Source of the DNA: Candidatus Obscuribacterales bacterium
GTDB lineage: Bacteria > Cyanobacteriota > Vampirovibrionia > Obscuribacterales > Obscuribacteraceae
NCBI GenBank assembly: GCA_965228855.1
Contig: CBDDIJ010000006.1
Location: forward strand, 1-40,288
DNA: 40,288 nt
Reading direction: 5' to 3'
Numbering within the stretch: position 1 is the first letter of the stretch; each line of letters opens with the position of its first letter. Below the pieces are notes generated by a model. The model saw nothing but the letters and a program-made list of their open reading frames with translations. It was not told the origin of the DNA and did not search any database. Shown here in pieces: positions 1 through 40,288 of this stretch. The translations under genes and the position numbers were made by a program.

Positions 1-1
1 A

Positions 2-682
2 CGCCTTGCAAGGCAGGCCTATGCGAAGGGCTGGCGCCACTTCAAGCTGAAAGTTGGACGGGACCTTGCCGACGATATTCGCCGCGCGACTCTTCTGCGC
101 GACGCGGTAGGCCCGGATGCGAAGCTGATGATGGACGCCAACCAGGTTTGGGAAGTCAGCGAAGCCATCGAGTGGATGAATGAGCTCGCGCGTTTCAACC
201 CCTGGTTTATCGAGGAACCAACATCACCAGACGATATCGTTGCGCATTGTGAAATTCGCAAGGCCATCTCACCGGTGAAAGTGGCGACAGGCGAAATGTG
301 CCAGAACCGCATTGTCTTCAAGCAATTCATGCAGATGGATGCACTCGACATTGTGCAGATCGACGCCGCACGCGTTGGCGGGCTGAGCGAAAATCTCGCT
401 ATCATGCTGATGGCAGCAAAATTCGGGAAACCCGTCTGCCCCCATGCGGGTGGCGTCGGGCTTTGCGAGTATGTACAACACCTGTCAATGATCGACTATT
501 TGTCTATCTCCGGAACGCATGAGGGCCGGGTCGCCGAATATGTCGATCATCTGCACGAGCACTTCGTTACACCCTGCATTGTCGAAAATGGACACTACAT
601 GGCGCCTCGCGAACCGGGCTTCAGCATTGAGATGAAATCCTATTCCATTCGTGAGTTCCTTTACCAAGAGCGGGTGAAATAA
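2..682 (+). CDS. Enolase/mandelate racemase superfamily, L-fuconate dehydratase-like (5'-truncated by window edge)
   Basis: The frame is open from base 2 (RLARQAYAKGWRHFKLKVGRDLADDIRR) into the 128..682 ORF. It has the KxK motif HFKLKVG, metal ligands MMDANQ / FIEEP / ATGE, and VCPHAGGVGLCE and EYVDHLHEHF, which are characteristic of the FucD/rTS-beta group. Confidence 0.9.
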   Translation, partial: RLARQAYAKGWRHFKLKVGRDLADDIRRATLLRDAVGPDAKLMMDANQVWEVSEAIEWMNELARFNPWFIEEPTSPDDIVAHCEIRKAISPVKVATGEMCQNRIVFKQFMQMDALDIVQIDAARVGGLSENLAIMLMAAKFGKPVCPHAGGVGLCEYVQHLSMIDYLSISGTHEGRVAEYVDHLHEHFVTPCIVENGHYMAPREPGFSIEMKSYSIREFLYQERVK

Positions 683-732
683 CAATCTTTAGACTGATAA
701 TTGTGCAACCATCGGCCTGATTAGCCCTGCTT

Positions 733-3240
733 TTATTCGGGTGTCGGACCAGCTCTCTTCGCCATATCGGAGGAGAGCTGTCCGTAGATATCAAAATAGG
801 CATCACTCATGGCGCGGCAACTATTCTCACGAACGGCGCGCCTCTGCCACTCAATCACCTGAGACACTTTCTCCTCCTGCCTTTCCGGGTGTCGACGTAA
901 TTCCCGCAAGAAATTGGCAAGCGAGAGAGAAGACATTTCAACAAGCCACCCTGCCCCGCTCTCCCTTATACGCTCGCCCACCGCGCCAACATCAAAACCA
1001 ACAACCGGGACACCTGCCGCCCAAAGTTCCGTCAAAGTATGACAATAAGTTTCCGGCCAAATCGACAAGACAGCACCTAGATGGGGTCGGATGGCATCGA
1101 TCTTGTCTACAACCTCATCACGTAGATAAGGCCCGTGGACCTGAACATGTTGCGGAAGGACAATGTCACCGGAAACCGTGCCAAGCACGTGGATTTCGAT
1201 ATTTTCCGAGGGAGCGAGCTTCGCAAGAGCTTCAAGAAGTCGCCCCCCTTTTGCGATGGATATCCCCCCGAGCAGCAGCAGCCGAAGAGGTTCATGTTGA
1301 ACGATGGGTGCGCTGGCGGTCCCGAATCTCTCAAAATCCCGACCATGCGGAATGACGCCAAAACTCCTTTCAGCAAGGAAAGGGAAACTATCAACCACAA
1401 GCCTTCGCGCATGCTCGGACGTCGTGATGAAAGTGTCGCATTTTTCAAGCGCGCTCCGCATGTTGGCGCGCCAATCGAAGACTGCCTCGTTCTTTAGTGG
1501 AGGGAAGTTTTCACTGTCCCAGAGTTCCACGCGACACTCACCGGGCGTAGCCGTGCATCGGCCTGCGCAGTGGACATTACTTTCGTCGAGCAGCTTCACC
1601 GTCGGGCAGACCGAATAAAAATCGTGGAAGGAGAATACGACAGGAATGCCAAGTACCTTGGCTACATCGGCAATACCAAGCCCATGCCATGCGATATGGC
1701 GAATATGCACGAGGTCGATCGCATACCGAACCAGCCAGCCTGCCACTGCTTCATCATAGGCAGAGCTGCGATGAGGAAACGCCTCGACAGGCGTGCGGAG
1801 AACCTGTTTTTCAAGCTCAACCAGGACTTCGCCATCGAAGAAAGAAATGGAGATTGCCGATCCGTTGCTGTGTAACACGAAACATTCCACGCGGCCGGAA
1901 AGCGCCGTCATCAAATCCTGGTTCGTCTGCGGTATTCCCCCTTGTTTCGTCGATAGGACAAAGAGGGCACGGGGCATGATGCAAGACGGGTTGGCGACTG
2001 CCGTCTGCGTTGCTCTGCGTATTAATACGTCACTTGCAGGAGCATTTCCGATTTCTTGCTTCTTCCACTCGTCAGAAAGCAGAACCGTTGCATCGTCGAC
2101 AACGCACCCCCATCCGCGCTGCGCCGCTCGTTCGACAAGCCCGGCAAGAGCGGCATGAGGGTCGCGCGGGGGTGCGTCGTCCCTGCCGGTCTCACCACCT
2201 CTATCTATCTCACCCAGACACTGCCTGCGGATATAGAGCGCCGCGAACGGGCCAGTCGACGCGGAAGGATATTTACGCGGGGATGACTGCGTAACGGCCC
2301 GGGCAACAGCCGAGGGCTCTCCTCCTGCGAACTCCGTTCCCATCGCGACAGCGACACCCGTTTTATCGTCACGGAATGCTGCGATCCGCATGTTACGCAT
2401 CCACCCAGGCGCGCCGGCGAAGGCCGGGTCGAGCACCAGCAGATCGGCTGCACCAGCGATTTGCGCACCCGTCTTGATCATACCGGCGGCGCCCAACTCG
2501 TTTGCGTTTTCGTGAAATTCGAGACCCGGAAAGTCTTTAGTCAACTCACGAAGTTCCGTGGCAAATCCCGCAGCAGCCTCATCAAACACAATGAGTACCC
2601 TGGCGGCAAAACCTCTAGCCGACCTTAACGACGTTAAACACCGCTCAATGCGGACCTCTCCACTGCAGAGTGGGATTATCAGCGCAGGGGGAAGGGTGGC
2701 GGCCATTCTTTCGATCGTATTCATGCGCAGCATTATTGGCGGATGGTCTTTGGTAATCTCTTCCCACCACGGCACATAATGTCTTGGACGAACTGGGCTC
2801 AGCCCCACCTTTCTGCCATATCTCAAAAAATGCACGAGGGGATTGAGGGAAAAAAGCGACACATCTGGATGCGCTTTGACGTACCACGCCGTACTGAAGG
2901 AGGGGCCGGGATCGCGAAGCTCACTGGCACCAAAATCAAGGTAGTGAAGAACCGGGTCCACACGGTTGATCGCCACATCCGGATATTCGGCAGCATACCA
3001 AGCTGCATCGAAGAGCCCCGAGCATTCGATCATTGAAAGCTGGCGCGCTTTTTCACGGTCAAAAACATGGAGCAGGATGCGGCTTAGGACGGCCCGCAGA
3101 TACTTCAGTACGCCGAGACCGCGAGTGAATTTCTGTCCTGCGCCGCTGTTACCATCTCCAGGCACGACGATGTTTCCCCATGTGCAAAACCGCTCCCATG
3201 CGTTCGACTGACACGATGGCCTTTCGGCTGGAGACAACAA
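733..3240 (-). CDS. Multidomain glycosyltransferase: two 38-aa FDxxWY repeats, degenerate GT2-like domain, GT4 (GT-B) domain
   Basis: 835-aa ORF. The C-terminal GT4 has FSFHDFYSVCP, VIPHGRD, IAKGG and an EX7E motif (WPETYCHTLTE, followed by AGVPVVGFDVGAVGERI). The central LIIP..ERCLTSL..ENANELG region is GT2-like. The start codon is uncertain (TTG at 3240; it may lie further downstream). Confidence 0.85.
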   Translation of the reverse strand: MLSPAERPSCQSNAWERFCTWGNIVVPGDGNSGAGQKFTRGLGVLKYLRAVLSRILLHVFDREKARQLSMIECSGLFDAAWYAAEYPDVAINRVDPVLHYLDFGASELRDPGPSFSTAWYVKAHPDVSLFSLNPLVHFLRYGRKVGLSPVRPRHYVPWWEEITKDHPPIMLRMNTIERMAATLPPALIIPLCSGEVRIERCLTSLRSARGFAARVLIVFDEAAAGFATELRELTKDFPGLEFHENANELGAAGMIKTGAQIAGAADLLVLDPAFAGAPGWMRNMRIAAFRDDKTGVAVAMGTEFAGGEPSAVARAVTQSSPRKYPSASTGPFAALYIRRQCLGEIDRGGETGRDDAPPRDPHAALAGLVERAAQRGWGCVVDDATVLLSDEWKKQEIGNAPASDVLIRRATQTAVANPSCIMPRALFVLSTKQGGIPQTNQDLMTALSGRVECFVLHSNGSAISISFFDGEVLVELEKQVLRTPVEAFPHRSSAYDEAVAGWLVRYAIDLVHIRHIAWHGLGIADVAKVLGIPVVFSFHDFYSVCPTVKLLDESNVHCAGRCTATPGECRVELWDSENFPPLKNEAVFDWRANMRSALEKCDTFITTSEHARRLVVDSFPFLAERSFGVIPHGRDFERFGTASAPIVQHEPLRLLLLGGISIAKGGRLLEALAKLAPSENIEIHVLGTVSGDIVLPQHVQVHGPYLRDEVVDKIDAIRPHLGAVLSIWPETYCHTLTELWAAGVPVVGFDVGAVGERIRESGAGWLVEMSSLSLANFLRELRRHPERQEEKVSQVIEWQRRAVRENSCRAMSDAYFDIYGQLSSDMAKRAGPTPE
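2788..3015 (-). repeat. Two tandem 38-aa coding repeats (LFDAAWYAAEYPDV...HYLDFGASELRDPGP / SFSTAWYVKAHPDV...HFLRYG)
   Basis: Seen directly in the translation; same consensus as the repeats at 13714-14130. Confidence 0.85.
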
Positions 3241-3258
3241 TGGCGCATCGACGAATAT

Positions 3259-3981
3259 TCAAGTAGCGGTTTTCAACCTCAGGTCATCCTTGCTCAGTAT
3301 CAGAACGGTATTGGGGGTGAATCCTGTCCAGGCTTTTTGCGGAATGTTGGCTTGGCGCAAACGCTCGGCTCCGAAGCGGGCCTTTGCATCAAATTCTGCG
3401 GGCAGACTGACAATCGAACCCAGATGGGCGTGCCTGTCCTCGGCCCCAAAGCGCCTAACGTGGTCGTGCTGGCCGAACCGCCGCGTTCTTTCTTCATCCG
3501 AAATATCCTGAAAGCACTCATCATATTTTCCTCGCCCAAAGGGAATAATGCAGATTTGCTTCCCGGCCGGCTTCAGCATCCGATGCAGATGGAAAAGCGT
3601 GTAGGCAAAATTGCAGGGCACGTGCTCCATTACGTGAGAGTGGATAATGAGATCGTATTCTCCAGATAGCTGCGCGTCGAGATCACAGAGATCGAGCTTG
3701 ATGATGTTCTCGACAAACTTGTAACGCTTTGGGTTGATGTCCGAGCAGACGTAATTTTCCGGCGTCAGCAGTTTGCTCAATTTTCGATAGAGCCCGCGTT
3801 CGGGTGCAAGATGAAGAACCCGCGTGTCAGGACGGAAATCAACCTCCTGCAAATACATCCAAAGGAGTCGCGTACGCTCGACCGAGCGGCAGCTCCTGCA
3901 TTTGACCTTTGGTCGCGACTTGACGTCCTCGAACTCTGTGCCGCCACAGAGATTACATTTGATTTCAGACGCAGCCAGCAT
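3259..3981 (-). CDS. Class I SAM-dependent methyltransferase with N-terminal CxxC...CxxC motif
   Basis: RVLHLAPE (motif I variant), YDLIIHSHVMEHV, LHRMLKPAG and FGQHDHVRRFG; N-terminal CNLC..CRSC. I prefer the ATG at 3981 (preceded by AGGA) to the ORF start at 4014. Confidence 0.85.
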   Translation of the reverse strand: MLAASEIKCNLCGGTEFEDVKSRPKVKCRSCRSVERTRLLWMYLQEVDFRPDTRVLHLAPERGLYRKLSKLLTPENYVCSDINPKRYKFVENIIKLDLCDLDAQLSGEYDLIIHSHVMEHVPCNFAYTLFHLHRMLKPAGKQICIIPFGRGKYDECFQDISDEERTRRFGQHDHVRRFGAEDRHAHLGSIVSLPAEFDAKARFGAERLRQANIPQKAWTGFTPNTVLILSKDDLRLKTAT

Positions 3982-4024
3982 TTTCCATCCTACGAAAGAG
4001 AGACGTTGTCTCAAAATCCGGACC

Positions 4025-5101
4025 TCAAATGTGAGGTATTCGACGTAACCGAGCTCTTCTCTTTTTTACATAAGCGAGCTGTTTCTCCAGTTCATTCCCG
4101 AGCCCTCCAAAATAAGCGGTGGCATCACGCCGTTCTGCTATTTCAAAAGCGTCTGCGTCAAATTTTCGGCGTGGAACAAGACCCAGATCAACCATCGCAT
4201 TATGAATTTCTATCGGCCGTAGCGTATACGTTGGACTATTCGGTCTTTTCTTTCCCGAACGGCTTGCCATTCGGAAGATGGAATCTCGGCTCGCTAAAAC
4301 ATGAAACTCCGCTCTTGGAAAAATGTGTGGCGTGAAAATATCTACTCCGTTAGCACGCCGAGGAATCATGAATATCTTTCCTCTTATTTTCGCAGTTAAT
4401 TCGATCGGATAAATACTACTTCCTTCGGCGAATACTATACGTTCAGCGTTTTGAATTATTGAAACCTGATAATGAATATCAAATTCTTCTGGTCGAACAT
4501 ACTCGAAGCCATTGCCGATTAAGAGATCAGCAAAATAGCTTTCGCCCATGAGCGTCCCCTTCTGAATTAGATGAGTGCGACCATAATAAACATTTCGGGG
4601 AGTGTGATTTACGTGCTTGATCGGCAGCTTTTCCAGATGAGGCATGTACCAATCTGCGGGACCAGACTTCAGAATGCTTCCGGGTTCGGCAAATTCCAAT
4701 TGTTCGAAAACCATCGGCTCGCTGACGATCACGATATGATGTCGTTCCAGTCCAAAGATAGAAACGATATCGTAGAACCAGTCTGGGACCGCCTGTTCAC
4801 GGCCTTTCAGGTAAGCAAAAACAACACCATCATGCCGCTGAGGATCAAACGCCCAAAGCCTTATGATCGAGTCAACCAATACATGTCCAAAATGGATCTT
4901 GAGTGGCCCCCCGTAAAGATACCTTCCTCTTCTCTGTTCCGAGATGTTTTCATACTCTTCGGGTGAAGGAAATGAGTCGATCGGCTCCTTACCTTTGCCC
5001 CTTCGTACTCTCCCATGTTTTGGAACTTGTGCGTGGTCTGGCCCCCCTACCCAAGCCTTCCGGTAAGGAAGAATGAGGACGTCACGCCTAGTTTCGATCA
5101 C
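4025..5101 (-). CDS. GT61/DUF563-like glycosyltransferase
   Basis: YLYGG..HFGHVLVDSIIRLW and GFEYVRPEEFDIHYQVSIIQNAERIVFAEGSSI match the GT61/DUF563 pattern (HFGH; PE..Q....A..I...GS). GTGA overlap with the upstream gene. Confidence 0.7.
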   Translation of the reverse strand: MIETRRDVLILPYRKAWVGGPDHAQVPKHGRVRRGKGKEPIDSFPSPEEYENISEQRRGRYLYGGPLKIHFGHVLVDSIIRLWAFDPQRHDGVVFAYLKGREQAVPDWFYDIVSIFGLERHHIVIVSEPMVFEQLEFAEPGSILKSGPADWYMPHLEKLPIKHVNHTPRNVYYGRTHLIQKGTLMGESYFADLLIGNGFEYVRPEEFDIHYQVSIIQNAERIVFAEGSSIYPIELTAKIRGKIFMIPRRANGVDIFTPHIFPRAEFHVLASRDSIFRMASRSGKKRPNSPTYTLRPIEIHNAMVDLGLVPRRKFDADAFEIAERRDATAYFGGLGNELEKQLAYVKKRRARLRRIPHI

Positions 5102-5784
5102 ACACCCATCCCCAACTTGATTTCATCAAGGATTTTTTGAAAAGAAGCGAGACGAAATATCTGCTGCTCATTTACTAAATTTTCGAATGACTTTTCGCCG
5201 ACATCACGGATTGTACGCTCATCGACTCGAGATCTTCTCTTCCTCCAGACAACTGTCTGCCCGTGGTTTTCAAGTATCGTCCTATGCTCCATCTGCTGCA
5301 TAAACGTATCTAGAAAATAAATGCATCGATACACATCGCCCATCCAGCTTTTTTGCTGGGAACCCGTGTAGCGACGCACCTGGCGGAAGGTATTTCGGTC
5401 CGGAATCGAGGCAAGGTGAGTGGGAGGTCGAACGTCATCTATAAGAATGACGCCATTTTCATCCAAATAGAAAATGGCGTTGAATAAATCCCTTAAAGTC
5501 TGTTCTGACGTATGCAGACCATCAAGATAAATGACGTGAAACTTATCGTCAGGCCCAATGATCGAGCCAAAATACTCATCGCTTGTTACCTCATGATACT
5601 CAGCGTTGGGATGAGTATCCTTTGCGACCTTTAAATCGAACTTAAAATCGGGATCTACCGCTACCTTCCGGGGAGCGATGACACTATGAAAGGTGACACC
5701 TTTGCTAACACCAACTTCCAGATAACTTGGCTGATCAAATAACGAGAGTAAGCCTTGTACGGCCTGGTCTCTGCGAATAGCCAT
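5098..5784 (-). CDS. Class I SAM-dependent methyltransferase (Methyltransf_24-like)
   Basis: YLEVGVSKG, VAVDP, FHVIYLDGLHT, GVILIDD and WMGDV; GGAGG Shine-Dalgarno (SD) upstream of the ATG. Confidence 0.85.
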   Translation of the reverse strand: MAIRRDQAVQGLLSLFDQPSYLEVGVSKGVTFHSVIAPRKVAVDPDFKFDLKVAKDTHPNAEYHEVTSDEYFGSIIGPDDKFHVIYLDGLHTSEQTLRDLFNAIFYLDENGVILIDDVRPPTHLASIPDRNTFRQVRRYTGSQQKSWMGDVYRCIYFLDTFMQQMEHRTILENHGQTVVWRKRRSRVDERTIRDVGEKSFENLVNEQQIFRLASFQKILDEIKLGMGV

Positions 5785-5848
5785 TTATGTCCTCCGCATC
5801 TTTTGCGTCAAACTCAATTCAGCAATTATCCGACTGACATTTCGCCAA

Positions 5849-6877
5849 CTACTTTGAGCGTTTTCCAGCGCGAGCTTTCTTGTCCAGCCGCGCCAACGCC
5901 GCTATAGCCTTTATGGCTATCTCCCCGGTCTTTCGAGGGTCGAGGTCAACCGGCCCAGGAGGTTCTGCCTCCCTAGAGGAGAAGGCCGACGCTTCCCACC
6001 ACTGCGCATCGCCAGAGATCCCTTCCCTGATTTCCTCATCGACCAGTGAGAGCAGTACCTTGTTGTCTTCCCGAAAGAAGTCGATCAAGTCTGAAACTAT
6101 CTTGCTTTCCAACACCCAAGGGGCGGAACCGTTTCCGCCAACACGGTTTCTTTCCAAAACGAAATCGATCCCCGCGCCAAGTTTTTCGGCGCGGGTCTTT
6201 CTGTACTTCTGGAAGAGACGCAACGTACCTGCATCGAGCGTGACATTGCTCTTCCTCTGTGTGGCCATAAAGGGAAGGTCTGCGCCGAGCATTTCATAGA
6301 AACTTTCGACGACGTTGCGTGATACCGGGAAAACAGTGACATTGCGCACGGCGGGAACCTCATTCCATTTGGCTACCGTTTCCGCCCACAGGCCACTTTT
6401 CTTGAACTTGTTCACCCAGACGGGAAACTCCTTGCCACTCCAGGCTCCCCATTGCCACCAGGATGAGTTTATCCAAGGCACCTGAGGGCGCACAAAAATA
6501 ACAATATGAGGCGTCAGACCTAGTTTCTCGAAGACTTTACGATCCGAGAACCTGGCACTTTCATTGATCCAGCCTTCGTAGGAAAATACTGGTGTGACCC
6601 CCTCGTCAGCGATGGCCTTAAGTCGGGAAGCCAGAACGGGGACAGCTTCTTCAGAAAAGAAATCCCTAACCGAAACCGAGGAGGTATAGCCAAAGGCACT
6701 CTTCTTCGCTTCAGCGAGGCATTCCTCTCCGCGCTTAAGAATGCCTTCTTTCTTCAAACTCACATATTCGTATCGCGTACCTTCGCGCGAATAGAACACA
6801 GGCTCCTTGCTGAGGACCGACTGGAGCGAGCTGCTGCCGCACTTGCCCGCTCCGACATGCATAATACAGGGAAGCAT
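5849..6877 (-). CDS. Sulfotransferase-like P-loop protein
   Basis: N-terminal MHVGAGKCGSSSLQ (5'-PSB-like), FSYE, and IVIFVRPQ..WINS (3'-PB-like R..S); GAGG SD. Confidence 0.65.
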   Translation of the reverse strand: MLPCIMHVGAGKCGSSSLQSVLSKEPVFYSREGTRYEYVSLKKEGILKRGEECLAEAKKSAFGYTSSVSVRDFFSEEAVPVLASRLKAIADEGVTPVFSYEGWINESARFSDRKVFEKLGLTPHIVIFVRPQVPWINSSWWQWGAWSGKEFPVWVNKFKKSGLWAETVAKWNEVPAVRNVTVFPVSRNVVESFYEMLGADLPFMATQRKSNVTLDAGTLRLFQKYRKTRAEKLGAGIDFVLERNRVGGNGSAPWVLESKIVSDLIDFFREDNKVLLSLVDEEIREGISGDAQWWEASAFSSREAEPPGPVDLDPRKTGEIAIKAIAALARLDKKARAGKRSK

Positions 6878-6920
6878 ATACCCTCAATTCGCCTTTGAAA
6901 CCGAATGCAACGACGCGTCG

Positions 6921-7709
6921 CTAACCAGACTGATCGCAACACAGCTTTTGGAACTCTGTGTGTAGAGCGGGCCGAGAGAGAAGATAGGCCTCCTCTTCAT
7001 TCGTCAGCGCTTCCCGTCTGGGATTGGCGGAAACATTCACTGTCTGGTTCTTCGCCCCCATACCGGCAAGGTAAGTGCGCAAATCCTCTTTGAGGTCGAG
7101 GTCCAGTTTCTCGATGATGTTCTTATCGAGATACCCAAAACCATATTTGATGTGGTCGTCGAGGTTAAACAACAGCACCCGGTCTGGCGCCGCCTGCTTG
7201 ATCTTACGGTAGTGCTCTACGGATTTCAGATAGTCATCCGCCACCATCTCGATTGTACGGTCCGGCCAACGCGAGCTGATCGACAGATAGTTATCGACAA
7301 AATTTCTCACGCAGTAGACATAGACTGCCTTCTGGTCTGCGAGGTGTTTCTCGTAGAAATCGAAATAGAACTCATTGTTCGGACGCTTGTATCCGTAATA
7401 GCGGCAATCAGGCGAAGGGTTCAATCTCCTGGACTGAGTAGTATTGGCCCACATAGCATAAATCAGGTCTCTCTTCTTTTCCGTCCACGCCTGATACTCG
7501 CGCACTCGCCGGGGGTTCTCCCACTTGGCGGCACCTCGATAATATTTCTCCGACTCCTGAATGAACTTAACGAGCGACCTCATAACGGGGTTCGGAATTT
7601 CACCCTGGATCGTCACATCATCAAACGAGTTCAACACTTCGGTCAGGTACCGCGTTCCCGCGCGCTGGCGCCCAACGACGATCAGTGGAGTTACGTTCTT
7701 CAGATACAT
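6921..7709 (-). CDS. Sulfotransferase family protein
   Basis: LIVVGRQRAGTRYL (5'-PSB), YGYKRP and VYCVRNFVDNYLS (3'-PB). The ORF's 7955 start overlaps the upstream gene, so the ATG at 7709 (or 7736) is more plausible. Confidence 0.75.
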   Translation of the reverse strand: MYLKNVTPLIVVGRQRAGTRYLTEVLNSFDDVTIQGEIPNPVMRSLVKFIQESEKYYRGAAKWENPRRVREYQAWTEKKRDLIYAMWANTTQSRRLNPSPDCRYYGYKRPNNEFYFDFYEKHLADQKAVYVYCVRNFVDNYLSISSRWPDRTIEMVADDYLKSVEHYRKIKQAAPDRVLLFNLDDHIKYGFGYLDKNIIEKLDLDLKEDLRTYLAGMGAKNQTVNVSANPRREALTNEEEAYLLSRPALHTEFQKLCCDQSG

Positions 7710-7740
7710 ATTCGCATTTCTTTTTAAGCGAGCCATAGAA

Positions 7741-10700
7741 CTAATCCGCGACGAGAGCGGCATCCCGCATCTCCACCCCACCGTAGCTACCGATGTTCCA
7801 GAACGGCCGGATGCCATCATGAGGGAAATAAAGCGGTTTGACCTCATATGGGGATGTTGCCAGCGGCGCGACGTCCAGGCTTGTTTCGAAGCGCTCCCGC
7901 GCGGCAAACCAGATCGGCAAGAATCTTTCGTCGTCAAATTTGTCGATCTGCTCATAGGGCCAAGGCTTACCTGCGTGGTCCAGCAACCAGCGGGTAGCGC
8001 TTTTCAACCCTGCACCTTCCGGTGTGCTGTAGTTCCACAAATCCACCCCCCAACGCGTCCCGAGCTCAGCCAGATTGACCCAGCTCTGCAGATTAAAGCA
8101 GCAGTAATGTGCTGTCGTCTTACGCTTCAACTCATCGGGCTGGGCGCCTTCGGGCGTAAACTGCTGCGCTATACGAGACTGCGCCCGGGCGAGAGTATCA
8201 TACAAAACACCTCTCTCTCCGATGAAGGCGGCAATTGCGGCAACCTGCAAATCGTAGCAAGTTCCGTGATTGTTTTCCGCCGTGCGTTCGGCCTTGCCTT
8301 GGCGCGAAGACAGCAACCATTTCAGATAGGTACCAAGCCAATCCCGGAATGCGTCACTGCTGGCGGAGGCCAACGCCCCCGCTTCCTCTATCAGCCTGAC
8401 GGCATCGAGATAGTAGTACATGTCTTTCATCTCGATCAGACCCGTGGGCGCGCCTTCATTCCCATCATGCCCCATGCGAACCTGGCCGTATTTCAGGTGA
8501 GGCTTCATGCGCGTGTCCCTATTTACAAAGAACCGCTCAAGAATTTTCGCTCCGTGGTCGGCGTATCGCTTCTCCCCGAAAACCTTCGACGCAAGTGCCA
8601 ATGTGAAAGAGTCATCAAAAACACGTTGCAGGCGCGTTCGATCGTATTTCTCGCTATCGGGGTCGTACATGCCGGTGCCGGGAACCCGCTCGCCATCCTT
8701 GCGAATGTAGGGCAGTCCATCGGGCTTTTTCGGATCAGGCCACCAATAAGGCGCAGGATGCCAATAGTCCTGTCTGTTTCCGCTCGGAGGCAACGTCGTC
8801 TTGTCCGTGACGGAATAGAGGCCTCGAGAAAGTGCCTCCTCGGAAGCGCGGCGCAACGCCTCCGCAACCGGAGAGATCTCCGGCAGACGGCGGCCTGCAA
8901 CCTCTCGCGCAACCACATCCGACCGAAGCGAAACGCATCTCGATTCCGCCGCCTCGCTCAGGGTTGCATCCAGCGTCTGCAATGTCTCCAGAACCGCGTC
9001 GGCTCTCGCCACATGCCTTCTTTCGGCGCCGCCGACGTCTTGTGTTTCCAGTTCTTCAACGCCGGAAAACATACGCGCAACCCACCCCGCCACACCGAAC
9101 TGTCGGGCCTCCCGGGAGACCGGCCTGCGCTCCCTGTCCCAAGCATCGTCCTTGTATTCGTCCCATTTCCCGGCAATCTGGAGTCGCCAGAAAAGTTCCA
9201 CCTTCGGTCGCCTGCCGTAGCAGAAGTCCTCGTCAAAGCTTTCCGCAGCATCCTTCCGGAAGAGAACCTGAGGCTCTTCGCGAGGCTCCGCAGCAAAGGC
9301 GTCAGAGAGCAAAGCCTCGTTTGACGTCACACGCGTCATCGGCACGACAAAATATTTCAGATGTGCGTTCTGAATAACATTCGAACACAATTCGTCCCAC
9401 GCAGTTTGCGTAAAGAAGCAATTCCCGTCGAAGGGGAGAATCCACTTCGCTTTTTCCCGACCACTTTTCAGCGCAAGGTTACGGGCACCATTGTTATTCA
9501 TCACGTAGTTGTTCTTGAGCCGGTAGAGAGCCATCCGAAGCCTTTGCCTGCGCAACGGCTCAAACGAGTTGATATATCTGGCTGTGAGCAGGTCCGGCCT
9601 GCTCATGGCTGACATATCGAAACCTATACGCCGGTATTCCTCTGGATCGAATGGCACAACCTCATAGGAAGCACCGGATGCATCGAGAAGATCCACAATC
9701 TTTCTTTTCTCAGAAGGACCGACAATACGGTTGACGATATAGCGCTTCTCGCACCCAGGAAGCTCCTTCTCATTCTCGAGAATGAACTTGAGGTTCTGTC
9801 TGGATTGCCCGAGAGCGTGGCGCGGGTGAAGATCGTTGCCGATGATGCGATAGAGTACAAACTTGTCTTCCTCGCGATCTAATCCCCTCTCGATATATTC
9901 CTTCTTCAGCCTCTCAAGCTCCTCCTGCGACAACCGTTCGCGATAGAAAGCGGACGCAGCGGGAGCTCCAGACGCCCCCTCGCTCTCCGATGAGCCGGCA
10001 GAATCCCATTTCACGAAGTAGGCAGAGGCCAATGGCTCCAGCTTATCGAGAGGCGCCAGCCCGTCGAAGCCCGACCGGAACCGCTGGTGAAACAGCGTCT
10101 TGTCCTCCGGCACATTTTCCTTAAACACCTTTTTTGCGTCGTTCTCGAGCAGCAAGCAACGAGGATCATAAACCAGCTGATCCGTCACTCGCGCGATTAC
10201 CGTCAATTCGTTGTCGGCCTTGTGGGCGCGATAGCCGGGAAACAAAACAGCCCCCCCGTAAAGCGACCTGACCCAATCGAGGCGAACCATTCCGAAAGCG
10301 GCTACCCGTCCTCGCCATTTTCCGCAATTGAAGGCGAGCAACCCCTTACCGGTCTCCTCCATCCGGCTATGCGCTTCCTTGAGCCAATCGACACCACCAA
10401 AAGAATCTTCAGCAAGATACACAACGTATTTCACTCTAAGCCGAGAAACAGTCTCATTCAGAGTACGAATGAACCCCTGCCTGACAGTATCATCAACGAT
10501 GAAGAATTTAGCTTCGATACCAGACCTGTTCATAAGCAAGCGGGCCGTGCTCAACGCCTTATGCTGGTCTATGCATGGCATGACGACCGCAATTCCGTTC
10601 GGATCGTCCCACGACAGCTCCTCGACGTCGGCAACGTCAACGAGATGGATTGAATCATCGGACGGTGAATAGGGCTCGCCGTCCCGCGCACGAATTTTCC

Positions 10701-13700
10701 GAAGATTGAGGTATTCGTCCTTGTAGGGCTTGACCTCAGGCCAGCGAAACCGCGCATCGAAGCTCTTGTGAAAGCGTTCGTAAAACAGGTCCCGATCCTC
10801 AGGTGTCCAATTTGCGTGTCCCCCGCCCTCTTCGTTGTACGATGTTTTCTTCTCATCTATCTCCACCAGGACGCAATCTGGATTGTAGATAAACTCGTCC
10901 TGGATCCGCGCAATAACGGTCAGTTCATTGTCAGCCTTGTGTGATTTGTATCCTTCGAAGAAAATCGTCCCCCCATAGACACCTCTGCTCCAGTCACTAC
11001 GAACCATCCCGAAAGCAGCTATGCGGCCGTCCCACTTCCCGCAATTGAAAGCTAAAAGCCCCTTGCCGGATTTCTCCATAGTCTCGTGAGCTGTCTTCAA
11101 CCAATCCGTGCCCGCAAAAGCGTCTTCCGCCAAGTATACGAGATACTTTACCTCCAGCCGGGCAGCGACATCGTTCAGGGTATGTATGAATCCCTGTCGC
11201 AGCGTATCTAATGCAATGAAGACTGTCGTTTTCATTCCCGCGCGGCGCACCAGCAGGCGCGCCGTCTGAAGGGCGCGACCAGCATCGATACTGGGCATGA
11301 CGATGGCAATGCCTTCAGCATCGCGATGCCGAAGGCGCCCAATGTTCCGAACATCGATTATCTCAATCGAAGAATCTTCTTCGGCCGTTCCAAGATCAGG
11401 TGCTGCAGGGCCCAACGCTTCAGCAATAGTTTGTGAACGAACAACCGGGACACTCACCAGGTCATGTCCTTCCGATCCGGTGATCAAATCCGAAACTTCG
11501 CCCGTCTGCCTCCTGTAAAACTCATTGAAGCGGTCAAGGAATGCTTTGGCCGCAGGAAGCGGTCCTCTCACCTCACGCAAAGCACGATAAGCCGTGAGAA
11601 AAAAATTAGACCGTGCCGCCGGATAGGAAAACTGGCGGCGAAAGAGCTTGCCACTCGCTTCGCGCATCCTCTCCGTCTTTTCGGGATCATCAAATATTTC
11701 GCAGACGACTTTCTTCATTGCGTCCCAGTCGCCGAAAGGAACCAGACGCAAATATCCTTGCCGTGCCAAGTCGCCGAGATCCGAAATATCGTTAGCGATA
11801 ATGGAAGGCCCCATAGCAAAAGCATCGGTCGCCTTATAGGGCATCTGATAGTGACTGGCGGGCACCTCCGGATCGAGCCACAAGATGACAAGGTCTGCTG
11901 CCAGATTGATGCGAGCCATCGCCTCCCGATCTTGCGGCGGCATGACCTTCACCCGCTCGCCATATTTGTCGACAAGCTTCTTTTGATCCGGAGTCGGACG
12001 CGAACCGACAAAAAGAAGCTTGTAGCGTGGGTCGTCCAGCCTCTCCACGAGTTCCACAAGCTCGTATATGCCTTTGTGTTTGCGCAGCAAACCGCCAAAC
12101 AGAATTACTCGATCATCCGGACCTATTCCAAGATCACGCCTCACCTTGGCGCGGTCATAAGACTTCGGATCGTAAACCCTTTCATCCTTCAGATTGCGCA
12201 TATAGAGGCAATTGCCTCCGAAATGCGCGTCGATATTCTTATTGTGGGTGAGAAGAACCGGAAGCTGCTTCGCTATCGGGTCCATGATACTCGACCAAAG
12301 GTCTCCGTATGGGGAAGCGAGATTCTTGTCCGCGAGATCGGCGCTTTCAAATTCCGCCTCGGTATGACGGTCTTCACTCTTCGGCGAGCTTACAACTGTT
12401 TCCAGGTCGTTGATCTCTAGGACAATAGGTGTACCGCGAAGTGCGTTGACCAACAAGGCAACACCAAGACTCGGCAAGCGTGGCTTCACGACATAAATCA
12501 GATCGCCATCGATTGCATCGACCGCCCGCTTCATCGAATCGAAGAAGTCTGGAAAGTCCGTGCCCGGCAGATATATCGTTTCGAATTTAGGCTCCACGCC
12601 TTTCAGTGGTGGAAATATTTCCTCTTCGAAAAACCTGAATGAAACGAGCTGAACCTCGTATTCTTCGCTCAAAGCCTCCGCCAAGGCGAAAGGCTTCGAG
12701 AAATGGTTTCGGCACATATCCCACGACAGTATCGTGACTTTTTTTACGGGACGTATGGAAGCCTCGGGCAAACCTCTTTCGATATAGACTGCAACGCTAT
12801 TGTTTATGATCGAAACGCAAGATTCGTCTGCCTGCTGCGCTGTAGTGATCTGATTGAGGCTTTCATTTCTCTGGTAGAGCGCGAGGGGCTCCTCAACAAA
12901 CAAGGGGTCTCGAAGCCAGGTATATTTGATTATCAGGTCGTAGTCCTGACGGCGTGTAAGCCGATCGTCGAATCCTCCGAAACAATCATATAGCTCTCTT
13001 CGGTGAACAAACGTATTCAGGTCAATGAAGTTCTTCATCAGCAAGCGCTCATGGTCGAACGGCTTTGCCGAATAGTCCTTTATAGAGTTCACACCCTCTC
13101 TATCCACTTGGTAGTCAATATAGCTAGAGCGTGCGGATGAGCTTCCTGGCCGCTCAAGCAAAGCAAGAACCAACCGCGAAAGAAAAGAGGGGTGCCAGCA
13201 ATTATCGCTATCGAGATAAGCGATCAGGTCGCCCCTTGCGCGCGCCAGTCCTCTGTTGCGCGCCGCCGCCGCACCCGACTTGGGAAGACTCAAATAGCGA
13301 ATTCGATTCCGATCGAACCGCTTGATAACATCTGCCGTATTGTCGGTGCTGCCGTCATCACAAATGATCAGTTCCCAATTGGAATAACTCTGATCGAGTA
13401 CACTCTGAATTGCCTCTTCTATTATGGCGGCCCGATTGAAGGTCGGCATAATTATGCTGACAAGTGGCTTTTCTTGATAATTTTCTAGGCGCGCAACCGC
13501 GTCGCGAAGCTTCGCCTCGCTCCGCTCGAAAGCTTTGGCAAAATCCGCGGGAAAGCCGTCAGATAAGACCTGTCGCAATTTCCGGCCAAAGATACCCGCC
13601 TGAACGTCTGGATGAAGAACGCGTTGAACAAGCTCTCGTCCTGCGTCCTTTCCGCCTTTGTTCGACCAAACCTGTTCGCTACCAAACGCTCCGCCTACGA

Positions 13701-15540
13701 TCTTTCCCGACTGCACTGCGTGTATGAGGGGGTTCGTGCGACCCGCAAGTTCCGGATGTTCCTTCAAATAAGCAGCCGTGTTGAACCAACGGCTCGGGTC
13801 ACGCCCCTCTTCTGCGCCATGTAACAGATAGTGCTCGAGAGGGTTTAGCCCCGCTTCGGCAACATCAGAATATTGGCTCAGATACCATTGCGCGTCGAAC
13901 GCCGGGTGAGGTTGCCGCCCCTCATGACCTCCCGATACCAAGAAATGTTCGAGCGGATTGAGCCCCGCGTCCGCGACATCCGGGTTTCGCTCGAGATACA
14001 TTTCCGTATTGAAAAGGGAATGTGGATCGCGCCCCTCCGAGGCACCAAAAATCAGGTAGTGGGTTTCCGGAGCCATACCGCTTTGGGCAACATCAGGATT
14101 TTTTTCAAGATACCACTCTGCATCAAAGAGTGGTGATGCTTCTAGACGCTTCTGACGCCACGCTAGGCTGACCCCCTCTCCGACAAGCGGCAGAGACCAA
14201 AGCAACGACAGCGAAAACCTTTCCGCCTGCTGCAGCCTTTTCTTGACTCCGTTCACCCCTGTTGCCCCGGATGCTGCGTCTGAAGCCAACCTCTCATCCA
14301 TCTTGGCCAAGGTCGCATTTCGGGGACGGTTCCAGATATTTCCTCTCCACAGCCTGGCCGCGAGCCATCCGCTCAACGGGCGCAGCCTCGCCAGATCGTC
14401 CAGCAGAACCTGGGCTAATCGCTCGAACTGCGTTTCCGACTTCTCTGTGGCCGCAAGTTTTTTTTGATAAACTTCATTTTGCCGTTCTTGGCGAGCCAAT
14501 GCTTCCTTCAGCGCTTTCTCTTTTTCTCTCTGCTTTTCACCTTCGGACTGCAGTATCCTTATCCGGTGAAGCGCTTCGCTGCGCTCCCTCTTGTATTCTC
14601 CAGCCCTTTCCTGGCTCGCTTCGAGCCTTTCCTTGACTGTGCGGTTCATCTCGCGCAAAGCCGAGAGCGTTTCTTCGTCTGCCTCGAACTCTCTCAATAT
14701 GGTCGAAGCGCGATTTGAAAGACGCGGCAGTTCAGAGAAATTTCTTCTGCGAGAGAGATTTCCCCACAGTTCGGTTTGCTCCGGCGACAGAAGCGCAAGG
14801 TCCTCGTCGCCGCTTGCTCGCTCACGACGAAGCGATCCCTGTACGGATTGTATCGCTGCCTCCAGATTGAGGCCTCGGACACCTCTTTCAGCGAGCTCAC
14901 TTGCCAGCTTCCCGAGCGTTTCCTCCGGCACGGTAACGAGGTCATCATAGTCGACGAACAGATGATCGAGGTGCAATCCGTATCGAAGCGCCGAAACAGT
15001 ATAAGCTTCCCAGAGGGCGAGCCCTCCCTGAAGCCGAAACCCATTTCTCCGTCGGAGAGATTTCGCAATTTCAACAGGGTGTCTGGTGACGTAGATGACC
15101 AGAGGATCAACTAACGCACTCTGAAATATCGGCAGGAGGAGGCAAAGGCGCGGCTCCTTGAGTGCCCAAGTGCCTTGTTCATTCAGTTCCGAGAGCAATT
15201 TTCGTATGGCCGGCCGGGCCTTCTGAACGATGTCGAAATTGATATTGTCGGGATCAAAATTGCTGATCTTCCACCAATCGGCACCCGAGTTGTGGAGAAG
15301 CATATCGCATATCTCGCGCGCGTCGCGCCGTTCGAAAAAGCCCTTCTGGTTTTGCCAGTTCGTAGGGGTCAATTCCTCCTCGTCGCCAACATGAACCCCC
15401 ATGCTCGCGAGCGCGCCCGTCAACGCGGAAGTTCCGGACCGATGCATTCCGAGGACCACGATTTGACGATTGCTCCTCGTTCTCCCTGCCTCCTCGCTTG
15501 GCAAGGTGCCTGTCTGCATTTCTTCGCCGTCATTATTCAT
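7741..15540 (-). CDS. Giant (~2600 aa) multidomain glycan enzyme: sulfotransferase, coiled coil, 38-aa repeats, GT2, GT4, two GT-A-like modules, unknown domain, alginate lyase family domain
   Basis: Uninterrupted ORF 7741..15597 with likely starts at ATG 15540 or 15519. Motifs in order: VVLGMHRSGTS/LKEPR; FDAEWY repeats; PLVSIIMPTFNRA..ICDDGSTD..AYLDSD..QDYD; ILFGG..HKG..ADLV..PYKATDAFAMG; duplicated IAxVMP..YLAED..HKADNELTVIAR; FVLYRIIGND..NNNGARN..LPFDGN; DYWHPAPYWWPDP..NNHGT..HYCCFNL. Confidence 0.9.
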   Translation of the reverse strand: MNNDGEEMQTGTLPSEEAGRTRSNRQIVVLGMHRSGTSALTGALASMGVHVGDEEELTPTNWQNQKGFFERRDAREICDMLLHNSGADWWKISNFDPDNINFDIVQKARPAIRKLLSELNEQGTWALKEPRLCLLLPIFQSALVDPLVIYVTRHPVEIAKSLRRRNGFRLQGGLALWEAYTVSALRYGLHLDHLFVDYDDLVTVPEETLGKLASELAERGVRGLNLEAAIQSVQGSLRRERASGDEDLALLSPEQTELWGNLSRRRNFSELPRLSNRASTILREFEADEETLSALREMNRTVKERLEASQERAGEYKRERSEALHRIRILQSEGEKQREKEKALKEALARQERQNEVYQKKLAATEKSETQFERLAQVLLDDLARLRPLSGWLAARLWRGNIWNRPRNATLAKMDERLASDAASGATGVNGVKKRLQQAERFSLSLLWSLPLVGEGVSLAWRQKRLEASPLFDAEWYLEKNPDVAQSGMAPETHYLIFGASEGRDPHSLFNTEMYLERNPDVADAGLNPLEHFLVSGGHEGRQPHPAFDAQWYLSQYSDVAEAGLNPLEHYLLHGAEEGRDPSRWFNTAAYLKEHPELAGRTNPLIHAVQSGKIVGGAFGSEQVWSNKGGKDAGRELVQRVLHPDVQAGIFGRKLRQVLSDGFPADFAKAFERSEAKLRDAVARLENYQEKPLVSIIMPTFNRAAIIEEAIQSVLDQSYSNWELIICDDGSTDNTADVIKRFDRNRIRYLSLPKSGAAAARNRGLARARGDLIAYLDSDNCWHPSFLSRLVLALLERPGSSSARSSYIDYQVDREGVNSIKDYSAKPFDHERLLMKNFIDLNTFVHRRELYDCFGGFDDRLTRRQDYDLIIKYTWLRDPLFVEEPLALYQRNESLNQITTAQQADESCVSIINNSVAVYIERGLPEASIRPVKKVTILSWDMCRNHFSKPFALAEALSEEYEVQLVSFRFFEEEIFPPLKGVEPKFETIYLPGTDFPDFFDSMKRAVDAIDGDLIYVVKPRLPSLGVALLVNALRGTPIVLEINDLETVVSSPKSEDRHTEAEFESADLADKNLASPYGDLWSSIMDPIAKQLPVLLTHNKNIDAHFGGNCLYMRNLKDERVYDPKSYDRAKVRRDLGIGPDDRVILFGGLLRKHKGIYELVELVERLDDPRYKLLFVGSRPTPDQKKLVDKYGERVKVMPPQDREAMARINLAADLVILWLDPEVPASHYQMPYKATDAFAMGPSIIANDISDLGDLARQGYLRLVPFGDWDAMKKVVCEIFDDPEKTERMREASGKLFRRQFSYPAARSNFFLTAYRALREVRGPLPAAKAFLDRFNEFYRRQTGEVSDLITGSEGHDLVSVPVVRSQTIAEALGPAAPDLGTAEEDSSIEIIDVRNIGRLRHRDAEGIAIVMPSIDAGRALQTARLLVRRAGMKTTVFIALDTLRQGFIHTLNDVAARLEVKYLVYLAEDAFAGTDWLKTAHETMEKSGKGLLAFNCGKWDGRIAAFGMVRSDWSRGVYGGTIFFEGYKSHKADNELTVIARIQDEFIYNPDCVLVEIDEKKTSYNEEGGGHANWTPEDRDLFYERFHKSFDARFRWPEVKPYKDEYLNLRKIRARDGEPYSPSDDSIHLVDVADVEELSWDDPNGIAVVMPCIDQHKALSTARLLMNRSGIEAKFFIVDDTVRQGFIRTLNETVSRLRVKYVVYLAEDSFGGVDWLKEAHSRMEETGKGLLAFNCGKWRGRVAAFGMVRLDWVRSLYGGAVLFPGYRAHKADNELTVIARVTDQLVYDPRCLLLENDAKKVFKENVPEDKTLFHQRFRSGFDGLAPLDKLEPLASAYFVKWDSAGSSESEGASGAPAASAFYRERLSQEELERLKKEYIERGLDREEDKFVLYRIIGNDLHPRHALGQSRQNLKFILENEKELPGCEKRYIVNRIVGPSEKRKIVDLLDASGASYEVVPFDPEEYRRIGFDMSAMSRPDLLTARYINSFEPLRRQRLRMALYRLKNNYVMNNNGARNLALKSGREKAKWILPFDGNCFFTQTAWDELCSNVIQNAHLKYFVVPMTRVTSNEALLSDAFAAEPREEPQVLFRKDAAESFDEDFCYGRRPKVELFWRLQIAGKWDEYKDDAWDRERRPVSREARQFGVAGWVARMFSGVEELETQDVGGAERRHVARADAVLETLQTLDATLSEAAESRCVSLRSDVVAREVAGRRLPEISPVAEALRRASEEALSRGLYSVTDKTTLPPSGNRQDYWHPAPYWWPDPKKPDGLPYIRKDGERVPGTGMYDPDSEKYDRTRLQRVFDDSFTLALASKVFGEKRYADHGAKILERFFVNRDTRMKPHLKYGQVRMGHDGNEGAPTGLIEMKDMYYYLDAVRLIEEAGALASASSDAFRDWLGTYLKWLLSSRQGKAERTAENNHGTCYDLQVAAIAAFIGERGVLYDTLARAQSRIAQQFTPEGAQPDELKRKTTAHYCCFNLQSWVNLAELGTRWGVDLWNYSTPEGAGLKSATRWLLDHAGKPWPYEQIDKFDDERFLPIWFAARERFETSLDVAPLATSPYEVKPLYFPHDGIRPFWNIGSYGGVEMRDAALVAD
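10061..11380 (-). repeat. Intragenic tandem duplication of a ~200-aa module (copy A ~10760-11380, copy B ~10061-10660)
   Basis: Collinear shared blocks: GIAxVMPxID, TARLL, RQGFIxTLN, VKYxVYLAED, GKGLLAFNCGKWxGRxAAFGMVR, HKADNELTVIAR, PEDxxLFxxRF. Confidence 0.95.
13714..14130 (-). repeat. About 3.6 tandem 38-aa (114-nt) coding repeats, consensus F[DN]xxxYLxxxPDVAxxGxxPxxHYLxxGxxEGRxP
   Basis: Units start at 14130, 14016, 13902 and 13788 on the minus strand; the last is partial. Confidence 0.92.
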
Positions 15541-15611
15541 AAAGCGACTCTGACAATTTCTTGCACGTATGGACCTGCGGACGCAGCCGTCTTTCAAAGA
15601 TGCAACACGAA

Positions 15612-15637
15612 ACGCAACCGCCTCTTCGGCGGTGCGT
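15612..15637. promoter_or_regulatory. GC-rich hairpin with an ops-like arm in the divergent intergenic region
   Basis: ACGCAACCGCC-TCTTC-GGCGGTGCGT (10-bp stem, one bulge). The minus strand reads GGCGGTTGCGT, one mismatch from ops GGCGGTAGCGT. Function is inferred only. Confidence 0.3.
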
Positions 15638-15884
15638 ATGTCCTTACCAACTCTAAGGCTGTGTTACCCTCTGTTCCCCCAAGGGAATTTATCAATCGAA
15701 TGATCAAATCTTCAATAGCCGGATGCCCCCAAGTATCAACGAGTTTAGCTTGACCTCTCTATAAGGGTAAGCGAAAGATCGGCGAGCAAAATGCTCTAGC
15801 CGCGCTCAAGTTTGACGCTGCGAAGGTACTGAGTTTTTCTCATCGGGCTATAATCCTTACCCTGACGTGGATGCCTTTTTACTA

Positions 15885-16454
15885 ATGATCGAATGCATTC
15901 CTACAGTAATTCCTGCCGTAAAAGTGTTGATTCCACGGCGTCATGGCGATGCGCGGGGTTATTTCAGCGAAACCTTCAATCGGCGCGCCATGGCCGATGC
16001 GGGCGTCGATCTCGATTTTCTGCAGGACAATGAGTCACTCTCGGCCATGACGGGCACGATCCGGGGATTACATTTCCAGAACCCTCCCTTTGAACAGACA
16101 AAGCTTGTTCGAGTGCTGACAGGCGCGATATTGGATGTGGCTGTCGATCTGCGTGCGAACTCTCCCACCTATGGGAAACATGTCGGTGTCCGGCTGAGCG
16201 CAGAGGAAGGTAACCAACTCCTGGTACCTGCGGGATTCGCCCACGGGTTCTGCACACTTACCCCCAACACACGCGTTTTTTACAAGGTTGATCGCTATTA
16301 CTCGGCGGCTCATGATGCGGGCTTGTTCTGGAACGATCCGGACATCGGAATTGAATGGCCGGTCGCCGACGCCGATGCGGTCCTTTCGGAGAAGGACATG
16401 CACCTACCGGCCTTCGCCGACTTCAAAAGCCCGTTTACGTTCCAGGGCGCGTGA
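15885..16454 (+). CDS. rmlC: dTDP-4-dehydrorhamnose 3,5-epimerase
   Basis: [47 protein letters not shown] and LSEKD. ATG at 15885 (alternative GTG at 15867). Confidence 0.97.
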
Positions 16455-16489
16455 TTCCGGCGGATGTCACGCTCCAGAGGGGAGTTGAA

Positions 16490-17551
16490 ATGCGAGTGCT
16501 GGTAACGGGGGGAGCGGGCTTTATTGGCTCCGCAGTTGTCCGAACGATCATTGAAGAGACGAACTTCGAGATCTTGAACGTCGATTGCCTTACCTATGCG
16601 GGCAACTCAGACTCTCTTGCAAGTATTGCGGGTAGTGACCGCTATTCTTTTTCGAGAACGGATATTCGCGATCTTCCAGCCCTGCGCCGAGCGGTTGAAG
16701 GATTTTGTCCCGATCTCGTCATGCATCTGGCCGCGGAAACGCATGTCGACCGGTCTATTGATGGTCCTGCGGACTTCGTACTGACCAACATGGTGGGAAC
16801 CGCAAACCTGCTGGAAGCTACCCGCGCATACTGGACAGGCCTTGATGACGCCGCCAAAAGGCGCTTTCGGCTTCATCACGTCTCGACCGACGAGGTGTTC
16901 GGCTCGCTTGGTCCGAGCGGTCAATTCAGCGAGACGACACCGTACGCACCAAATTCGCCCTACTCTGCCTCCAAGGCCGGTTCCGACCATCTCGTGCGAG
17001 CTTGGCATGAAACCTTTGGGCTGCCGGTTATTACAAGCAACTGCTCCAACAACTACGGGCCATGCCAGTTTCCTGAGAAACTAGTCCCTCTGATCATACT
17101 CAATGCTCTGGAGGGCAAGAAGCTGCCCATATATGGCACCGGCAAGAATATTCGCGACTGGTTGCATGTCGAAGATCATGCGCGGGCTTTGATCGCCATT
17201 GCGACCCGCGGTCAGCCGGGGGAGACCTACTGCGTTGGAGGAAACGAGGAACGCACCAATATAGACGTCGTGCTTACCGTCTGTTCCATTCTTGACGAGT
17301 TACTGCCGCAATCTCAGCATCGACCTCATGCCAATCTCATAACCTATGTCGCCGACCGCCCCGGCCATGATGCACGCTACGCGATCGACGCTTCGAAGAT
17401 CGAACGCGAGCTCGGCTGGCGGCCCCAAGAAACTTTCGAGAGCGGCATCAAAAAGACGGTGCAGTGGTATCTCGACAACCGAAGCTGGTGGGAACGTGTG
17501 CGGGCGGGCGCCTATCGCGGTGAACGTCTTGGCCTTGCAGGCGCAGGCTGA
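16490..17551 (+). CDS. rmlB: dTDP-glucose 4,6-dehydratase
   Basis: [54 protein letters not shown] and DRPGHD. A GGAG SD precedes the ATG at 16490. Confidence 0.97.
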
Positions 17552-17554
17552 TCA

Positions 17555-18487
17555 ATGAACGAAACGGGGAGGCCCACGCGGCTGCTCGTAACCGGAGCAC
17601 AAGGACAGACCGGCACAGAGCTTACCCGTAAGGGAAGAGCTGCCGGCTTCGAAATTGTCGCTTTCGGACGAGACGAACTTAACATCGGCGACCACAGAGC
17701 GGTGGCTCAAGCCATCGAAAGCAACCGGCCGGACGCCGTTATCAACGCGGCTGCCTATACCGCAGTCGACCGAGCGGAAACCGAACCGGAGATCGCACAG
17801 ACAGCTAACACCGATGGGCCGGGAAATATTGCGGACGTGTGCGCGGATGCCGGCATCCCGATTTTTCACATCTCGACCGACTACGTTTTCGACGGACGTG
17901 GTACGCGGCCATACCTTGAAGATGACGCGATAGCACCGCAAGGTATCTACGGTGCCACCAAAGCCGCGGGAGAAGAGGCCGTCAGACGAGCGACGAAGCA
18001 GCATATTATCCTCCGTACATCATGGGTTTTCAGCGCCCACGGCAGAAATTTTGTAAAAACCATGCTGAAACTCACCGAAGAAAGAAGCGAGCTCGCTGTC
18101 GTCGGCGACCAGAAGGGCTGCCCCACTTCGGCCGGCGACATCGCTTCGGCCCTGCTGGATATCGCCGCGCAGTCCTTGCGCAGACGCGAGGTCGATTGTT
18201 CTCCGTGGGGCACCTATCACTTCTGCAATCGTGGTGAAACGTCATGGTTCGGCTTCGCCCAAGCCATCGTCGAGGGGGCTGCGGCGCGCGGAGGAAGAAA
18301 CATTCCCGTAAGAAGTATTTCTACCGCAGACTATCCAACGCCAGCTCGACGGCCCGCATACTCGGTGCTCGACAACGGCAAGATCAATCACGTGTTCGGC
18401 ATCATCCCACGTCCGTGGAAAGACGCTCTCGGCGAGGTTCTCGATGAACTGGCGCAGCCTGTGCTGCGACCAAAAGGGCAGAAGTAG
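17555..18487 (+). CDS. rmlD: dTDP-4-dehydrorhamnose reductase
   Basis: [43 protein letters not shown] and [13 protein letters not shown]. Confidence 0.96.
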
Positions 18488-18498
18488 AGGCAAGTAGT

Positions 18499-19368
18499 AT
18501 GAAAGGCATCATATTGGCGGGGGGGAGTGGTACGCGGCTTCATCCCGTAACACGGGCCGTTTCGAAGCAATTGCTTCCGGTCTACGATAAGCCAATGATC
18601 TATTATCCGCTGACCACGCTAATGCTGGCGGGCATTCGAGATATTCTGATCATTACGACCCCGCACGACGCCGGCGCATTCGAACAGCTGCTTGGCGATG
18701 GCAGCCGATGGGGCATCTCGATTTCCTACTCGGTGCAGCCGAAGCCCGAGGGGTTGGCTCAAGCGTTCATCATTGGTCGCGATTTTGTCGGTGGAGGTCG
18801 CTGTGCGCTCGTTCTTGGCGACAACATCTTCTACGGCGCGGGCCTTTCATCGATTTTGCAGCGGGCCGCCGGGCGCGGCAAAGGTGCCACCGTATTCGGC
18901 TACTGGGTAGCTGACCCCGAACGCTATGGCGTGATCGAATTCAACAATCAGGGCCAGACTATTTCCATCGAAGAAAAGCCGAAGACGCCTAAATCTCACT
19001 ACGCAGTGACGGGCCTCTATTTTTACGATTCGCGCGTGAGCGACATGGCGGCCGAGGTGAAACCTTCTTCCCGAGGCGAACTCGAGATCACGACGCTCAA
19101 CGAGATGTATCTGAAGGACGGTACCCTCAATTGCGAATTGCTGGGACGTGGCTTTACCTGGCTCGACACGGGCACACACCAAAGCCTCCTTCAGGCGAGT
19201 CAGTTCGTCGCTACAATCGAAGAGCGGCAAAACCTGAAAATCGGCAGTCCCGAAGAGGTTGCCTTTCGTATGGGTTTTATCGACGCGGAACAGCTCCTGG
19301 TTGCCGCCCATGATACGGGACGGACGCCCTATGCTGCCTATTTGCGCTCCGTCGCCCGGGGGGACTGA
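18499..19368 (+). CDS. rmlA: Glucose-1-phosphate thymidylyltransferase
   Basis: [48 protein letters not shown] and WLDTGTH. Confidence 0.98.
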
Positions 19369-19433
19369 GTTTCTTTCGCGTCCATGCCATCAGCGGTGCA
19401 ACGCGGATGCCAGCAGAGCATTCAGGTCACAAA

Positions 19434-19457
19434 GGAAAAGGCGAATCCGCTTTTTCC
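19434..19457 (+). terminator. Possible intrinsic terminator or hairpin between rmlA and the PKS
   Basis: GGAAAAGGCG-AATC-CGCTTTTTCC inverted repeat (one G-U pair), 65 nt after the rmlA stop; the GC core is short. Confidence 0.35.
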
Positions 19458-19600
19458 CCATCGCCTTCTCAAACCGAAAATCCGGTTAATATGAGGGAGA
19501 TAGCAGATCAATGCTGGCAATCCCCCCGATGCTTAGAGTAGGGTTTTACGACTGTCTCTAGGGGTGGGGACAGCCGGATTTTGATTACGAGGGGGCAGGC

Positions 19601-22600
19601 TTGGCCGGCGCGGCTAGCCCGCCATCAAGCAAGGTTGTTAGTCCGATGGGGGTAGCGAAGAGTGTGGCGAAAGTACGTGCCACTGACATAGCCATTGTCG
19701 GCATGTCCTGCCGGTTTCCCGGAGGATGCAATTCTCCGCAAGCCTATTGGGATTTGCTCGCTTCCGGCGGCAATGCCGTAAGCGAAATTCCAGCAGACCG
19801 TTGGGATCATTCCCGTTTCAAGCACCCAAACAAGAAAGCCAGCGGTCGCGCCTATACTTTCGCGGCGGGCACAATCGGAAATATTCGTGGATTCGATGCG
19901 GCCTTTTTCGGCATCTCCCCCCGTGAAGCCGATGCGATGGATCCGCATCAGCGAATGCTTCTCGAACTGGCATGGGAAGCGCTGGAATCCGGCGGGCAGA
20001 TCCCCGAACAATACGAAGGCAAAAACTGCGCGGTTTATGTAGGAATTTCGTCTACGGAGTACGGCTCCATACAACAAGGCGATTCCGACGGTGCGAATGC
20101 ATACATGATGCTTGGCACGACACTCTCGATCGCGGCCAACAGGGTTTCCTATCAATTCGATCTGCGCGGCCCAAGCATGGCCATCGACACGGCCTGTTCT
20201 TCTTCGCTTGTCGCGCTCAACGAAGCGCTCAATGCGTTGTGGGCGGGGCGCTCCGAAATGGCAGTGGTCGGCGGCATCAGCCTTCTTGTCAGTCCCTTTC
20301 CCTATGTGGGCTTTTCGAAGGCAACAATGCTTTCCGAGTACGGCCTCTGTCGGGCCTTTGGTGCCAATCCAGGTGGCTATGTTCGTGGCGAAGGCGGTGG
20401 CGTGGTCGTCATCAAGCCTCTCGCGGCTGCTTTGCGAGATGGCGACCCGATTCAGGCTGTAATTGCCGGGGCAGGCTCCAACGCCGACGGGCGCACAAAC
20501 GGCATCGCCCTTCCCTCCCATGAAACGCAGAGCGCGCTCATTGAGCAAACGCTCGCGAAATTCGACATAGATCCTGCGGATATAGACTTCTTTGAAGCAC
20601 ATGGCACGGGAACCGCCGTCGGCGATCCGGCCGAGAGCAAAACTATTGGGCACGCCATTGCCCAAAAGAGGCCCCCGGAACGCGGGCCTCTTCCCATAGG
20701 TTCAGCCAAATCCAATATCGGCCATCTGGAGCCCGCGTCCGGTATGGCCGGCCTTTTCAAAGCCGTGCTTGCAATTCGCAACCGCGCCGTACCGAAAACA
20801 CTGCACGCTGAGGAACTCAATCCCGACATCGACTTCGAGGGACTCAACATCAGTCCCGTGCAGCAGTTGATGCCGCTGCATGTCTCGGGGAGGCCAATAT
20901 ATGCCGGGCTCAATTCGTTCGGATTTGGCGGTGCCAATGCAACTGTGATCCTGCGCGAACACATGGAAGAAGCGCGCGAGACAGCGCATGGCGATACCAT
21001 CCCACCGCTTCTCCTCTCTGCCAAGTCTTCCGCCGCCTTACAGCAAATGGCGCAGCAATATGCTCATCTGCTACAGCAGTCGGCCGACAGCGAATTTTAT
21101 AACATCGCCCATACGTCCGCCTTCCGGCGCGCGCGCCTCAAGAACCGGCTGATCGTCGAAGGCGATAGCCGGATCGAGATAGCGGAAGCCCTTCATGCTT
21201 ATGCAGCAGGTGACGAAAGCCCTGCTGTTTCCGGAGAGGCATTTTCCCGCACAGGCAAGGTCGGCTTCGTTTTCAATGGCAATGGCGCGCAATGGGCTGG
21301 CATGGGCCGGAGGGCCTATGCCGAGAGCAATACATTCCGTATGCGGGTCGATGAGATTGGCTCGTTGATTGACGCAATTGCGGGATGGTCTCTTGTCGAA
21401 GTTCTCAACGCGGAAGATGCTTCAGAACAGTTACAGCGTACAGAGCTTGCCCAGCCTGCGCTGCTCGCCATTCAGCTTGCGCTTGTTTCCTGCCTTGCGG
21501 AACTTGGACTGAAACCCGATGCCGTTTCCGGTCACAGCGTGGGAGAGGTGGCCGCCGCTTATGTATCCGGGGCCATCGGGCTCGAACAGGCCGTCCGCCT
21601 CATTCTTGCAAGGTCCGACGCGCAAGGAAAAACACGTGGTCACGGGCGCATGGCTGCGGCAGGCCTTTCGCCAGAGCAGGCTCGAGAAATTGCGGAAGCG
21701 TCGGGCGGAAAGATAGAGCTTGCGGCGATCAACAGTCCGAGTTCCGTGACACTCGCTGGCGACGAGGAAGCGCTGGTTGCGCTTGGCGTTCGCATGGACG
21801 AGCAGAAAACATTCTATCGGGTACTCGATCTCGATTACGCTTTTCATAGCCATGTGCTTGATCCGGTGCGTGACTATTTTCTGGACGTGGTCGGAAAGAT
21901 CGACTGCACATCAACGCACACCCCTTTCTACTCGACGGTAAAAGGACGGAAAACATCGGGCGGGGAGCTCGGAGCTTCCTACTGGTGGGACAATGTGCGC
22001 AAGCCTGTCCAGTTCCAGGATTCTATCCTTGCGATGATCGAGGATGGCATCGATGTGCTGATAGAAATCGGTCCGCACGCAATTCTGCAGCCATATCTAC
22101 GCCAAATTCTTCGTGAGGCTGGACGCGAGAGTGTACCCATTCCCTCCTTCATGAAGACCGGAGATGGCTTGTCGGCTCTGAAGCGCGTACGCGACGTAGC
22201 GTTTTGCGCCGGTGCGTCAATCGACCTTGCACGTTTCTTTCCCGAGAAAGGCCGTTGCGTCCCACTACCTTCCTATCCATGGCAGCATGAAGACCACTGG
22301 CTTCACGCAACGCCGGAAGCCGAGGGACCGACTTTTCAGCACCGTGAGGGAGTTTTTCTCGGCGCGCGCGCGCAGCAAGGGCACGCAACCTGGGAAAATC
22401 AGGTCGACGCCGAACTTTTTCCCTTTCTCGCGGATCACAATGTTGGCGGATCCGTGGTCTTTCCCGCAGCGGGTTATGTGGAACTGGCGCTCGAGGCCGC
22501 AACAGCACTCTATAATGGCGAAGGCCGTGAAGTGGAGATGCTGGAAATCCGCAGACCAATTGTCTTCACCCGCGGGCAGGTAATAAACATTCGCCTTGTC

Positions 22601-25600
22601 CATGATGAGGACGACAAGGCTTTCCGCATCGAAACGCGCAAGCGGATGAGCGACGACCGTTGGTCAGTGAACGCCGTCGGCAGAATCGCGCCGGCTGTTT
22701 TCGAGGCGGCTGACGCACCTCAACCACGGGAAATAACCGGCGAGATGACGGAGGTTGACCGCGAAACTCATTACCAAATCGCGGCGGGGCTCGGTCTTGA
22801 TTATGGGCCGGCCTTTCAGACGGTGGACTCTATCAAGGTTTCCGACAACGACGCGGTGGTCATTCTCCGCTCGCCAGAGACAAAAGCCGGTGCTTCCTTT
22901 GTTCTTCATCCCTCCGTTCTCGACGGCTGCCTTCAGAGTCTGTTTTCGATTTTATTCGCGCAGGGCGTCAGGGAGACGAACGCTTACCTGCCTTATCAAG
23001 TTGGCCGCATAAAAGTATTTCAACCTCATACGGCAATCGTTCGTTGCGACACGCACCTTCGAGTGAAGACAGAGAAATCACTGGTCGCTGATTTCACCCT
23101 GTTTGACGATCGGGGGAATTGCGTTGCAGAGGCAACAGGCTTCCGCTTTCTTCGGGCTGATCTCAAGCAAGGCGCTGGTACAGGCGCACGCCGGTTCCGC
23201 TTCGAACTATTGCCGCTGGATCACGTAACACCGGAATGCGAGACCCCCGATGCGCTGGAAATCGCACAGGCACTTGATTTCAAAGAGCGCAACTCGGCCA
23301 CAGGCGGACACGCCGGACCCGACCTCGACGCGATCGCGGAAGATCTCTTTCACGCCCCCACTACTGAGTGTGTGACGCAAAATGGCGCGGGCAAGGTCGG
23401 CAATGATATGTGGCGAGATGCCTTCGCCCGATACCCGGCCTATCTCGCCGAACTCAACACACTGATGCAACGCAGCTTCCTCCGCCCAGGTGAGGAGCTC
23501 AATATCGAGCTTCGGGATCACCTGCTGGACAGTTCGCCGAGCCTTGCCCCCGCCCGCGCCTTGCTGAAGGATGCGCTGACGGCTATTGCGGCGTCATGGC
23601 CTTCGAACCGAAGAATCCGTATTCTCGAAATCGGTACTGCGAATTCTATCGTCCGCGAAATCAATTCCATCGGCGCAAAGGGGACCGTCGACTACACGAT
23701 CGTTTCTGAAGATGCCGAGCGGGTCGAAAGCCTCGGCATGGAAATCGAGAATGGCGATGTGCGGTTCCTTCATATGGATTTCGCAGGTCTTCTATCAGAA
23801 GCCGACCAAAAGAAACTCGGCTGCTTCGATGTGGTGATCTGTCCCCTGCCCGCTGCTTCGAGCGGTATCACGACCATGCTGCGCGCAAATGTTCGCGATG
23901 TGCTCGTACCCGGCGGCCTTCTGCTAATTTCCGAGCCTGTTCCCGCGCGTTGGGTCGACTTCGCTCTACACGGATACGAGGCGAACGGCGACCATGTGAA
24001 GGCGCTTCCACCGGGGGCTCTTTCGACACTACTTGCCGACGACGGGTTTTTGAACATTCAAACAACGCAGGCCGGATGCGGCAGTGTCATCGTTGCCGAC
24101 GCCCCTCAACCGCGTGAAATGCGGCAGGCCTCCCCTCGCTCGGCGATGGACGCAGTCGGAACTGGCTGGCTTGTGGTTTTCGATCCGGCATCGGAAGATG
24201 CTGCTTGCGCCCAGATGGTATGTGAGGCCCTACAGAATTCGGGCGCAATTGCCATCGAAGCCCACGCTCGAACTCACGACGGGTCCGGTGGCGAGGCGGC
24301 CCTTATGCTCGACCCGGATGTCGAGGATCAGTGGGCAGAAACCTACGAAGCGATCTCTGCGACCGGCATCGATCTGAAGGGTGTCGTATTGATCGGAAGC
24401 ATTTCCTCCGATGCGCGGCCAGGCTGGAGCACACTTCTTGCTGCACGGGCAATGTCGAAAATGGCGTTCGACCCGATGCCTCGTCTCCACATCGTCACGA
24501 TGAATGCATCCAGCTTCCGTTCAACCGGTCAAGTGAACCTCGTGCAGGCACCACTTTGGGGTATCGGCCGCGTGATCGCGAACGAAGTCCCGAAATCTCG
24601 CACGCGCATGATAGACATGCTTGGGGCACCACATGAGAGAATAAAGCTAGCTTCCAGGCTCGCCGCTTCCCTTCTCGAGATTGAGGCTGAACCGGAAATC
24701 GTTATCGGAAGCGACGGTATTTTTGCGCCTCGTTTGCGTGTGGCGGACGCACAGTATAACGAAGAAGGCGGTGCGCAAAAGCTGTGCTTTACATCTGGTC
24801 GTCTTGGTTCGCTGGCGTGGACGTCGGTGTCCATTCCTGTTCCAGGACCTGACGATATTGTCGTTGCGCCGAGAGCCGCTGGGCTCAACTTCCGCGATGT
24901 GATGTATGCGCTTGGCGTACTTCCGGAAGAAGCTCTCGAAGCCGGATTTGCAGGTGCGAGTCTGGGCATGGAAGCGGCGGGCATCGTCGTCGCAACTGGC
25001 AAGGATGTAAAAAGCTTTCAGACAGGTGACGAGGTCATCTGTTTTGCGCCCCACTGTTTCGACAGCCATATCGTTACGCCTGCAAAAGCAGCCGTTCACA
25101 AACCTCGGCAAATCGGCTTTGAGGAAGCTGCGACGATCCCCACGGCCTTTTTCACTGTGCAATACGCGCTCGAATATCTGGCGCGGACACGCAAAGGCGA
25201 ACGCGTTCTGATTCACGGCGCGGCAGGCGGCGTAGGTCTTGCTGCCATACAAGTTGCGCAACACCTCGGTGCCGAAATCTTCGTTACTGTCGGCACCACG
25301 GAGAAGCGCCAACTTGTCATGAAACTCGGCATCCCTGCCGACCGAATTTTCGATTCGCGTTCACTACACTTCGCAGATGACATCATGCATGTCACGAATG
25401 GCGAAGGCGTGGATGTCGTACTCAATTCGCTTGCAGGGGAAGCAATCTATCGCAATCTCGGCTTGTTGCGTCCGTTCGGGCGGTTCCTTGAACTGGGCAA
25501 ACGCGACTTCTACGAAAACAATCGCATTGGCCTGAAGTTCTTTCGCAACAATCTCACCTATTTTGGTATCGATGCCGACCAATTGATGGTCGAACGTCCG

Positions 25601-27016
25601 GAGCTCGCACAGGATCTTTTCGCGGATCTCATCAAACGTTTCGAGGATGGCATCTATACCCCACTTCCCTATCGCGCCTTTGACGCAGCGCGCATTTCGG
25701 ATGCGTTCCGGCTGATGCAGAAATCGGGGCATACAGGCAAAATCATCGTGCGCCCTCCACTTGCGCCGGTTCCATCCTTACGCCGCCAGCATCCCGATTT
25801 CACGGTTCGACCCGATGCCTCGGTCTTTGTTTCCGGCGGCTTGTCCGGCTTTGGCCTCGCTACCGCACGCTGGTTCGCGGCCAAGGGTGCCGGTGGCCTG
25901 GTGCTCGCGGGCCGCTCCGGTCCTTCGAGCCCCGAAGCCAAGCTGGCTGTCGCCGAACTCGAAGCTCTCGGCGTTAAAGTCATTGCGCGCGCCTGCGACG
26001 TTACAAACATTGATTCCGTTACAGCGCTTTTCGATGAAGCAGAAAGCGCGGGGGTGCCCGTACGAGGAATTATCCACGCCGCCGCTGTGTTCGACGATGC
26101 AACACTCGAATCTCTGAGTTCGAACCAGTACCAGCGGGTCATTGAACCGAAGATTCTGGGCGGACTTACGCTTCACAATGCGAGTCTCGGACGTGAAATC
26201 GATTTCTTCGTCTTCTATTCTTCAATTACGACTGCATTCGGCAATCCGGGACAGGCGAACTACGTTGCAGCCAACAGCTTCCTTGAAGCGCTGGCACAGC
26301 ACCGGCGCGCCCAGAATCTACCTGCACAAGCGATCGGCTGGGGAGCTATTGGTGATGCCGGCTACCTTGCTCGGAATGAGACAATCCGAGATCAACTCGC
26401 AGCGAAACTCGGTGCCGATCCGCTGACTACAGACGGCGCCATGGCATTCCTCGAGGAGCTCCTTTCTGGCGGGCAGACGAATCTTTATGCCGGTGATATC
26501 AATTGGCAACGACTGCGCTCCGGCCTCCCCACACTTCAATCGCGGATTTATGGTGAGGTGACAACAAAAGCCGGAAGAGAAGAAGCGGTAGATGGCGAGG
26601 ACGCTCTCGCCCGCATACAGCACATGTCACCCGCAGAAGCTCTGGAGTTCGTCGCGGTTATTCTCTCTGAGGAGGTAGGGCAAGTCCTTCGGCTTGCTCC
26701 GGAAAAGATCGACAGAAATAAACCTGTGTTCGATCTTGGTATGGACTCACTGATGGCACTCGAATTGAAGCTGAGCATGGAAGATCGCTTCCAGATAGAC
26801 GTGCCTGTTATGGCACTTTCCGACGGCGGCACTATCAATCGGCTCGCCGAACAGGTTGTCCGGCAGGTTCGCGGGGGTGACGTCGAAGAAGAACTCTTGC
26901 CTAACGGAGTTCAGGCAATTATTTCCAGACACGTCAACGATGACGACATTGAAAATCTGAACCGTACAGAAGACACTGGCGGCAGTTCCTCTGACAAAAT
27001 GCAATTTGGCACGTGA
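19601..27016 (+). CDS. wcbR: Single-module reducing type I polyketide/fatty acid synthase, KS-AT-DH-(pseudo-MT)-ER-KR-ACP, WcbR/RkpA-like
   Basis: KS: DTACSSS, EAHGTGT, KSNIGHLE. AT: GHSVG, YAFHS. DH: HNVGGSVVFP, HPSVLDGCLQ. ER: LIHGAAGGVG. KR: GGLSGFG, VFDD, YVAAN. ACP: GMDSL. No thioesterase. Start uncertain (TTG 19601 or ATG 19646). The symbol is assigned from architecture and kps context. Confidence 0.93.
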   Translation: MAGAASPPSSKVVSPMGVAKSVAKVRATDIAIVGMSCRFPGGCNSPQAYWDLLASGGNAVSEIPADRWDHSRFKHPNKKASGRAYTFAAGTIGNIRGFDAAFFGISPREADAMDPHQRMLLELAWEALESGGQIPEQYEGKNCAVYVGISSTEYGSIQQGDSDGANAYMMLGTTLSIAANRVSYQFDLRGPSMAIDTACSSSLVALNEALNALWAGRSEMAVVGGISLLVSPFPYVGFSKATMLSEYGLCRAFGANPGGYVRGEGGGVVVIKPLAAALRDGDPIQAVIAGAGSNADGRTNGIALPSHETQSALIEQTLAKFDIDPADIDFFEAHGTGTAVGDPAESKTIGHAIAQKRPPERGPLPIGSAKSNIGHLEPASGMAGLFKAVLAIRNRAVPKTLHAEELNPDIDFEGLNISPVQQLMPLHVSGRPIYAGLNSFGFGGANATVILREHMEEARETAHGDTIPPLLLSAKSSAALQQMAQQYAHLLQQSADSEFYNIAHTSAFRRARLKNRLIVEGDSRIEIAEALHAYAAGDESPAVSGEAFSRTGKVGFVFNGNGAQWAGMGRRAYAESNTFRMRVDEIGSLIDAIAGWSLVEVLNAEDASEQLQRTELAQPALLAIQLALVSCLAELGLKPDAVSGHSVGEVAAAYVSGAIGLEQAVRLILARSDAQGKTRGHGRMAAAGLSPEQAREIAEASGGKIELAAINSPSSVTLAGDEEALVALGVRMDEQKTFYRVLDLDYAFHSHVLDPVRDYFLDVVGKIDCTSTHTPFYSTVKGRKTSGGELGASYWWDNVRKPVQFQDSILAMIEDGIDVLIEIGPHAILQPYLRQILREAGRESVPIPSFMKTGDGLSALKRVRDVAFCAGASIDLARFFPEKGRCVPLPSYPWQHEDHWLHATPEAEGPTFQHREGVFLGARAQQGHATWENQVDAELFPFLADHNVGGSVVFPAAGYVELALEAATALYNGEGREVEMLEIRRPIVFTRGQVINIRLVHDEDDKAFRIETRKRMSDDRWSVNAVGRIAPAVFEAADAPQPREITGEMTEVDRETHYQIAAGLGLDYGPAFQTVDSIKVSDNDAVVILRSPETKAGASFVLHPSVLDGCLQSLFSILFAQGVRETNAYLPYQVGRIKVFQPHTAIVRCDTHLRVKTEKSLVADFTLFDDRGNCVAEATGFRFLRADLKQGAGTGARRFRFELLPLDHVTPECETPDALEIAQALDFKERNSATGGHAGPDLDAIAEDLFHAPTTECVTQNGAGKVGNDMWRDAFARYPAYLAELNTLMQRSFLRPGEELNIELRDHLLDSSPSLAPARALLKDALTAIAASWPSNRRIRILEIGTANSIVREINSIGAKGTVDYTIVSEDAERVESLGMEIENGDVRFLHMDFAGLLSEADQKKLGCFDVVICPLPAASSGITTMLRANVRDVLVPGGLLLISEPVPARWVDFALHGYEANGDHVKALPPGALSTLLADDGFLNIQTTQAGCGSVIVADAPQPREMRQASPRSAMDAVGTGWLVVFDPASEDAACAQMVCEALQNSGAIAIEAHARTHDGSGGEAALMLDPDVEDQWAETYEAISATGIDLKGVVLIGSISSDARPGWSTLLAARAMSKMAFDPMPRLHIVTMNASSFRSTGQVNLVQAPLWGIGRVIANEVPKSRTRMIDMLGAPHERIKLASRLAASLLEIEAEPEIVIGSDGIFAPRLRVADAQYNEEGGAQKLCFTSGRLGSLAWTSVSIPVPGPDDIVVAPRAAGLNFRDVMYALGVLPEEALEAGFAGASLGMEAAGIVVATGKDVKSFQTGDEVICFAPHCFDSHIVTPAKAAVHKPRQIGFEEAATIPTAFFTVQYALEYLARTRKGERVLIHGAAGGVGLAAIQVAQHLGAEIFVTVGTTEKRQLVMKLGIPADRIFDSRSLHFADDIMHVTNGEGVDVVLNSLAGEAIYRNLGLLRPFGRFLELGKRDFYENNRIGLKFFRNNLTYFGIDADQLMVERPELAQDLFADLIKRFEDGIYTPLPYRAFDAARISDAFRLMQKSGHTGKIIVRPPLAPVPSLRRQHPDFTVRPDASVFVSGGLSGFGLATARWFAAKGAGGLVLAGRSGPSSPEAKLAVAELEALGVKVIARACDVTNIDSVTALFDEAESAGVPVRGIIHAAAVFDDATLESLSSNQYQRVIEPKILGGLTLHNASLGREIDFFVFYSSITTAFGNPGQANYVAANSFLEALAQHRRAQNLPAQAIGWGAIGDAGYLARNETIRDQLAAKLGADPLTTDGAMAFLEELLSGGQTNLYAGDINWQRLRSGLPTLQSRIYGEVTTKAGREEAVDGEDALARIQHMSPAEALEFVAVILSEEVGQVLRLAPEKIDRNKPVFDLGMDSLMALELKLSMEDRFQIDVPVMALSDGGTINRLAEQVVRQVRGGDVEEELLPNGVQAIISRHVNDDDIENLNRTEDTGGSSSDKMQFGT

Positions 27017-28386
27017 CGCACCCTGAAAAACCAGAGAAGCCCAGGCTGTCCAAGGAGTCGAAGGAGGAGGCGCTCCGCCGTATCCTGAAGAAGCACGGCA
27101 GCGCTGACGGGCAAGCAAAGGGAGCGTCCGTTCAACCCTCTGGAAGTGTTCCCGAATCCCATTACCGCATCGATAAGTTTGCCGACTATCAAGCGCTCAC
27201 CCTGCAACGCGAACTCGCGAAGAAGGTTGATCTTGAAAGCCCCTACTTCCTTGAACATGACAAACTGGCGCGCGATACAGCCTTCATCGGCGGCAAGGAA
27301 TACGTCAATTTTGGGACCTACAACTATCTCGATCTGAACGGCCACCCACGGGTAAACGACGCCGCTCATCAGGCGATGCTCAAATACGGCACTTCGGCCT
27401 CAGCCAGTCGCCTTGTATCAGGTGAAAGACCGCCGCACCGGGAGCTCGAGTCACTGATTGCCAAAATTCATGGCACACCTGCAGCGATCACCTTCGTTTC
27501 CGGCCATGCGACAAACGTATCGACCATCGGAACGCTTCTCGGCAAACGCGATCTCATCCTGCACGATAGATTGATCCATAATTCCATGCTGCAGGGAGCG
27601 CTTCTCTCCGGCGCCACGCGACAGCCCTTCGATCATAATGATGTGAAGGGACTTGACGAGCTGCTGACGCGCTCCCGCCGCAAGTTCGAGAAAGTTCTTA
27701 TCTGCATCGAAGGCATTTATTCGATGGATGGGGATATGCCCCCTCTACCTGACTTCATCGAAGTTGCGCGCAAGCACAAGGCGCTCATCATGATTGACGA
27801 AGCGCATTCTCTTGGTGCCTTGGGGGCACGCGGATACGGAATTTCGGAACATTTTGGCATTGACCCATCTGAAGTCGACATCTGGATGGGGACACTCTCA
27901 AAAACACTGGCTGGCTGTGGCGGCTATATTGCAGGCTCGGAAGCGCTGATAACGCTGCTCAAGCATTCCGCTTCCGGCTTCCTCTATTCGGTCGGCATGC
28001 CGCCCCCTATCGCGGCGGCGTCACTCGAAGCAATTAGAATCATGGAGGAAGAACCTGAACGCGTAAGGAAACTTCAGGCCAACGGAAAGCTGATGCTTGA
28101 CCTCGCTCGGGCAGCCGGACTTAACACCGGATATGCAATCGGCTCACCGGTTCTCCCTATTATCACGGGAAGCTCCTTGCTTGCTGCGCGACTCTCTAAG
28201 GCGCTTTTCGAAGCCGGCATCAATGCGCCACCGATCATTTATCCCGCTGTAGAAGAACGTGTGGCGCGGTTGCGCTTCTTCATCTCAAGCGCGCACAGCG
28301 AAGAGCAAATCCGTTTCACCATAAATGAAACGGCCACTCAGTTACGTCTCCTCACCAACGGCCAGGCGAATATAGCGACGGACTAG
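27013..28386 (+). CDS. PLP-dependent alpha-oxoamine synthase (BioF/SPT/KBL family), WcbT/RkpG-like
   Basis: NFGTYNYL, GTSASASRLVSG, SGHATN, HNS, FDHND, EGIYSMDGD, DEAHSLG and GTLSK (PLP lysine). GTGA overlap with the PKS stop. Confidence 0.92.
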   Translation: MTHPEKPEKPRLSKESKEEALRRILKKHGSADGQAKGASVQPSGSVPESHYRIDKFADYQALTLQRELAKKVDLESPYFLEHDKLARDTAFIGGKEYVNFGTYNYLDLNGHPRVNDAAHQAMLKYGTSASASRLVSGERPPHRELESLIAKIHGTPAAITFVSGHATNVSTIGTLLGKRDLILHDRLIHNSMLQGALLSGATRQPFDHNDVKGLDELLTRSRRKFEKVLICIEGIYSMDGDMPPLPDFIEVARKHKALIMIDEAHSLGALGARGYGISEHFGIDPSEVDIWMGTLSKTLAGCGGYIAGSEALITLLKHSASGFLYSVGMPPPIAAASLEAIRIMEEEPERVRKLQANGKLMLDLARAAGLNTGYAIGSPVLPIITGSSLLAARLSKALFEAGINAPPIIYPAVEERVARLRFFISSAHSEEQIRFTINETATQLRLLTNGQANIATD

Positions 28387-28400
28387 AGGCCTCGTGTGCC

Positions 28401-28748
28401 TTATAGGCCGACGACTGTGTTCCAGCCATTGCTGGTAAGGCACACGGCACTTACCTGTGTCTTGCGAAGAGTTGTGTCGGTCAGGATGACGCGCTTGCAA
28501 CGGTCACCCGCAGCGGAAATATACTCTGCGCCGACATGTACCCGTGCTTGAGAACCCGACGCCATTCTTACAACACCGGTCGCACCGTGAGAGACACCAG
28601 TGGCATATGCCGCCACGGGATCGCCTGGGGCAGCGGGCACAATAGCTGCATCCTGGACTGGCATGGAGGCAGACCCCGTATTGTCCATTGTCGCGCAGCC
28701 AGCGAGAACAACACAAAGCCAAGCCAAAAGAACCGGCTTCACTGTCAT
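28401..28748 (-). CDS. Small lipoprotein (115 aa) with a surface-antigen-like C-terminal domain
   Basis: MTVKPVLLAWLCVVLAG|C lipobox, Ala/Pro linker, and a C-terminal YISAAGDRCKR..AVC...GW Cys pair. ATG at 28748 preferred over 28853, which overlaps the upstream gene. Confidence 0.75.
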   Translation of the reverse strand: MTVKPVLLAWLCVVLAGCATMDNTGSASMPVQDAAIVPAAPGDPVAAYATGVSHGATGVVRMASGSQARVHVGAEYISAAGDRCKRVILTDTTLRKTQVSAVCLTSNGWNTVVGL

Positions 28749-28830
28749 GTTTCGTCCGGACAATTTCATCTTCGAACCCCTCATTTCCCAGCAGCAGCAA
28801 GACGCAAGCTTAGCACACAACGTTTCCATT

Positions 28831-29886
28831 TCAGTCTTTCGAATCTTTGGCAAAAAGAGACAGAAGCGCAGGCGGTGTCGAGATACTAGCGGGCCAATCG
28901 ACCCCGGAAGTCAACTGCCGACGAAGAGGCAGGTCTTCCACCAATGTCGCCAGTGCTTCAATCCATGCTGCCGGATCTTGCGCGGCACGAAGTAAGCCAT
29001 TCTCTCCATCGCGGACCACGCAATCATAAGGCTGTCCATCCGCGTAGATACCTGTGGCGCCGAAGCGTGCGATATCCAGATACTTTACCCATGATCGCGC
29101 CCTGTTGAAGGGGGTGGCCAATAGTGGTGCCAGCCCGATATCGAAACGGGCGGTGCGACTCCGCTCAAGATAGTCAGGCCAAGCAAAAGCGGGCCTCACA
29201 GCAACGCGTTCAAGTCCCTTGTAGAGCGACCTGACCGCACTATCCCCGACGATTTCGAAACATACGTTTGGATAGCGATCATGGATAGGCCCCACGATCT
29301 GACGCAACCAGCGCCTCTCGGTGCGATGCGTCTTTTGCCCATGATAGAAAACCCTCACCCACCCTTGACCCGCTTCTTCCCGCTCTCGCGGTAAGGCGAA
29401 TGGTTCAGGCAGAGGATCTATTCGATGCGTAGGCCCGGATTGCGCCAGACGGTCTGCCAGAACATCCGACGCGGCCCATATCTCGCTGGTCACACGGGCA
29501 AGCCTGCGGGCAAAACGCAGCCAGAAGTGAGCCATGACAGCCCGATAGTGAAGGGGCAAATCTCTGTCTCCAACAGACGCGGCAATGTCGTCATCGAGAA
29601 GCCAAGCGACACCGCTCAGCTTCGTTCCGGCGCGCTCGATCTCAGCGATGGAAATGCTATCCACGTATCGCACAACGATAACGAATGCATCCTCAAGAGG
29701 CACAGGACAGGCCTCGCCCAATGTCCAATAGATGACGGGCAAAAAACCGTCCGACAGCCTTCTGCGCAGATAGAGATCGCGTGTAGGCGAAATCCTTTGG
29801 GCCAGGACCACGATCCGGGCGGGCGCTCTATCGTACTCCCCGCCGCATCGGAATGCGGCGGAGTAGTCGCGAATGCTCTCAAACAT
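28831..29886 (-). CDS. Glycosyltransferase, GT-B/GT4-like
   Basis: LLDDD, VFYHG..TH, FEIVG, FDIGLAPLLATPFNRARSWVKYLD and VRDGENGLL; starts 8 nt after the kpsD stop. Confidence 0.75.
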   Translation of the reverse strand: MFESIRDYSAAFRCGGEYDRAPARIVVLAQRISPTRDLYLRRRLSDGFLPVIYWTLGEACPVPLEDAFVIVVRYVDSISIAEIERAGTKLSGVAWLLDDDIAASVGDRDLPLHYRAVMAHFWLRFARRLARVTSEIWAASDVLADRLAQSGPTHRIDPLPEPFALPREREEAGQGWVRVFYHGQKTHRTERRWLRQIVGPIHDRYPNVCFEIVGDSAVRSLYKGLERVAVRPAFAWPDYLERSRTARFDIGLAPLLATPFNRARSWVKYLDIARFGATGIYADGQPYDCVVRDGENGLLRAAQDPAAWIEALATLVEDLPLRRQLTSGVDWPASISTPPALLSLFAKDSKD

Positions 29887-29894
29887 CGGTGAAC

Positions 29895-31646
29895 CTAGTC
29901 GACGTTCAGAACCACCGCTGTCGATAGCGCGACGCGATAGATCACCTCCACGAAGTCCCTGAATACGGCGAAGGTCTTATTATTGGGCGCTGGGAGCACC
30001 ATGATGTGATCACCCTTGCGAATGGATTCGGACCCGTCCTGTACGGACCCGTCGCTCCTCATGACGAGTACGCGCCCGGAGTCACCGCGATTGCTGACGC
30101 CACCCGCCGCGTCGATGTAATCACCCAGCGACAAAGAATCCCGCCAGACAACCGTCTGCGGCAGTTTGACTTCGCCAGAAACCACCACCACATCGCTCTT
30201 CTTTGGAATGACGACTTCGTCGCCATTTTCGAGAATCATCTCCTTCCAGTCGCTACCCGAAAGAACCACCCTCCCCTCCGGTTCAACGGCGCGCACTTGC
30301 TGCACGAAGCGTTCTACAAGAGAAGCCTCCTGCACACGCATCTGGGCTTCTGTTCCCGTAATCGAGCTACCTGTCAGCACGGAGCGTTGAAGCTCGTAGA
30401 GCGCACGATCAATTGCCTGCCGCTGACGAATTGCGACGGACTCCCGGCGGATATAGATCGAGTTGAGATCAGCGAGGTCGGGATCCACCTCGATAAGCTG
30501 AGCGACTGCACCAAGGCGAGTGGACCGTGGCACCGCGAAGGTCGACGGCCCAAGATCGTTTCCTTCGACCTTCACGACAATGGTTTCAGCCTCGCGATCG
30601 GCATCAACAATCCATGCATCGCCATCTGCCAGATGGTAATTATCCACCTCGGAAAGCGGGACATAGGTATTGAAGCGCTTGCCATCGCGAATTCCCTGGA
30701 TCAGCACATGACTGGCAACCGGCTCTGGCTGAGCAAGTTTCAGGATAAAGGAAACTTCGCCGATCTCCGCCGGTAGAAATTCAAAGAGATATGCGTTTTT
30801 TACTTCGCCGCTGACCGCCACGGTCGGAAATTGGTTGCCTACTACCACGACATCATTATCGGAAAAGCGAATATCCGGCATGACGCCCTTGGTAAGAAAA
30901 TCGTAGAGATCAATGCTCGTGAGCGTACGGCCATTGCGTACGACCCGAATGTCTCGATAGCTGCCACTGCGCGAATCAATGCCGCCCGCGCGCGCAAGAT
31001 AATAGAGTACGCTGTCGTCCTTGGCGCCCGGGTATCGCCCCGGAAAAGGCACGGCACCTGTCACGAATACCCCGAGCGGCTGCGTACCAAGCAGATTCGT
31101 GTAAACCTTCACATTGTCGGTATAGACTTGAGCAACGGCGGCCCGGACCCTCTGTGCGAGACGGGAATTGTTGATCCCCTCAACCTTGATGGGGCCGATC
31201 TCAGGCAAGAAAATGTTGCCCTGAATGTCGACAACCAGAACGCCGTCGAAAGTTCGCGCGCCCCACATGCGCACAGCGATACGATCGCCTTGCGCGATCG
31301 CGTAATCCGGGTTCACGCCCACACTGCGATCGACGAGAGCCGAGTTTTTGAATATTTGCGAGCCGTAAGGCTGCAAATCCCCATCCGACAGCGGCGGAAC
31401 GGAATGCGGAATATCTGTGCGCATGCCGCTTTGTTGCTGCAACAAAATGTCACCACCCGCTGGAGCAGTCACAATCGGTTTCGGTTGCTCTGCACCTGTG
31501 GGATCGTCAAAGACTTCAGACATCGCACCGGCATCGCTCCCGGTATCCTGTAGAACGCTACGATCCAGCTGGGTGCTCTGCGCCAATGCCGGCCCGGTCA
31601 TCGCAACTAGAATGATGGCCGCGACTGCCCCCCAAAACTTCTTCAT
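29895..31646 (-). CDS. kpsD: Polysaccharide export (OPX) protein, KpsD type
   Basis: Sec signal peptide (..PALA|QS, no lipobox), PES motif NPDYAIAQGDRIAVRMWG..VDIQGNIFLPEIGPI, several SLBB-like repeats (VTGAV..PG, VSGEV) and a C-terminal amphipathic/hydrophobic helix. Confidence 0.9.
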   Translation of the reverse strand: MKKFWGAVAAIILVAMTGPALAQSTQLDRSVLQDTGSDAGAMSEVFDDPTGAEQPKPIVTAPAGGDILLQQQSGMRTDIPHSVPPLSDGDLQPYGSQIFKNSALVDRSVGVNPDYAIAQGDRIAVRMWGARTFDGVLVVDIQGNIFLPEIGPIKVEGINNSRLAQRVRAAVAQVYTDNVKVYTNLLGTQPLGVFVTGAVPFPGRYPGAKDDSVLYYLARAGGIDSRSGSYRDIRVVRNGRTLTSIDLYDFLTKGVMPDIRFSDNDVVVVGNQFPTVAVSGEVKNAYLFEFLPAEIGEVSFILKLAQPEPVASHVLIQGIRDGKRFNTYVPLSEVDNYHLADGDAWIVDADREAETIVVKVEGNDLGPSTFAVPRSTRLGAVAQLIEVDPDLADLNSIYIRRESVAIRQRQAIDRALYELQRSVLTGSSITGTEAQMRVQEASLVERFVQQVRAVEPEGRVVLSGSDWKEMILENGDEVVIPKKSDVVVVSGEVKLPQTVVWRDSLSLGDYIDAAGGVSNRGDSGRVLVMRSDGSVQDGSESIRKGDHIMVLPAPNNKTFAVFRDFVEVIYRVALSTAVVLNVD

Positions 31647-32869
31647 ATCCGCGCGTGCTCCCTAATTGCAGCCCCGATCAACATCAGAAGGCCGTATGCA
31701 AGCAGTCCCCCTAGAAGGAACGAAACGATAATCAACAGCCGCTCGGGCTTGGAAGGATCTGCCGGCAAGGATGGTTCGACGAAAGCCACAAGATAGGCTT
31801 GCTTTCGATTGGCATCCGCCCTGGCGATCTCAAGTGCCGAGATGGCCGATGTATAAGCGGATTTTGCGAACTCTTCCTCGATCATCAATCTTTCGTATTC
31901 GGCCAGAAGATCCGAGTAAGTGAGGGAAGGGGTTTCCTCGGTGTTTGTCAGCCTGCCACGCTCCGCTCTCATCTGTTGTTCGATGGCAGCAATGCGGGCT
32001 TTTACGCCAGCGATCTGAGGGGCATCCTCGCGCATATAGCTGCGAAGCGACGCCAGCTCTGTCTTGTAGCGCGAGAGTTCTGCCTCAAGGCTCGCAACGA
32101 TACCTCCGATAGAGGCTGCCGCACTCACCGGATCGAGTTCGCCGTGTTCTTCCCGGAAGCGGTAAAGCACCAACCGATTTTCGCGTAGCCGATCCTCGGC
32201 AAGGGTAACCTCTTCCCGGGCAAACTTGACCGCATCCTGCCGTGATTCCTGCGAAATACGATTGACCATGTCGTCGCTCAGACGAACGATGGCTGCTGCA
32301 ATCTTCTTCGCATCTTCCGGCCGGTAGGCCTGAACTTCGAGATGAACCACATTTGCGGTCGAGTCGAAATAGACCTCGATGCGATCCAGATAATAATCGT
32401 AGAGGTCGTCCATGCTCGCGTCAGCGGGCAGGCGGGACAACATGTCCGCTTCAGGTACCAAGTAGAGTGATCTTAGGTCGAAGTCATCCTGCAGCTTGGC
32501 GACGAGTTCACGCGACTGAACATATTCCTGAACTACATAGCCGTCGATCGCCCCAGGGTTAGCACCAAGAGACCCCAGCAACCCGCCGAACGCCGTCGCG
32601 ATCTGCGCTTCGCTCGAGCGAACCGTCATCAAGGACTGGGAGACATAGCGGTCGGAGGCCCAAAGCCCGTAATAGACCAACGCAAGGACGGTCGGCACGA
32701 CGACGATGGCGAAGAATAGAAGCTTGGAAATTCCGAGCTTCATTACTTCAGTAACTTCGTTCTCGATAAATGGGCGTGCTTTCTCGCGAACAAACCTGCG
32801 CGCTTTTGTCAGCGCTCCATCTTCTCGAAGGAGGTAATCGAAGCGGTTTTTAAAGGGTTCGTAACTCAT
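31643..32869 (-). CDS. kpsE: Capsule export inner-membrane adaptor (PCP-3)
   Basis: Two terminal TM helices, ASDRYVS, YVQSRE, a long coiled coil and YLVAFVEPSLP..PER. The ATG at 32869 forms an ATGA overlap with the kpsT stop. Confidence 0.92.
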   Translation of the reverse strand: MSYEPFKNRFDYLLREDGALTKARRFVREKARPFIENEVTEVMKLGISKLLFFAIVVVPTVLALVYYGLWASDRYVSQSLMTVRSSEAQIATAFGGLLGSLGANPGAIDGYVVQEYVQSRELVAKLQDDFDLRSLYLVPEADMLSRLPADASMDDLYDYYLDRIEVYFDSTANVVHLEVQAYRPEDAKKIAAAIVRLSDDMVNRISQESRQDAVKFAREEVTLAEDRLRENRLVLYRFREEHGELDPVSAAASIGGIVASLEAELSRYKTELASLRSYMREDAPQIAGVKARIAAIEQQMRAERGRLTNTEETPSLTYSDLLAEYERLMIEEEFAKSAYTSAISALEIARADANRKQAYLVAFVEPSLPADPSKPERLLIIVSFLLGGLLAYGLLMLIGAAIREHARI

Positions 32870-33522
32870 GGCGCGCACTTTCGCGTGTAAAAATCAATTG
32901 CTTCGTCAATATCGCCAAAAGGCACGAGAAAGCCTTCATACAGCACCATACCAATCTCGCAATATTCGCGGACTGTTGTCTCGTTATGCGAGACCAGAAG
33001 CATCCCCGCCCCTTCCGATTGTTCAAGGAAAACCTGCCGCGATTTTTGCCTGAAGAACCTGTCCCCTGCGCCAATACTCTCGTCGATCAGATAACACTCG
33101 AAGTCGATTGCCAGACTCAAACCAAAAGCCAGGCGAGACTTCATACCACTGCTGTAGGTTCGAACTGGCATATCGACATAGGCACCGATTTCGGCAAAAT
33201 CTTCCGTCTTCTCGAATATCTCGTCATAGTCGGCGCCATATAGCCTTGCAACGAAGGCGATGTTCTCGCGCGCCGTCAGATCGCCATGAAAGCCCCCTGC
33301 GTAGCCGAGCGGCCAGGACATGCGCGCCTCGCGGATAATCATGCCTGTGCTCGGCCGGTCCACACCCGCAATCATATTCAGAAGAGTGGTCTTGCCTGCT
33401 CCGTTGCGTCCGAGCACACCGACACGCTTGCCCGTCGGAATGGTCAGATTGGTCTCCCGCAGCACCCGCTTGAAGCCGATATCGGTGTTGTAATGCTTCG
33501 ATATGCCGACCAGATGGATCAT
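32866..33522 (-). CDS. kpsT: Capsule ABC transporter ATP-binding protein
   Basis: Walker A GRNGAGKT, SWPLG, signature YSSGMKSRLAFG, Walker B YLIDE and VSH; 218 aa with no C-terminal carbohydrate-binding extension. Confidence 0.96.
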   Translation of the reverse strand: MIHLVGISKHYNTDIGFKRVLRETNLTIPTGKRVGVLGRNGAGKTTLLNMIAGVDRPSTGMIIREARMSWPLGYAGGFHGDLTARENIAFVARLYGADYDEIFEKTEDFAEIGAYVDMPVRTYSSGMKSRLAFGLSLAIDFECYLIDESIGAGDRFFRQKSRQVFLEQSEGAGMLLVSHNETTVREYCEIGMVLYEGFLVPFGDIDEAIDFYTRKCAP

Positions 33523-35345
33523 CGTTCCAGCACCTTGTGCCGCAAAGCCCGATCAGCGATGAGCCCCAAGGCGAATATCGCAATGGCCCACATATAGCCA
33601 TATGAGATATCGACCCTGCTGCCTCCCATCAACGGATTAAAATTACCGCGCACACCGTCGACAAAATGCAGCAACGGATTATAAGCCGCATACTCAGCGA
33701 CTTTCGCCGGCATCATGTCGAGTGTGAAGAAAACACCCGAGGTGATGTAAATGATCCTGTTGAAGCCGGTCATGATATTCGGCAGTGACTCGAGGTGAAC
33801 CACCAGCGAACCTACGAGCAGCCCCATGCCAATGCCGGCTATCCACAAGCCAAACAGATTGGCGAAAACCGAAGAAATATTGCCAAAGCGATATTGCTCG
33901 ACAACAAAGTAAATAGCCGCCGCAAAAACAATCAATACAAGCAGCTGCGTGAAAAATTCGAGTACAGCGCGCGCCAGGAATATGTCCATAGGCTGCACTG
34001 ATGCATGATTGAGCAAAGGCCGGTTTTGCCTCAACGCATTCATCATCGAGCTATAGGTTTTCAGATAAAAGAAAAGAGGAATGATGCCTGTGGCTACAAA
34101 GAGAACGACATTCATTCCAAGCGTATCTCTCATCCTGATGTAGTAGAAGATGAAAGAAAGAACGGTGACATGAATTAGCGGTTCTATAATCGCCCAGAGG
34201 TAGCCGAGGTCATGACGTCCGAAACGCGCCATGGTTTCGCGCAAGATGATCGTTCGCACTGAATGTCCGAGAGCACGAACGGCGTGGAGCGTATTTCCGC
34301 TTTTCTGTATCAGCTCAGATGTCCACCGCGGAGTAAATTCGGGAGGAATATTGCTCAGACGATAGAAGAGCTCGGCATCCTCCATCGGATTCTGTTTAAT
34401 CTTTCGTTTGAGACGCTTCGCCCCCTTTTTGCCCGGTCGCGCTTCTGCGATATCTTTTGCCGATAGACCAAGCTCTCCAATCAGGGCGGGCAGCTTCTCC
34501 TCCCCAACATTTGCCAGAACCTGCGCCGCTTCCTGTTTTCGTCCGGCGGCGACCAGGCACCGCCCCAGCATCTCCCGGCCTTCCATCCAACCGGGATCGA
34601 CTTTCAGCAGCTTTTCGATCGAGGAAATCGCATCGACAGATTTCCCCTCGTTGTAAAGACAGCGGCAAACGATGCGCTGGAGAGGAAGATTGCCGCGCTC
34701 GACGTCAAGCCCCTCCTTCGCGGCCTCTTTAGCCGTCTCCCAGAGGCCCTGGTCATAGCAACGCTGTGCAAACTCGCGTATCCGTTGGACGCTTGCACCA
34801 TAGCTGCGCGCGGCGCGCTGCACCCAGCGGCCCGCGATTTCTGCATTTCCTGCGCGCCAAGCGATCCGAATACCGATATCCACGAGAGAGGCGGGGTCTT
34901 CACCAAACTTCAAGTTAGCCTTGAAACAGCGCAATGCGTCTTGCGGTTGGCCACTCGCGGCGAGGAACCGCGCCTTGAGCAGAGACATCTCTCGGGCCGC
35001 TTCGTCGGGGGCCAGGCTGATCGCGCTATCCAAAAGGCTCAAGGCTTTGGAAAAATTCCGCGATAGCCCATGAAAAAGAGCCCGCAGATAGAAGATACGC
35101 CAACCGCGAAAACCGCGCTCGAATGCCAATTCGACCAAGGAGAGGCCGAGCGCGAACTCATGCCGGTCTCGCAGCCGATCGGCGAGCCACCAAATACTTT
35201 CCAAAGGAGGCTCGAAAGAAGCGCCTTCACGCAACGCCGCAATAGCGACATCGACCGCATCCGCCTCCCTGCCCGCAGCATAGAGACGGGAGAATTCATT
35301 CGTCGGCTCCCAGAGCCTCCGATCGCCGGCCGCCTCAATACTCAC
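33519..35345 (-). CDS. kpsM: Capsule ABC transporter permease KpsM fused to an N-terminal TPR-like helical region
   Basis: The C-terminal ~260 aa have ILRETMARFGRHDLGYLWAIIEP, about six TM segments, SGVFF and YNPLLH. The N-terminal ~340 aa contain TPR-like helices (ALSLLDSAISLAPD, AISSIEKLLKVDP, MLGRCLVAAGRKQEA). GTG start with a GGGAG SD. Confidence 0.9.
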   Translation of the reverse strand: MSIEAAGDRRLWEPTNEFSRLYAAGREADAVDVAIAALREGASFEPPLESIWWLADRLRDRHEFALGLSLVELAFERGFRGWRIFYLRALFHGLSRNFSKALSLLDSAISLAPDEAAREMSLLKARFLAASGQPQDALRCFKANLKFGEDPASLVDIGIRIAWRAGNAEIAGRWVQRAARSYGASVQRIREFAQRCYDQGLWETAKEAAKEGLDVERGNLPLQRIVCRCLYNEGKSVDAISSIEKLLKVDPGWMEGREMLGRCLVAAGRKQEAAQVLANVGEEKLPALIGELGLSAKDIAEARPGKKGAKRLKRKIKQNPMEDAELFYRLSNIPPEFTPRWTSELIQKSGNTLHAVRALGHSVRTIILRETMARFGRHDLGYLWAIIEPLIHVTVLSFIFYYIRMRDTLGMNVVLFVATGIIPLFFYLKTYSSMMNALRQNRPLLNHASVQPMDIFLARAVLEFFTQLLVLIVFAAAIYFVVEQYRFGNISSVFANLFGLWIAGIGMGLLVGSLVVHLESLPNIMTGFNRIIYITSGVFFTLDMMPAKVAEYAAYNPLLHFVDGVRGNFNPLMGGSRVDISYGYMWAIAIFALGLIADRALRHKVLER

Positions 35346-35457
35346 CGGATCAATACTCCCATCACCACGCTCGCCTCAAAATCGGCATAGCGCATATCCC
35401 AAACTCGTAAACCGGCTTGTCGTCGCCGGATTGCGATCTCGCCCCCGAGATCTATGG

Positions 35458-36810
35458 CTATGGCCGGGGTGCGTCCCCCGGGCGCGCCTCTCGGCATCCA
35501 TCCGGCCGACGGGCCCCGGAGTTCTCGCGAACAGATGATGCGTCGGTTCTGACTTCCATGCCGGCCACCGAACACCCGGCAACCGGAGAACCCGCAACGC
35601 CTTCGCATCGCGGCAAACCGAAACGAGCAATCGCATTCCTGATAGCGAGCCCCATACCCTGATCGGTATAGTAGTCGCCATTTATCAGGCTTTCACGCCT
35701 CAAATAGCGCAAAAAAGCGGAAAAATGCGCAGGGTCGGGCCGCGTGGGAGACTGCCAGAAAGCTCTCAGTTCCCCCTTAAAAGTAAGGCCAGGCAGGTCA
35801 AAGATGGCCTTGCCGAGGCAAATGAGGGGACATCCGGCTTCGAGTGCGGTCAATCCCACCGTGCTGTTGAGGATAACCGCGCCCTGGGCATGGCGAAGCA
35901 GGAGATTGAGGTCACCGCCATCGATAAAATCGACACGAACCAAAACGCCGTGCCGCTGGGCTATGGCCTGCGTCCGGCGCCTGAAATTGACCCACCCATT
36001 GTCGAGAGGGTGCGCCTTCACGACAAGCCGGTCATTCTTCTGCGCGTACGCGGCAAAACTGCCTATTACCTCTTCGAGCGCTTCCGTCATCCCTGCAAAA
36101 GGGGAATGTACTTTCACCTGCGAATCTGTGTCGAGTTGCATGGGAAAGACGAAATAGCGCTGCCCTTGCGATACGAGCTGACTCACCGTTTTCCGGGCCT
36201 GCCGTTTGCGAAACGGCAAAACGGCAAGCCGCTTGAGCCAAGTCGCATATTCCGCCCAGATCGGAAATGGCCGGTGCGTGCGGAACCGTGGATAACGAAG
36301 CAAAAGCAGATAGTTCCAAATCTGCCACTGGAAGTCGTAGATCACCCGCCGCTTCATTCCTGAAGGCAGGCTTACGAAATCCGATTCCTCTCCGGCATTG
36401 TCGTTGGCACTTTCAAGGTGCACGGCCATGCTGTTCATAAGTGGCGAATGACCGTTGATGCCGCCCTCTTCGAGGGTAAGCCAATGCGGCCGCATGTAAC
36501 CTTCCTCAAACACCCAGATCCGGCATCCAAGATCGCGAACCGCATCAATTGCACTACGGTGCCCCGGACGGCAATCATTGTGGAGAACGATATCGGTGAT
36601 GCTGTTTGCAACAACATGGTCGCGAACAAAATCCCCCAGCCGGGCAGGTGCCCCTTTGAAATCGACAGCGTTCCAGTTTCCCCAGAAGTACCAGTCGCCG
36701 CCGGACATATTGATGCGCGAGACCCCGTAGCCGCTTTCGGCCAAGGCTCCCCCGAGCGCCCGAAAGAAATGGCTGCTATTGCCCTGAAGAAAAAGGAATT
36801 TCCTGCTCAT
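35458..36810 (-). CDS. kpsS: Capsule glycolipid Kdo transferase KpsS (RkpJ/WcbO/LipB-like)
   Basis: FLFLQG..FF, RINMSGGD, DCRP.H, VFEEGYMRPHWLTLEEGGING.S, FPMQLDTDSQ, VKAHPLD and NSTVGL. Confidence 0.92.
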   Translation of the reverse strand: MSRKFLFLQGNSSHFFRALGGALAESGYGVSRINMSGGDWYFWGNWNAVDFKGAPARLGDFVRDHVVANSITDIVLHNDCRPGHRSAIDAVRDLGCRIWVFEEGYMRPHWLTLEEGGINGHSPLMNSMAVHLESANDNAGEESDFVSLPSGMKRRVIYDFQWQIWNYLLLLRYPRFRTHRPFPIWAEYATWLKRLAVLPFRKRQARKTVSQLVSQGQRYFVFPMQLDTDSQVKVHSPFAGMTEALEEVIGSFAAYAQKNDRLVVKAHPLDNGWVNFRRRTQAIAQRHGVLVRVDFIDGGDLNLLLRHAQGAVILNSTVGLTALEAGCPLICLGKAIFDLPGLTFKGELRAFWQSPTRPDPAHFSAFLRYLRRESLINGDYYTDQGMGLAIRNAIARFGLPRCEGVAGSPVAGCSVAGMEVRTDASSVRENSGARRPDGCREARPGDAPRP

Positions 36811-38414
36811 GGAGCATCCTTAATCTGACCGATGCCCGCCGCTCGCGGCGCATTCACGGTCTCGTCGTCCGGCCTGGTCTGGGCGGCTGAAAAAGTCTCC
36901 AGAAGCAGACGGTTCAGGGCATCTGCACTTGCGTTTACGCTGCGCCCATCCACCGGTCCGCCACTCAGCCAAACGAAATAGTCGGTCCTGGGATCGTCAA
37001 ACCCGATTGACGTAAACAATTTAGGCATGCTCGGAAGGTGGTCGCCATAGAAGCAGAAGATGGATTTCCGCCTGGAGGAAAGCAGCATATTCCGTATTCG
37101 GCCTATCATCCGATCGGCATTCTGCAGATGTGCCAGATACTGCGCGAAGGCGTTGGATTTGACGGGCGGCGCCGACCTCAACTCCGGCGGGACTTCAATC
37201 CGAGGCTTTTTCCAGGGACCGTGGTTTTCCATCGTGATGGCAAAAACGAAAATCGGCGCCGTTTCGTCTTTCACAAGAGCTTCAATCTTGTCGGCCACGG
37301 CATTGTCCGACACGTAAGGCCCAACCCGATCACCCTCGTTGAAGTCGTCGATATCTATGAACTCGTCGAATCCCAGGTGAGGATAAACCTTGTCGCGCCG
37401 GAAAAACGATTTGTGAAAAGGATGAATACAGATCGTGCGGTAACCAATGCTGCGGAGATAGGTTGCCACTGTCCATACCGGCTTGTCGCAATATTTCAGA
37501 TATGGATTAAAACGATCGACGCCGAGCGCCTCGTCGGGAATACCCGACAGGAAAGCAAACTCGGTGCGGAGGGTGTTCGCGCCCCAGGCAGGGACCCGCA
37601 GACGGCCGAGATATCTCGCCTCATGGCACATCGTGCTGAAGTTCTGCATAAATCCCTGAGGCACGTTTTTCAAAATCCGCCGGGCATCGAAAAACGATTC
37701 ACTCTGGACGACAACGACGTTCGGCAGACCGGGGCGCTGTCCAACGGGACGGGCCCGGTCCTCTTCCTCGTTTTCGCGCGACTTGGCGACAGCAATTTCC
37801 TGCTCCCCGGCCAGGAGGAAATAGAAAATCAGCGTGGTGACAAGGCTCAGCTTGTCGACGTCTTCCCGGACATCGGTCGAAGCGCCGAATTGCTTAAGAA
37901 TGTCGCGGAATTCGTTTCGCAGCGGCCCCCGTGTGATCGCGTAAATCAGCCCGATAACGACGGAAAAATAGGCGAGCGTGGAAAACCATTCCGCGGGCGT
38001 GTCGCGGTCGATTACCGGGGGCTCATATATCAGCGAGCCGAATATTACGGCGGCCCCTGCCAGAATTACCGCAGCGACCTTGAATGGGCCGATATAGGTG
38101 ACGTAAAGCGCCGGATGAGCGATCGCCTGCCTCAGCAATGCGAAATCAGAATAGACCAACGGTTCGCGAAGCTCGCGAAACTTGGCGTTATTGACGATGA
38201 CGATGCCGAGGAAAAAGATAATGCCAAACACGGTGGCGAAAACCGGCCGATAGGTGGCCATGAATACCGAGAGATAAAACACGATCATCGGCATAGCCGA
38301 GAGCATGCTCACTCGATGAAAGACCGGCCTTCTCGAGCGTTGCGGCTGAATGAAACGCTCAAGCACCAACACGATCGCGAAAGCGATCAGAAAACCGGCA
38401 AGACCGGCAATCAT
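36807..38414 (-). CDS. LTA synthase / phosphoglycerol transferase family membrane protein (alkaline phosphatase-sulfatase fold), WcbQ/RkpI-like
   Basis: N-terminal TM helices with NNAK..LREPLVYSDF; catalytic domain VVQSESF, WGANTLRTEF (Thr nucleophile position), TMENHGPW and YGDHLP. ATGA overlaps on both sides. Confidence 0.88.
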   Translation of the reverse strand: MIAGLAGFLIAFAIVLVLERFIQPQRSRRPVFHRVSMLSAMPMIVFYLSVFMATYRPVFATVFGIIFFLGIVIVNNAKFRELREPLVYSDFALLRQAIAHPALYVTYIGPFKVAAVILAGAAVIFGSLIYEPPVIDRDTPAEWFSTLAYFSVVIGLIYAITRGPLRNEFRDILKQFGASTDVREDVDKLSLVTTLIFYFLLAGEQEIAVAKSRENEEEDRARPVGQRPGLPNVVVVQSESFFDARRILKNVPQGFMQNFSTMCHEARYLGRLRVPAWGANTLRTEFAFLSGIPDEALGVDRFNPYLKYCDKPVWTVATYLRSIGYRTICIHPFHKSFFRRDKVYPHLGFDEFIDIDDFNEGDRVGPYVSDNAVADKIEALVKDETAPIFVFAITMENHGPWKKPRIEVPPELRSAPPVKSNAFAQYLAHLQNADRMIGRIRNMLLSSRRKSIFCFYGDHLPSMPKLFTSIGFDDPRTDYFVWLSGGPVDGRSVNASADALNRLLLETFSAAQTRPDDETVNAPRAAGIGQIKDAP

Positions 38415-39238
38415 TTTTCCCCTCTTCCGGTGCCAGCCGCCGCTGGGCGCCCCTTAGCCCCTCTGCGAGAAATCGTAAAAGCAAAGGCAGGCATGATCAA
38501 GAGCGCCAGGCGCTCCGGCAAGACATTCAGAAGCCTTATTCCCACCGATAAAACAAGGGGATAGGACATGCGTGCGGGGTTCCCGCGAAGGGCCTTCCTT
38601 ATGCGCATTGCGATATCGTCCGGTGTCGTCAAAAACGGCTTTCGCCCGCTCAATTGCTGACTCATCCGGGTTTCTACATAACCGAGACTTATAACGTTGA
38701 CGCGGACACCCCGGGAGCCGAGAAGCCGCCTCAGAGACAGAAGATAGGTCTCAAATCCCGCCTTCGCGGCGCTATAGGCCGGACAGGATGGCATGGGAGT
38801 TAACGCCGCAAGCGAGCCTATTCCGGCGATCTGCCCCTCACCCCTCAATGCCATGACGTTGGCAAGCGGCCCGATACTCCTGAGGGCGCCCATGAAGTTG
38901 GTCTCTGCCACCTGCTCTGCGGTATCCCAGGGTTCGAGCCCATCTGCTTCCGAAACACCGGAGGTGACGCCGGCGCAGACGATCAGGAGGTCTACGGGGT
39001 GCCTCCGGTCGAAACCGAGGATAACGGCTTCCGTTTCCTTCGCGGTGACATCCGCCACAAGCTTTTCCGTGGAAGCGCCCAGAGCACGGCATTCCTCTTC
39101 CACCTGCTTGAGCCGTACTTCGTCGCGTCCAAGCAGACCGAGCGTTATGCCCGGTGCCGCGTAGGCCCTTGCCAGCGCGGCCCCTATGCCATCGCTCGCT
39201 CCGGTAACCAGTACGACTTCGGGATTTTTCCACCCCAT
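38411..39238 (-). CDS. Short-chain dehydrogenase/reductase, WcbP/RkpH-like
   Basis: VTGASDGIG, ADVT, TNF.G, S...YSAAK catalytic motif and GYVET. Confidence 0.9.
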   Translation of the reverse strand: MGWKNPEVVLVTGASDGIGAALARAYAAPGITLGLLGRDEVRLKQVEEECRALGASTEKLVADVTAKETEAVILGFDRRHPVDLLIVCAGVTSGVSEADGLEPWDTAEQVAETNFMGALRSIGPLANVMALRGEGQIAGIGSLAALTPMPSCPAYSAAKAGFETYLLSLRRLLGSRGVRVNVISLGYVETRMSQQLSGRKPFLTTPDDIAMRIRKALRGNPARMSYPLVLSVGIRLLNVLPERLALLIMPAFAFTISRRGAKGRPAAAGTGRGEK

Positions 39239-39239
39239 A

Positions 39240-39824
39240 TCAGGTGAGCAGGGTCTGCAGCAGCAACATGGGTTCCGTATGCCTCAGTGCGTTCGACGGC
39301 GGAATCGGGATGCGTTCTACGCATTCAAAGCCCTTGGCCGTGTAGAGGCTGAGAGCGGTCGTGTTGTCCCCCCAGGCATGGAGGGTGAGGCTTTCGTAAT
39401 TGGCACCGCGTGCAAGTTCTGCGGCGAAATCCAGAAGCAACCCTCCGACGCCTTGTCCGCGGGCACCCTCATTCACGGCGAGCGTATTGATATAGAAGCT
39501 GTTCGGGACATGGGTGGTGAAGAGCGGCAAAACCGGATCGAGACGTTCGGGCGGCAAAACGCTATAGGCGATTTCGGGCAGACCGATTTGCTCAGCCGGG
39601 AAAGCGATCAGACAGCCTCTGATCTCGCCACCATCTTCGACGAGATAGGCATTCTCGAAATGATAGGGGCTGTCTTCATCGCCGACGGCAAGGCCGAGCG
39701 CGTCGATAGCTGTGAGTCCCGGGTATGCATCTTCAAACAGATGTTCAAAGAGACCTTCGCCTGCCATAAGCAGAAACCGGACGAGTTCGTCACGGTCGGT
39801 CGCCATACCAATTCTAACGTCCAT
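39240..39824 (-). CDS. GNAT family N-acetyl/acyltransferase
   Basis: FYINTLAVNEGARGQGVGGLLL (motif A) and DNTTALSLYTAKGF; GAGG SD; its stop lies 1 nt before the SDR start. Confidence 0.88.
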   Translation of the reverse strand: MDVRIGMATDRDELVRFLLMAGEGLFEHLFEDAYPGLTAIDALGLAVGDEDSPYHFENAYLVEDGGEIRGCLIAFPAEQIGLPEIAYSVLPPERLDPVLPLFTTHVPNSFYINTLAVNEGARGQGVGGLLLDFAAELARGANYESLTLHAWGDNTTALSLYTAKGFECVERIPIPPSNALRHTEPMLLLQTLLT

Positions 39825-40287
39825 CGCCCCACCTCAAGAAAGTCAGCGCCGCTCCGCTCTTACGGCACCGTGATGAGCCATTCGGTCGGATCCGCAAATT
39901 CGTTCCAGAATGCCTCGGCCTTCGTATCCTCCGAAGGCTGTCTCGTGCAAGCGGCTTGTCAGCCGGCCCCGCCATTCTCTCTGAATGGTAACCTTCCATT
40001 TCCCGCACAAGCAATTCGAACCAGCCCTCAAATCCGTCTTTCCAGTCGCCCAGATAGATATCACCCCGCCAGGAAGCACTTTCGGGGATATCGAAGGCTG
40101 CAATGTGACAGGTATCGGGCGGCAGCGAAGGCCGCACTCCTTGTTTCAGCCAGATGACAAAATCATCCCGCATGGCTGAGGGTGAAGGATAAGCCTTCGT
40201 CTCCACACAGCGGACGGACATGCCTCTGTGCCTCAGCGCTCTCGCAAGAAGGAGCTGCCGCCCCTCTTCCTCGCCGCCCACGATCGC
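39814..40287 (-). CDS. Hypothetical protein, 3' part (frame open to the window edge)
   Basis: No stop between 39814 and the window end in this frame; co-oriented with the GNAT and overlapping its start by 11 nt. No motif recognised. Confidence 0.35.
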   Translation of the reverse strand, partial: AIVGGEEEGRQLLLARALRHRGMSVRCVETKAYPSPSAMRDDFVIWLKQGVRPSLPPDTCHIAAFDIPESASWRGDIYLGDWKDGFEGWFELLVREMEGYHSERMAGPADKPLARDSLRRIRRPRHSGTNLRIRPNGSSRCRKSGAALTFLRWGDGR

Positions 40288-40288
40288 G

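Follow-up and report, generated by a model that had tools for sequence, protein, structure and literature searches.

The window, by which we mean the whole stretch of 40,288 nucleotides analysed here, contains an rkp/wcb-type Kps capsule cluster. A block for capsule export and priming on the minus strand (28831..39238) encodes a glycosyltransferase (GT), KpsD, KpsE, KpsT, a TPR-KpsM protein, KpsS, a sulfatase-fold protein and an SDR. The presence of KpsM, T, E and D agrees with the ABC-dependent capsule context proposed in a first-pass annotation of this DNA. On the plus strand, an RkpA/WcbR-type single-module polyketide synthase (PKS) and a BioF-like PLP enzyme (19601..28386) are predicted to supply the lipid anchor; the rkp/wcb link of PKS-type capsule genes is taken from the accessible part of PMC3908369. 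Next to them, rmlC, rmlB, rmlD and rmlA (dTDP-L-rhamnose; 15867..19368, plus strand) diverge from a single very large minus-strand gene, the product of which we call the megaenzyme. Downstream of this gene and co-oriented with it (733..7727, minus strand) lie genes for a second sulfotransferase, a 342-aa protein of unknown type, a Methyltransf_24 protein, a GT61, a methyltransferase and an 835-aa repeat-GT2-GT4 protein. Three of them also follow the megaenzyme homologue of locus L108.

In the matching MAG (G001), further GT2 and sulfotransferase genes continue past the end of the window. G001 also encodes an APS kinase and, on another contig, one UDP-glucose dehydrogenase beside galU; within the window we found no uronate-donor gene. 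Three queries found no Wzm/Wzt pair in this draft genome, so that export would fall to Kps. Of its remaining ABC-2 permeases, the two examined are not Wzm. The Wzt_C module was likewise not found in the draft, and the KpsT of the locus (218 aa) has no carbohydrate-binding module. The single PF05159 match in G001 is KpsS; KpsC, which forms with KpsS the priming pair of group 2-type capsules, was not found with the queries used.

The megaenzyme is encoded on the minus strand (7741..15597) in one frame without a stop, giving 2618 aa from a TTG codon. In-frame ATG codons at 15540 (2599 aa, the start used in the first-pass annotation) and 15519 (2592 aa, the protein-database call, P0001) put the length at about 2,590-2,620 aa depending on the start chosen; residue numbers given here refer to the 2618-aa frame. 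Upstream of the gene, no promoter or terminator consensus was found. From N- to C-terminus, the protein comprises a sulfotransferase-family domain, a coiled coil, four 38-aa repeats, a GT2 module, a GT4-like module, two compact modules termed A1 and A2, a module termed UNK and a PL38-like lyase domain. These segments agree with the domain coordinates first assigned to within a few tens of bases, and the sulfotransferase, GT2, GT4 and alginate-lyase calls all received Pfam matches. A hydropathy scan revealed no transmembrane or signal segment, as had been claimed; the highest value over 19 residues, 1.86, falls within the sulfotransferase domain.

So unusual a fusion might be an assembly chimera or a set of fused pseudogenes, and the probable mis-binning of the contig carrying the window points to assembly errors, though of another kind. 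The 742-kb contig of a Parvibaculum MAG (L001) matches the window at 99.55% identity over 1-19916 and at 99% over 20300-40288, and none of 20 relatives of the window's own assembly (G000) carries the UNK-lyase pair. Both observations suggest that the window's contig (C6) consists of Parvibaculum-like DNA and was probably put into the G000 bin by mistake. L001 preserves the reading frame itself without a break, differing there from the window at 16 bases and 7 residues. Among four sequencing runs compared as contigs, run X4, which derives from a different strain, covers positions 7000-16000 with a single contig (record 10) that shows 19 substitutions but no gap. Run X3 covers 7570-16000 in one piece (contig record 9) and may be the source data, while runs X8 and X10 cover the stretch piecewise. 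Together with seven other proteins of the same full architecture, the one-piece X4 contig and the intact L001 frame rule out a chimera for practical purposes, and the single unbroken ORF described at first inspection stands.

The sulfotransferase-family domain (14788..15471, minus strand; aa ~43-270) matches Pfam Sulfotransfer_3 above the cut-off (aa 46-233, E 2e-7) and contains both GMHRSGTS and R-x-P-x(4)-S, which we take to be the PAPS-binding motifs. Clustered at 50%, its very large family still counts 19,015 representatives. Sulfotransfer_3 (PF13469) is matched by 46 of 50 aligned members, and in 108 of the 142 representatives examined the motif lies within the first 110 residues, i.e. 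the domain is usually N-terminal. A profile search against PDB sequences gave 2Z6V as the best match, at E 0.026 only. The coiled coil follows (14398..14730, minus strand; aa ~290-400) and is predicted to be a molecular ruler. A crude, home-made heptad score marked residues 290-341 and 354-383, against a mean of 0.2 such segments in 20 shuffles of the protein, in support of the coil called earlier. Behind it, a basic, Trp-containing segment of moderate hydrophobic moment (14323..14397, minus strand) is a candidate membrane-attachment helix, by analogy with the WbdD layout as outlined in the available part of PMC11231755. The four 38-aa repeats (13702..14145, minus strand) have no Pfam match and were recovered as previously noted. 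They start at residues 491, 529, 567 and 605, a spacing of exactly 38; copies 1-3 share 18-19 of 33 residues, copy 4 only 5-8 of 33. Several homologues dispense with the repeats, which also occur at the N-terminus of the 835-aa GT encoded in the operon.

Five modules of GT type follow, the upper limit given by the first-pass annotation, the fifth being its 'unknown domain' (UNK). The GT2 module (12763..13470, minus strand) matches Pfam Glycos_transf_2 (aa 714-822, E 4e-37), and its motifs DDGS, DSD and QDYD are conserved in 56 sequences. The GT4-like module, of GT-B type (11563..12747, minus strand), matches Glycos_transf_1 (aa 1149-1315, E 6e-12). A1 (10708..11376, minus strand) and A2 (10003..10656, minus strand) have no Pfam match, although 27 of 43 members of the A family weakly match Glycos_transf_2. 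Self-BLAST of the megaenzyme returned the diagonal only; it was comparison of segments that brought out the duplication, with 120 of 223 positions identical (54%, E 8e-90). The predicted model of A2 (pLDDT 90.6) has a GT-A fold, with PcManGT as the best match (6YV7; Z 15.1, rmsd 3.4, 192 aligned), so that the earlier call of duplicated GT-A-like modules holds. A profile search of the A module against PDB sequences gave no match. WrtF and RmlT topped the Foldseek list of A2 and were rejected as guides to its donor, being too remote at 10-16% identity. Nor did co-occurrence lend support to the A modules as rhamnosyltransferases: rml genes are found together with 6 of 32 A loci versus 6 of 59 non-A loci.

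UNK (8953..9873, minus strand) has neither a Pfam match nor, in a profile search, a match among PDB sequences. Modelled together with the lyase from a 76-sequence alignment (pLDDT 93.9, pTM 0.93), it is predicted to adopt a GT-A fold and to pack against the lyase domain. Its fold matches are the chondroitin polymerase K4CP (Z 13.0, rmsd 3.5, 193 aligned), WrtF (Z 12.1), the heparosan synthase 2 PmHS2 (12.0) and LARGE1 (10.9), with which Foldseek agrees weakly. Look-alikes of UNK were also seen in giant viruses (ESM Atlas, BFVD), and one ESM Atlas row (0.86) points to a basidiomycete GT49 cluster, as a lead only. Residues D2057, E2108 and Q2110 are invariant in 252 of 252 UNK sequences; at position 1960 the window encodes Gly where 225 of the 252 have Asp, which we counted against our main explanation. 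Neither A nor UNK modules contain a canonical DxD, the place of which is taken by AED (in A2, beside a conserved DNE) and DGN. The A and UNK profiles are unrelated by hhalign. The models assign a GT-A fold to A2 and UNK, and to A1 through its identity to A2, and both families, for which Pfam holds no model, are a new part of the megaenzyme. A predicted fold alone assigns no donor to any of these modules.

The C-terminal domain (7777..8946, minus strand) is an alpha/alpha lyase of PL38-like type (Pfam Alginate_lyase, aa 2262-2544, E 9e-74). By sequence it matches 3NFV (E 2e-62) and BoPL38 of Bacteroides ovatus (8BDQ, E 2e-40), and its model superimposes on 3NNB (Z 46.3, rmsd 2.0, 370 aligned) and BoPL38 (Z 41.1, rmsd 2.8, 372 aligned). 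All nine active-site residues of BoPL38, including the catalytic His/Tyr pair, are kept: Y2284, D2301, Q2372, E2437 and N2443 correspond to Y91, D108, Q173, E236 and N242, and H2444, R2492, H2497 and Y2498 to H243, R292, H297 and Y298. The nine are intact in 14 of the 14 closest megaproteins checked and in 183 of 217 aligned lyase domains, a partly redundant set; a paralogous clade in related loci carries H243I and H297D. Signal-like N-termini were found in 11 of 11 Bacteroidales PL38 proteins without UNK (scores 2.7-3.4) versus 3 of 134 UNK-fused proteins at a score of at least 2.5 (8 of 134 at 2.0 or more). A lyase without signal that is tethered in cis is a further new part of the megaenzyme.

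The architecture recurs, which confirms that the fusion is real. From 7999 scored candidates we obtained 155 matches, 120 of which were listed. Among these 120, eight proteins including the query have the full architecture, the seven others at 52-77% identity; one belongs to Hyphomonas johnsonii, whose cultured strain MHS-2 encodes the homologue P0004, and in L112 the full sulfotransferase-headed version lies two genes after wzm-wzt. Five of the 120 have the full order minus UNK, 30 have the UNK-lyase pair with other partners, and three stop behind the A modules, which means that not every homologue has the lyase. In a FastTree tree, six UNK-less megaproteins that keep the lyase nest beside the query (support 0.96-0.98), which ties the lyase to the whole assembly line rather than to UNK alone. 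The tree, rooted at its midpoint, was built from a subsample made up of 30 UNK-fused domains drawn at random, further selected ones, every non-fused domain and the Bacteroidales set. In it, the wider GT-fused clade reaches a support of only 0.88 and does not include two distant UNK-lyase proteins. Across homologues the enzyme domains are 45-87% identical while the coil varies in length, with 44-250 scored residues in 19 homologues. In comparison with the L108 homologue, for which synonymous sites approach saturation, the lyase has a pN/pS of 0.16 and the GT modules have 0.10-0.21. The GT4-like module, lowest among these, is the best conserved segment of the whole protein, and the coil, at 0.47, the least conserved. 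Judged by these ratios, the lyase and the GT modules are under purifying selection.

The N-terminal enzyme varies as well. In L005, L123 and L127, a related multi-GT protein begins with Methyltransf_24 and a long coil, and the operons also encode wzm and a wzt bearing the Wzt_C module. With a methyltransferase in the position of the sulfotransferase, the enzyme at the N-terminus can evidently be exchanged, as one would expect if it sets a cap. Position, coil variation and methyltransferase swap bear out the proposed likeness of the sulfotransferase-coil unit to the terminator-ruler unit of WbdD and WbbB, and the domain is predicted to be a chain-end capping enzyme.

Outside megaenzymes, UNK and lyase also travel together. 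UNK was matched by 894 of 6266 candidates of 398-1267 aa, and the lyase is present in 90 of the best 120. Of 331 pattern matches in species genomes, 235 encode relatives (Bacillota, Proteobacteria, Bacteroidota and others). Of 59 loci of at least 12 kb without an A module, our own queries detected a GT2 in 24, a sugar dehydrogenase in 14, a KpsT-like protein in 6 and a KpsE-like protein in 2; the neighbours of the pair are metabolic genes in L049 and spore-coat genes in L008. In the genus of G001, 3 of 49 genomes have the pair, two of them as distant stand-alone genes. The pair is thus often found outside ABC-exported glycan loci, which weakens the claim that the lyase exists only for ABC export. 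UNK was not found in plasmid and phage collections, nor the pair in viral contigs.

Several characterized systems resemble parts of the megaenzyme. A terminator-coil-GT layout is described for WbbB (Klebsiella pneumoniae O12), ORF6 (serotype O7) and WbdD/WbdA (E. coli O9a) in the part of PMC11231755 consulted. Like WbbB and WbdD, the megaenzyme has an N-terminal modifying enzyme, a putative coiled-coil ruler and C-terminal GT modules in an ABC export locus; unlike WbbB, its cap would be set by a sulfotransferase-family domain, and it has five GT-fold modules instead of two and a lyase in cis. Its KpsMTED exporter also differs from the O-antigen prototypes in the lack of a cap-reading carbohydrate-binding module, although the Wzt_C module does occur beside the methyltransferase-headed relatives. 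The lyase shares its fold (Z 41-46) with BoPL38 and BACOVA_01668 (3NFV/3NNB), and with BoPL38 the nine active-site residues, whereas their Bacteroidales relatives examined have signal-like N-termini and the megaenzyme lyase has none, is GT-fused and sits in a biosynthetic locus. A lyase in an ABC-dependent capsule locus is known from Achromobacter denitrificans, where VexL cuts the strain's own capsule; free VexL in the cytoplasm left Vi antigen undegraded unless export was blocked (PMC6003464, excerpt). VexL is however a separate, periplasmic beta-helix protein of family PL1 according to the same excerpt, while the megaenzyme lyase is an alpha/alpha barrel, predicted to be cytoplasmic and fused to the polymerase. 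Cgs likewise joins synthesis to a size-limiting degradative domain in one very large chain (PMC10901819, in part), but is described there as an integral membrane homopolymer synthase with phosphorylase and cyclase, and we claim no homology. As to the locus, the rkp-1/wcb loci and the Vibrio sp. KMM 8419 capsule have comparable PKS-linked genes, Kps, rml, GT61 and sulfotransferases, as far as the available parts of PMC3908369 and PMC11641403 extend; in Vibrio sp. KMM 8419, GTs and sulfotransferases are separate genes, and the words 'lyase' and 'coiled' are absent from the accessible text (PMC11641403). By analogy, the megaenzyme would function in the manner of WbbB, with a degradative tail of the Cgs kind in addition.

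We propose, with a probability of about 0.5, that the megaenzyme is a cytoplasmic capsule assembly line whose tethered lyase trims or clears its own chain. KpsS and the RkpA-type genes would prime the chain on a lipid anchor, and GT2, GT4, A1, A2 and UNK would each contribute a single linkage to a repeat unit that would contain a 4-linked uronic acid. The coil would keep the sulfotransferase off the GT modules, so that a chain would have to reach a minimum length before its growing end is sulfated and extension stops, a step modelled on WbdD and WbbB. The finished chain would be exported by KpsMT-E-D, and the lyase would cut at uronates in chains that stall, overrun or fail export. By established lyase chemistry, the anchored piece would end after such a cut in an unsaturated uronate that lacks a 4-OH. 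Extension at that position would be impossible, so the cut could also stop growth. Within this scheme, we consider it likely that the lyase-fold domain is active on its own polymer, and somewhat less firmly so that it cuts rather than epimerises; that the sulfate is an end cap seems probable to about the latter degree. Because KpsT lacks a carbohydrate-binding module, it should not be taken for granted that a cap is read as it is by O-antigen exporters, and with other sulfotransferases encoded in the locus, sulfate may sit at the chain end or within repeats. That free VexL left Vi antigen uncut during export means that nascent chains may be shielded; its cutting only under export block fits a clean-up role and hints that a lyase may have to be tethered to reach its chain.

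The main rival holds that the lyase-fold domain is chiefly an in-line C5-epimerase (e.g. glucuronate to iduronate) in the making of a sulfated glycosaminoglycan-like capsule. BoPL38, whose His/Tyr pair the megaenzyme conserves, has about 4% epimerase activity, as its partly available description states, and a biosynthetic enzyme, the human dermatan sulfate epimerase 1, has the same fold (Z 19.6, rmsd 3.8, 314 aligned). The prediction of UNK and lyase as one rigid unit (pTM 0.93) would suit such a role, and cutting its own chain in cis would be costly. Yet the closest solved relatives, at Z 46 and 41, are lyases, and we identified no residue change favouring epimerisation; we regard this rival as unlikely. 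More improbable is that the domain is a binding or scaffold domain holding the acidic chain, with catalysis incidental, as would be paralleled by Cgs, whose trimming phosphorylase activity is dispensable while the domain is needed (PMC10901819, in part). The paralogous clade with His-to-Ile and His-to-Asp changes lends it some plausibility, but the query and most aligned sequences keep all nine site residues.

At the other end of the protein, the sulfotransferase might decorate repeat units, with the coil as a plain spacer and length set by lyase or export. Kps-exported sulfated capsules with internal Rha3S exist (PMC11641403, accessible part), rml genes are adjacent here, and KpsT has no cap-reading module. 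Against this stand the methyltransferase swap at the same position and the variable length of the coil, and internal sulfate could be provided by the stand-alone sulfotransferases of the locus, which makes this option quite unlikely, if less so than a scaffold. Returning to an assembly line with a trimming lyase, a stronger version, in which the lyase is a routine step of synthesis, either making an elimination-derived unsaturated uronate cap as a second, cofactor-free terminator or epimerising in line, appears possible though doubtful.

The megaenzyme is thus real and recurrent, and apparently uncharacterised. The literature searched, mostly titles and the beginnings of abstracts outside subscription papers, yielded neither a GT-PL38 fusion nor a sulfotransferase terminator, and no published match to the full architecture. 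Mann, Kimber and Whitfield (Glycobiology, 2019) reportedly survey terminator chemistries and may already list sulfotransferases. The novelty suggested at first inspection apparently holds for the full architecture and was overstated for the N-terminal half, because the sulfotransferase family is very large and its domain usually N-terminal.

Chain length in capsules and O-antigens has so far been explained by caps and rulers, and VexL, the described capsule lyase, acts after export. With a cytoplasmic lyase fused to the polymerase, whether cutting or epimerising belongs to synthesis becomes directly testable. For the family of ~19,000 sulfotransferase representatives, the placement of the domain suggests sulfate capping, and glycoengineering would have an interest in one soluble enzyme able both to polymerise and to sulfate an acidic glycan. 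Should the lyase prove to be a routine step, the UNK-lyase pair would represent an as yet undescribed transferase-editor unit that is widespread in several phyla of bacteria and, in the case of epimerisation, one polypeptide would make a sulfated glycosaminoglycan-like capsule.

The window contig (C6 of the Obscuribacterales assembly G000, positions 1-40288) is collinear with positions 60473-100762 of contig C8 in G001, a 742-kb contig of a draft Parvibaculum MAG, with ~99% identity over the full length. Since, in addition, the pair formed by the GT-A-fold module UNK and the lyase domain was absent from every G000 relative tested (n=20), these sequence comparisons indicate that C6 was probably mis-binned in G000. 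Residue 1960 of UNK (megaenzyme frame; window 9718-9720) is Gly in the window allele; it is Asp in the Parvibaculum contig L001, in sequencing runs X4, X8 and X10 and in 225 of 252 homologues.

For GT2-GT4-A-A proteins lacking the lyase domain, a separate lyase-family gene was found in the same operon, belonging to PF05426 in locus L122 (8767-9960) and heparinase II/III-like in L131 (3865-5832). A distinct clade of signal-less lyase paralogues carries Ile instead of the catalytic His and Asp instead of H297 (BoPL38 numbering), and its members (L020:3892-5949; P0062, P0063, P0126-P0128 and P0135) are often N-terminal to another UNK-lyase unit. Mesorhizobium loci, including L049 (9719-12103), contain stand-alone UNK-lyase genes surrounded by metabolic genes, and some of these UNK-lyase genes have Gln in place of the catalytic His.

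A Mesobacillus UNK-lyase gene (L008:9896-12919) lies amid GT2, cotZ and YheC/D genes and possibly has a role in spore-surface glycans. A fucosidase and a sugar-acid catabolic operon adjoin the capsule locus of L085 (11810-19211) and are conserved beside the homologue in L108. In L112 (13760-17369), a full-architecture homologue is flanked by genes for making phosphonates, encoding a PEP mutase, a TPP enzyme and an Fe-ADH.

Within the window, a 342-aa protein without Pfam match (5849-6877, minus strand) has an N-terminal P-loop-like motif similar to the start of a sulfotransferase. The KpsM permease (33519-35345, minus strand) carries an N-terminal TPR region of ~350 aa in a single ORF. KpsS is encoded at 35458-36810 (minus strand) and is present in G001, but a second PF05159 gene (KpsC) was not found in that draft genome. 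Together with the PKS, this gene content hints at a capsule anchor different from the standard oligo-Kdo linker.

Follow-up and report, generated by a model that had tools for sequence, protein, structure and literature searches.

What lipid does a capsule locus with its own polyketide synthase (PKS) build, and is the capsule started on it? In the rkp-1 and wcb loci, genes for a PKS, an oxoamine synthase, a short-chain dehydrogenase/reductase (SDR), an LtaS-like protein and KpsS have been tied to a capsule "lipid carrier" since the 1990s, and they bear on rhizobial symbiosis and on capsule-dependent Burkholderia virulence. The products of the rkp-1 region are held to make or modify the lipid carrier for the capsule K antigen (PMC4881576). 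The product of the PKS-oxoamine synthase set was not found in the searchable literature. Here we analysed a stretch of 40,288 nucleotides (the window) in which such a module accompanies capsule-export genes. We tentatively favour, at a little short of even confidence, the reading that the window contains a capsule locus dependent on an ABC transporter and probably of Parvibaculum type, in which an rkp-1/wcb-type module makes a predicted N-acetylated long-chain amino-alcohol phosphoglycerol lipid as the starting point for KpsS.

The host of the locus is probably an uncultured Parvibaculum-type alphaproteobacterium, and the contig has probably been mis-binned into the assembly that contains it (G000). 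ORF calling together with Pfam and NCBIfam scans recovered all genes described in an initial annotation of this DNA, at unchanged coordinates. The spacing of the ORFs also confirmed the tightly coupled GNAT-SDR-LtaS-family-KpsS-kpsMTED run that it had placed on the strand opposite to the PKS. A single nucleotide separates the GNAT stop from the SDR start, 4-nt overlaps join the SDR to the LtaS-family gene and the latter to KpsS, a 112-nt gap precedes KpsM, and the genes overlap at the KpsM/T, T/E and E/D junctions. Past KpsD, the run continues with a GT1-like gene (29886-28831) and then a small lipoprotein gene (28853-28401). The names wcbQ, wcbP, wcbO, wcbR and wcbT are used below for what we take to be their functions in the module. 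The features are as follows.

19601..27016, plus strand: iterative type I polyketide/fatty-acid-like synthase (PKS), KS-AT-DH-(pseudo-methyltransferase-like spacer)-ER-KR-ACP, RkpA/WcbR type (Pfam)
27013..28386, plus strand: PLP-dependent alpha-oxoamine synthase (AOS), RkpG/WcbT type (Pfam Aminotran_1_2, 146.5 bits)
28401..28853, minus strand: small predicted lipoprotein with LAGC lipobox, last of the minus-strand run (sequence reading; no Pfam match)
28831..29886, minus strand: GT1-like glycosyltransferase (weak Glyco_trans_1_4, 24.7 bits, below cutoff)
29895..31646, minus strand: KpsD-type outer-membrane polysaccharide export protein (Poly_export and SLBB domains)
31643..32878, minus strand: KpsE-type inner-membrane export protein (TIGR01010 BexC/CtrB/KpsE, 291 bits, below the cutoff of 437.5)
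32866..33522, minus strand: KpsT ABC ATPase (ABC_tran; polysaccharide-export ATPase models)
33519..35345, minus strand: KpsM ABC-2 permease with N-terminal TPR region (ABC2_membrane, TPR families)
35458..36810, minus strand: KpsS-type single-domain Kdo transferase homologue, RkpJ/WcbO type (Capsule_synth, 233.7 bits)
36807..38414, minus strand: LtaS-family membrane phosphotransferase, RkpI/WcbQ type (Sulfatase family, 125.5 bits)
38411..39238, minus strand: classical SDR, RkpH/WcbP type, predicted ketoreductase (adh_short, 124 bits; TGxxxGxG, YxxxK)
39240..39824, minus strand: single-domain GNAT acyltransferase (194 aa), predicted to cap the lipid amine (Acetyltransf_1, 43.5 bits)
39814..40287, minus strand: GT2 glycosyltransferase, C-terminal 157 aa, cut by the contig end (full gene in L011)

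The PKS is 2471 aa long, with a TTG start given by ORF calling only, and contains KS (28-403), AT (556-872), DH (924-1184), ER (1749-2050), KR (2073-2251) and ACP (2355-2417) domains by Pfam. Reading of the sequence located DTACSS and HGTGT in the KS and GHSVGE and YAFH in the AT, and the ER and ACP motifs are also present. The Pfam scan of the PKS gave no match to a thioesterase or reductase domain, and the start of the oxoamine synthase overlaps the PKS stop by 4 nt, so the earlier description of a thioesterase-less reducing PKS coupled to an oxoamine synthase holds. Release of the acyl chain by the oxoamine synthase would explain the missing thioesterase. In fumonisin, a fungal secondary metabolite and not an envelope lipid, Fum8 is an oxoamine synthase that releases a PKS chain; in the window, too, a reducing PKS lacking a thioesterase is coupled directly to a PLP oxoamine synthase. 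The oxoamine synthase scores 333.7 bits against NCBIfam bioF (cutoff 426), and its closest solved structures are 8s1y/7poa AOS/KBL and the bacterial serine palmitoyltransferase (SPT) 3a2b. Against the SPT equivalogs it stays below the cutoffs (NF047600, 285.6 against 640; NF047599, 264.4 against 500; NF047603, 195.8 against 670). Since both this enzyme and the GNAT, whose sole NCBIfam match is a weak one to rimI (29.7 bits), fall short of the SPT models, the label "sphingoid-like" given to the pathway earlier is an analogy and not a family membership.

The arrangement of these genes is not due to chance: among 80 related loci the SDR adjoins the LtaS-family gene in 72 and KpsS does so in 60; an AOS, scored within the examined stretch of each locus, is present in 35. 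The window has the makeup of an rkp-1/wcb-type module, namely a release-less, single-module reducing type I PKS, a coupled AOS, and adjacent SDR, LtaS/sulfatase-family and KpsS genes. The same five-gene module occurs in Sinorhizobium (L104) and Caballeronia, which bears out the rkp-1/wcb assignment made at the outset, and the SDR/LtaS-family/KpsS trio is found in Sinorhizobium, on a Pseudomonas plasmid and in the majority of the 80 loci. In Magnetospirillum molischianum (L027), the genes are collinear in the order PKS-AOS-GNAT-SDR-LtaS-KpsS.

Five proteins (PKS, oxoamine synthase, SDR, LtaS-family protein and KpsS homologue) are common to the window and Sinorhizobium rkp-1 (rkpA-F/rkpA, rkpG, rkpH, rkpI, rkpJ). 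Sinorhizobium sp. K101 (L104) has the order PKS-AOS-SDR-LtaS-KpsS with neither a GNAT nor a formyltransferase seen in the locus, whereas the window's module opens with a GNAT, is spread over two convergent operons and shares one locus with kpsMTED. Identity between the two LtaS-family proteins is only about 30%. The module is likewise shared with Burkholderia wcb (wcbR, wcbS, wcbT, wcbQ, wcbP, wcbO). For Caballeronia insecticola p2, the annotation gives SDR-LTA synthase-PKS-LpxC-like-aminotransferase-KpsD-M-T-E. An LpxC paralogue lies beside the Parvibaculum locus too, but in the Burkholderiaceae form it sits between PKS and synthase, and no GNAT was seen there within the stretch read. The rkp-1/wcb lipid module is already known, and in the window it comes with a GNAT that also stands next to these genes elsewhere.

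A GNAT orthologue lies directly upstream of the SDR (15 loci) or of the LtaS gene (one locus) in 16 of the 80 loci, which come from several alphaproteobacterial groups. The initial annotation had proposed co-occurrence across genomes as a check on the GNAT and had regarded the enzyme as an addition in this locus. The GNAT is syntenic elsewhere and recurs, and it appears to be one of several interchangeable capping enzymes. Orthologues of at least 235 bits were found in only three of 401 sampled alphaproteobacterial genomes; all three carry the cluster, and no other sampled genome has LtaS-family matches as strong as theirs. Weaker homologues, at 92-152 bits, stand in unrelated contexts. A formyltransferase takes the place of the GNAT orthologue in 15 beta/gammaproteobacterial loci of the 80. 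Of the 35 loci with an AOS, 13 carry a GNAT orthologue, 13 a Formyl_trans_N protein and none both; the remaining nine comprise two that are cut at the relevant side, one (L044) with a 2-oxoacid_dh-type (E2-type) acyltransferase, and six without any N-acyl transferase. These six and rhizobial rkp-1 (L104) indicate that capping is not universal. The complementarity of GNAT and formyltransferase does not represent independent events, because it largely tracks phylogeny (alpha versus beta/gamma); a cross-lineage swap is seen in alphaproteobacterium G418, with the order KpsS-SDR-formyltransferase. Further swaps across lineages are SDR-LTA synthase-GNAT on the Pseudomonas plasmid (per annotation), a GNAT just upstream of KpsS in Azonexus, and a GNAT fused to an LtaS-family enzyme in L082, outside any recognisable capsule locus. 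Some loci carry GNATs unrelated to that of the window.

All seven aligned module formyltransferases keep FNQ, HPSLLP and D-x-G, and the closest solved relatives of these proteins formylate amines (GDP-perosamine formyltransferase, ArnA and FMT). The AF2 model of the GNAT (pLDDT 95.4) has GNAT topology, and the CoA-binding motif (R/Q-x-x-G-x-G/A) is conserved as RGQGVG. A fold search matched at least 500 GNAT structures, the closest being the uncharacterised acetyltransferases 1u6m and 4m85, and these neighbours give no pointer to the substrate. The use of different N-acyl transferases in one module across lineages supports a predicted N-modification of the synthase's amine. The cap is more likely a short acyl group (acetyl) than a ceramide-like second long chain, since formyltransferases stand in for the GNAT elsewhere and the GNAT itself has 194 aa in one domain and lies closest to small acetyltransferases. 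Synteny and substitutes support the amine-capping role first proposed for the GNAT.

Bacterial ceramide synthesis follows a like logic of amino-ketone formation, N-acylation and reduction, although the enzymes are not orthologues of those in the window. There, Spt is followed by the acyltransferase bCerS and then by the reductase CerR, which is periplasmic (PMC11087976), whereas the window's SDR has no signal peptide. The window's acyl donor is predicted to be a PKS-bound chain and its cap is probably short, again unlike ceramide synthesis. The initial annotation placed reduction before N-acylation; by analogy, the ceramide order and the L027 gene order suggest that capping precedes ketone reduction.

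In a version that follows that annotation, which did allow for a plain acetyltransferase, the GNAT would act like a bacterial ceramide synthase and add a second long acyl chain to give a two-chain ceramide-like phosphoglycerol anchor. The parallel with Spt-bCerS-CerR (PMC11087976), the GNAT lying between synthase and reductase in L027, and the E2-type acyltransferase of L044, from a family able to move longer acyl groups, all fit such a product. We nonetheless consider it quite unlikely, as the formyltransferases in the same slot in 15 of the 80 loci transfer one carbon only, the GNAT is small with no NCBIfam match beyond weak rimI, and domain scans of the window detected neither an acyl-CoA ligase nor an extra ACP. 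The GNAT might instead acetylate a capsule sugar or some other substrate and travel with the operon by chance or through co-expression. GNATs are common in polysaccharide loci, the distant relatives occur in unrelated contexts, and the fold search indicates no substrate. This is very unlikely in our judgement, given a position by the SDR or LtaS gene that is kept across loci with differing sugar genes, the L082 fusion, the coupling of formyltransferases to the AOS or SDR in other lineages, and domain scans that found no aminotransferase or amino-sugar genes in the window.

The LtaS-family protein consists of five strong TM helices and an alkaline-phosphatase-fold domain. Its closest solved relatives by sequence are GacH, LtaP and LtaS (5u9z, 63.8 bits), and by structure the domain matches GacH (Z 30.8), LtaP (26.0) and LtaS (24.8), with sulfatases at 22.5 or less. 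Against the NCBIfam lipoteichoic acid synthase equivalog it scores 31.4 bits (cutoff 970). All 16 sequences compared keep E239, T281, D458 and H459, which may correspond to the catalytic nucleophile and metal ligands of LtaS. Topology was called with a simple hydropathy script and positive-inside counts. The five helices are conserved, the N-terminal tail is absent, and positive charge marks loops 1 and 3 in 16 of 16 members. The segment that might form a sixth helix lacks hydrophobicity in five of six beta/gamma members, and in the L082 fusion hydropathy showed no TM helix on the way from the LtaS domain to the GNAT. Together this suggests that the catalytic domain faces the cytoplasm (N-out, five TM), where it could act before KpsS. 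Doubt is left by the alphaproteobacterial members, including the window's: their sixth segment (189-209) is moderately hydrophobic, with a score of 1.4-2.0, and as a TM helix would place the domain in the periplasm. To our knowledge, the catalytic domains of characterised LtaS-family enzymes are all extracytoplasmic, and we know of no cytoplasm-facing member, so this one would be the first in the family.

KpsS scores 233.7 bits against Capsule_synth (cutoff 20) and 249 bits against the NCBIfam KpsS equivalog, below its cutoff of 600. KpsC, with two Capsule_synth domains, was not found in the window or in G000 (a MAG and possibly incomplete), where PF05159 matches one gene only, nor in Parvibaculum G041 and G042 or Sneathiella chinensis G044, with one PF05159 gene each. 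In group 2 capsules, the Kdo linker on the phosphatidylglycerol terminus is made by KpsS and KpsC (PMC13721041). The window shares KpsM, T, E and D and a KpsS homologue with the E. coli/Neisseria group 2 systems (kpsMTED, kpsS, kpsC; lyso-phosphatidylglycerol-Kdo anchor), but it adds the PKS lipid module, lacks a detectable KpsC, and has a KpsM with a TPR extension.

KpsS could also start the capsule on ordinary phosphatidylglycerol, with a periplasmic LtaS-family enzyme moving the exported polymer-Kdo-glycerol-phosphate from diacylglycerol to the hydroxyl of the polyketide amino-lipid. The solved or characterised relatives (GacH, LtaP, LtaS and EptC) all act outside the cytoplasm and cleave a phospholipid head group, and the sixth alphaproteobacterial segment would allow the same here. 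Such an exchange of anchors appears distinctly improbable, however, in view of the beta/gamma members without that segment's hydrophobicity and of the C-terminal GNAT fusion, which needs acyl-CoA and has no intervening helix; moreover, it is KpsS and not KpsC that is tied to SDR-LtaS in the 60 loci, suggesting that KpsS uses the module's product. LpxC paralogues touch on another alternative. They accompany the module in 10 of the 94 loci checked for them, one lies 1.4 kb past the window's end in L011, a near-identical Parvibaculum record, and Parvibaculum G041 has a second, housekeeping LpxC besides the paralogue. In the addition of aminoarabinose to lipid A, ArnA/ArnD carry out N-formylation and then deformylation. 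The formyltransferases of the module show a relationship, at 59.6 bits, to the formyltransferase domain of ArnA, and the co-occurring LpxC-paralogue amidase suggests a similar cap-and-uncap logic, although the substrates would be lipid amines rather than sugar nucleotides and the deacylase is of the LpxC family, not ArnD. The amino-lipid may then be a separate membrane lipid or a transient export carrier that is protected and deprotected by the GNAT, the formyltransferase and the LpxC paralogue, and not a retained anchor. A published table gives WcbS of B. pseudomallei as LpxC (PMC13192269), and the reviews' wording, "lipid carrier involved in secretion" (PMC4881576), agrees with this. We regard it as unlikely, since KpsS and head-group chemistry of the LtaS type point to a lipid that serves as acceptor or anchor.

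The genes, domains, coupling, module conservation and recurring N-acyl transferase are observed, and from them we infer the chemistry of the favoured pathway throughout. With its own ACP as carrier, the iterative PKS would build a long, fully saturated acyl chain, and the oxoamine synthase would condense it with an amino acid, releasing a 2-amino-3-keto lipid. The GNAT would place a short acyl cap, probably acetyl, on the amine, with formyltransferases doing the equivalent job in beta/gamma-proteobacteria, and the SDR would reduce the ketone of the capped lipid. A cytoplasm-facing LtaS-family enzyme would then transfer glycerol phosphate from phosphatidylglycerol to the lipid hydroxyl, yielding a phosphatidylglycerol look-alike to which KpsS would add Kdo. 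Without KpsC, chain extension ahead of export by KpsMTED would fall to other glycosyltransferases in the locus, and the LpxC paralogue adjoining the L011 locus may later remove the N-cap. A wider reading, possible but doubtful, is that many proteobacterial ABC-type capsules stand on a dedicated polyketide lipid (N-formyl/N-acetyl 2-amino-3-hydroxy, with glycerol phosphate) instead of phosphatidylglycerol. It would be assembled entirely on the cytoplasmic face by a topology-inverted LtaS-family transferase and primed by KpsS, with its amine tuned by swappable GNATs, formyltransferases or an E2-type acyltransferase and by an LpxC-paralogue deacylase. If true, this would settle what the rkp-1/wcb PKS genes make. 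The comparative pattern yields explicit predictions (an amine that is made and N-capped, a short cap, possible removal by the LpxC paralogue, and a cytoplasmic phosphoglycerol step), and a 30-year-old question about the rkp-1/wcb lipid product becomes testable.

The KpsM/KpsT/KpsE/KpsD set is present, and the family assignments are clear by sequence though KpsE and KpsM fall below equivalog cutoffs; the KpsM model matches residues 362-597 (125 bits, cutoff 300). Several features had gone unmentioned in the initial annotation. The 608-aa KpsM has, besides ABC2_membrane (363-569), an extra N-terminal TPR region of about 350 aa (TPR families, 83-283). The GT2 C-terminus at the contig end belongs to a gene that is complete in L011 (600 aa, Glycos_transf_2). 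The GT1-like gene after KpsD has homologues in the same place in Parvibaculum loci and adjoining the GNAT in L021 and L091, so by sequence it is conserved with the module in alphaproteobacteria. Homologues of the small lipoprotein gene occur at the equivalent place in Parvibaculum and Sneathiella loci.

The window spans an entire contig of 40,288 bp. An ORF listing combined with Pfam and NCBIfam scans recovered, in place, every gene named in the initial annotation. The genes of the suspected capsule lipid module, with their neighbors, are laid out as follows:

15867-19368 (+): rmlC, rmlB, rmlD and rmlA, followed by the PKS and AOS genes on the same strand
(+): type I polyketide synthase (PKS), 2471 aa, with KS, AT, DH, ER, KR and ACP domains; KS, AT, ER and ACP retain their catalytic motifs
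27013-28386 (+): alpha-oxoamine synthase (AOS), overlapping the PKS gene by 4 nt
(-), in order: GT2 (truncated at the contig end), GNAT acyltransferase, short-chain dehydrogenase/reductase (SDR), LtaS-family protein, KpsS, TPR-KpsM, KpsT, KpsE, KpsD, GT1-like protein, small lipoprotein

The same scans detected no thioesterase or reductase release domain in the PKS, and a degenerate methyltransferase-like stretch lies within its DH-ER spacer. Junctions in the minus-strand run are 1-nt gaps or overlaps of 4 to 23 nt, the exceptions being KpsD/GT1-like (8-nt gap) and KpsS/KpsM (112 nt). KpsM (33519-35345, -) carries a TPR region of ~350 aa at its N-terminus; this fused form recurs in Parvibaculum-type loci, and beta- and gammaproteobacterial loci have a short KpsM. 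The small protein (28401-28853, -), which carries the lipoprotein signal LAGC and matches no family, is conserved: its gene follows the GT1-like gene in Parvibaculum loci and precedes KpsD in Sneathiella. Genes for sulfotransferases, methyltransferases, and glycosyltransferases occupy the left third of the window, together with one for a multidomain protein of 2618 aa. The latter is a single ORF (7741-15597, -) with sulfotransferase, GT2, GT1, and C-terminal alginate-lyase-family (248.9 bits) domains, and is flanked by separate sulfotransferase, methyltransferase, and glycosyltransferase genes. Together, these genes suggest a capsule that would be sulfated, methylated, and rhamnose-containing.

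The closest relatives of the GNAT and the LtaS-family protein are named Parvibaculum or Parvibaculaceae, with identities of up to 91% and 90%, respectively. A Parvibaculum MAG contig (L011) is 99.07% identical to the window across 13,480 bp, and tetranucleotide usage of the window correlates at 0.96 with L011 versus 0.66-0.88 with other contigs of its own assembly. No GNAT match better than E 3e-6 was present in any of 40 relatives of the Obscuribacterales genome. Based on these four lines of evidence, the contig is probably Parvibaculum-type DNA wrongly binned into that assembly. We therefore did not take the assembly as the genomic background, and its 40 relatives say nothing on synteny.

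PKS, AOS, SDR, LtaS-family protein, and KpsS constitute the rkp-1/wcb module, for which a lipid pathway is a long-standing idea. Sinorhizobium sp. K101 has the gene order PKS-AOS-SDR-LtaS-KpsS. As annotated, Caballeronia insecticola p2 has an SDR, LTA synthase, type I PKS, UDP-3-O-acyl-GlcNAc deacetylase, and aminotransferase, then export genes. A Pseudomonas plasmid is annotated with two capsular proteins, SDR, LTA synthase, GNAT, a further capsular protein, and phytanoyl-CoA dioxygenase, with an aminotransferase and PKS on the converging side. Genes of the phytanoyl-CoA dioxygenase family, whose products may hydroxylate the lipid, adjoin AOS or other genes of the module in three unrelated loci (L099:5548-6456, L103:18211-19254, and L060:11636-12808). 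The available text of a sponge PKS paper regards WcbR/RkpA as an established class of PKS linked to capsule loci (PMC3908369), and that of a 2026 review describes only a phosphatidylglycerol-Kdo anchor and a Vi-type anchor (PMC13721041). The full-text literature searched yielded neither a resolved product of the rkp-1/wcb module nor a description of the alternation between GNAT and formyltransferase reported below.

We used an alignment of 16 LtaS-family proteins to scan one genome per species, which gave 571 stretches with a relative. The best 80 loci were kept, and window proteins were mapped onto their ORFs by phmmer, with profiles added. Of these 80 loci, 16 carry a GNAT orthologue (264-324 bits), and the titles of these 16 name Parvibaculum, Rhodobiaceae, an unclassified alphaproteobacterium, Novispirillum, Rhodospirillaceae, Dongia, Magnetospirillum molischianum, and Sneathiella. 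In 15 of the 16, the next gene downstream of the orthologue is the SDR gene; in the Dongia locus no SDR was seen, and the orthologue is directly upstream of LtaS. The orthologue is missing from four alphaproteobacterial loci that span its position (L022, L023, L031, and L055), and in three others (L014, L019, and L029) the fetched stretch ends there. In the Sneathiella locus L031, CysN/CysC-like and PAPS-reductase-family sulfate-activation genes (1600-4484) are directly upstream of the SDR gene.

A second sample consisted of 401 evenly drawn alphaproteobacterial genomes, among which the unpublished genome G284 enters solely as one of the 401. An LtaS-family match at E <= 1e-40 is present in 12 of them. 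Scores above 200 bits with the GNAT profile are confined to three genomes (G041, a Parvibaculum, G089, and G087), which also have the strongest LtaS matches; here too the GNAT gene is upstream of SDR. The next-best matches in this sample (92-152 bits) come from genomes that lack the module, and their surroundings are unrelated; genes neighboring the distant GNAT relatives in G100, G401, G128, and G142 are likewise unrelated. The initial annotation had proposed synteny of the GNAT elsewhere as a check, and the orthologues upstream of SDR or LtaS in 16 of 80 loci and in three of 401 genomes bear this out. A word-indexed protein search, with 19 close relatives, had pointed to a lineage-restricted gene, a reading overturned by the profile searches of the fetched loci.

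The slot occupied by the GNAT is filled by other enzymes elsewhere. We based the count on the 35 of 80 loci with an AOS inside the fetched stretch:

Candidate capping genes in the 35 AOS-bearing loci
13 loci: GNAT orthologue
13 loci: Formyl_trans_N protein, 252-328 aa
0 loci: GNAT and formyltransferase together
9 loci: neither

Two more loci with formyltransferase (15 in total) and three more with GNAT have no AOS in the fetched stretch. Among the nine with neither, two end at the LtaS gene, five show nothing, one (L044) has a 2-oxoacid-dehydrogenase-type acyltransferase in the capping slot, and one (L048) has an alpha/beta hydrolase. The formyltransferase gene comes after PKS-AOS, with gaps of at most 12 nt or a 1-nt overlap. 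FNQ, HPSLLP, and D-x-G, which we take to supply the catalytic Asn, His, and Asp, are conserved in each of the seven formyltransferases aligned; among solved structures, amine formyltransferases are the nearest. Both kinds of enzyme turn up across lineages: the alphaproteobacterium G418 has the order KpsS-SDR-formyltransferase. In G443, a different GNAT immediately follows LtaS; a GNAT gene overlaps the LtaS stop on the Pseudomonas plasmid and the KpsS start in Azonexus. In locus L082, an LtaS-family domain and, C-terminal to it, a GNAT domain belong to a single 781-aa protein. Its surroundings showed no recognisable capsule genes; the fusion supports a putative association of the two domains, in one compartment, rather than a capsule role.

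LpxC belongs to an amidase family that acts on a lipid-linked N-acetyl group. A paralogue is present in 10 of 94 loci examined, six of them Parvibaculum-type. Loci with such a paralogue are L011, L012, L013, L015, L016, L018, L034, L036, L037, and that of Caballeronia. In L011 it is placed as follows:

L011:5747-6721 (-): LpxC paralogue, 270.5 bits, ~1.4 kb past the right end of the window and divergent from the GT2-GNAT operon

The Parvibaculum genome G041 has a separate housekeeping LpxC elsewhere, which scores better (344.4 versus 270.5 bits for the L011 paralogue). A table in one paper (PMC13192269) gives WcbS of B. pseudomallei as LpxC.

The recurrence of N-acyl transferases from three unrelated families within a single conserved lipid module, with one such enzyme fused to a module protein, together with the accompanying amidase, points to capping of an amine. 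The most economical explanation would be that the amine from AOS receives an N-cap, which is taken off again in some lineages. GNAT, formyltransferase, and the 2-oxoacid-dehydrogenase-type enzyme would then be interchangeable capping enzymes, and the LpxC paralogue may remove the cap. The GNAT cap is expected to be acetyl rather than a long chain, since formyl is the alternative cap and the protein, a small single domain, lies nearest to small acetyltransferases; a fold search returned uncharacterised acetyltransferases as best matches, with no substrate clue. The initial annotation proposed a sphingoid-like lipid anchor with the GNAT as N-acylating enzyme. A role in the lipid pathway gains real comparative support, but the GNAT is better seen as a putative short-acyl capping enzyme than as a ceramide synthase. 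The gene order of M. molischianum (L027), PKS-AOS-GNAT-SDR-LtaS-KpsS, matches, purely as an analogy, the bacterial ceramide order, given as condensation, N-acylation, and reduction in PMC11087976. The window AOS falls under every SPT cutoff, and no ceramide-synthase model match for the GNAT was seen in the NCBIfam scan. The initial interpretation is partly supported; the lipid-pathway idea for rkp-1/wcb was known already, and the GNAT probably has its place among several interchangeable capping enzymes. All aspects of the module product are ones that we infer.

The catalytic domain of the LtaS-family protein is closest to GacH, LtaP, and LtaS by sequence, and its AF2 model (pLDDT 78.9) gives Z scores of 30.8 to GacH, 26.0 to LtaP, and 24.8 to LtaS, with sulfatases at 22.5 or less. 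The 16-member alignment shows no variation at E239, T281, D458, and H459. To our knowledge, characterised LtaS relatives act outside the cytoplasm, and an extracytoplasmic step would clash with placement before the cytoplasmic KpsS. Solved LtaS-family structures are soluble domains only and give no reading of the membrane side. By hydropathy scripts, each of the 16 aligned members has five helices of strong hydrophobicity, and none has an N-terminal tail. Loops 1 and 3 each carry 3-6 Lys/Arg, and loop 4 is acidic. A sixth segment is hydrophobic (1.4-2.0) in the 10 alphaproteobacterial members; for five of the remaining six, its score is -0.7 to 1.0. An N-out arrangement with five helices would put the catalytic domain in the cytoplasm. 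GNAT enzymes require acyl-CoA, and no hydrophobic segment separates the two domains of the L082 fusion, which together support a cytoplasmic LtaS-family domain. On balance, the cytoplasm is the likelier side. This predicted inverted topology, with explicit and cheap tests for the old open question of the rkp-1/wcb product, is the chief value of the analysis.

KpsS alone was seen in the Obscuribacterales assembly, with no KpsC, and because the contig is probably foreign to it, we repeated the search in Parvibaculum genomes. PF05159 matched a single gene, KpsS, in that assembly, in each of two Parvibaculum genomes (G041 and G042), and in a Sneathiella chinensis isolate (G044); this family thus revealed no KpsC in the whole genomes of the latter three. 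A two-domain KpsC is present in M. molischianum and several beta- and gammaproteobacterial loci. If the absence is real, the Kdo linker here would be limited to a single residue, with a different transferase continuing from it. The conserved GT1-like gene, a neighbor of the GNAT also in L021 and L091, is a candidate for this role. In these two alphaproteobacterial loci, the SDR and LtaS-family genes are separated by a large gene of the subtilase family (801 and 935 aa; L021:7430-9835 and L091:10855-13662).
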